Assembly (NCBI GenBank): GCA_902766115.1
Contig: CACXCL010000257.1
Coordinates: forward strand, 1-28,400
Reading direction: 5' to 3'
Source of the DNA: an uncultured Ruminococcus sp.
Lineage (GTDB): Bacteria; Bacillota; Clostridia; Oscillospirales; CAG-272
DNA length: 28,400 nucleotides
Of the stretch, positions 1 through 28,400 are shown piece after piece. The position numbers were made by a program, and so were the translations under genes. The stretch's first letter is position 1. The number at the start of each line of letters is the position of its first letter. The notes under the pieces are model-generated. The model was given only the letters and a program-made list of their open reading frames with translations, ran no database searches and had not been told where the DNA came from.

Positions 1-1
1 C

Positions 2-124
2 ATTCCGTTCGGTACAACAGGCATCTGGCTTGCTTGGCCTATCGGTTGGTCGGTTGCAGCGGTTCTATCGATTATGTTTTACCGGACAGGTATATGGAGG
101 AAAAACAAAATAAAGATTACATAA
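2..124 (+). CDS. 3' end of a MATE-family efflux transporter (partial, runs off the window start)
   Basis: Frame from nt 2 reads IPFGTTGIWLAWPIGWSVAAVLSIMFYRTGIWRKNKIKIT* (TAA 122-124); G-x-x-G-I-W-x-A-x-P-I-G-W plus a terminal YxxGxW is typical of the last MATE helices. Confidence 0.7.
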   Translation: MPFGTTGIWLAWPIGWSVAAVLSIMFYRTGIWRKNKIKIT

Positions 125-241
125 TGAGATAATACTGTATATTCCACTGTTTACGCCTCACGGTGCAACATCACTTCAGTCCCACACCGGCGTTTTTCGA
201 TTTTTCCCGGCGCTTTTCCCCTTTTTCTTTATAAGTGAATA

Positions 242-270
242 TTGCTTTTTACCGTACAATCTGTTATCAT
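242..270 (+). promoter_or_regulatory. SigA-type promoter of the clostripain gene
   Basis: TTGCTT (242-247), 17-nt spacer, TATCAT (265-270), with an extended -10 TG at 262-263. Confidence 0.6.
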
Positions 271-318
271 TAATTCAAGACATCAAATCAATATCACCTT
301 TTGAAGGAGGTTCTCTTC

Positions 319-2694
319 ATGGCGAACGGAAAAGGCGACAGACCTGCCGGTCGGCGACGCATCGGCGGAGGCACCGGCAAAAGCGTAAATACCCACGGCC
401 AGGGGCTCGGAACGGGTCCGGTAGGCAAACAGGACGCATACGCGGGACGGCGGGTGGACGGAAGCGGCGGCGGAAACGCCGGCGGCGGCGGGATCTCCGG
501 AAACGGCGGAGGCGCACAGCGCTCCGGAGGCAGAAAGAGCCTTCTGCCGACGATCATAATGATTGCCGTCATTGCTCTTCTGGCATGGTTCGTACTACCC
601 AAACTGTTCGGCAACAACGGCGCGGGCAACGGGATATCATCCCTGCTCGGCAGCTTCCAGGGCAACAGTTCCTACAGCGACGGAACCTGGACCGGAAAGG
701 ACAACACAGGCAAACTGAACACTTCTTCCACCTCAAACAAGCGCACCGTACTCCGCGGAGACGGCAGTGACAAAGTCACGGTGATGGTGTATATGTGCGG
801 CACCGATCTTGAATCCAAGAGCGGAATGGCATCGGCGGACCTCGCTGAAATGGCGGACGCCGATCTCGGGAAGAACGTGAATCTGCTGGTGTACACCGGC
901 GGATGCCGTCAGTGGAAAACCAGGGGCATCTCGAACTCCGCGCACCAGATCTACGCTCTGGAGAACGGAGGCCTGCGGCTTCTCAAAGACGACGCGGGCG
1001 GAAAGAAGGCCATGACCGATCCCTCCGCGCTCTCGGGATTTATCCGCTGGTGCAGGGATAACTATCCGGCGAACAGAAATATCCTGATCATGTGGGACCA
1101 CGGCTCCGGCTCGGTGGCGGGCTTCGGCTATGACGAAACGCGCAAAACCGGCTCCATGACGCTCTCTTCCATCGCCAAGGCGCTGAAGGACGGAGGCGTG
1201 ACCTTTGATTTCGTGGGCTTTGACGCCTGTCTGATGGCGTCGGTGGAGACCGCGCTCACGCTTGCGCCGTACTCGGACTACCTGATCGCCAGCGAAGAAA
1301 CCGAGCCGGGTATCGGCTGGGACCACACCCGGTGGCTGACGGAGCTGGGGAAAAATCCGGCGATCGACACAACGTCCCTCGGAAAGATCATCGCCGACGA
1401 TTTCGTCGCGACATGCGCGCAGAAGTGCCGGGGTCAAAAGACCACTCTCTCCGTGACGGATCTCGGGGAACTCTCCGCGAACGTGCCGGATGAGCTGAAA
1501 TCTTTTGCAAAGAGCACCGCGGACGCCATCAACGGTAAAGGTTACGCGGAAGTCTCCAAGGCGAGAGGCGACACCCGCGAATTCGGCGCGGAATGCAAGC
1601 TCGATCAGCTTGACCTCGTGCATCTCTCCCTGCTTCTTGATACCAAAGAGAGCCGCGCGCTTGCGGACGCGATCCTCGGCGCGGTGAAATACAACAAAGT
1701 CGGCGGAGGCGTCACCGACGCATACGGGCTGTCGGCGTACTTTCCGTACCGTTCCGCGAACAAGGTGAATACCGCCGTGAATGAGCTTGACGCCATGGGA
1801 TTTGACGACGACTACACAGCCTGCGTCAGAAAGTTCGCCTCGCTGGAGGTTGCAGGCCAGGCGGCGGGAGGCGGCAACGCCTCGCCTTTCGGTTCCCTCT
1901 TCGGCGGTTCGGGATCGGCGCCCTCAGTCAACGTGGCGGAACTGGTCGGCTCGCTTCTGGGAGGCAGCGGCAACTCTCTGCTGAGCTCGCTCATCGGCGA
2001 TTCCTCGGCTTTTGACAGCTCCATCCCGACCGGCACGCTGATCGACGCGGTGGAGAACTCCCGTCTCAAGGAGTCCCTCGCCTGGACCGAAAAAGACGGG
2101 CAGAACGTCCTCTCAATGTCAGAATCCGAGTGGAAAAACGTGGCGGATCTGCAGCTCAACGTCTTTCTGGACGACGGCAAGGGCTATATCGACCTGGGGC
2201 TCGATTCGATCTTCAGTTTCACGGAAGACGGCGACCTGATCGGCGAATACGATAACATGTGGATCGCGATCAACAAGCAGCCCGTCGCGTACTACTTCAT
2301 TGACAGCACGGAAGAAGACGGCGTCACCGTGATCCGCGGCCGCGTGCCGGTACTGCTGAACGGCGACCGGGCGGAACTTCTTATCACTTTCCGCGGCGAC
2401 CTTCCGGAGGTCTCCGGAGTGCGGTTCGTCTACAAGAACGGAGAAACCGATACGATAGCCAAAACGGCGGAACTGACAGACGGAGACAAGATCCAGCCCA
2501 TCTGCGACCGCTACGGCTATGACGGGGCTTACGAGGATACATATATGTTGGGCGATCCCTTCGTCTACAGCGGAGAAAGCAGTCTCAAAGTGTCCGACGT
2601 CACCCTGAATTCCGGCGACGGCAAACCCGTCGCGGCGTATATGTTCACGGACCGCTTCGCATACGAGCACTGGACCGAGAAGATACCGGACTGA
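319..2694 (+). CDS. Clostripain-family (peptidase C11) cysteine protease, N-terminally membrane-anchored
   Basis: Motifs VYMCGTDLES, WDHGSG (catalytic His, 1099-1101), GFDACLM (catalytic Cys, 1228-1230), YLIASEETEPG. Gly-rich N-terminus followed by one hydrophobic helix. Start moved from TTG 301 to ATG 319 because AAGGAGG lies at 304-310. Confidence 0.9.
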   Translation: MANGKGDRPAGRRRIGGGTGKSVNTHGQGLGTGPVGKQDAYAGRRVDGSGGGNAGGGGISGNGGGAQRSGGRKSLLPTIIMIAVIALLAWFVLPKLFGNNGAGNGISSLLGSFQGNSSYSDGTWTGKDNTGKLNTSSTSNKRTVLRGDGSDKVTVMVYMCGTDLESKSGMASADLAEMADADLGKNVNLLVYTGGCRQWKTRGISNSAHQIYALENGGLRLLKDDAGGKKAMTDPSALSGFIRWCRDNYPANRNILIMWDHGSGSVAGFGYDETRKTGSMTLSSIAKALKDGGVTFDFVGFDACLMASVETALTLAPYSDYLIASEETEPGIGWDHTRWLTELGKNPAIDTTSLGKIIADDFVATCAQKCRGQKTTLSVTDLGELSANVPDELKSFAKSTADAINGKGYAEVSKARGDTREFGAECKLDQLDLVHLSLLLDTKESRALADAILGAVKYNKVGGGVTDAYGLSAYFPYRSANKVNTAVNELDAMGFDDDYTACVRKFASLEVAGQAAGGGNASPFGSLFGGSGSAPSVNVAELVGSLLGGSGNSLLSSLIGDSSAFDSSIPTGTLIDAVENSRLKESLAWTEKDGQNVLSMSESEWKNVADLQLNVFLDDGKGYIDLGLDSIFSFTEDGDLIGEYDNMWIAINKQPVAYYFIDSTEEDGVTVIRGRVPVLLNGDRAELLITFRGDLPEVSGVRFVYKNGETDTIAKTAELTDGDKIQPICDRYGYDGAYEDTYMLGDPFVYSGESSLKVSDVTLNSGDGKPVAAYMFTDRFAYEHWTEKIPD

Positions 2695-2749
2695 AACACC
2701 GGCAATGCGTCAGGCTGACACCGGAAGAAACACTGTTTGACCGAACATG

Positions 2750-2781
2750 GCTCCCGGCAGATATTTCTGTCGGGAGCTTTT
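2750..2781 (+). terminator. Rho-independent terminator after clostripain
   Basis: GCTCCCGGCAGA-tatt-TCTGTCGGGAGC followed by TTTT. Confidence 0.8.
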
Positions 2782-2824
2782 GTCGGTCAGGGAATGTAGT
2801 TCTGCGCCAGAGCTTCTTTAACAC

Positions 2825-2858
2825 AAAAACCGGTCAGACAAGAGTCTGACCGGTTTTT
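2825..2858. terminator. Bidirectional Rho-independent terminator, ends the minus-strand adhesin operon
   Basis: Perfect inverted repeat AAAAACCGGTCAGAC-aaga-GTCTGACCGGTTTTT between convergent genes. Confidence 0.85.
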
Positions 2859-2909
2859 CGTTGTTACCGAACTGCAGTTATCAGGTCGGGCGGACCGTGC
2901 CGATAAAGA

Positions 2910-5900
2910 TCAGCCGTTCGTCGCCGTGATAACTTTGACTATGGAAGCGAACGCATTCAGCCACGCAGTGATGGGAGATCCTGAGGTGGTGAAGGTTACT
3001 TCCGCGGTGCCGGACTCGGCGAGAGTCACGGCGCCGCCTTCGGGGTTAACGATGGAGGTGATCTTCCAGCTCCACTTGTGCTCCTCAACGACCGTGTATG
3101 ATCCGGCCGGGAGGCCGACCACATTGACCTCGGTCTTGCCCGCCGGGAGGACTACCCGGAGGACTACCGCGTTGCTCGAATTGAGGATCGAGTACACGAA
3201 GTCCTGCTCGGCGGCACCCGTTCTCTTGATGGTGAGGCAGGTCTTCTCGGTGAACTTCGCCGTGTAGGTCACGTCGCCGGTGACGGTCCCGATTTCAGGA
3301 TCCCATCCCGCGAACACGTAGGAGCGTCCCGCCTCCGCCGCCTTGGTGGGAGTGGAACCGTAGGAAGGAGTATCACCGTATGCGTAATCCTGTACGAGGT
3401 CTTCCTGACCGTCCACCTTCCAGGTAACTTTGATTGCAGGACCTTCCGCTACCGTGATCTCCACTGCGGGAGACGCATTGTAGTTTTCGGTCTCCTTGTA
3501 ACGGACGTAATACGTTCCGGCAGGAAGGTTCTCGATCGTTTCGCCTGTCACGGCAACGTAGTTTGTGCCGTCAACGCTGTAATCCATCTCACCGTTTACG
3601 CCGGTGATCGAGCCGTTTTTCTGATTCAGGTAAGTCTCAGCAACAGCAGCGACTCCTTCGGGAGCGGCCTTTGCAGCCTTCGCGATGGTGTATTCCTGCG
3701 TAAGGTTGTCGCTAGGCAGTACGTAGTTGTCATTGCTGAGCCCGGTCACAGTAGCTGTATGCGGACCTGCGTTCGCAGCAGCACCGGATACGATGGCGGT
3801 ACAAGTATCGCCATCCACCAGGTTGCCAACAGCAACGGTCGGGCATTTTGCGGACTCGTCGTAGGTGAACGAGGTATCCGACCAGGTGAGGGTTACTTCT
3901 CTCTTGTTGATCGTAACCTTCTGACTGCCGGTGACGGTCTCGTAGTTTGCCTTTACGACCTTGAAGTACACGGTGTATTCTCCGGCGTTGACGTACGTCA
4001 GTGAGTCAACGTAAGACCCGCCCGCTGAAGCCGAATATGTCACGGTCGCGCCTTCGGGCGCGTTCACGGTGATACCGTGAGGCTGTCCGTCATACGTACC
4101 GACGTAGTCAGACGATGTGACTCCGCTCATCGAAGCGTTGACGATCGTAAACTGAACGGTCGTTTCCGCGGGGAGCTTGTAGTTCCCGTTGCTGAGGGCT
4201 TTCGCCTCGGCGGTGTAGGTGCCGACGTCAGTCTTTTGGCCTTCCACAGTGACGGTGCAAACGTCTCCGTTTACAAGTCCGGTCGCCGTCGCAACGGGCG
4301 CCTGAGCGTTCCCGTTGTAAGTCAGAGAGGTTTCAGACCACGTGAGGCCGACCGTCTTCTGCTCAACGGTAAGCGTTCCAGCATTGAACGTAATATCATA
4401 GTTGCCGCTGCTGAGTCCGGACGGGATGATCGAATACGTTCCGACATTGCCGAACTGCGCGTAGCCATATGTGTATTGCAGAGTACCGGTAAGAACAGCC
4501 TCAGTCTCTCCGTTTACAAATCCAGCGTAAGCCACTCCGTCGTTGGCTGGTTCATCACCGTAGGTTATTGTCTTATCCTTTGCGGTGACTGTGAGCCGGG
4601 CTTTGGTGATCACTACCGTTTCACTGCCGGTAACGGTGGTGTAGTTCTCCTTTTCGACCTTGTAGAACACGGTATACGTATCCACGTCTGTGTACGTCGG
4701 GTTGTCCGTGGAATACGTGCCGTTTTCGGCCGTCGAATACGTCACGGTGGCTCCTGCGGGAGCGGCCACGGTGATACCGTGAGGCAGTCCGTCATATGTA
4801 CCATTATAGCCGGAGGAAGTGATCTCCATGGTCGCGTCTGTGATGGTGAACTCAGCCCCGGTGAAGCTGACGTCGTAGTTTGCGCTTGCAGCCAGCGTGC
4901 CCTGCTTGATCGCGTACGTGCCGACATTCTCGCCGGATTCACGAGTCAGTGAGCCGGTAAGGGCGTCACTGCCTACGAGCCCCTCGACTGTGTAGGTCAA
5001 GGCGGGATCTTCCGTTCCGAACACCTTGGTCTTAGGATCTGCCTTGATCGTCAACGCCTTGGCGCTGATGGTCAGGTTTGCTCCGCTAAAGACGATGTTG
5101 TAGTTGTCACCGGCGGACAGCGTGCCCTGCTCAATCGCGTACGTTCCGACGTTTTCACCGGCAACACGGGTCAGCTCGCCGGTGATAGCGTCATTCCCAA
5201 CGAGGCCGGAGGACGTGTACGTCAGCTCGGGATCCGTCTCGCCGTAGGTCTTGGACTTAGCCTCAGCGGTGACTGTCAGCGTCGCCTTAGTAATCGTCAG
5301 CTTAGCGCCGGTGTAGGAAATCGTGTAGTTATCTCCGGCGGTCAGCGTGCCGATCGTAATGTCGTATTCGCCGACGTTCTCGCCTTCCGCACGGGTCAGT
5401 ACGCCTTCGAGGGAGTCACCCGTTACAAGCCCCTCGACTGTGTAGGTCAGCGCAGGATCCGTCGTTCCGAACACTTTCGTTTGCGCGTTCGCCGTGATCT
5501 TTAGGGTCTTAGCTGTGATCTTGAAGTCCGCACCGGTGAAAGCGATGTTGTAGTTGTCACCGGCGGACAGCGTGCCCTGATTGATCGCGTACGTGCCGAC
5601 GTTTTCACCGGCAACACGGGTCAGCTCGCCAGTCACAACGCTCTTGGTGTCGCCGTTGACAAGGCCGGACACCTGATAAGTGAGTGCGGGATCCGCCTCG
5701 CCGTAAGTCTTGGATTTAGCTTCGGCGATGACGGTAAGCGTCGCCTTGGTGATCGTCAGCTTTGCGCCGGTGAAGGAGACCGTGTAGTTATCACCGGCAG
5801 ACAGCGTGCCGACCGTAATGTCGTATTCACCAACGTTCTCACCGGCAACACGGGTCAGAGCGCCGGTAAGGGAGTCACCCGTCACAAGACCCTCGACTGT

Positions 5901-8900
5901 GTAGGTCAGCGCAGGATCCGCCTCTCCGTAAGTCTTGGACTTAGCCTCGGCGGTGACGGTCAGCGTCGCCTTGTTGATCGCAACGGTGGCGCTGCCGGTC
6001 TCGGTAGTGTGATTAGCCCACTCGACCTTGTAGTAAACGGTATACGTTCCGGCGTTCTTGTATGCCGGATTGGTTGCGGTGTAATCGCCGTTTTCGGTTG
6101 CCGAATACTTCACGGTCGCGCCTTCGGGAGCGGTCACCTTGATGCTGTGCTCTGCTCCGTCGTACGTTCCGCTGTATCCCTTGGCGCTTACATCCATCGT
6201 TGCCGCGGTGATATTTGCGGTAACGCTTGCGGGCTGTGCGGTGAGATTGTAGTTGCCGGCGTCATCTCCGGTAAGGCTGAAGTCGGTGAAGGTCACCGTC
6301 TTGCCTTCCCCGACGTTCGCGTCTTCGAAGGAGGCGGTTCCGGGCACTACAGTCACGTCGTCGTCGCCGATCTTTCCGTCGATAACGGCGGTGCCGGTAA
6401 CGGTCGCGGCGGTGGTGCCGTCGTAGACCTTATCCGCGGCGCGGAGTCCGGTGATGGTCACGTCCTTCGCCGTGATATTCGCCCTGGTCGTGGCAGAGGT
6501 AACGTCGCCGAGCGTGTAGTTACCGGATGCATCGGTGAGTGTGATTCCGCTGAATGTTACTTCCTTGCCCGTTCCGACGTTCTTGTCATTGAACTTGATC
6601 GAGTCTGCGGTTGCGGAAACGCTGTCGCCGCTGACAATGCCCTTGAGAATGACCGTTCCATCTGCGGTATCGCCGCCGTCGTACGTCTTGTCGTGAGCGG
6701 TAACCTCGACATTCAGCGTCTTCTGCGCAATAGTCACCTCGACGGAATCAACCGCGGAATCGCTGTGGTTGCCGTCGCCGACTACTTTGTAGTAGACGGT
6801 ATACTTCCCGGCATTGGTTCCGGTGGGTACGGTGTCTCTCCAATTCGTGCCGTCGAGGCTGTACTTCATCGTACCGCCGTCGGCAACGCCTTCTTCCACA
6901 AGCGCCCGATCGGAGCCGTTGTAGACGAGGTCACTCTTTGCAGTCGGAGCTTTAGTCACGGTCGCGGGAGCTCTTGTGATGGTGAAGGTGCCCTCATGGA
7001 AAATCGTGCTGTAGTTGTCGCTTACATAGAACGCTTCACTTTGTATGATCCTATATTCACCGACAGCATCCCCGGGTTCCCTGGTCAGCTTGCCGAAGAC
7101 AAACGGTCCGTCTCCCTCGACAAGTCCATCGTACGTATAGGTCAATTCGGGATCGTTTTCACCGTAAGCCTTCGTCTTGTTATCAGCGTGAACGTGGAGT
7201 TCTTTAGGCGCGATGATGACTTCAATGTTATCGAGCTGAATCTCCTCGTGATTGTTGTCACCGACGATCTTGCAGTAAATAACGTACTTGCTTCCAACAT
7301 CGCCAAATCCAACCTGAGCATTTCTGCCGACCGGGATATCAGTACTGTACCTCTCCCCGTCGGAGCTGTACATCATCGTACCGCCTGAAGCCTCGCCTGC
7401 GGTGATCAGTTCCTGATCCTGACCGTTGTAGATCAAACCGGTCTTTGCCTTAGCAGATTTAACTACCGTAGGATCAATTTTCTTAATGTTTACGTTCAGA
7501 GTCACCGGTCCGTAATCTTTGTGGTTATTATCACCGATTACTCTGTACTGCACCCCGTAAACTCCGGCGTCCGTTGCGGAAGGAACAGTCTCGCTCCAGT
7601 TCTCTCCGTCGAGACTGTACTGCATAGTACCGCCGACAGCCGATCCGGCCTTCACGAGCGGCTTTTCCGTGCCGTCATAGTTGCGGTCAAGCGCCTCGGG
7701 CGCGGTCACAGTAGGATCGGCCTTGCCGATAGAAACCGTAATGCTCGCTTCCGCCACACCGTTGTGGTTTGAGTCAGCGACTACTTTGTAGTAAACAACG
7801 TAATCACCCACTTCGGTCGCCTTGGGAATATCCGGACTGTAGGTCCCGTCTGCGCCCAGCTTGTACTGCATTTCGCCGCCGACAGCCGAACCGGCGGTTA
7901 TAAGAGCCTGTTTTTCGCCGGTGTAGGCAAGACCTTCTATAGCTTCGGGAGCAGTCCACTGGACGTCCACCGCGAAAATGCTTGCGGTAACACTGGCAGG
8001 CTGAGCGGTGAGTTCGTAGTTGCCGGCGTCATTTCCGGTGAGGCTGTAACCGTCGAAGTTAACCTTCTTATCCGCATCAACGTCCGCGGTTTCAAAGTTG
8101 GCGGAGCCATCGGCCACGGTCACGTCGTCGCCGTCGATCATATTGTCGATAACGGCATCTCCCGTAACCGTAGCTGCAAGGCCGCCGTCATAGTACTTAT
8201 CCGCGGCCTCGAGCCCGGTAATAGTCACGGGTCTCTTCGTGATTTTGCCCTCGCCGTCATAAACTTGATCAACGGTATAGTTCCCCGCGTCTGTGCCTGT
8301 GAGAACGACGTTACTGAACGCTACTTCTTTTCTATCCCCGACGTTCTTGTCCAGGAATGCCGCGGTGCAGGAACCGACTGACACTTCGTCGTTACCGATC
8401 TTGCCGTCTATCGTCGCGGAGGCAAGTCCGGCGGGAGTCGCGTCTTTGGTGCCGTCGTAAACTTTGTCTTCCACTCCGAGTCCCGAGACGTTCACGGATT
8501 TCGGAGTGATATTCGCGGTAACGTCTGCGGGCTGGATCAGCGTGTAGTTGCCCGCGTCCTCGCCCTCCAGAGCGTATCCGGAGAAGGATACCGTCTTACC
8601 GTCGCCGGCGTTCTTGTCCGCGAAGGATGCGGTTCCGGCTTTGATCGTGACAGTATCACCTTTGATGAGACCCTCTAATGAGCCTTCTCCGGTGACGGTC
8701 GCGTCGGTATTGCCGTCGTAGATCTTATTCGCGGCGCCGAGTCCGGAGATCCTCACCTCTTTTGCGGTGATCGTCAGCTTAGCGCCAGTGAAGGAGATCG
8801 TGTAGTTATCTCCGGCTGTCAGCGAGCCGACCTTAATGTCGTATTCGCCGACGTTTTCGCCTTCTGCCCGAGTCAGTTCACCGGTGATCGTGTCATTTCC

Positions 8901-11867
8901 GACAAGTCCGGATGACGAGTACGTCAGCTCGGGATCATTTTCTCCGTAAACCTTAGTCTTAGCGTCCGCAGTGATGGTCAATGCCTTGGGAGTGATTTTC
9001 CCTTTTCCGATGATGGTATCAGAGCCAAGCTGATAGTTTCCGGCCTTGGAGCCTGTAAGAGAGATACCTGAGAAAGTGACATCATTATCACCGACGTTAG
9101 CATTATCGAAAACAGCCTCGAATTCTGTTGTAATGCTGTCATTGTTTACTACTCCGTTAACCGTGAGTCCTGCGCCAGGAGCAGAGGTGTTTCCGTCGTA
9201 AACCTTTACGACCTCGTTCGCCACAAGGTCAACGACTTTCTTATCTACCGTCAGCGTTCCGGGAGCATACGTGATCTCGTAGTTGCCGCTGCTCAGTCCG
9301 GACGGGATGATCGAATACGTTCCGACGTTGCCGAATTGTGTGTAGCTATATGCGTATTGCAGAGTACCGGTAAGAACAGCCTCGGTCTCTCCGTTTACAA
9401 ATCCAGCGTAAGCCACTCCGTCGTTGGCCGGTGCATCCCCGTAAATGATAGTCTTATCCTTTGCGGTGATCGTGAGCGGGGCCTTGGTGATCTCTATCTC
9501 GGCGCTGCCGGTGAAGGTGGTGTAACCCGATTTCTCCACCTTGTAGTACACCGTATATGTGTCAGCATCCTTGTACGTTGGTTTGGTAGAACTGTACGGG
9601 CCATTCTCAGACGTAGAATATGTAACGGTGGCATCGGCAGGATCGGACACCACGGTAATGCTGTGAGATTGACCGTCGTACGTCCCAGAGAATCCACTTG
9701 CCGTAACTTCTATGGTATTTCCGGCTTCTCCGCCCCAGACACCGTTGACATAGGGGATCTCGGTACCGGCGGATTTGTCTGCTGTTTCGACGTACGAGCC
9801 GTCGCCGTTCTGGAGTTTTGCCGCGGTGATGGGGATAGAAACGTAGGTGGGATTAGAACCTGACACCGTGGCCTGATAGGTATTGGTGTCCGTACCGGGA
9901 GCCGCAGTCTGGATGACCTTACCGGTGCCGGCGGAGCTGACGATGGCGGCGCCGCTCTCGGTTGTATAGAGCTGACCGGCAACGGTCAGCGTGCCGTTGA
10001 CGTCAATTTTCGCGTCAACGAGATTGGTCGCCGTGCGCTTTGCCGTCGCGCCATTGACAGTGGAGTAGCCGACCACACAGAGTTGCGCCCCTGAAATAGC
10101 ATAAGCGCCCCACTGGTCTTTATCATAGACGTACGCCTTTTGACCTGACGCCACAGTGACGTTCGCGCCATCAGCAATCGTCATTTCAGCGCCGGGCAGG
10201 AACGCCACGTCCTGACTGATCGTAGTCGTGCCGGAGTTGACGTTGATCGTGATGTTGCTCTGGATGGGCAGAACGTAGTCCGCGGTATTCAAATCAAGAG
10301 TCCCGACCAAAGGCACACCTGTTATCCTTAACCGCATGGAATTGATTGAAAAATTTCCATCCACATTAAGTTCCAAACGGTCGCTCGCACCGGTGAACCT
10401 CTTGGTCACAGAACCGCTCGATATCTGAAACATGCCACCTGCGCCAACAAAAGTGGCACTGGCACCGAACTGCTGACTTGACGCGTTAACAGCAGCGAAT
10501 ACCTTCTCAGTAGCTCCGGAATATAGCTTCAACGGCGCTTCGATGTTCTGGACGTAATACTGATTCAGCGGGAAGACCTTCTCAGAATTACCCGCCATCG
10601 TGGAGATACACGTCCCGCCGCGCCAGCAGCGGACCTGAAAGCACTCCCAGACCTCAGCACCAGATCGGGCGTATACGTTACCGGAGCCCGCGACGTAACC
10701 CCATGCATAGAGTTTACCGCCGGACTGGACGTCGATGGAGCTACCGTCGTTCATCGTGATGCGGCCGTGCGGTCCGGTAGGCGTCGCGTTCCAGGATCCG
10801 CTGTTCGTGCCGACCGCAGAAAGCTGGGAACACACGCACAACGAGCCGCCGCTTGCAACAATTAGGTTTGCACCACTTGCCATGGTCAGCGTGCGGAAGG
10901 CGGAGGGGGTAACGTGCGCCGCCGGGGTACCATCGTCTTTGGTGGTCATGCCGGGCGTAGTGGTATAGACGGTCTGCGCCTCGTCAAACGGGATCAGGAG
11001 CGTTTTGTCGCTGGGGATCGTGTAGCTGCCGGCTGGAAGTGTACCATTGGAAATCAGGACTATTTTTGCAGTACCGCTCGACTGAGCGTAAGAAATCGCT
11101 TCGTTTAAATCGGTATAGAGCATGGAACCGACCTGCCAGACAGGTAAAGAGGTCTGAACAAACTCCGGTTGGACCGTGCAAGCCTCAGTGAAACTGGTTG
11201 TCAAGGAAGCTTTGGGTTCAAAATACACACCTGTCGTCATAATTTTCCAGCCAAAGAACTTGTAACCATTCGCGGCCGTGGCGGCGAGGGTAACGGAGTC
11301 CGTGGTCTTGAAGGTCTTGACCGTATCGGCCGTGATTGCCGTGCCGTCGACGGTATAGGAGCCGTTCGTCGGCGCCTTGAAGGTGATATCGACGTTCGCC
11401 TCCGCCGTCAACTTGAGGTTCGAGATTACCATTCCGGTCTCGCCTTCACCTTTGGGAGAGGTGATTGAGACAGCGACCGTTTCGCCAGTGTTCAACGTCT
11501 TGCTGAAAGACGTGCCGGCCGTAACGGACGTGCCGTCAACCGTTGCGCTACCACCGGAGAGCGTCAGAGTATAGTTAAAACTCAGCACCGCCGTAGAAAC
11601 GGAGTTATTTGTGAACGTCAATGTGCCGGTTTGTGCGGAGTAGCTAGTGCCGCCGCAGCCGCTCGAAGCGCTCGCTTTTACGCTTCCGGTGATCGTGCCA
11701 CCGCTCGGTGTCCACGTTGCTTTGCCGTTGCTTTCTGCCGTCAATCCGGTTACACCCGTATTAATAGCATCCGCCCAGGCAGGAATAGACAGAGACGGCA
11801 TAATGGCCGCAAGCATAAGTATAGTTATAAGAATAGACAAGCTGCGCTTAACCACGTTTTTAATCAT
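2910..11867 (-). CDS. Giant secreted adhesin-like protein (2985 aa): signal peptide, about 700-aa uncharacterised head, stalk of MBG and YDG repeats, one InlB B-repeat-like module, C-terminal Ig-like domain; no wall anchor
   Basis: Signal peptide ending PAWA; RBS GAGAGGA; repeated KTYGExDPxLTY...GENVG (MBG) and KVYDG...GNY (YDG) modules; WKVDG...PTK...FAGW...YTAKF module near the C-terminus; no LPXTG, TM helix or SLH at the end. Confidence 0.9.
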   Translation of the reverse strand: MIKNVVKRSLSILITILMLAAIMPSLSIPAWADAINTGVTGLTAESNGKATWTPSGGTITGSVKASASSGCGGTSYSAQTGTLTFTNNSVSTAVLSFNYTLTLSGGSATVDGTSVTAGTSFSKTLNTGETVAVSITSPKGEGETGMVISNLKLTAEANVDITFKAPTNGSYTVDGTAITADTVKTFKTTDSVTLAATAANGYKFFGWKIMTTGVYFEPKASLTTSFTEACTVQPEFVQTSLPVWQVGSMLYTDLNEAISYAQSSGTAKIVLISNGTLPAGSYTIPSDKTLLIPFDEAQTVYTTTPGMTTKDDGTPAAHVTPSAFRTLTMASGANLIVASGGSLCVCSQLSAVGTNSGSWNATPTGPHGRITMNDGSSIDVQSGGKLYAWGYVAGSGNVYARSGAEVWECFQVRCWRGGTCISTMAGNSEKVFPLNQYYVQNIEAPLKLYSGATEKVFAAVNASSQQFGASATFVGAGGMFQISSGSVTKRFTGASDRLELNVDGNFSINSMRLRITGVPLVGTLDLNTADYVLPIQSNITINVNSGTTTISQDVAFLPGAEMTIADGANVTVASGQKAYVYDKDQWGAYAISGAQLCVVGYSTVNGATAKRTATNLVDAKIDVNGTLTVAGQLYTTESGAAIVSSAGTGKVIQTAAPGTDTNTYQATVSGSNPTYVSIPITAAKLQNGDGSYVETADKSAGTEIPYVNGVWGGEAGNTIEVTASGFSGTYDGQSHSITVVSDPADATVTYSTSENGPYSSTKPTYKDADTYTVYYKVEKSGYTTFTGSAEIEITKAPLTITAKDKTIIYGDAPANDGVAYAGFVNGETEAVLTGTLQYAYSYTQFGNVGTYSIIPSGLSSGNYEITYAPGTLTVDKKVVDLVANEVVKVYDGNTSAPGAGLTVNGVVNNDSITTEFEAVFDNANVGDNDVTFSGISLTGSKAGNYQLGSDTIIGKGKITPKALTITADAKTKVYGENDPELTYSSSGLVGNDTITGELTRAEGENVGEYDIKVGSLTAGDNYTISFTGAKLTITAKEVRISGLGAANKIYDGNTDATVTGEGSLEGLIKGDTVTIKAGTASFADKNAGDGKTVSFSGYALEGEDAGNYTLIQPADVTANITPKSVNVSGLGVEDKVYDGTKDATPAGLASATIDGKIGNDEVSVGSCTAAFLDKNVGDRKEVAFSNVVLTGTDAGNYTVDQVYDGEGKITKRPVTITGLEAADKYYDGGLAATVTGDAVIDNMIDGDDVTVADGSANFETADVDADKKVNFDGYSLTGNDAGNYELTAQPASVTASIFAVDVQWTAPEAIEGLAYTGEKQALITAGSAVGGEMQYKLGADGTYSPDIPKATEVGDYVVYYKVVADSNHNGVAEASITVSIGKADPTVTAPEALDRNYDGTEKPLVKAGSAVGGTMQYSLDGENWSETVPSATDAGVYGVQYRVIGDNNHKDYGPVTLNVNIKKIDPTVVKSAKAKTGLIYNGQDQELITAGEASGGTMMYSSDGERYSTDIPVGRNAQVGFGDVGSKYVIYCKIVGDNNHEEIQLDNIEVIIAPKELHVHADNKTKAYGENDPELTYTYDGLVEGDGPFVFGKLTREPGDAVGEYRIIQSEAFYVSDNYSTIFHEGTFTITRAPATVTKAPTAKSDLVYNGSDRALVEEGVADGGTMKYSLDGTNWRDTVPTGTNAGKYTVYYKVVGDGNHSDSAVDSVEVTIAQKTLNVEVTAHDKTYDGGDTADGTVILKGIVSGDSVSATADSIKFNDKNVGTGKEVTFSGITLTDASGNYTLGDVTSATTRANITAKDVTITGLRAADKVYDGTTAATVTGTAVIDGKIGDDDVTVVPGTASFEDANVGEGKTVTFTDFSLTGDDAGNYNLTAQPASVTANITAATMDVSAKGYSGTYDGAEHSIKVTAPEGATVKYSATENGDYTATNPAYKNAGTYTVYYKVEWANHTTETGSATVAINKATLTVTAEAKSKTYGEADPALTYTVEGLVTGDSLTGALTRVAGENVGEYDITVGTLSAGDNYTVSFTGAKLTITKATLTVIAEAKSKTYGEADPALTYQVSGLVNGDTKSVVTGELTRVAGENVGTYAINQGTLSAGDNYNIAFTGADFKITAKTLKITANAQTKVFGTTDPALTYTVEGLVTGDSLEGVLTRAEGENVGEYDITIGTLTAGDNYTISYTGAKLTITKATLTVTAEAKSKTYGETDPELTYTSSGLVGNDAITGELTRVAGENVGTYAIEQGTLSAGDNYNIVFSGANLTISAKALTIKADPKTKVFGTEDPALTYTVEGLVGSDALTGSLTRESGENVGTYAIKQGTLAASANYDVSFTGAEFTITDATMEITSSGYNGTYDGLPHGITVAAPAGATVTYSTAENGTYSTDNPTYTDVDTYTVFYKVEKENYTTVTGSETVVITKARLTVTAKDKTITYGDEPANDGVAYAGFVNGETEAVLTGTLQYTYGYAQFGNVGTYSIIPSGLSSGNYDITFNAGTLTVEQKTVGLTWSETSLTYNGNAQAPVATATGLVNGDVCTVTVEGQKTDVGTYTAEAKALSNGNYKLPAETTVQFTIVNASMSGVTSSDYVGTYDGQPHGITVNAPEGATVTYSASAGGSYVDSLTYVNAGEYTVYFKVVKANYETVTGSQKVTINKREVTLTWSDTSFTYDESAKCPTVAVGNLVDGDTCTAIVSGAAANAGPHTATVTGLSNDNYVLPSDNLTQEYTIAKAAKAAPEGVAAVAETYLNQKNGSITGVNGEMDYSVDGTNYVAVTGETIENLPAGTYYVRYKETENYNASPAVEITVAEGPAIKVTWKVDGQEDLVQDYAYGDTPSYGSTPTKAAEAGRSYVFAGWDPEIGTVTGDVTYTAKFTEKTCLTIKRTGAAEQDFVYSILNSSNAVVLRVVLPAGKTEVNVVGLPAGSYTVVEEHKWSWKITSIVNPEGGAVTLAESGTAEVTFTTSGSPITAWLNAFASIVKVITATNG
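4399..4611 (-). repeat. Intragenic direct repeat, copy A (MBG domain)
   Basis: About 213 bp matching 9280-9492 with about 19 mismatches by manual count; offset 4881 bp (1627 codons). Confidence 0.9.
4830..5966 (-). repeat. Five tandem MBG-type domain repeats (about 225 bp, 75 aa each) inside the adhesin
   Basis: Units LTxTAxAKxKx[YF]GxxDPxLTY...LTRxxGENVGxY...GxNYxxx[FY]TGA. DNA at 5094-5180 is nearly identical to 5544-5630 (450-bp offset). Confidence 0.9.
6210..9240 (-). repeat. YDG-type repeats (about six) interspersed with MBG-type and other Ig-like repeats
   Basis: Recurrent [KN]K[VIYT]YDGxxxA...F.D.NVG..K.V.F....L.G.DAGNY.L modules in the translation. Confidence 0.8.
9280..9492 (-). 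repeat. Intragenic direct repeat, copy B (MBG domain)
   Basis: Matches 4399-4611; both encode ANDGVAYAGFVNGETEAVLTGTLQY...QFGNVGTYSIIPSGLSSGNY. Confidence 0.9.
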
Positions 11868-11888
11868 TTTTCGGTTCCTCTCTCTCTG

Positions 11889-12566
11889 TTATGCTTGCGC
11901 GCCGCGCTTTTTTTCGCGACGTCGTCTGATTTCAATGTAAAAGCATAGCCCCACGATGACGGAAATCGCCGCCCAGATGTGGGATCTATGTAAAATGCTG
12001 TTCGTCTCGGCGGTGCGGAAGCACTCCAGCACGGCGCGGACGACGCCGTAGGTGAACATATACAGGGGGTAAACTTCGCCGCGGGTCTTCCCTTTCCAGA
12101 CGCGCGGTACGATGATCGCAAGGAAGATCGCGTAAAATACCAGCTCCGCTTCCCGTGTGGGGAAACGCCACGGTGCGTGGCCGGGGATTATCACGCCCGT
12201 GCAGCACCCGGCGAAAATGCAGTTGACGCGGGCACAGGCGACAGCGAATATCATACAAGGGGTGAAAATATCGAAGACCTCCGTCGTTTTGCGCTTTGAA
12301 ATTTTAGCACCGAGCCACAAAGCAATCGGCATCAAGAAAACAACGCCGAACAAGCTCATTGCACCGCCAGTGAGAGGCTTTCCCTCCAGCACGGCGAACG
12401 CCTTGACAGAAAAGACACCATAAACGACTGATGCAACGCTCAGTATGAGCGCGGCGTACCACTTCATCCGGAGGCGGCGGCGCAGTAGAAACAGCCACAG
12501 AAACGTGACCGCGCCGGCAAGTCCCAGGAGAAGGTACAGCCGATTCGATTCGATAAAATTCGACAC
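11889..12566 (-). CDS. Divergent prolipoprotein diacylglyceryl transferase (Lgt)-family membrane protein
   Basis: Multi-pass; GGAMSLFG, DIFTP...ARVNCIFAGCCTG, FPTREAE and YGVVRAVLECFR map onto Lgt signature motifs with substitutions. GTG start with AAGGGA RBS. Confidence 0.75.
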   Translation of the reverse strand: MSNFIESNRLYLLLGLAGAVTFLWLFLLRRRLRMKWYAALILSVASVVYGVFSVKAFAVLEGKPLTGGAMSLFGVVFLMPIALWLGAKISKRKTTEVFDIFTPCMIFAVACARVNCIFAGCCTGVIIPGHAPWRFPTREAELVFYAIFLAIIVPRVWKGKTRGEVYPLYMFTYGVVRAVLECFRTAETNSILHRSHIWAAISVIVGLCFYIEIRRRREKKRGAQA

Positions 12567-12594
12567 AATATATTTCCCTTTTATAAGCCAAAAT

Positions 12595-12645
12595 ACAGCA
12601 CCGGCGGTCTCCGTCCTCTTTTCGGGGAGGAGACCGTCATGCTGT
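12595..12645 (-). terminator. Possible attenuating hairpin between the subunit genes and the Lgt-like/adhesin genes
   Basis: ACAGCA..GGCGGTCTCC / GGAGACCGTC..TGCTGT inverted repeat, followed on the minus strand by ATTTT. Confidence 0.45.
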
Positions 12646-12657
12646 TCGTTTGTGCGG

Positions 12658-13668
12658 TTACGGCGTCGTCCAGTTGGACGTCGCAGGATCGTACGTCGCC
12701 TCGGTCCATTTCTCCGCGGCGGCGTCGCCGGCTGCCTGGATCGCCTCGACCGTCACGGTGACGGTCACGCCTTCGGCTGCTTCGGCGGCGTTTGCATCGC
12801 TGAAGACGGGCTTTGTCGTGGTCCTGTTCGGGGCGACCGTGCCGTTATAGTAGAGGTAGTCGCCGACCTTCGTCCATCCCGCGGGGGTGGAAAGGGCGGT
12901 CACGCCTTCCTTGAGGAGCGGGCTGTCGCTCGCAACGATATTGCCCGCCTCGTCAACGTAATTCAGCACCACGGTCGCGCGGATCAGGGCGTCGATATTG
13001 CCGGTGTTGGTGACGGTGTAGTCGCCGTTGACGACAGCGCTCACCTCAACCGCCTTGAACGTTTCCGTGACGGCAGCGGAGCTTACTTTCTTCAATTCCG
13101 GATCAGTATCCGCGAAAACAGCGGACGGTGTGGAGTCACTGTTTCCGATCTCGATCAGGTGCGCGGTGACGGAAACAGAATAATCCGTCGTCAAAGGCTC
13201 CTCGGCAAGTTCGAGGGTGCCAAAGACAGGCGCCGTGACGTCAATCGTCAAAGGAGCATTCTGATAGCAGTACACCTTGACTCCGGCGGGACCGGCGACG
13301 CCGGTGAGTTCCTTCCAGTCTGCGCTCAGAGCAAGACCGGCGGGAAGATCGCCTGTGACTTCAATAAAGAGATACGCGGGGATCGCTTTTCTTCCCTCAA
13401 CCTTTACAACGGTGGTGGGGGCGACAGACGTGCCGGGGATAAGATTGAGCGTTTCCGCGCTCGTCTGGCCGGCGGCGTCCGTGTCGTATGCCAAAAGCTT
13501 ATCTGCAAGAGACGTGTCGACCATGTAGGACACGCTGCCGCTGAGGCTGACCTGGGTCGTGTACTTGGCGCTCGATCCGGAGACGGGGAACAGAATGCCA
13601 ACTACGAGGACCACAAGAAGCAGAGCGGCTGCAGCGACGCGGCTTTTCGATACTTTGATCTTTCTCAT
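12658..13668 (-). CDS. SipW-signal fibre subunit with two tandem TasA/BsaA-like domains (336 aa)
   Basis: Basic N-terminus, hydrophobic core, then SGSSA-KYTT; LIPGT motif; second domain VTNTGNIDALIRA...GWTKVGDYLYYNGTVAP...VTVEAIQA. Confidence 0.7.
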   Translation of the reverse strand: MRKIKVSKSRVAAAALLLVVLVVGILFPVSGSSAKYTTQVSLSGSVSYMVDTSLADKLLAYDTDAAGQTSAETLNLIPGTSVAPTTVVKVEGRKAIPAYLFIEVTGDLPAGLALSADWKELTGVAGPAGVKVYCYQNAPLTIDVTAPVFGTLELAEEPLTTDYSVSVTAHLIEIGNSDSTPSAVFADTDPELKKVSSAAVTETFKAVEVSAVVNGDYTVTNTGNIDALIRATVVLNYVDEAGNIVASDSPLLKEGVTALSTPAGWTKVGDYLYYNGTVAPNRTTTKPVFSDANAAEAAEGVTVTVTVEAIQAAGDAAAEKWTEATYDPATSNWTTP

Positions 13669-13681
13669 TTTTCCGCCCTCC

Positions 13682-14128
13682 TCAGTCTATCTGCGTGAAG
13701 GTCACGACGACGGTAAAGGGTACCGTGCCCGCGCCTGTCACTGATTCCGACATCTTGAGCGTGAGAGTTTTTGTTTCGTTTGCGCCTCCCGGGGCGAGTG
13801 TGCCGGTGGGCAGTGTGATCTCGCCGAATTTCGCGGCGTCGTCGGCCGAGGCGAACTTCACCTCCGCCTTATACCGCACGGCGGTCTCCCCGGGGTTCGT
13901 CACGGTGAGGGTGTACGTGCCTTCCTTTGAGGCGCCGATGGTGACGGGACCAGTCTGGGCCGACGTGGCAGACACTTTGAACGACGCGATACGTCCCGAG
14001 TCGTCTCCTCTCGATTTAGTGGTATAGCGCGCGTACATTCCCGTGGTGAAGTGCGCGGTCACCAGGACCATGCACAACAGAACGAGCGCCACGCTGAGCG
14101 TCGTGGGCATACTCTTCTTTCTCATCAT
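13682..14128 (-). CDS. Small SipW-signal fibre subunit (148 aa)
   Basis: Signal ending TTGMYA-RYTTK; YTLTVTNPGETAVRY motif; ends VTFTQID like the major subunit; RBS AGAGGAG. Confidence 0.75.
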   Translation of the reverse strand: MMRKKSMPTTLSVALVLLCMVLVTAHFTTGMYARYTTKSRGDDSGRIASFKVSATSAQTGPVTIGASKEGTYTLTVTNPGETAVRYKAEVKFASADDAAKFGEITLPTGTLAPGGANETKTLTLKMSESVTGAGTVPFTVVVTFTQID

Positions 14129-14196
14129 ATCTCACGTCTCCTCTTGTTTTTGCGTTATCCGGGATCGCGCGCCCGGCGGGTGATCGGCATTTGCCG

Positions 14197-14883
14197 TTAT
14201 TCTTCGTCTTCCGTTTTTTCTTCTTCCGGTGCGCCCGGTTTTTCTTCTGTTTCTGCGGCTTGTTCTTCCGGTTTTTCTTCGGTTTTTCCTTCTTCCAGCG
14301 CCTTCAGGCGGCGGATCTCGGCTTTGATCTCGTCAAGCTCGCTGTCGTCCTCTTTCCGCTCCCTTTTCCAGGATAGGTTGATCAGGAGGATCAGCCCCGC
14401 GATCACCAGGATGATGCCGATCGGCGATTGCAGAAAACGCACCGCGGCTCCCACGACGGGGATCTTGCCTACCATCCTGCCCTTTACGTCCTCCGCGGGG
14501 ATGGGCTCGTCTTCGGTATTGTTGGCGTCGCCCCGGGTGACGATCTTGCCGTCCTCCAGGATCCGCGTCACCCGATGGATGACACGGGACGCGCCGGACT
14601 GGTAGACCACCACGTCGCCCTCACGGACGTCCTCGCCGTTCACTGCCCTGACGAAGACAAGGTCGTTCACCGACAGGGTTGGCTCCATGCTGCCGGACAG
14701 CACCACGGAGGCGCCCCAGCCGAAGGGCATGGGCATGGCGTTGCGCACAAGGCGCCGGGCGTTGACGGAATAGGCGGTGCCGCCGATGAATACGGCGAGC
14801 ACTACGATGATCAGGATCCGGAAAAACAGGCGGCCGCCGTTTTTCTTCTTCTTTTCCTTATTATTATCCTTTTGCCGGCTCAT
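14197..14883 (-). CDS. sipW: Signal peptidase I, SipW/ER-type (S26B), copy 2
   Basis: VVLSGSMEP (Ser), VIHRV (His), TRGDANNTED; N- and C-terminal TM helices. Confidence 0.9.
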   Translation of the reverse strand: MSRQKDNNKEKKKKNGGRLFFRILIIVVLAVFIGGTAYSVNARRLVRNAMPMPFGWGASVVLSGSMEPTLSVNDLVFVRAVNGEDVREGDVVVYQSGASRVIHRVTRILEDGKIVTRGDANNTEDEPIPAEDVKGRMVGKIPVVGAAVRFLQSPIGIILVIAGLILLINLSWKRERKEDDSELDEIKAEIRRLKALEEGKTEEKPEEQAAETEEKPGAPEEEKTEDEE

Positions 14884-15838
14884 CTTTTTCTTTGTCGTCG
14901 CGCTTTATGGCGTAAATCAGCACGCCGATGGCGCAGAGGGAAACCACCGCGACGGCTCCCCAGAGATAGGTATTGGTGTTGTCGCCGGTCTGCGGGGGCT
15001 TCACGCCGCCGCCTTCCTCGCTCCACTCCGCAACGGCGCGGATGACGATGTGGAGGGTCAGGTCTTTGTCAACGGCAAGGTTGCCGAGCATGGTGTCGTA
15101 CGCGTCGTTGGAGTCGAGGCCTTCGCCGTCGAAACGCTCGAAGGGCCAGCGCCAGTCGAGGGTGTAGTCGCGGATGTTGCCGGCGGAGAGGTAGTCGGTC
15201 TCCTCGTAGCCGTCCAGATCAAGCACGTCGGGCCACTCGGTATCGGAGCCGATGACGTAGCCTTTTTCTGCGGTCTTGAGGCGGCCCTCGATGGGGATCC
15301 ACAGGCCGTCGGTGTTCTCGTAGTACGCATCAACCGTGAGCTTATACTTCAGGTTGTGGCTGCCGGTGTTCTTCAGGGTGAAGTTATACGCCTGCTCCGT
15401 GCCGGGGGCGAAGACGTTGTCGCCCTTTTCGGAGTTGACCGAGAAGACGGGATATCCCGCCTCGCTGTCGTAATGGACGCTGAATATGTCGATATCGGTC
15501 TCGGTGGTCCAGATCTGGTCCTTGTCCTCGACTCTGAAGCCGGTGACGTTGCCCTCAGGGTCGTCGATGATCGTGTCGGAGTCGGTCTTTGAGCCGGGAT
15601 CGGAAGCGGGAGCCTTGCCGTCGGTCTTTTCGTCGCCGGCGGCGTTCAGCATGAGCTTCGTCTTGTCCCCGCTCTCGGTAAGGGAGATATAGTTGCGCTG
15701 TTCCACGGGGGAGAAGGCAGCGATCTTGCTGACGACCACCGATACCGAGCACAGCTCAAGCAGTATCAGCAGGATCAGCGCGACGATGATCCCGGAATTG
15801 ATTCGCCTTCCCCTGCGGCGGGTCTTTGATTCTCTCAT
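14864..15838 (-). CDS. Sortase-anchored protein (PPQTG) carrying a domain homologous to the major SipW subunit
   Basis: Start set at ATG 15838 (GGAGG upstream). N-terminal hydrophobic helix; FSVNSEKGDNVFAPGT, NFTLKNTGS, WRWPFE...DAYDTMLGNLA; ends PPQTGD, TM helix, KR tail. Confidence 0.8.
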   Translation of the reverse strand: MRESKTRRRGRRINSGIIVALILLILLELCSVSVVVSKIAAFSPVEQRNYISLTESGDKTKLMLNAAGDEKTDGKAPASDPGSKTDSDTIIDDPEGNVTGFRVEDKDQIWTTETDIDIFSVHYDSEAGYPVFSVNSEKGDNVFAPGTEQAYNFTLKNTGSHNLKYKLTVDAYYENTDGLWIPIEGRLKTAEKGYVIGSDTEWPDVLDLDGYEETDYLSAGNIRDYTLDWRWPFERFDGEGLDSNDAYDTMLGNLAVDKDLTLHIVIRAVAEWSEEGGGVKPPQTGDNTNTYLWGAVAVVSLCAIGVLIYAIKRDDKEKDEPAKG

Positions 15839-15952
15839 TTGAGCTCCTCCAATCTGTATACACACGCGGCATACGCCGTGAATAATTCCTGCTTTTGCGC
15901 TTACGACCGCCTGCGCGCGTGCGCGGGCGCTTGTAGGAACAAAAGCCGCGGT

Positions 15953-15987
15953 TCCGTCCCCGCCCCGCCACGAAGGGCGGGGACGGA
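15953..15987 (-). terminator. 13-bp GC stem-loop after the major subunit gene (partial terminator or mRNA stabiliser)
   Basis: TCCGTCCCCGCCC-cgccacgaa-GGGCGGGGACGGA; the U-run on the minus strand is displaced about 9 nt from the stem. Confidence 0.7.
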
Positions 15988-16042
15988 CCGGTTTAGCTTA
16001 TGTTTCAGTTACGACTGTGATTTAAGTTAAATCAGGCTTAAA

Positions 16043-17011
16043 TTAGTCGATCTGGGTCGCGGTAGCGGTAAGGGTAGCCGCGATGGTGGTGTTGGCGTTG
16101 TCATCAGTGATAACACCAGCAGCAACGTTGCCGAGGTAGGTGTCAGCCGCATCGACGATGGGATCTGCCGCATTGTCCACTATCTTCTCAAACGCCCAAG
16201 CCCAAGAAAGTTCGAACGTGAAGTCCATCTCTTTGTTGGGATCAAAGTCGTAGGAGAGTTTGAACGTGCCAGTGGCAGGATCAGCATCGAGCTGGAAGTT
16301 ACGACCACCGGAAACAATATTTCCAAGAACGGTCTCAACGATCTGCGTGTAAGTATCATCGTCAGCAACCTTTTTAAGGATAGCGATCGCATCAAAGAAG
16401 GAGCAACCATCTTTAGAGAAGCCGTAGCTCTCAGCAGCCGCAAGAAGTGTGGGGTACTGTCCAAGAGCTCTATAAAGATCGGTCGCAACATCGTAGGAAG
16501 CGCTTCCCTTGGAAATCTTGAGGTTCCACTTAACAGGAGCATAGTCCTTGTCAAGATTGAATGTGCCGGTGTAACCGTAAGTACCGTCAGCAGCCTTTAC
16601 GAGCTGAGTGTAATCGGTGTAGGTGCCCTTCTTCAGAACGACATCTTTAACAGCCTTGCCCTCAAGGGTGTAACGAGTAGCAACCTCGGGGGTACCCTTA
16701 ACGGTAGCAACCATGCCGAGACCGTCATCTGCGTCAGGAGTACCGGGAGCTACAACGGCTTCGCCTTCAACAGACGAAACGACGGAGTACTCTCCATCAT
16801 CTTCTGTATAAGCTTCATCAGTTGCGAGATACTTGTCAGCAAAGTTCTTGCCTTCAACAGTCAGCACCACGCCCCACTTTGCAACGCGGGCCTGATCTTC
16901 GCCTTCAGCCTTGGTCACGTACTTTGCGAACGTGCCGGAGATGGCGCATACGGAGATGAGAGTAAGAGCAAGCAGAAGCGAGAATACTCTCATAACATTG
17001 TTCTTCTTCAT
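16043..17011 (-). CDS. Probable major fibre subunit with SipW-cognate signal peptide (TasA/camelysin-like, 322 aa)
   Basis: MKK, hydrophobic core, SGTFA-KYVTK (compare TasA GTWA-AF); VVAPGT; WAWAFE...DAADTYLGN; ends ATQID; strong RBS GAAAGGAG; lower G+C with T-ending codons. Confidence 0.8.
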   Translation of the reverse strand: MKKNNVMRVFSLLLALTLISVCAISGTFAKYVTKAEGEDQARVAKWGVVLTVEGKNFADKYLATDEAYTEDDGEYSVVSSVEGEAVVAPGTPDADDGLGMVATVKGTPEVATRYTLEGKAVKDVVLKKGTYTDYTQLVKAADGTYGYTGTFNLDKDYAPVKWNLKISKGSASYDVATDLYRALGQYPTLLAAAESYGFSKDGCSFFDAIAILKKVADDDTYTQIVETVLGNIVSGGRNFQLDADPATGTFKLSYDFDPNKEMDFTFELSWAWAFEKIVDNAADPIVDAADTYLGNVAAGVITDDNANTTIAATLTATATQID

Positions 17012-17241
17012 TTGAGAAAAACTCCTTTCATAATTTGCCTTTCGGCTTTAGATTCTTCCCTCCTCGGCCGGCGAGACGATAATGGGTCCTACGCTTCGTG
17101 GCGTGTTCCGTTCCGTCCGAACCACTTCCGGGGGAGAATTGATTTATATTCACCCCCGACGTGGCTTACGGGGGAAGAATACCTTAACTTGAGTGCGGCA
17201 CATGCCGCGGCCACTATGTTTGCGGGACCGCTCCCGCGGGG

Positions 17242-17961
17242 TCAGTTTTCGGGATCCTCGCCGTCTCCGGCGGTATCCACGGGGGTCTCGTCCTTTTCGG
17301 GAGCGGCCGGTTCCACCTCTTCCGACGGTTTTCCCTTTTCGGAGGCGGCTTGCTTTGCTTTGAGAGCCGCCAGCTCCTCAAGGAGCGCCTCGGTGTCCTT
17401 GTTTTTCGATTTCTCGTACTTCCTGCGGCGGATCAGCTCGAACGCCACCAGCAGCGCCAGCGGGATCGCGATGCACACGATGAGACCGGGGGTGGACTGC
17501 AGGAACATGGCGACGCTGCCCGCGCCCTTGATCTTTCCTTTATATATACCCACCAGGTTGTCGAACGGTGCGGGTGTGGGGTCTTCGGTGTTGTTGGCGT
17601 CACCTTTGGTCCGCCATGCCGGTTTCCCGTCATCAGTCTCGGTGATCTCCACCACCCGGTGGGTCAGCACTGAGGTCCCCGACCCGTCCGGATCGAAGAA
17701 CGCGATGACGTCGCCTTCCTTCACGTCCTCCGCCTTAAGAGCTTTGACGAAGATGAGGTCGCCGCTCTTGATGTCGGGGTACATGGAGTCCGTCAGGACG
17801 ATCAGCGGGGAGTAGCCTCCCACGGACGGGACCTTGCTCGGGTTCACCAGCCCCTTGATGATGATCGTCACGTTGACGACGAGTATAGGCACAAGGAGCA
17901 GGCACAGGACAATGCCGATGATCATCCCTGCCTTTCCCTGTTTCTTTTCCTTTTTTGTCAT
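17242..17961 (-). CDS. sipW: Signal peptidase I, SipW/ER-type (S26B), copy 1
   Basis: IVLTDSMYP (Ser), LTHRV (His), TKGDANNTED; two TM helices; first gene of the operon. Confidence 0.9.
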   Translation of the reverse strand: MTKKEKKQGKAGMIIGIVLCLLLVPILVVNVTIIIKGLVNPSKVPSVGGYSPLIVLTDSMYPDIKSGDLIFVKALKAEDVKEGDVIAFFDPDGSGTSVLTHRVVEITETDDGKPAWRTKGDANNTEDPTPAPFDNLVGIYKGKIKGAGSVAMFLQSTPGLIVCIAIPLALLVAFELIRRRKYEKSKNKDTEALLEELAALKAKQAASEKGKPSEEVEPAAPEKDETPVDTAGDGEDPEN

Positions 17962-18068
17962 AAATGAGCCAACCTTTCAAAAAGACTCCCCGGACAAGTC
18001 ACTTATCCGACCATCAGCCCGAGGTACTTTCTGCAAACAGAAACACTTCAAGACGGCATTCCAGTCTA

Positions 18069-18097
18069 ATTATACATTACGGTTTGCATCTTGTCAA
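18069..18097 (-). promoter_or_regulatory. Perfect-consensus SigA promoter of the SipW operon
   Basis: Minus strand TTGACA (18097-18092), 17 nt, TATAAT (18074-18069), about 100 nt upstream of sipW. Confidence 0.85.
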
Positions 18098-18379
18098 CAT
18101 TTTTCCGTAAAAAATTTCATTATTGCTTCATTAGCGGTTATAAAAATCGCATAAAAGCCCCGTATTGCACGATAAAGCCGGGATCTCCCGCGCCGTAAGG
18201 CTTCAGGCTGTTTTTCGTAATATGGATTTTCCCTGCCGGTTCGGGCAATTTCACCAAACGTCAACTGTTCCCATCCCGCAAAAGCGGCGTCGTATATCCG
18301 GCGCGTGAAAACAGCGAAAAAAGTCGGAAAATTCTTCCGTTTTCGTCAGCCGTTTCTACAAACGTCGACAGGGAGGCGG

Positions 18380-18388
18380 TGATATAAT
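18380..18388 (+). promoter_or_regulatory. Extended -10 promoter of the sortase-pilus operon
   Basis: TG-A-TATAAT, 26 nt before the GTG at 18415; no clear -35 element. Confidence 0.55.
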
Positions 18389-18414
18389 CGCAAAAACGGG
18401 ACAGAAACCGGACG

Positions 18415-18999
18415 GTGAAAACGGAGAATATCGGCGTGAATGAGCAAAACGGAACGGCTGAGCGGGCAAAACCCGAAAAAAAGAACGGAAAACGGTATTT
18501 TGCCGCGCTGAGGAGTACGGCGGGCCGGCTCATCGTGGCCGCCGCCGCGGCGGTTCTGATCGCCACGACTCTGACGCCGGTGATGCGGATCTACGGGACG
18601 TCCATGACTCCCACAATAAGCGAGGGCGACGTGGTCCTGGCTCTGAAGGGGGTCCGCGTCCGTCAAGGAGACGTCGTAGGGCTCTACTACGGGAACAAGC
18701 TTCTGGTGAAACGCGTTATCGCCGGTCCGGGGCAGGAAGTGGACATTGACCCGGACGGGAACGTGACGGTGGACGGACGTCTTCTCGACGAGCCGTACCT
18801 CGACGACCGGTCCTACGGCACGGTGGACATCACGCTCCCCTGCCGCGTGCCGGACGGGCGGTACTTCGTGATGGGAGACCACAGAAGCTCCTCCGCCGAC
18901 AGCAGAAGCTCGGACGTGGGGCTTGTATCCCGGGAACAGATCGTCGGGAAGATATTTTTCAGGGTCTGGCCCGCGTCCCGGATGGGACCGGTAAAGTGA
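18415..18999 (+). CDS. lepB: Pilus-associated signal peptidase I, LepB-type (S26A)
   Basis: IYGTSMTPT (Ser), LLVKRVIA (Lys), YFVMGDHRSSSADSR; one N-terminal TM helix. Start codon uncertain. Confidence 0.9.
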   Translation: MKTENIGVNEQNGTAERAKPEKKNGKRYFAALRSTAGRLIVAAAAAVLIATTLTPVMRIYGTSMTPTISEGDVVLALKGVRVRQGDVVGLYYGNKLLVKRVIAGPGQEVDIDPDGNVTVDGRLLDEPYLDDRSYGTVDITLPCRVPDGRYFVMGDHRSSSADSRSSDVGLVSREQIVGKIFFRVWPASRMGPVK

Positions 19000-19044
19000 T
19001 AAACAAAGCGATATATAAAGTGAAAGGTTCGGAGGGAGGCGCCC

Positions 19045-22000
19045 ATGAGGTATGCCATGGAGATGAACGGTAAGGGAAGAAAAAGCAGGACCCGTTTCGG
19101 GATAAAGCGACGCGCTCTGCAGGCACTGGCAGCACTTCTGTCGCTTGCGGCGGCGGTGGCTGCGGGATGCGCCGTGATGCTCCCGGCGTCCACTTTGGAC
19201 GAAAGAGGCGGCGCGCCGTACGACGGAGGCGTGACACGTTCTCCGGGGGTGATGAAATTCAAAATAAACGTCTTCGACAGGTATACCGGAGAGGCGGTGC
19301 CCGGCGTGCCGGTGGAAGTGATCTACAGGGGAACTTCCGGCACCACGCTGTTCACCGAAACGTCCGACGTGCGCGGCGTGGCGTACCGGGAGATGAACTA
19401 TTCCTCCGCCGGGAACAACTATCAGATAATGCTCGGAGGCGTGGCGGTGGACGGTGTGGGAAGTCACCGCTTCGACTTCGGACCTGCAGGCGGATCGGGC
19501 TTCAGTCTCGACATAAGCGCCGACGGACGGATCCGCCGCTTTGCGGGAGGCGAGCACACCCACGCCCGTGAGGGCGTTACAGGATCCGGAGCGAGATACG
19601 ACGACGCGCAGCTAAACAATCACGGTTCCGCGCGCCATCCCTGGATCGACGAGGGAGCCACGGTGGAGATGGATCTGTGGGTGGCGGACAACCGCGGCTA
19701 TCACGACGTGATATTCGATGTGGACGGTCTCAGCAACGGAGCGGATTTCCCGTCCGTCACGGCGGCTCACGGAGACGCCGCCGCCGAACCTCAGCCGGAG
19801 CCGCAAAGCGATCTCTATCCGGCGGACAGATGGCGGTTCGAGGCATGGTACAGGGGCGGGCAGCCCTATGATTTTTCTTCTCCGGTGGTCTGCAACGTGG
19901 GACTGACTCCCCATTTTGTCAGAACGGCGTACGGGGTGGAGTTCGACACGTCGCGGATCGCCGACCCGGACGGATACAGCCCGTTCACAGTGGCGGCGGG
20001 GCAGTCGGTCGGCGACGTCACATCCCTCCCCGATCCGGTGAACCGGGACGACCCGTCCCTTGTCTTCTCCCACTGGACAGCGGGAGGCGAAGTCTTCGAT
20101 CCGTCGGCGCCTCTGACGGACGACGTGACTCTCGTCCCCGTCTGGGAAGGGGACGGTCCCCGGGGGATCATCCACTTTGAAGTATATATGTGGGATCACG
20201 ACGCCTACTGGAGCGCGCCCAAAACGAAACTTCCCGCGCCGGTGACCGTCAACGGAGTGACGGGCAACTACCGGGCGGAGGATTATCTATCAAACGACGG
20301 ATGGACCTCCATTCCCGTCGAGGGGCTGGATTTCGTACTCAAGACCTACGCGGACGATCCTGCGCAGATCGGCGGAGGATACAGCGGCGGCATCGTGGAG
20401 GATTCGCTCAAATCTCCGGTGGGGACGACCGACTGGTCCGAGTCCCGGGTCACCACCGACGCGGCGGGTCGCGCAACCTACGAGATCGACGGAGAGGGGC
20501 TCTCTCTCCTCACCCCGGACTGGAGGATCGACACGGACCCGGACAGCTCCGACATGGCGCGGTACGACCGCGGTACCGGCTACGGCATGGAGGAGACCAC
20601 CTTCGACTGGGACTGGTACGTTAAGGGCGCCGACGGCGCCGGCGCGGGTCTCGTCGGGGTGCGGTACATCCGGGAGGGAGCGCGCCACGACAACTCGGGC
20701 GTGCTCATCAGCGGCAGGAACGACAACGACAACGCGTATATCACGCAGGACATGAGAGAAAACGGATTCGAGTTCACCTTCGTCTGCTACGTGGTCCCGG
20801 CTTGTACCGTGAAATTCGACCTCGACGGCGGCTCGCCGCCCGGGGGCGCCTCGTGGGACAGCTACGCCATGCAGACCATAAGCCCCGTGGATTCCACCGG
20901 AAGCCCCGTGGAGACTTTCTTCGCGGTGAGACCGCCGGATCCCGCAAAGGACGGATCGGTCTTTGCCGGGTGGTACGAGGTGCGGTATCTGTACGACGGG
21001 AACACCGGGGAATACACGGAATACCTTGACTCGGAGCACTACGATTTCGACCGGGAGGTGACCCACTCGATGACGCTCCGGGCGGTCTACACCGACAGGC
21101 TCTACACGGCGCGGTGGGTGACCCCCGGCTGGGAAGCGGCGGGCTTCCCCGATTCTCCGCCCTCGCTCATCGAGATGCGTAACAGCTATCCCGACGGGGA
21201 GAGACCGTCATACGACAGCGACCTTCCCGGGGGATACACGGACGGCGGGGTGAAATACGCCTTCTCCGGGTGGGACCTGTACGTCGCCGACTCCGCGGGG
21301 GAAAAGGATTTCGGCCCCGCGGGAAGATACGCCTTTTCGGCATTCGTGCCCCTCGGGGAGATGACCCGGATGACTGCCGGCGGGGGCGAATATTATCTGT
21401 CGCCTGCGCCGATCGACGGCGCGGACCAGGTGTACGTCGCCCGGTTCGAACCTGTCGAGAAGACCGTGACGGTGTCGAAATCCGTCACGAACGGCATGGG
21501 TTCGTTCCCGTTCGAGCTCAGCGTGACCGGTCCCGGCGGCGAGCCGGTATCGCTCGCGTCGGCGGGGGTCGTCCTCCCTGACGGTGTCACGCTGAAGGAA
21601 GGATCCGCGGAAACAGCGGTCTTTTCCCTCGGCGACGGGGAAAGCCTCGCCCTGTCCCTGCCGGTGTCGTTCAACGGGCAGCCCTGCCTCTTCACGGTGC
21701 GGGAGACCGACCCGCGAGACTTTGACGCGTCATACTCGGTGGACGGCGGCGGGGCGGTAAGAGGTGACGCGACGGACGCGCTCCCGGTGGGCGAGACGGA
21801 TACGGTGTCCTTCGTCAACGGGCGCGAAGTCGTTCCGGTCACAGTGACGAAAACCGTGGTGAACGGATCCGGGACGTTCCGGTTCACGGCGTCCGTGACA
21901 AAGAACGGCGAGCCGGTCGATCTGCGCGGCGTCTCCGGTCAGACAGCCGTGCTGTCCGGGGACTCGTACGACAAGCTTTCCTTCTCTCTCGGGAACGGAG

Positions 22001-22665
22001 ACAGCGAGACACTGTATCTGCCCGCCGGGTGCGACCTCACCGTAACGGAAGAACACCGGGAGGGCTTCGTGACGGAATACTCCGTCGGCGGCGACGCGGC
22101 CGAGGGCAACTCCGCCGTGATCGCGGGGGTCTCCGGCGGGGAGACGGTGGAGTTCATCAATACGGGAACAGTCCTTCCCTCCCTTACCGTGAGGAAAACG
22201 GTGGCGGGAGCCGCGACAGAGGAGAAATTCCTCTTCTCGCTGGAGCTCTACGACGGCGACGGCGAGAGGATCGGGGATCTGTCCGCCCTCGGCGGGGAGA
22301 ACCTCTCCGTCGACGGCGATACGGCGACTTTCCTTCTCGGAGACGGAGAGGAGATCGTGATCACCTCGGTCCCCTCCGGAGCGACGGCGGTGGTGACGGA
22401 GACGTCACATCCGGGATATCTGGCGTCATACCGCATTGGCGATTCCTCCTCCCGGGAGGGCGACGCGTGCACGGTACCCGCTTTGGGCGGCGACGTCGCC
22501 GTGACCTTCACAAACAGACCCGGGTTCGAACTTCCCGCAACTGGCGGCTCCGGCACATTTCTTTACACATTAGGCGGATGCGCTCTCATGGCTTCCGCTC
22601 TGATGCTCGGTCTCACTTTGGGGCGCACAAGGGAAAGGAGGGCCGGAAAACAGCGTTCCTTTTAA
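19045..22665 (+). CDS. Pilus tip adhesin / ancillary pilin (1206 aa), LPATG-anchored
   Basis: Long signal peptide; about four InlB B-repeat-like modules; three C-terminal Ig-like repeats (VTVxKxV...FSLGxGxS...VxFxN); LPATGGSG, TM helix, basic tail; RBS GGAGG. Confidence 0.85.
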   Translation: MRYAMEMNGKGRKSRTRFGIKRRALQALAALLSLAAAVAAGCAVMLPASTLDERGGAPYDGGVTRSPGVMKFKINVFDRYTGEAVPGVPVEVIYRGTSGTTLFTETSDVRGVAYREMNYSSAGNNYQIMLGGVAVDGVGSHRFDFGPAGGSGFSLDISADGRIRRFAGGEHTHAREGVTGSGARYDDAQLNNHGSARHPWIDEGATVEMDLWVADNRGYHDVIFDVDGLSNGADFPSVTAAHGDAAAEPQPEPQSDLYPADRWRFEAWYRGGQPYDFSSPVVCNVGLTPHFVRTAYGVEFDTSRIADPDGYSPFTVAAGQSVGDVTSLPDPVNRDDPSLVFSHWTAGGEVFDPSAPLTDDVTLVPVWEGDGPRGIIHFEVYMWDHDAYWSAPKTKLPAPVTVNGVTGNYRAEDYLSNDGWTSIPVEGLDFVLKTYADDPAQIGGGYSGGIVEDSLKSPVGTTDWSESRVTTDAAGRATYEIDGEGLSLLTPDWRIDTDPDSSDMARYDRGTGYGMEETTFDWDWYVKGADGAGAGLVGVRYIREGARHDNSGVLISGRNDNDNAYITQDMRENGFEFTFVCYVVPACTVKFDLDGGSPPGGASWDSYAMQTISPVDSTGSPVETFFAVRPPDPAKDGSVFAGWYEVRYLYDGNTGEYTEYLDSEHYDFDREVTHSMTLRAVYTDRLYTARWVTPGWEAAGFPDSPPSLIEMRNSYPDGERPSYDSDLPGGYTDGGVKYAFSGWDLYVADSAGEKDFGPAGRYAFSAFVPLGEMTRMTAGGGEYYLSPAPIDGADQVYVARFEPVEKTVTVSKSVTNGMGSFPFELSVTGPGGEPVSLASAGVVLPDGVTLKEGSAETAVFSLGDGESLALSLPVSFNGQPCLFTVRETDPRDFDASYSVDGGGAVRGDATDALPVGETDTVSFVNGREVVPVTVTKTVVNGSGTFRFTASVTKNGEPVDLRGVSGQTAVLSGDSYDKLSFSLGNGDSETLYLPAGCDLTVTEEHREGFVTEYSVGGDAAEGNSAVIAGVSGGETVEFINTGTVLPSLTVRKTVAGAATEEKFLFSLELYDGDGERIGDLSALGGENLSVDGDTATFLLGDGEEIVITSVPSGATAVVTETSHPGYLASYRIGDSSSREGDACTVPALGGDVAVTFTNRPGFELPATGGSGTFLYTLGGCALMASALMLGLTLGRTRERRAGKQRSF

Positions 22666-22740
22666 CCGCGGCAATAACTCGCGCCCGGTCGTGACCGAAT
22701 AATAAAACAACAAATCAAAACAAAGAAAGGAAGCAACACA

Positions 22741-24249
22741 ATGAAAGCAAGAAAGATCCTCGCACTTGTCCTTGCCGTCCTTATGGCGGCGACACTGGGG
22801 ACCGCGATCTTCGCGGCCACCTCAGAAGAAGACGGGACCGGAAGCATCACCGTCCGGAACCCCGCGCCCGGCAAGACCTACACGGCGTACAAACTGTTCG
22901 ACATGACCTACGACGGCGAAGGCCATTACGCGTACACCTTCGACGTGATGGGCGGCGCCACCACGCGGTTCCTCTCAGCCATGAAGCAGTACGCCGGCAG
23001 GGAGAACAGCGGGTTCACCGTGACGAAGTCCAACACCGACTCCGTCTACACCGTTGATTTCACCGCAGACTTCAGCGCGGCGGATTTCGCGGCGTTCCTC
23101 TCGGATTATCTCGAGACCTGGCCCGATACCATACTGAGCGTTTACCCGCTGGAGAACGGCACGGTCGATGATCTGCCCCTGGCATACTATTTCGTGACCA
23201 CCGACAACGGCTCCCTCTGCAACCTGACAAGCACGGATCCCGACGCCGTGATCTACGACAAGAACGTGCCCCTCGTGATCGAAAAGACAGCTGACGACGA
23301 CGACGGAACGGTCCTTGTGGGACAGGAGATCACCTACACCGTCACCGGCGCCCTTCCCGAGGATATCACGGGTTACACCGCCTTCTACTATGAGATCTCC
23401 GACACCATGAGCGAAGGTCTCACCTTCTCCGGATCGATCCGCGTCCTCTTCGGGGACGACGTCGTCTTCGACAACGGCGACGGTGCGACCGTCGCGGATC
23501 CCGTCGGCGCCTACACCGCAGGAAGCAACGGCTTTACATGGCGCGCGGATCTTGTCGGACTCGAGGACCATCTCGGCGACGCCGTCACGGTGATCTACAC
23601 CGCCACGGTGAACGGGAACGCCGTGGAGCGCGACGGAGAGACCAACTCCGCGACGCTCAGATACAGCAACGATCCTGCCGACGCCACCTCCTTCTGTGAG
23701 GACAATCCGCCGGCAGTGGTCGAGGTGTACACCTTCAACGTGGACGTGATAAAGGTCGACAGCGCGGACGACACGGCGACCCTTGCCGGAGCGGAATTCG
23801 TGCTCTACAGGGAGGACGGGGTCGAAGACCTGTACTACTCATACGCCAACGGCGCGGTGAGCTGGGTCAGCGAGTCGGAAGCCTCCGTTATGACCACCGG
23901 ACAGAACGGCAAGGTCTCCTTCGACGGTCTTGACGCCGGGACATATTACCTCGTGGAGAAAAAGGCGCCTCTGGGCTTCAAGAAAGCCACCGATCCCTTC
24001 GTCATCGTCCTCACCCTGACCGACGGCGCGACCGCGGGCGAAAAAGTCCTTGCCGCATCCATCGACGGCGTCGCAATGGAGACGGACGGCGACACCATGA
24101 CGGCGACCTGCACCGTCGCCAACCCGGCGGGAACTGTCCTGCCCGAGACCGGCGGAATGGGTACGACGGTACTTTACGTGATCGGCGGTATCCTTATCGC
24201 AGTGGCGATCACGGTGCTCGTCACCAAGAAGCGCGTCGGCGCGAAATAA
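22741..24249 (+). CDS. Pilus backbone (major) pilin with isopeptide domains
   Basis: Signal peptide; pilin-motif-like IYDKN; IEK...ITYTV...YEISDTMSEGL D2-type domain; E-box YYLVEKKAPLGF; LPETGGMG, TM helix, KKR. Confidence 0.92.
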   Translation: MKARKILALVLAVLMAATLGTAIFAATSEEDGTGSITVRNPAPGKTYTAYKLFDMTYDGEGHYAYTFDVMGGATTRFLSAMKQYAGRENSGFTVTKSNTDSVYTVDFTADFSAADFAAFLSDYLETWPDTILSVYPLENGTVDDLPLAYYFVTTDNGSLCNLTSTDPDAVIYDKNVPLVIEKTADDDDGTVLVGQEITYTVTGALPEDITGYTAFYYEISDTMSEGLTFSGSIRVLFGDDVVFDNGDGATVADPVGAYTAGSNGFTWRADLVGLEDHLGDAVTVIYTATVNGNAVERDGETNSATLRYSNDPADATSFCEDNPPAVVEVYTFNVDVIKVDSADDTATLAGAEFVLYREDGVEDLYYSYANGAVSWVSESEASVMTTGQNGKVSFDGLDAGTYYLVEKKAPLGFKKATDPFVIVLTLTDGATAGEKVLAASIDGVAMETDGDTMTATCTVANPAGTVLPETGGMGTTVLYVIGGILIAVAITVLVTKKRVGAK

Positions 24250-24266
24250 ACCGTTTCGGACGCTTG

Positions 24267-24291
24267 CGGGGAGGGGGCTTCCCCTCCCCGG
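24267..24291 (+). terminator. GC stem-loop without U-tract after the backbone pilin (approximate coordinates)
   Basis: GGGAGGGG-gctt-CCCCTCCC inverted repeat directly after the TAA; no poly-T follows. Confidence 0.6.
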
Positions 24292-24316
24292 ATAAAGCAC
24301 AAAGGAGAGCGCGGCA

Positions 24317-26152
24317 ATGAAAAAGAGAAAAATACGAAGCGCCGCCGTCACGGCGTCGCTGATCCTGTTGTTCCTTGCCGGGCTGTCCCTCGTGCTGTAT
24401 CCTTCCGTCAGCAATTTTCTGAACACCGTCCGTCAGACGAAGGTGATCTCTCATTACTCCGAGACCGTCGGAGAAATCGGCAGCGCAGAATATGAGAGGA
24501 TGCTCGGCGACGCCGGGAAGTACAACGAAAAACTCAGGAAAAACGGCTGGGGCGGCGGCGGGAAGGAGTACGGAGACCTGCTGAACGTGGACGGCAACGG
24601 AATGATCGGGTATATCGAGATCAAAAAGATCGGCGTCACTCTGCCGATCTATCACGGGACGTCGGACAGCGTTCTCGCAGGCGCGGCGGGTCATCTCGAG
24701 GGGACCGGCCTGCCCGTGGGCGGCGAGGGGAACCACGCGGTACTGTCCGGCCACCGGGGACTTCCGGGGGCGAGGCTTTTCACCGATCTTGACAAGCTCG
24801 AGGTCGGCGACGTCTTCGTGATACGGGTGCTGAACGAGGTGCTGACCTACCGTGTGGAACGGGATCCCTTTGCCGTGGAGCCCACGGACACGAAGGATCT
24901 CATGCCGGAGGACGGGCGCGACCTGTGCACTCTCCTGACCTGTACGCCCTACGGAGTCAACACACAGAGGCTCCTCGTCAGAGGAAGCAGGATACCGAAC
25001 GGCGAGGACGCCTCCGGGGTTCGGATCACGTCCGAGGCGGTGACGGCAAAGCCTCTTGCCGTGGCTCCGTTCATTCTCGTGCCGATCCTTCTCATAATAC
25101 TTGCGGCCGCCTGGATCCAGAGCGCCGTGAACACGAAAAAAAATACTCCACGCCGGAGGGTGATGAATATGACGAAAACCAAAACGGTATCTGAAAGGCT
25201 TATTTGCCTGATCCTGCTCTGCTTTGCGGCGCTGTCCGTACTGCGGGCGCCTGTCCGCGCCGGAGACGGCGGAGTTGACGCAGACTGCGGACTCGCGGTG
25301 GATTTTCACGACAGGGAGACGGGAAAGCCGCTCACAGGCGCGGTTTTTGACGCGTACCGTGTCGGAGACACGGACGGGACCGCGGAATGGACTCTCTCGG
25401 GATCCTTCCGTGACGCTCCGGCGGATCCGGACCCGGAGGATCCCGACTCTTGGCAAGCCTGCGCCGGAACACTGGCGGCGGAGGCTATGAAAAAAGGGAT
25501 CTCCCCCTACCTCACCCTCACCGTCGGGGGCGACGGGCTGGCGTCGGCGACGGTAAAAAGCGGAGTGTATCTCCTGGTCGGAAGGTCGTTCACATCTGAC
25601 GGGTCCACCTACGAAACGAAGCCGTTTCTCGTGATACTGCCGTATCAGAACCGGTTTGAAGGGGGAGGCGTCGCCGCCGGCGACGAGCCGCGGTACAGCG
25701 TCATTTCGACTCCGAAGTACGTCAGGAGAGATGCGCCCGGGGGATCGGTCACCAAGGAGGTCGTCGTCAGGTGGGACGACGAGGGCATATCCGGCGACCG
25801 GCCGGAAAAAGTCACGGTCTTCCTCTACAAAAACGGCGTATTGTACGACACGGCGACGGTGGGACCGGAAAACGGCTGGAAATTCGTATGGTTCGGTCTC
25901 GACCCCGCGGGGGAATACGCGGTATCCGAGGAGAAGGTAGACTTTTACCTCACGGAATACGAGACCGACGGAGACACGTTCATCATTACGAATATCAGGA
26001 GACCGTCCCGGGATGACGTACCCGGCGTCCCGCCGATCCAGCCGACCGGTCTGTTGTGGTGGCCGGTCCCGGCGTTCGCAGCCGTCGGGATCGCGCTCTG
26101 CGCCGCGGGACTGACCGTCCGAAGGGCAAAAAGCCGTGAAGACAGCAGATAA
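24317..26152 (+). CDS. srtC: Class C sortase fused in frame to a CnaB-type minor pilin (as sequenced)
   Basis: HLEGTGLPVGG, LSGHRGLP, TLLTCTPYGVNTQRLLVRG and a C-terminal TM helix (first about 275 aa), then a second signal peptide, a CnaB domain (VVVRWDD...RPEKVTVFLYKNG...WKFVW) and IQPTG, TM helix, RR. Confidence 0.85.
   Translation: MKKRKIRSAAVTASLILLFLAGLSLVLYPSVSNFLNTVRQTKVISHYSETVGEIGSAEYERMLGDAGKYNEKLRKNGWGGGGKEYGDLLNVDGNGMIGYIEIKKIGVTLPIYHGTSDSVLAGAAGHLEGTGLPVGGEGNHAVLSGHRGLPGARLFTDLDKLEVGDVFVIRVLNEVLTYRVERDPFAVEPTDTKDLMPEDGRDLCTLLTCTPYGVNTQRLLVRGSRIPNGEDASGVRITSEAVTAKPLAVAPFILVPILLIILAAAWIQSAVNTKKNTPRRRVMNMTKTKTVSERLICLILLCFAALSVLRAPVRAGDGGVDADCGLAVDFHDRETGKPLTGAVFDAYRVGDTDGTAEWTLSGSFRDAPADPDPEDPDSWQACAGTLAAEAMKKGISPYLTLTVGGDGLASATVKSGVYLLVGRSFTSDGSTYETKPFLVILPYQNRFEGGGVAAGDEPRYSVISTPKYVRRDAPGGSVTKEVVVRWDDEGISGDRPEKVTVFLYKNGVLYDTATVGPENGWKFVWFGLDPAGEYAVSEEKVDFYLTEYETDGDTFIITNIRRPSRDDVPGVPPIQPTGLLWWPVPAFAAVGIALCAAGLTVRRAKSREDSR
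25136..25143 (+). repeat. A8 homopolymer at the sortase/pilin junction
   Basis: acg AAAAAAAA tactcc; a one-base change in either direction ends the sortase at TGA 25161-25163 or TGA 25192-25194. Confidence 0.9.
25169..26152 (+). CDS. Minor (basal-type) pilin translatable from its own start inside the fused ORF
   Basis: GGAGG at 25155-25159, ATG at 25163 and 25169, then MTKTKTVSERLICLILLCFAALSVLRAPVRA, a complete signal peptide. Confidence 0.65.
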   Translation: MTKTKTVSERLICLILLCFAALSVLRAPVRAGDGGVDADCGLAVDFHDRETGKPLTGAVFDAYRVGDTDGTAEWTLSGSFRDAPADPDPEDPDSWQACAGTLAAEAMKKGISPYLTLTVGGDGLASATVKSGVYLLVGRSFTSDGSTYETKPFLVILPYQNRFEGGGVAAGDEPRYSVISTPKYVRRDAPGGSVTKEVVVRWDDEGISGDRPEKVTVFLYKNGVLYDTATVGPENGWKFVWFGLDPAGEYAVSEEKVDFYLTEYETDGDTFIITNIRRPSRDDVPGVPPIQPTGLLWWPVPAFAAVGIALCAAGLTVRRAKSREDSR

Positions 26153-26756
26153 AAAGACCGTCGCGGGCGCCGTCCTGATATCGGCGGGGATGCTGTTTGT
26201 GGCGGTTGCCCTGATCCTCGCGGCTCATAACCTGCGGGACACCGCCCGCGCCGGGAGGGCGGCCGCCTCTGTGATGGAAAAGCTGCGCCCGGCGGCGGAA
26301 GCCGCCTCCGCGGAGGCGGGACCCGCGGCGATCCGCGGCGGAGAAGCGTACGAATACGGCGGAACGGTGGATATCGGCGGACAAAAGTATATCGGATACG
26401 TCTCTTTCCCCGATCTCGGGCTGGAGCTGCCGGTCAACGGCGGGTGCGACGAGGAAAAACTTAAGGACGGACCGTGCAGGTATTTCGGCGTGCCGTCCCG
26501 GCCGGGATTCGTGATCTGCGGTCATAATTACACGGTCCACTTCGGGCGGCTCGGGAGCCTGCGGGAGGGCGCCGGGGTGATCTTCACGGATGCTGAGGGA
26601 AAAAGATACGTTTACGAGGTGGTGAAAACGGAGTCGGTCGCTCCCGACGCCGTGCGGTATATGATCTCGGACGAATGGGACCTCACCCTTTACACCTGTA
26701 CCCTGTCCGGAACGGCGAGATACACCGTCCGGTGCAAGCTGGCGGAAAACATGTAA
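26136..26756 (+). CDS. Second sortase (short, class D-like)
   Basis: N-terminal TM helix; VICGHNY (His), LTLYTCT (Cys), ARYTVRC (Arg); GTG start overlaps the upstream gene end. Confidence 0.85.
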   Translation: MKTADKKTVAGAVLISAGMLFVAVALILAAHNLRDTARAGRAAASVMEKLRPAAEAASAEAGPAAIRGGEAYEYGGTVDIGGQKYIGYVSFPDLGLELPVNGGCDEEKLKDGPCRYFGVPSRPGFVICGHNYTVHFGRLGSLREGAGVIFTDAEGKRYVYEVVKTESVAPDAVRYMISDEWDLTLYTCTLSGTARYTVRCKLAENM

Positions 26757-26760
26757 AAGA

Positions 26761-26795
26761 AAAACGGGAGGATATGTTTTATCCTCCCGTTTTTG
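26761..26795 (+). terminator. Rho-independent terminator ending the sortase-pilus operon
   Basis: AAAACGGGAGGATA-tgttt-TATCCTCCCGTTTT followed by further T. Confidence 0.85.
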
Positions 26796-26828
26796 ATCGT
26801 CTCATGAGACTCGGGCAAAGGATCCTCA

Positions 26829-26857
26829 TTGACAACCACCGGAGCGTTTGATATAAT
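26829..26857 (+). promoter_or_regulatory. Perfect-consensus SigA promoter of the TraB/RNase unit
   Basis: TTGACA (26829-26834), 17 nt, TATAAT (26852-26857), with extended -10 TG. Confidence 0.85.
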
Positions 26858-26914
26858 TTTACATAAGGGAATCTTCCCGACAACCGCTTGTAATACGTTT
26901 CCGGAGGGATATCC

Positions 26915-27973
26915 ATGTCAAAGAAATTACTGTCATTCATTCTCGTGCTTGTGCTGATCCTCGCCTCTCTCGCGGGATGTGCGAAGCGTTCCGGCGGCAG
27001 GGCTGAGACCGCGCCGGTCAAAAAGGAGCCTGTGGAAACCGGAGGCGTGCCCTCCGGTCTGCCCGAGACAGACGGACCGGAGCCGGAGCCCGACGGGGAT
27101 ATCTCCCCCGCCCTGTGGCGCGTCACGGACGGAGAGCGAACTCTGTATCTGCTCGGGACCATCCACGTGGGCGACGGAAGGAGCGACGGCGCTCTTGCCG
27201 CCGTCGGAGACCTGTTCGACAAGTGCGACGCCCTGGCGGTGGAGTTCGACATCGTAGCGTTCGAGAACGACCTTACCTCGGCGATAAACGAGATACAACA
27301 GTTCCTCTACACGGACGGAACCACGGTCCGCGACCACATCACGGAGGATCTTTACGAGAGATCCCTCGAGATCATCAAATCGGGCGGCGACTACTCTCCG
27401 CTGTTGGAGAGATACAATCTCGCCATATGGGAGCAGACCCTCGATCAGGCTTTGATCAAGCCCTCAGGGCTCTCCCCCGATTACGGAATGGACGGACTGC
27501 TTCTGGACCGTGCGTATGAGCGCGGCATGGAGATACTCGAGGTTGAATCCGCGCATTTCCAGTACGGACTGATGAACGGTTTTCCTGAAGAGCTGTACGT
27601 TCTGTTGATCGAAGACACAGTCGACAATTCCGACGAGTATCAGGCCGACCTGCAGGAGATGTACGAAACGTGGCTCCGGGGCGATACGGACGCCCTTGAG
27701 GAATTCATCCTCGGTTCCGAGGACGAGCAGGAGCAGGACCTGACCGATGATCAGATCGCCTTGATCGAGGAATACAACCGAAAGATGGGCGAAGAGCGGA
27801 ATCTCGGAATGGCGGACAAAGCCGAGTCGTACCTCAAAAGCGGCAAGACGGTGTTCTTCGCCGTGGGCGCGGCGCACATGCTCGGGGACGCGGGGCTTGT
27901 GAAGCTCCTGACCGACAAGGGATACGAAGTCACGCGGGTCGAGCCGCCGTACCTCCCCACGAACAACGCATGA
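26915..27973 (+). CDS. TraB/GumN (Tiki-like) family lipoprotein, putative metalloprotease
   Basis: Lipobox LAGC; Pro/Glu linker; LYLLGTIHVG, LAVEFD, ERNLGMA, FFAVGAAHMLG; RBS GGAGGGA. Confidence 0.88.
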   Translation: MSKKLLSFILVLVLILASLAGCAKRSGGRAETAPVKKEPVETGGVPSGLPETDGPEPEPDGDISPALWRVTDGERTLYLLGTIHVGDGRSDGALAAVGDLFDKCDALAVEFDIVAFENDLTSAINEIQQFLYTDGTTVRDHITEDLYERSLEIIKSGGDYSPLLERYNLAIWEQTLDQALIKPSGLSPDYGMDGLLLDRAYERGMEILEVESAHFQYGLMNGFPEELYVLLIEDTVDNSDEYQADLQEMYETWLRGDTDALEEFILGSEDEQEQDLTDDQIALIEEYNRKMGEERNLGMADKAESYLKSGKTVFFAVGAAHMLGDAGLVKLLTDKGYEVTRVEPPYLPTNNA

Positions 27974-27995
27974 TCGAAAGGCATGATGATCAGGT

Positions 27996-28400
27996 ATGAA
28001 GAAAAAAATGAGACGGACAATCGCGCTGCTACTGGTGCTCCTGACCGCGGTCGGGGCGCTGCTCACGTCGTGCGCTCCGGCGAAAAAAAGAAGCGGGCGC
28101 GAGGCAAATGAGCCGAAGCAGACGGTGGAGGTCGTGACCGAACCCGCGACGGAAGCCCGACGGGACGACTCGAAAGAGACGAAAAAAGAGGCGAAAAAAG
28201 AGACCGGAAAACCGGATGAGAAGATCCCGGACGAGAACGGCTCCTACACGTCGAAGGATGACGTGGCGCTGTATATCCACGTCTACGGCAAACTCCCGAA
28301 CAACTTTATCACCAAGAAGGAAGCCGAAAAGCTCGGCTGGAGCGGCGGCTCCCTTGAGAACGTCGCGCCGGGCAAGTCCATCGGAGGATCGTATTTCGGC
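27996..28400 (+). CDS. Barnase-like guanyl-specific ribonuclease lipoprotein (partial; absent from the ORF track because it has no stop in the window)
   Basis: My translation: MKKKMRRTIALLLVLLTAVGALLTSC (lipobox), charged linker, then VALYIHVYGKLPNNFITKKEAEKLGWSGGSLENVAPGKSIGG, which matches the barnase motif KLPDNYITKSEAQALGW...VAPGKSIGG. Confidence 0.88.
   Translation, partial: MKKKMRRTIALLLVLLTAVGALLTSCAPAKKRSGREANEPKQTVEVVTEPATEARRDDSKETKKEAKKETGKPDEKIPDENGSYTSKDDVALYIHVYGKLPNNFITKKEAEKLGWSGGSLENVAPGKSIGGSYFG

Follow-up and report, generated by a model that had tools for sequence, protein, structure and literature searches.

An eight-gene cassette with a conserved layout

The window, i.e., the whole 28,400-nt stretch of rumen/gut Clostridia DNA analysed here, carries a cassette of eight collinear minus-strand ORFs. 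These eight genes, together with three G-x-x-A-[KR]-Y-x-T sites, a PPQTG signal and a sigma-70 promoter, were all re-found where the earlier note had placed them. The consensus sigma-70-type sequence TTGACA-17-TATAAT (18069..18097, minus strand) lies upstream of the first peptidase gene; it is the sole 12/12 promoter match in a motif scan of positions 2500-19200, and its perfect fit to the consensus makes it a candidate promoter. A GC-rich hairpin followed by CTTTTGT (15949..15990, minus strand; MFE -40.3 kcal/mol, z -4.6) is located 3' of the major-subunit gene as a candidate leaky terminator, and RNA-library contigs, which are no proof of transcription or of expression level, stop close to it at 15994-16002. 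Metatranscriptome assemblies from bovine and sheep gut contain the cassette, with the major-subunit gene covered by the deepest and longest contigs; the longest of all (two runs, one bovine sample) covers this gene only. A perfect promoter is present as proposed, but in view of the hairpin after the major-subunit gene and the longest RNA contig, its driving all genes is no more than a possibility.

Two SipW-type (archaeal/ER-type) signal peptidases I are encoded, copy 1 of 239 aa (17242..17961, minus strand) and copy 2 of 228 aa (14197..14883, minus strand), with TIGR02228 scores of 90.3 and 92.3 bits, respectively, both exceeding the cut-off of 51.85 bits. Copy 1 scores 80 bits against the Bacillus SipW equivalog, under its cut-off of 190. 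The copies share 41% identity, are the only SipW-type peptidases found in the genome (86% complete), and are kept as a pair in most related cassettes, in which orthologues of copy 1 form the first gene. The gene of copy 2 overlaps the anchor gene by 20 nt.

The gene order SipW, major subunit, anchor, SipW, minor subunits and large adhesin is repeated in many Oscillospirales-like genomes, and is kept despite differing flanking genes. The conserved neighbourhood that the earlier note had proposed to look for, comprising sipW, subunits, a sorting-signal homologue and an adhesin, is therefore present across loci. One cassette of the canonical TasA-like type (L095) has a TasA-like protein with PPETGD. 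Collectively, the cassette genes are real, conserved and unannotated, and the cassette is supported as a conserved functional unit.

The major subunit and its wall-anchor paralogue

The major subunit (322 aa; 16043..17011, minus strand) contains a signal peptide with an inferred cleavage site GTFA↓KYVT, a beta-sandwich core with a helical insert at about residues 175-230, and a C-terminal TQID. Its family comprises 4287 clusters (50% identity clustering); among 150 cluster representatives that are <50% identical overall, both the N-terminal motif and the TQID terminus hardly vary, and the best-conserved stretches are the two termini, foremost the mature N-terminal 20 residues. An AF2 monomer model (pLDDT 78) leaves residues 15-45 unplaced.

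The earlier note had described the subunits as TasA-like. No window protein reaches threshold with the TasA, camelysin (PF12389), SipW-cognate (TIGR04088) or BsaA HMMs, a negative outcome for the HMM check that the note had suggested, and a profile search of PDB sequences gave no match. Nor did the predicted folds single out TasA, which lies outside the top 50 in Foldseek/VIA, the matches being generic beta-sandwiches, the major subunit reaching Z 6.9 at best. In profile-profile comparisons (hhalign), Peptidase_M73 is matched by the anchor core without its signal peptide (94.6%, E 7e-8) and by the major subunit (90.7%, an alignment that rests partly on the signal peptide). In HMM searches, orthologues of one minor-subunit module lead to the BsaA family, and Atlas and AFDB add weak pointers towards M73 and "alternate signal-mediated exported protein". 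These relationships support the subunits as remote relatives of the TasA/BsaA superfamily, which is the sense in which the TasA-like label holds.

The anchor subunit (333/324 aa, 324 from M10; 14864..15865, minus strand, probable start 15838) is laid out as an N-terminal TM segment, a linker, a major-like core, a PPQTGD sorting signal, a hydrophobic TM helix and a K/R tail, and its gene always lies directly after the major-subunit gene in related loci. As the earlier note had held, the PPQTG protein is homologous to the other subunits: it is a paralogue of the major subunit (hhalign 98.8%, E 4e-17), and 119 of 120 anchor homologues retain the sorting signal. The genome contains seven sortase-domain loci and about 9 other xPxTGD substrates. 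The PxTGD signal of the anchor matches the housekeeping sortase class of the genome, unlike the neighbouring plus-strand pilus, whose pilins carry LPxTGG. A segment Y-I-S-L-T-E retained in the anchor resembles, in a comparison by eye, the K-Y-V-T-K-A-E strand; because of this resemblance, a base subunit lacking the donor strand appears doubtful. Given their conservation across divergent homologues, the G-x-x-A-[KR]-Y sites, the terminal motifs and the sorting signal exceed chance.

Two minor subunits

The smaller of the two minor subunits (148 aa; 13682..14128, minus strand) has the site GMYA↓RYTT, a single Ig-like domain and a C-terminal TQID. It has the N-terminal segment and the TQID end in common with the major family, and its kinship was placed by these terminal motifs and weak BLAST matches. 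Its orthologues (161-231 aa) come after the second SipW in related loci.

The other minor subunit (336 aa; 12658..13668, minus strand) carries GSSA↓KYTT and consists of two modules, of which the C-module is BsaA-like, with a strand at about residues 194-206 linking it to the N-module; in locus L009 and other loci the two halves are encoded as separate genes. Orthologues of the C-module match the BsaA family TIGR04090 with E values of 5e-8 to 6e-3, though scoring under the family cut-off, and the N-module is placed by its AKY site and synteny only. In the AF2 model (pLDDT 82), the mature N-terminal segment is again left unplaced, and domain 1 spans residues 51-207, the inter-module strand included. 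This strand corresponds to the N-terminus of standalone C-module proteins, yet in the fusion it is modelled within the N-module domain, an in-cis reading drawn from one AF2 model built on 19 sequences, using the extents of its domains and not inspected contacts. Among the top structural matches to the N-module domain are the donor-strand-complemented pilins AggA (Z 8.1) and SafD (7.3) and the self-complemented MyfA (6.6), and the 336-aa model also matches the fold of WxLIP (Z 6.8). The natural fusion may thus point to a subunit-subunit contact. In all, four proteins carry five modules related to one another or to the TasA/BsaA superfamily, one each in the major subunit, the anchor and the 148-aa protein and two in the 336-aa protein. 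Homology was measured between major subunit and anchor, between each of these and Peptidase_M73, and between C-module orthologues and the BsaA family.

The giant adhesin and the Lgt-like protein

The giant adhesin (2985 aa; 2910..11867, minus strand) is composed of an ordinary signal peptide, a conserved head, a stalk with ten MBG_2 and six YDG Pfam domains, and a C-terminal docking module. No AKY-type site was found at its N-terminus, and neither an LPXTG motif nor a C-terminal TM helix at its other end. The head (about 700 aa) is beta-helix-like and 46% and 37% identical to those of the giants in the related loci L009 and L011, respectively. The C-terminal module (roughly 110 aa; 2913..3362, minus strand) is a DUF5979/SpaA-like beta-sandwich (…LPxGxYTVxE…WSW…), for which Atlas gives DUF5979/DUF7601 as lead, and is followed by a W-L-N… tail standing where a sorting signal would be. 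Module and tail are common to 9 of 10 large cassette proteins. The module occurs in 28 of the 301 genomes of the order, and together with the major family in 11 of them against 1.6 expected; all 14 further module-bearing loci checked are SipW and canonical TasA-like cassettes, in which a BsaA-like gene is coupled to the adhesin gene. Since the module recurs in this way in the large adhesins of SipW/TasA-like cassettes, the adhesin belongs to the system, as had been proposed.

Between the adhesin and the minor subunits lies the gene of an Lgt-like membrane protein (225 aa; 11889..12566, minus strand) with a PF01790 match (E 1e-15, 58 bits) that spans profile positions 74-239 only and does not reach the NCBIfam Lgt cut-offs. 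The housekeeping Lgt, of which it is a paralogue, is encoded on another contig.

A probable wall-anchored fibre and competing explanations

We think it probable, with some reservation, that the operon encodes a wall-anchored surface fibre of the TasA/BsaA superfamily carrying the giant adhesin. In each subunit, SipW would cleave behind the Ala in G-x-x-A↓K/R-Y, a register that aligns with T-W-A↓A-F of TasA, and the freed conserved N-terminal segment would complete the beta-sandwich of a neighbour, so that the 322-aa protein would build up into a non-covalent shaft. Adaptors may be provided by the 148-aa and 336-aa proteins, the BsaA-like module probably gripping the adhesin via its C-terminal module and tail. 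A housekeeping sortase of the (A/P)PxTGD class would join the anchor paralogue to peptidoglycan, fixing the fibre to the wall, and the hairpin after the major-subunit gene would hold the major subunit in excess. Indications of donor-strand assembly are the N-terminal conservation, the segment unplaced by AF2 and the strand of the 336-aa fusion. The polarity given in the earlier note, in which the adhesin only donates and the base only accepts a strand, is one of two that may apply.

The same parts could be assembled with reverse polarity, each N-terminal strand entering its more distal neighbour as in chaperone-usher pili and TapA-TasA, an arrangement that we regard as possible though on balance unlikely. 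The C-terminal module of the adhesin would then sit at the tip as an acceptor only, and the anchor strand (…N-Y-I-S-L-T-E…) would be donated into the last shaft subunit, perhaps after cleavage by the second SipW. Such an arrangement would suit an adhesin with an ordinary signal peptide, no AKY-type N-terminus and a C-terminal conserved part; it would also suit the I-S-L-T-E conserved after the anchor TM helix and, by eye, like K-Y-V-T-K-A-E, as well as SipW paralogues conserved as a pair with the second coupled to the anchor gene, and it has a parallel in TapA, a donor-only partner of TasA (PMC10151520). However, a G-x-x-A↓K-Y site is missing from the anchor, whose N-terminus hhalign leaves unaligned with that of the major family, a growing fibre would have no membrane tether, and a donor strand could lie in the adhesins' own conserved C-terminal tail (W-L-N/S-G-x-S…N-x-F). 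A covalently locked shaft, in which strand insertion is followed by an intermolecular isopeptide bond as proposed for BsaA (PMC11580942), seems improbable to us. The chemistry would draw on three conserved residues, a Lys (K30 or K45), an Asp (D39 or that of the terminal …Q-I-D) and a Glu (in P-E-V-A), all invariant or nearly so in divergent family members; yet these candidates were picked by conservation rather than mapped from the N-E-K triad of BsaA, and no structure or model brings them together.

It is also doubtful, if somewhat less so than such a lock, that the paralogues form no fibre and are secreted or wall-bound matrix or coat proteins, single or in small oligomers, with the anchor as the wall-linked family member and the adhesin module binding wall or matrix. 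The evidence for polymerisation is indeed indirect, the fold matches are generic adhesin-type beta-sandwiches, and C. perfringens BsaB forms dimers only and does not polymerise (PMC11580942). Against this stand the extreme conservation of an N-terminal segment that monomer models leave unplaced, a fixed gene order with one abundant and several minor subunits as in known pilus loci, and the inter-subunit contact suggested by the natural 336-aa fusion. That the Lgt-like gene and the giant protein are an independent two-gene unit merely adjoining the fibre cassette is the least probable of these alternatives: the Lgt-like gene is found only in the window and its closest relatives (L009 and L011), where it adjoins adhesins with the beta-helix-like, roughly 700-aa head, and more distant cassettes lack it, but the C-terminal module and tail of the giant recur in otherwise unrelated large proteins of the other cassettes and further SipW/TasA-like loci, as counted above. 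The Lgt-like gene thus behaves as an optional add-on; the adhesin does not.

Comparison with known fibre systems

LPXTG-anchored TasA-superfamily fibres were already proposed in 2024 to 2026 preprints, whose loci combine sortases and LPXTG anchors with minor or tip components (PMC11580942; bioRxiv 10.64898/2026.01.04.697558); the novelty suggested for the fibre architecture was therefore overstated, and that of this cassette is reduced. The C. perfringens operon sipW-bsaA-bsaB-bsaC (PMC7395162, Obana 2020; PMC11580942, Kivimaki et al.) likewise begins with a SipW-type peptidase, has several TasA-superfamily paralogues and ends 3' with a large extra protein, BsaC. In most C. perfringens strains one BsaB-like paralogue carries LPXTG, and sortase anchoring of BsaA fibres has been speculated (PMC11580942). 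Nearest to the BsaA family is the C-module of the 336-aa protein, whereas the major subunit is of a separate unannotated family (…GTFA↓KYVT…TQID, helical insert) that misses TIGR04090 and PF12389. Two SipWs and the Lgt-like gene further distinguish the present cassette, as does the adhesin, whose 2985 aa form an MBG/YDG protein ending in a dedicated module, unlike the vWA protein BsaC.

The loci tapA-sipW-tasA of B. subtilis and sipW-tasA-calY of B. cereus (PMC9674648, PMC10151520, PMC13082335) resemble the cassette in having a dedicated SipW, in their cleavage register (T-x-A↓x-[FY]) and in an accessory protein at one fibre end; their subunit is likewise a beta-sandwich, and in TasA the mature N-terminus supplies the donor strand. 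Homology is remote only (hhalign 91-95%, no HMM match), and the Bacillus loci lack the sorting signal, giant adhesin and second SipW of this cassette; TasA matrix fibres have no covalent wall anchor, unlike the one predicted here. Bacterial AbpX-type loci of the TasA superfamily (bioRxiv 10.64898/2026.01.04.697558) encode a dedicated signal peptidase together with fibril subunits, minor and tip components and anchor proteins of the LPXTG or SLH type, and AF3 predicts that these anchors join the fibril by donor-strand complementation. The AbpX-linked peptidase has ten TM helices, whereas both peptidases here are SipW-like, and the description of the AbpX loci mentions neither an Lgt-like gene nor the C-terminal module of the adhesin.

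A non-covalent shaft on a sortase-anchored base has been demonstrated for WxL pili (bioRxiv 10.64898/2026.10.17.759780). In E. faecalis elrABCDE, a donor-strand-exchange shaft is combined with a distal adhesin, in which a variable payload is joined to an invariant attachment module, and with an LPxTG terminator anchored by sortase A, a logic matching that of the proposed fibre. The two systems use unrelated protein families: neither a WxL domain nor a DUF916/DUF3324 chaperone was found in the window, and maturation would proceed by SipW-type peptidases with no chaperone identified. The likeness is one of mode of working, not of family membership. SpaA-type sortase-polymerised pili, exemplified by the plus-strand locus of the window itself (18415-26756), also have a surface fibre, a tip adhesin and a wall-linked base. 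Unlike SpaA-type shafts, the present shaft subunit has neither a sorting signal nor a pilin motif, and sortase polymerisation is therefore impossible; the adhesin, for its part, ends in a module similar to the DUF5979/SpaA-like domains commonly found ahead of LPXTG.

A conserved eight-gene SipW cassette

Eight collinear genes on the minus strand, running from 18097 to 2910, encode two SipW-type peptidases, four putative fibre subunits, an Lgt-like protein and a giant adhesin. SipW1 (239 aa, 17242-17961) is followed by the major subunit (322 aa, 16043-17011; maturation site GTFA-KYVT), the anchor (14864-15865, 333 aa, or 324 aa from the more probable start at 15838; PPQTGD, a transmembrane (TM) helix and a basic tail), SipW2 (228 aa, 14197-14883), a small paralogue (148 aa, 13682-14128; GMYA-RYTT), a two-module minor subunit (336 aa, 12658-13668; GSSA-KYTT), the Lgt-like protein (225 aa, 11889-12566; a partial PF01790 match) and the adhesin (2985 aa, 2910-11867), in which Pfam recognizes ten MBG_2 and six YDG domains and which has no known anchor. 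The sole perfect promoter match in the region, TTGACA-17-TATAAT, lies at 18097-18069. The earlier note, made from the sequence alone, had described these genes, maturation sites, the PPQTG motif and the promoter correctly, and all of them were found again at the same places. The order SipW, major subunit, anchor, SipW, small subunit, middle subunit and large protein repeats on contigs with different flanks, and the genes form a real, conserved cassette. The major-subunit family comprises 4287 clusters at 50% identity, with members mostly from rumen and gut metagenome-assembled genomes, and is patchily distributed, occurring in 17 of 301 sampled genomes of the same order. Its representatives are less than 50% identical overall, with a near-invariant signal peptide, terminal T-Q-I-D and first ~20 mature residues (consensus K-Y-V-T-x-x-x-G-x-D-x-A-R-V-A-K-W-G-V).

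Both SipW1 and SipW2, which share 41% identity, pass the 51.85-bit cut-off of TIGR02228 (archaeal/ER-type signal peptidase I), with 90.3 and 92.3 bits, respectively; against the Bacillus SipW equivalog NF046067 they score 80 and 74 bits, below its cut-off of 190. They are the only peptidases of this type found in the genome, which is 86% complete. The Lgt-like protein matches PF01790 with 58 bits over profile positions 74-239 only and falls under both Lgt equivalog cut-offs (TIGR00544, 28 versus 118.9 bits; NF000778, 36 versus 334). A housekeeping Lgt (229 bits) is located elsewhere in the same genome, and the operon gene is its divergent paralogue.

Remote relation of the subunits to the TasA/BsaA superfamily

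The subunits had been called TasA-like, and profile searches with the SipW-cognate signal (TIGR04088) and camelysin/TasA (PF12389) models, proposed as checks, were negative for all subunits in the window. PF12389 (Peptidase_M73) matched none of the four even at E values up to 10 and nothing anywhere in the genome, in a search whose control recovered B. subtilis. TIGR04088, a 34-position model requiring more than 19 bits, had no match in the window, and its best score in the genome, 12.5 bits, was on another contig. For the BsaA family TIGR04090 (cut-off 60 bits), the 336-aa protein of the window scored E 4.4; this protein naturally fuses two modules for which other loci have separate genes, and orthologues of its C-terminal module reach 16-33 bits (E 6e-3 to 5e-8), significant values that are still under the cut-off. 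A search of PDB sequences with two family profiles returned nothing relevant.

Profile-profile comparison with hhalign links the families all the same. The major and anchor families align with each other at 98.8% (E 4e-17). Against an alignment of 24 Bacillota Peptidase_M73 (PF12389) proteins, the anchor family aligns at 94.6% (E 6.8e-8) over the core motifs and the major family at 90.7% (E 1.3e-6), the latter including the signal peptide in the aligned part, in a register that brings T-F-A|K-Y of the major subunit over the TasA-type T-x-A|x-F. The AlphaFold2 (AF2) model of the 322-aa protein (pLDDT 78) is a beta-sandwich with a helical insert, in which residues 15-45 are unplaced. Foldseek with this model found nothing in the PDB at E up to 0.001, and VIA returned generic adhesin, pilin and viral sandwiches with Z up to 6.9, TasA being absent from the top 50. 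Weak 'alternate signal-mediated exported protein' rows among AFDB clusters and one archaeal PF12389 cluster in the Atlas search (TM 0.38) are faint structural leads that may point toward a TasA/BsaA link too. We conclude that the cassette belongs to the TasA/BsaA superfamily by remote homology only, which shows in profile-profile comparison and not in searches with the established family HMMs. The major subunit constitutes an unannotated family of its own, with neither a Pfam nor an NCBIfam model.

A shared C-terminal module on the giant adhesins

The passenger region of the large cassette proteins differs between cassettes, and nine of ten have in common a C-terminal module of ~110 residues (…L-P-x-G-x-Y-T-V-x-E…W-S-W…; in the window at 2913-3362 on the minus strand, together with its tail). 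The module is followed by a short tail, W-L-N/S-G-x-S…N-x-F, at the position where other surface proteins carry LPXTG. A profile of the module has matches in 28 of the 301 genomes. The major family turns up in 11 of these as well, where chance would give 1.6; the excess is indicative only, as related genomes are not independent. We inspected 14 of the 17 loci of the order that are positive for the module and negative for the major family (L088-L101), and all 14 proved to be cassettes of canonical TasA/Peptidase_M73-like subunits. In these loci a SipW gene (present in 12 of the 14 stretches, the remaining two being short or cut contigs) precedes two to seven Peptidase_M73-like subunits and then a module-bearing protein of 700-1900 aa; one of the cassettes, L095, also holds a TasA-like protein with a PPETGD C-terminal end. 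Directly 3' of the large protein, most of the loci have a BsaA-like gene where the sequence extends that far, and the two genes often overlap. Since nine of ten large cassette proteins carry the C-terminal module and all 14 inspected loci with it are TasA-like cassettes, it is a hallmark of the adhesins of SipW/TasA-type systems. The giant protein of the window, by its module, is therefore assigned to the fibre system on sequence grounds, and the BsaA-like protein is the likeliest candidate partner of the module.

The adhesin head (residues ~30-700; 9770-11780, minus strand) is 46% identical to the corresponding giant protein of the cassette locus L009 and 37% to that of L011, and has no Pfam match. 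The Lgt-like gene accompanies this conserved head of ~700 residues in the window, L009 and L011, and is the only cassette gene that behaves as an add-on. By eye, the head shows beta-helix-like repeats, and it adjoins the Lgt-like gene in every one of these three loci.

The anchor and its probable sortase

The C-terminus of the anchor consists of PPQTGD, a TM helix and a KRDDKEKD tail, the features expected of a putative sortase substrate; its score against TIGR01167 is 13.4 bits, with a cut-off of 15.9. Of 120 homologues, 119 retain the sorting signal, in most cases P-x-T-G-D ahead of a hydrophobic stretch and a basic tail. There are seven sortase-domain loci in the genome. LPxTGG signals are found in the two classical pilus loci, one of them adjoining the operon at 18415-26756, and (A/P)PxTGD signals are carried by about nine other surface proteins and by the fibre anchor. 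These two signal classes (contigs C43, C98, C141, C189 and C268 of the genome, for example) suggest two sortase specificities in the genome. As the anchor falls in the (A/P)PxTGD class and the adjoining pilus in the LPxTGG class, a housekeeping sortase is a likelier partner than the pilus sortases, and service of the anchor by its neighbours is improbable.

The neighbouring locus itself is a classical sortase-pilus locus on the plus strand, divergent from the SipW operon. It begins with an S26 signal peptidase I (18415-18999) and, within 18415-26756, encodes a 1206-aa LPATGG protein with DUF7601, a 502-aa backbone pilin (LPETGG), a 611-aa ORF that combines a sortase domain with Cna_B/pilin domains, and another sortase.

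Expression of the cassette

Metatranscriptome assemblies from bovine and sheep gut contain the cassette, which is probably expressed. Directly 3' of the major-subunit gene lies a GC-rich hairpin of -40 kcal/mol (15949-15990, minus strand), a candidate leaky terminator that a simple terminator scan overlooked because its T-run is short. Two runs from one bovine gut sample each yielded a single contig of ~1.17 kb (15994-17176) that spans exactly the major gene plus ~165 nt of its leader, ending at the hairpin. In a third run the major gene is in two pieces, and in the sheep run in short pieces only; the other cassette genes are represented in the RNA libraries by short contigs of 150-250 nt. The claim that one promoter drives the whole operon is argued against by the contigs that hold only the major gene and end at the hairpin, and a search of the SipW1-major spacer found no convincing promoter. 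RNA contigs and hairpin together would fit a major subunit made in excess, which we only infer, since metatranscriptome contigs give no proof of where transcripts end or how abundant they are.

Polymerization, polarity and the lipobox-like cysteine

For the putative polymerization by donor-strand exchange of the mature N-terminus, the evidence is indirect. Conservation within the subunits is highest in the donor-like N-termini, and both AF2 models leave these unplaced. In the 336-aa model, a strand at residues ~194-206 (pLDDT >90), with which the mature C-module protein begins in the split versions, lies within the first structural domain (residues 51-207). Donor-strand-complemented chaperone-usher pilins, namely AggA (Z 8.1), SafD (7.3) and MyfA (6.6), are among the best matches to this domain, with Z scores that are middling. 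A complex prediction with three mature major subunits gave a median score of 0.00, reaching 0.66 in one of three runs; carried out without controls, it speaks neither for nor against binding. The anchor retains an I-S-L-T-E segment resembling the K-Y-V-T-K-A-E strand, and for this reason may not lack a donor strand. The data are compatible alike with the proposed polarity, in which the adhesin is the donor and the base the acceptor, and with the reverse.

A lipobox-like motif, [LIM]-[ST]-[TS]-C, occupies residues 19-22 of the major subunit (16946-16957, minus strand). It lies exactly seven residues upstream of the predicted SipW site in 93 of 148 motif-bearing cluster representatives, and a Cys is present there in all 118 close homologues carrying the stretch. 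Modification of this Cys by the Lgt paralogue is unsupported by co-occurrence, as nearly all major subunits have the Cys with or without an Lgt-like neighbour.

A probable wall-anchored fibre of the TasA superfamily

The concept of such a fibre, which the earlier note had offered as a candidate for an undescribed one, is not new, because two preprints already propose this kind of architecture and a third demonstrates its like in unrelated proteins. In Kivimaki et al. (PMC11580942), BsaA/TasA-family genes are reported to have LPxTG proteins, sortases, signal peptidases and multiple paralogues as frequent neighbours, and the authors suggest, as a speculation, that BsaA fibres are anchored by an LPXTG homologue of BsaB. 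The AbpX preprint (10.64898/2026.01.04.697558) describes bacterial TasA-superfamily loci that include tip and minor components as well as LPXTG or SLH anchors, its AF3 models placing the anchors joined to the fibril. Sleutel et al. (10.64898/2026.10.17.759780) demonstrate, for unrelated WxL proteins, a pilus with a donor-strand-exchange shaft, a sortase-anchored base and a modular tip adhesin. To this Elr-type WxL hybrid pilus the cassette is alike in architecture only: no operon product has a Pfam domain of the WxL-domain pilins or of the DUF916/DUF3324 chaperone. New here are the distinct major-subunit family, the paired SipWs, the adhesin docking module with its coupled adaptor gene, and the Lgt-like gene.

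We regard as best, and as moderately probable, a reading in which the cassette builds an adhesin-bearing TasA-superfamily fibre that SipW matures and a sortase anchors. More tentatively, the observations could be joined into a widespread third Gram-positive pilus route, in which a polarised TasA-superfamily hetero-oligomer would carry exchangeable giant adhesins, docked by their C-terminal module and tail on a translationally coupled BsaA-like adaptor; the two SipWs would serve different substrate classes, and a paralogue attached to the wall by a housekeeping sortase would terminate the non-covalent shaft. As part of this wider scheme, the lipobox-like Cys and the Lgt paralogue might hint at a lipid-tethered assembly intermediate.

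Until now, a covalently anchored TasA-superfamily architecture with giant adhesins was no more than a proposal based on gene neighbourhoods and AF3 models, and the cassette provides a concrete, testable example of the predicted wall-anchored fibre with giant adhesins, overturning none of the current concepts. Given that its very large, unannotated rumen and gut family is seen in metatranscriptome assemblies, it may represent a common and so far unrecognised adhesion organelle of uncultured Oscillospirales. The adhesin docking module, the BsaA-like gene coupled to the adhesin gene and the paired SipWs offer handles for annotation and experiment.

Elsewhere, a short contig (L048, G133:C6:1-5015) carries a single SipW gene followed by four tandem major-subunit paralogues of 220-229 aa. 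At the margins of the window, both on the plus strand, are genes for a 797-aa clostripain-family (Peptidase_C11) protein (301-2694) and a TraB/PrgY/GumN-family protein (26915-27973).

Follow-up and report, generated by a model that had tools for sequence, protein, structure and literature searches.

A minimal Lgt paralogue is genetically locked to a cysteine-tipped hairpin of giant surface proteins in gut and rumen Clostridia

We describe a family of small relatives of prolipoprotein diacylglyceryl transferase (Lgt), here called LgtL, that is genetically locked to a single hairpin, tipped with cysteine, on a giant surface protein. Lgt itself is regarded as a single-purpose enzyme that reads the lipobox in which a signal peptide ends. 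The case analysed here lies in a 28,400-nucleotide stretch of DNA from an uncultured Ruminococcus sp. (the window), where LgtL and its partner are neighbours on the minus strand. The coupling of the two is directly visible in gene order and co-occurrence; that LgtL is a dedicated minimal Lgt, which lipidates the internal hairpin cysteine (C71) of the adjacent giant protein, is a proposal to which we give about an even chance.

Results

LgtL is a minimal Lgt and not the only one in its genome

The gene and the segments of its product that matter here are:
11889-12566, minus strand: LgtL open reading frame, GTG start, 225 residues (ORF call and translation); a seven-transmembrane, minimal Lgt-fold paralogue without head domain or arms (Pfam, AF2, Foldseek and VIA)
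12195..12230, minus strand: signature R113-V-N-C116-I-F-A-G-C121-C122-T-G124, RVNCIFAGCCTG, which lies at the outer end of TM4 and corresponds to R143..G154 of Lgt
12144..12161, minus strand: P136-T-R-E-A-E141 in place of Lgt HPxQLYE; P197 and E202 equivalents kept, R138 and E139 family-specific and invariant
12015..12050, minus strand: Y173-G-x-x-R177-x-x-x-E181-x-x-R184, aligned with the Lgt Y235/R239/E243/R246 hydrogen-bond network, essential in E. coli (PMC4728403)
11973..11990, minus strand: H193..H196-x-W198, conserved residues specific to the family, where TM7 begins and in the part that corresponds to the W256/Y259 gate of Lgt

LgtL matches the Pfam LGT profile (PF01790) at 58.1 bits, above the cut-off of 24.9, and at 56 bits in a search of the whole genome; the match covers only profile positions 74-239 of 240, leaving the first 73, on the N-terminal side, unmatched. 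It falls below both NCBIfam equivalog cut-offs (TIGR00544, 28.2 versus 118.9; NF000778, 36.3 versus 334). The AF2 model (pLDDT 96.4) has seven helices, and its sole clear match in the PDB is E. coli Lgt, 5azb (Foldseek TMq 0.63, probability 1.00), on which 214 of 225 residues align (VIA Z 14.0, rmsd 4.1; runner-up Z 5.5). Like the canonical enzyme (5azb/5azc), LgtL has a seven-transmembrane body of the same fold, with basic loops and tail inside and conserved polar residues at the outer face. The canonical protein, however, has 291 residues, and of its head domain (E151-P197 in E. coli) LgtL has only about 11 residues left: 11 lie between G124 and P136, where E. coli Lgt has about 50. Arm-1 and arm-2 are absent.

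A canonical Lgt is encoded on another contig of the same genome (C74; 229 bits, motif GRWGNFVNVEVYG), and LgtL is therefore a paralogue, as had been supposed from the window alone, and not the sole Lgt. LgtL and the N-terminal module of its partner each occur once in this genome. The label 'prolipoprotein diacylglyceryl transferase' on LgtL-type genes does not denote the housekeeping function that the name implies, which calls for caution among annotators.

The cysteine signature is fixed and the essential network is kept

Residues were matched by a HMMER comparison with 5azb and a MAFFT alignment with E. coli Lgt (L003:5163-6038:-), which reproduced the by-eye alignment of the preliminary description. 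Five positions differ from E. coli Lgt (H103 to F73, N146 to C116, E151 to C121, L152 to C122 and H196 to F135), whereas R143, G154, P197, E202, Y235, R239, E243 and R246 are retained as R113, G124, P136, E141, Y173, R177, E181 and R184; the conserved Arg and Gly of the motif and the RxxxE pair (R177, E181) noted earlier are thus borne out. Equivalents of G98, M100, S101, G104 and D129 of the E. coli enzyme are also present. Within the housekeeping signature G142-R-L-G-N146-F-I-N-G-E151-L-W-G154 only R143, G150 and G154 persist, with G142 replaced by A, G145 by N, N146 by C, N149 by A and E151 by C. The motif was given correctly before; its earlier coordinates, 12195-12233, take in one codon too many.

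Among close family members, C116, C121, C122, R113, R177 and E181 are each found in 121 of 121, and the essential network of R113, Y173, R177, E181 and R184 is equally complete (121/121 each); because they are invariant, the substitutions are not chance. The position equivalent to residue 103 is F in 120 of 121, and is Y in the housekeeping Lgt of the same genome. Y26 of E. coli Lgt appears to have no conserved equivalent in the family: Y11 of LgtL lies one column off it in the alignment, and Y, L, W or I is found across members. H193, H196 and W198, with a putative position in the cavity, are candidates for a replacement base.

The altered positions had been taken to mean that diacylglyceryl transfer was lost, and this is not supported. 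In many natural Lgts H103 is replaced by Y, W or F, with F reported in some, and N146 to C and E151 to C or D are likewise reported, including in the L. interrogans enzyme, which complements partially (PMC13251419). Mutational work on E. coli Lgt identified the residues of the R143/R239 network that are intolerant to mutation (PMC4728403), and all of these are invariant across the LgtL family (121/121). The argument for a lost active site is therefore weak, since the exchanges occur in natural Lgts and the essential network is unchanged here.

The partner is a giant secreted protein with one conserved cysteine

Downstream of LgtL lie:
2910..11867, minus strand: 2985-residue secreted giant protein with a Sec signal peptide, a conserved N-terminal module, 10 MBG_2 and 6 YDG repeats
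11772..11867, minus strand: its signal peptide, ending AWA|DA, a type I site without lipobox
9732..11867, minus strand: its N-terminal module, residues 1-712, comprising a beta-sandwich (33-155), a Flg_new-like domain (156-238) and a right-handed beta-helix (about 240-700)
11637..11672, minus strand: beta-hairpin S66-ASSG-C71-GGTSYS77 (strands 66-70 and 73-77, AF2) with the cysteine at its tip, the proposed acceptor site

The module was modelled with AF2 (pLDDT 92.8); its beta-helix gives weak, generic Foldseek matches to Ag43, TibA and GH87, and Pfam, NCBIfam and Atlas searches with the whole module returned only Flg_new-type repeat similarity. We found neither an LPXTG motif nor a terminal transmembrane helix in the 2985-residue protein. 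C71 (SASSGCGGTSYS) is one of two invariant columns in the ~700-residue N-terminal module across 61 modules, and sits about 38 residues beyond the type I cleavage site in a turn with the consensus [ST]-[GS]-[GS]-[GTAS]-C-[SGT]-[GDSN]; the SSGC-GG turn is lipobox-like at -2, -1 and +2. Several cysteines in the head had been noted, and there are indeed eight in the first 600 residues, of which only C71 is conserved, making the others irrelevant.

Cys-Gln thioesters are frequent in adhesins, and we considered a thioester domain (TED) at C71. This was rejected: the flanks are small and polar rather than an aromatic/hydrophobic TED motif, the hairpin is an insertion of a beta-sandwich, and no TED family in Pfam or NCBIfam matches.

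LgtL and the cysteine hairpin occur together

The start codon of the partner lies 21 nt downstream of the LgtL stop. Starting from 73 LgtL-seeded loci, we found a protein with the N-terminal module directly after LgtL in 65 of the 69 with enough downstream sequence, with a 4-nt overlap in 24 of these 65; the earlier suggestion that LgtL function is tied to the adhesin gene downstream of it is supported. The reverse scan, seeded with the module on metagenome contigs, gave the same picture for Cys-bearing modules, with LgtL directly upstream in 68, directly downstream in one and shared divergently in one. Two Cys-bearing partners in tandem can come after a single LgtL.

All genomes with a Cys-bearing module also carry LgtL, and neither hairpin nor cysteine is present in seven module homologues whose genomes have no LgtL. 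Both are present in G271, G202, G037, G700, G697 and G695, the last of which has a Cys-less paralogue beside its only LgtL and the Cys-bearing module on a different contig, violating adjacency and not the genome-level rule. On the module tree the Cys hairpin and LgtL change together three times, at least two of them on well-supported branches, and this covariation amounts to only two to three independent events, for which a sign test cannot reach significance. A class-level genome sample, with only two candidates scored per genome, yielded one partial module and was of no further use. In other genomes (L087-L093) the module profile gave weak N-terminal matches, which reflect signal-peptide similarity only and were discarded. 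LgtL loci come from gut and rumen Clostridia; clustering at 50% identity divides the family into hundreds of groups, most of them from such hosts. Among the species with the pair are Flintibacter porci, Fusibacillus kribbianus and Brotocaccenecus cirricatena.

Many partners end in cell-wall-binding repeats, SLH domains or dockerin. We had expected Cys-less homologues to carry other anchors, and this was not the case: Cys-bearing and Cys-less proteins alike often end in cell-wall-binding repeats, so that the comparison of anchors does not discriminate between them.

The upstream module is not part of the conserved context

On the other side of LgtL lie two features:
12658..17961, minus strand: SipW/TasA-like module, context only; it encodes a pair of SipW peptidases, three products that carry an A-[KR]-Y-[VT]-T site and one that terminates in PQTG and a transmembrane helix
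12575..12660, minus strand: stem-loop followed by UAUUUUGG, between the gene for a 336-residue TasA-like protein and LgtL (-33.3 kcal/mol, z -4.3; none of 200 shuffled sequences reached this stability)

The stem-loop may be a leaky terminator that splits the SipW/TasA module from the LgtL-adhesin pair. A linkage of LgtL to sipW loci, proposed in the preliminary description, is not a conserved feature, since about 8 of 73 LgtL loci carry SipW homologues and 4-6 of 73 TasA-like homologues; the conserved partner is the downstream giant gene. None of the translated signal peptides of the operon has a canonical lipobox, in agreement with the first reading of the sequence; ISVC and VLLC come nearest, but their -1 residue is V or L.

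Discussion

The observations first made in the window, of an Lgt-like gene with a rewired motif, are confirmed, and the interpretation placed on them is partly supported. How a minimal Lgt might act on its neighbour can be sketched as follows. The partner would be exported by Sec and its signal peptide cut at the ordinary AxA site, after which the beta-sandwich would offer a short hairpin with the only conserved cysteine, C71, at its tip. Loss of the head domain and arms presumably opens the LgtL cavity outward, and LgtL, which keeps the phosphatidylglycerol-binding and catalytic network (R113, E141, Y173, R177, E181, R184 and D99), would take diacylglyceryl, or a lipid much like it, from a phospholipid of the membrane and attach it to the C71 thiol. 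The N-terminal module would thereby be tied to the membrane and form the base of a fibre-like protein, with the variable C-terminal parts pointing outward.

Several findings count against lipidation. The covariation amounts to few independent events, and G695 separates LgtL from the Cys-bearing module. N146, essential in E. coli, is a cysteine in LgtL; Y26 seems to lack a conserved counterpart; G142 and G145 are replaced; and the arm-2/HGGL region, thought to hold the lipobox peptide (PMC4728403, PMC13251419), is absent. A lipid anchor is also not obviously needed, because many partners already end in cell-wall-binding repeats, SLH or dockerin. We know of no precedent for S-diacylglyceryl modification of a cysteine within a folded domain.

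The strongest competing explanation, which we consider unlikely but a serious contender, is a thiol clasp, in which C116, C121 and C122 at the outer membrane face capture C71 either in a mixed disulfide or as fourth ligand in a Cys4 metal site, with LgtL acting as a dock or redox partner. Across 140 diverse relatives, down to 26% identity, C116 is the sole invariant column and C121 and C122 are at least 90% conserved, so that in the wider clade conservation is highest at the Cys triad and not at R113; in some distant short relatives the R143 position is H or K and the triad is still kept. A thiol-centred function fits these data at least as well as lipidation. The partner has exactly one invariant cysteine, and the Cys pair in the Leptospira enzyme has been suggested to form a stabilising disulfide (PMC13251419). 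A clasp, however, leaves unexplained the strict conservation of R113, E141, Y173, R177, E181, R184 and D99 in the module-partnered family, and the neighbourhood of LgtL in the 73 loci has no conserved gene for a metal or redox partner. Extracytoplasmic disulfides are uncommon in strict anaerobes, and the hosts here are Clostridia of gut and rumen.

The same enzyme-substrate pair might instead use other chemistry, forming an acyl thioester or transferring another phospholipid-derived moiety, possibly with an LgtL cysteine as covalent intermediate. The Cys triad takes the place of polar residues such as E151, which in E. coli contacts the phosphatidylglycerol head group at the first phosphatidylglycerol site (PMC4728403), and the family has its own invariant R138, E139, H193, H196 and W198. 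There is no specific pointer to another donor, and LgtL retains the residues of the second site, which hold the diacylglycerol moiety; we judge this version quite unlikely. It is decidedly unlikely that LgtL is a non-catalytic chaperone or platform that binds the hairpin or a lipid and, while the giant protein is exported, keeps its N-terminal module in place or oriented at the membrane. Such a role would fit the missing head and arms and the loss of N146 and of the H103 counterpart, and translational coupling suggests 1:1 assembly, but simple binding needs neither an invariant partner cysteine nor an invariant Arg/Glu/Tyr network, two partner genes can come after one LgtL, and the only LgtL of G695 is on another contig than the Cys-bearing module. 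That LgtL is an ordinary second Lgt for normal lipoproteins, beside an adhesin gene without meaning, is almost certainly wrong: PF01790 is matched above cut-off and there are two lgt genes in some 1,300 genomes (PMC13251419), but the adjacency is conserved across many Clostridia and accompanied by Cys-hairpin covariation, the equivalog scores fall far short and the LgtL clade stands apart from canonical Lgt.

Dedicated lipidation of C71 can be set beside several known arrangements. Canonical Lgt acts on a lipobox at the signal-peptide end, whereas the apparent acceptor of LgtL is the hairpin cysteine of a folded domain. As described, L. interrogans Lgt and M. smegmatis MSMEG_5408 also have Cys in place of N146 and a second Cys nearby (PMC13251419), and the exchange is compatible with Lgt activity, because the Leptospira enzyme partly complements E. 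coli (PMC13251419). Unlike LgtL, both are full-size and no dedicated neighbouring substrate is described for either; the Leptospira enzyme is one that was tested in replacing E. coli Lgt. A further case is the extra lgt beside conjugation lipoproteins on B. cereus-group plasmids (PMC13251419), a second Lgt that travels with its presumed substrates. As described there, these differ in being lipoproteins, and nothing hints at an internal cysteine site in them.

Clostridia hold other Cys-type Lgt paralogues: a 'MYPY...GRIGCxxxGCCxG' type of 250-290 residues, and short relatives whose genes precede those of BspA-like LRR proteins. These have the GCxxxGCC signature, are paralogous beside canonical Lgt and form with LgtL one clade separate from canonical Lgt (SH-aLRT 95). 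The MYPY type differs in spanning the whole Pfam model and keeping PxQLxE and FYGG, and the LRR-partnered short type in having H or K at the R143 position in two of three cases. Our literature search found no described Lgt paralogue of the LgtL kind.

In sortase/LPXTG, archaeosortase ArtA/PGF-CTERM and exosortase/PEP-CTERM systems, too, a membrane enzyme is encoded beside, and co-distributed with, the motif-bearing surface proteins. Those systems rely on C-terminal tripartite signals and transpeptidation chemistry; their enzymes have folds unrelated to LgtL. The motif in the LgtL partner is an internal hairpin near the N-terminus.

Taken together, we give a little under an even chance to the full reading, in which a minimal Lgt puts a membrane lipid on the hairpin-tip cysteine of a folded extracellular domain, outside lipobox and signal peptide, a new bacterial lipidation route that would anchor giant fibre-like proteins of gut and rumen Clostridia and may extend to other Cys-type Lgt paralogues with neighbouring substrates. 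So widespread a family of paralogues would show reuse of the Lgt scaffold for modifying specific substrates. If lipid modification holds true, it would explain how anchorless giant adhesins, such as the 2985-residue partner, are retained on the cell, add a class of lipoproteins invisible to lipobox predictors, and provide a clean two-gene system, an enzyme and a ~200-residue domain with one cysteine, for the study of acceptor recognition by Lgt.

LgtL is a conserved paralogue of Lgt

The following features of the window are central to the analysis:
11889-12566, minus strand: LgtL, 225 aa, with a GTG start and an upstream AAGGGA ribosome-binding site
12195-12230, minus strand: LgtL motif RVNCIFAGCCTG
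2910-11867, minus strand: gene for the giant secreted partner (adhesin), starting 21 nt past the LgtL stop

LgtL matches the Pfam LGT family (PF01790) at 58.1 bits against a cut-off of 24.9, over profile positions 74-239 only, and scores far under both NCBIfam Lgt equivalog cut-offs (28.2 against 118.9 and 36.3 against 334). The same assembly carries a canonical Lgt on contig C74 (229 bits, 358 aa; motifs GRWGNFVNVEVYG, HPLFLYE and YGFGRMLLE); LgtL is therefore a paralogue, as first described, rather than the genome's only Lgt.

LgtL represents a conserved family and not a decaying copy. A homologue search returned 397 matches, nearly all of 210-260 aa, and an exhaustive search of representatives yielded 775 clusters at E ≤ 1e-3, 290 of them at E ≤ 1e-10. 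R113, C116, C121, C122, E141, Y173, R177, E181 and R184 are each present in 121 of 121 family members, to which a 34-sequence alignment adds C111, N115, T137-R138-E139, H193, H196 and W198 as invariant. Across 140 diverse members (identity down to 26%), C116 is the sole invariant column, and conservation reaches 90% or more at R113, C121, C122, G124, P136, R138, E141, Y173, R177, R184, H196 and W198.

The AlphaFold2 model built from the family alignment (pLDDT 96.4, pTM 0.91) has seven helices and matches just one PDB entry significantly, E. coli Lgt 5azb (Foldseek TMq 0.63; by VIA, Z 14.0 and rmsd 4.1 over 214 residues, against Z 5.5 for the runner-up). Loops 28-35, 90-93 and 158-164 and the RRRREKKR tail are basic and face inside, an arrangement that, as for canonical Lgt, puts every conserved polar residue on the outer side. 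Unlike the E. coli enzyme, whose head domain spans E151-P197 (PMC4728403), LgtL retains a head of only about 11 residues and lacks arm-1 and most of arm-2.

In a tree with housekeeping Lgts, canonical Clostridial proteins form one clade (SH-aLRT 99) and all Cys-type paralogues, LgtL included, form another (95), within which the full-length 'MYPY...GRIGCxxxGCCxG' proteins diverge before the short forms, among them LgtL (98). The MYPY-type proteins (250-290 aa, retaining PxQLxE and FYGG) occur in relatives of the window's genome as paralogues beside a canonical Lgt (loci L174, L175, L177, L180 and L181, in genomes G168, G075, G291, G265 and G210), and their genes often adjoin those of small secreted proteins.

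The altered active site may be compatible with activity

HMMER alignment against 5azb and MAFFT alignment with E. coli Lgt from NC_000913 bear out the residue changes noticed by eye. The equivalences (E. coli to LgtL) are H103 to F73, R143 to R113, N146 to C116, E151 to C121, L152 to C122, G154 to G124, H196 to F135, P197 to P136, E202 to E141, Y235 to Y173, R239 to R177, E243 to E181 and R246 to R184. In E. coli, mutation of R143, Y235, R239, E243 or R246 is not tolerated (PMC4728403), and the equivalents of all five are invariant in the LgtL family. In natural Lgts, H103 gives way to Y (Firmicutes), W (Actinobacteria) or, in certain species, F (PMC13251419), and position 103 is Y in the housekeeping Lgt of the window's own genome; the substitutions highlighted earlier are thus natural Lgt variation. 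Judged from these comparisons, the changes do not necessarily mean lost activity, and the preliminary description's inference of a job other than lipid transfer is not supported. The genuinely unusual features of LgtL are its missing head and arms, its vicinal CC and the residues specific to its family (R138, E139, H193, H196 and W198).

A dedicated partner with an invariant cysteine

Our survey seeded on LgtL, with one genome per species, covered 73 loci, almost all from gut and rumen Clostridia; carriers in culture include Flintibacter porci, Fusibacillus kribbianus, Brotocaccenecus cirricatena and Pseudoflavonifractor sp. Directly 3' of LgtL, 63 loci (phmmer) or 65 (profile) encode a large secreted protein that matches residues 1 to ~710 of the window adhesin, here called the module, upholding the proposed adhesin link. 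The two genes overlap by 4 nt in 24 loci and lie 0 to 25 nt apart in roughly 20 others. Four of the eight loci without a following module gene stop right behind LgtL, and in another LgtL is a remnant with a replaced N-terminus. In L057, similarity is confined to the initial ~160 residues of the partner, restricting the shared element to the N-terminal domain. A single LgtL and a single module are present in the window's genome. The suggested sipW linkage does not hold: SipW homologues occur in 8 of the 73 loci and TasA-like proteins in 4-6.

AlphaFold2 divides the window module (pLDDT 92.8) into three parts:
residues 33-155: beta-sandwich
residues 156-238: Flg_new-like domain
residues ~240-700: right-handed beta-helix

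Only two columns, C71 and G390, are invariant among 61 aligned modules. The module's remaining seven cysteines are unconserved, and the idea that cysteines of the adhesin head matter survives for C71 alone. In the model C71 sits at a hairpin tip between strands 66-70 and 73-77, about 38 residues beyond an ordinary AxA cleavage site. Its turn, [ST]-[GS]-[GS]-[GTAS]-C-[SGT]-[GDSN]-T-x-Y in 126 non-identical sequences, resembles a lipobox at -2, -1 and +2 but lacks the hydrophobic -3; translation confirmed that no product of the window operon has a canonical lipobox.

The beta-helix (9732-11150, minus strand; partner residues ~240-712) carries a nearly invariant polar set (E408, R416-G-G, Q436, Q440-N-x-E443 and D496) and could be an enzyme or binding site instead of a passive stalk. 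Further giant proteins, in genomes G190, G062, G137 and G090, have the same helix but no N-domain.

Enzyme and cysteine occur together

Among 301 genomes of the window's order, about ten have full modules and three a high-score LgtL. Seven modules lie in LgtL-free genomes (G290, G240, G204, G002, G222, G238 and G146), five of which gave only weak, canonical-looking Lgt matches and two (G222 and G238) none. All seven modules lack the hairpin and its Cys, reading KGSL, TGYT or SGKGS instead; in G271, with LgtL directly upstream, the module reads SSGGCSP. On a 69-module tree, enzyme and Cys coincide in every row (62 both, 7 neither), and each trait changes three times, with at least two changes forced by well-supported branches, numbers that cannot sustain a sign test.

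Metagenome contigs were also scanned with the beta-helix motif, instead of the enzyme, as seed, which gave 80 loci, many on near-copy contigs that are not independent; in all 68 cases where a Cys-bearing module had 750 nt or more of upstream sequence, LgtL was immediately upstream. LgtL lies immediately downstream of a Cys-bearing module in L110 and between two divergent modules in L095, and L136 is cut off. One LgtL precedes two tandem Cys-bearing partners in L046 and L053. Three genomes were added from a small second order. G700 reads LgtL, module, module, ~2 kb, second LgtL, with Cys in both modules, and G697 has LgtL then a Cys-bearing module. In G695, a Cys-less paralogue (THYPGTD) precedes LgtL and a Cys-bearing paralogue lies on another contig with no LgtL beside it, which shows that adjacency has exceptions. 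At the genome level, every sampled genome with a Cys-bearing module has LgtL, and the seven with Cys-less modules only have none.

Some Cys-less homologues (L194, on G002:C6, L081, L082 and L085) have an extra ~120-aa His/Glu-rich segment between signal peptide and N-domain, one of them with a dockerin-like C-terminal end. L020 (5948-10412) encodes a 1192-aa secreted protein with SSGGCNSTT at about residue 263, followed by a divergent LgtL-like gene (ISCCFAGCC), and additionally a normal LgtL adjoining a histidine kinase.

Three short LgtL relatives (L176 in G004, L178 in G132 and L086 in G245) have directly 3' a gene for a BspA-like LRR protein of ~580-600 aa with a C-terminal TM helix and a mature start of ...A|E-[ES]-G-x-C-G-x-x-L-x-W. 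The R143 position is H or K in two of the three relatives. These may represent a second enzyme-partner pairing, which we regard as a lead only because the N-terminal Cys of the LRR proteins may simply be part of the LRR cap.

Other features of the window

12575-12660, minus strand: stable RNA stem-loop (-33.3 kcal/mol, z -4.3), then UAUUUUGG, between a 336-aa TasA-like gene and LgtL
12658-17961, minus strand: SipW/TasA-like fibre module upstream of the LgtL-adhesin pair, encoding a pair of SipW-type signal peptidases, three secreted proteins with a common A-[KR]-Y-[VT]-T site, and a 333-aa protein whose C-terminal end combines PPQTG with a TM helix and a basic tail
18415-26152, plus strand: divergent sortase-type pilus locus, with an S26 signal peptidase, a 1206-aa LPATG protein with DUF7601, a 502-aa backbone pilin and a 611-aa ORF with sortase (100-225) and pilin D1/Cna_B (334-559) domains
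301-2694, plus strand: clostripain-family (C11) peptidase, 797 aa
26915-27973, plus strand: TraB/PrgY/GumN-family protein

The stem-loop may act as a leaky terminator and so fix an expression ratio; as it separates the fibre module from the LgtL-adhesin pair, the pair may differ in expression level. The window's subclade (L004, L005, L006, L031 and L040) is the only one in which the fibre module is joined to the pair. The 611-aa ORF would be an unusual fusion unless it reflects a missed stop or frameshift, and the C11 peptidase and TraB/PrgY/GumN-family protein flank both the pilus and fibre loci.

A proposed mechanism and its meaning

That LgtL is functionally coupled to the Cys-tipped hairpin is well supported, and we consider it highly probable. 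The most economical mechanism is that LgtL would still be an Lgt-type transferase, acting on C71. Without a head and arms, the LgtL cavity would be accessible to the hairpin of a folded, already exported domain, and C71 would there receive lipid on its sulfur from phosphatidylglycerol. Such transfer would account for both the kept catalytic network and the lipobox-like turn; a separate enzyme would be needed because housekeeping Lgt acts on a Cys that a signal peptide keeps at the membrane.

A thiol clasp, either an LgtL-partner disulfide or a Cys4 metal site, is a less probable alternative, favoured by a Cys triad that outranks R113 in conservation across the wider clade, although it is transfer to C71 that would explain the kept network. 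Non-covalent docking of the partner by LgtL and transfer of a different group are further, less probable alternatives. A role as a general second Lgt is effectively excluded. Full-text literature searches found no account of the LgtL family or of internal-Cys lipidation by an Lgt paralogue.

LgtL represents a variant within the Lgt kind of enzyme, and its dedicated partner is strongly supported. If C71 is lipidated, the conserved module 'head' would be the cell-proximal base, and the variable repeats and C-terminal modules, which often include GYYYFDxDGKM-type repeats, SLH domains or dockerin, would form the distal, functional end. The window's partner sequence has no LPXTG, terminal TM helix or wall-binding repeats, and a lipid on C71 would be its only evident tether.
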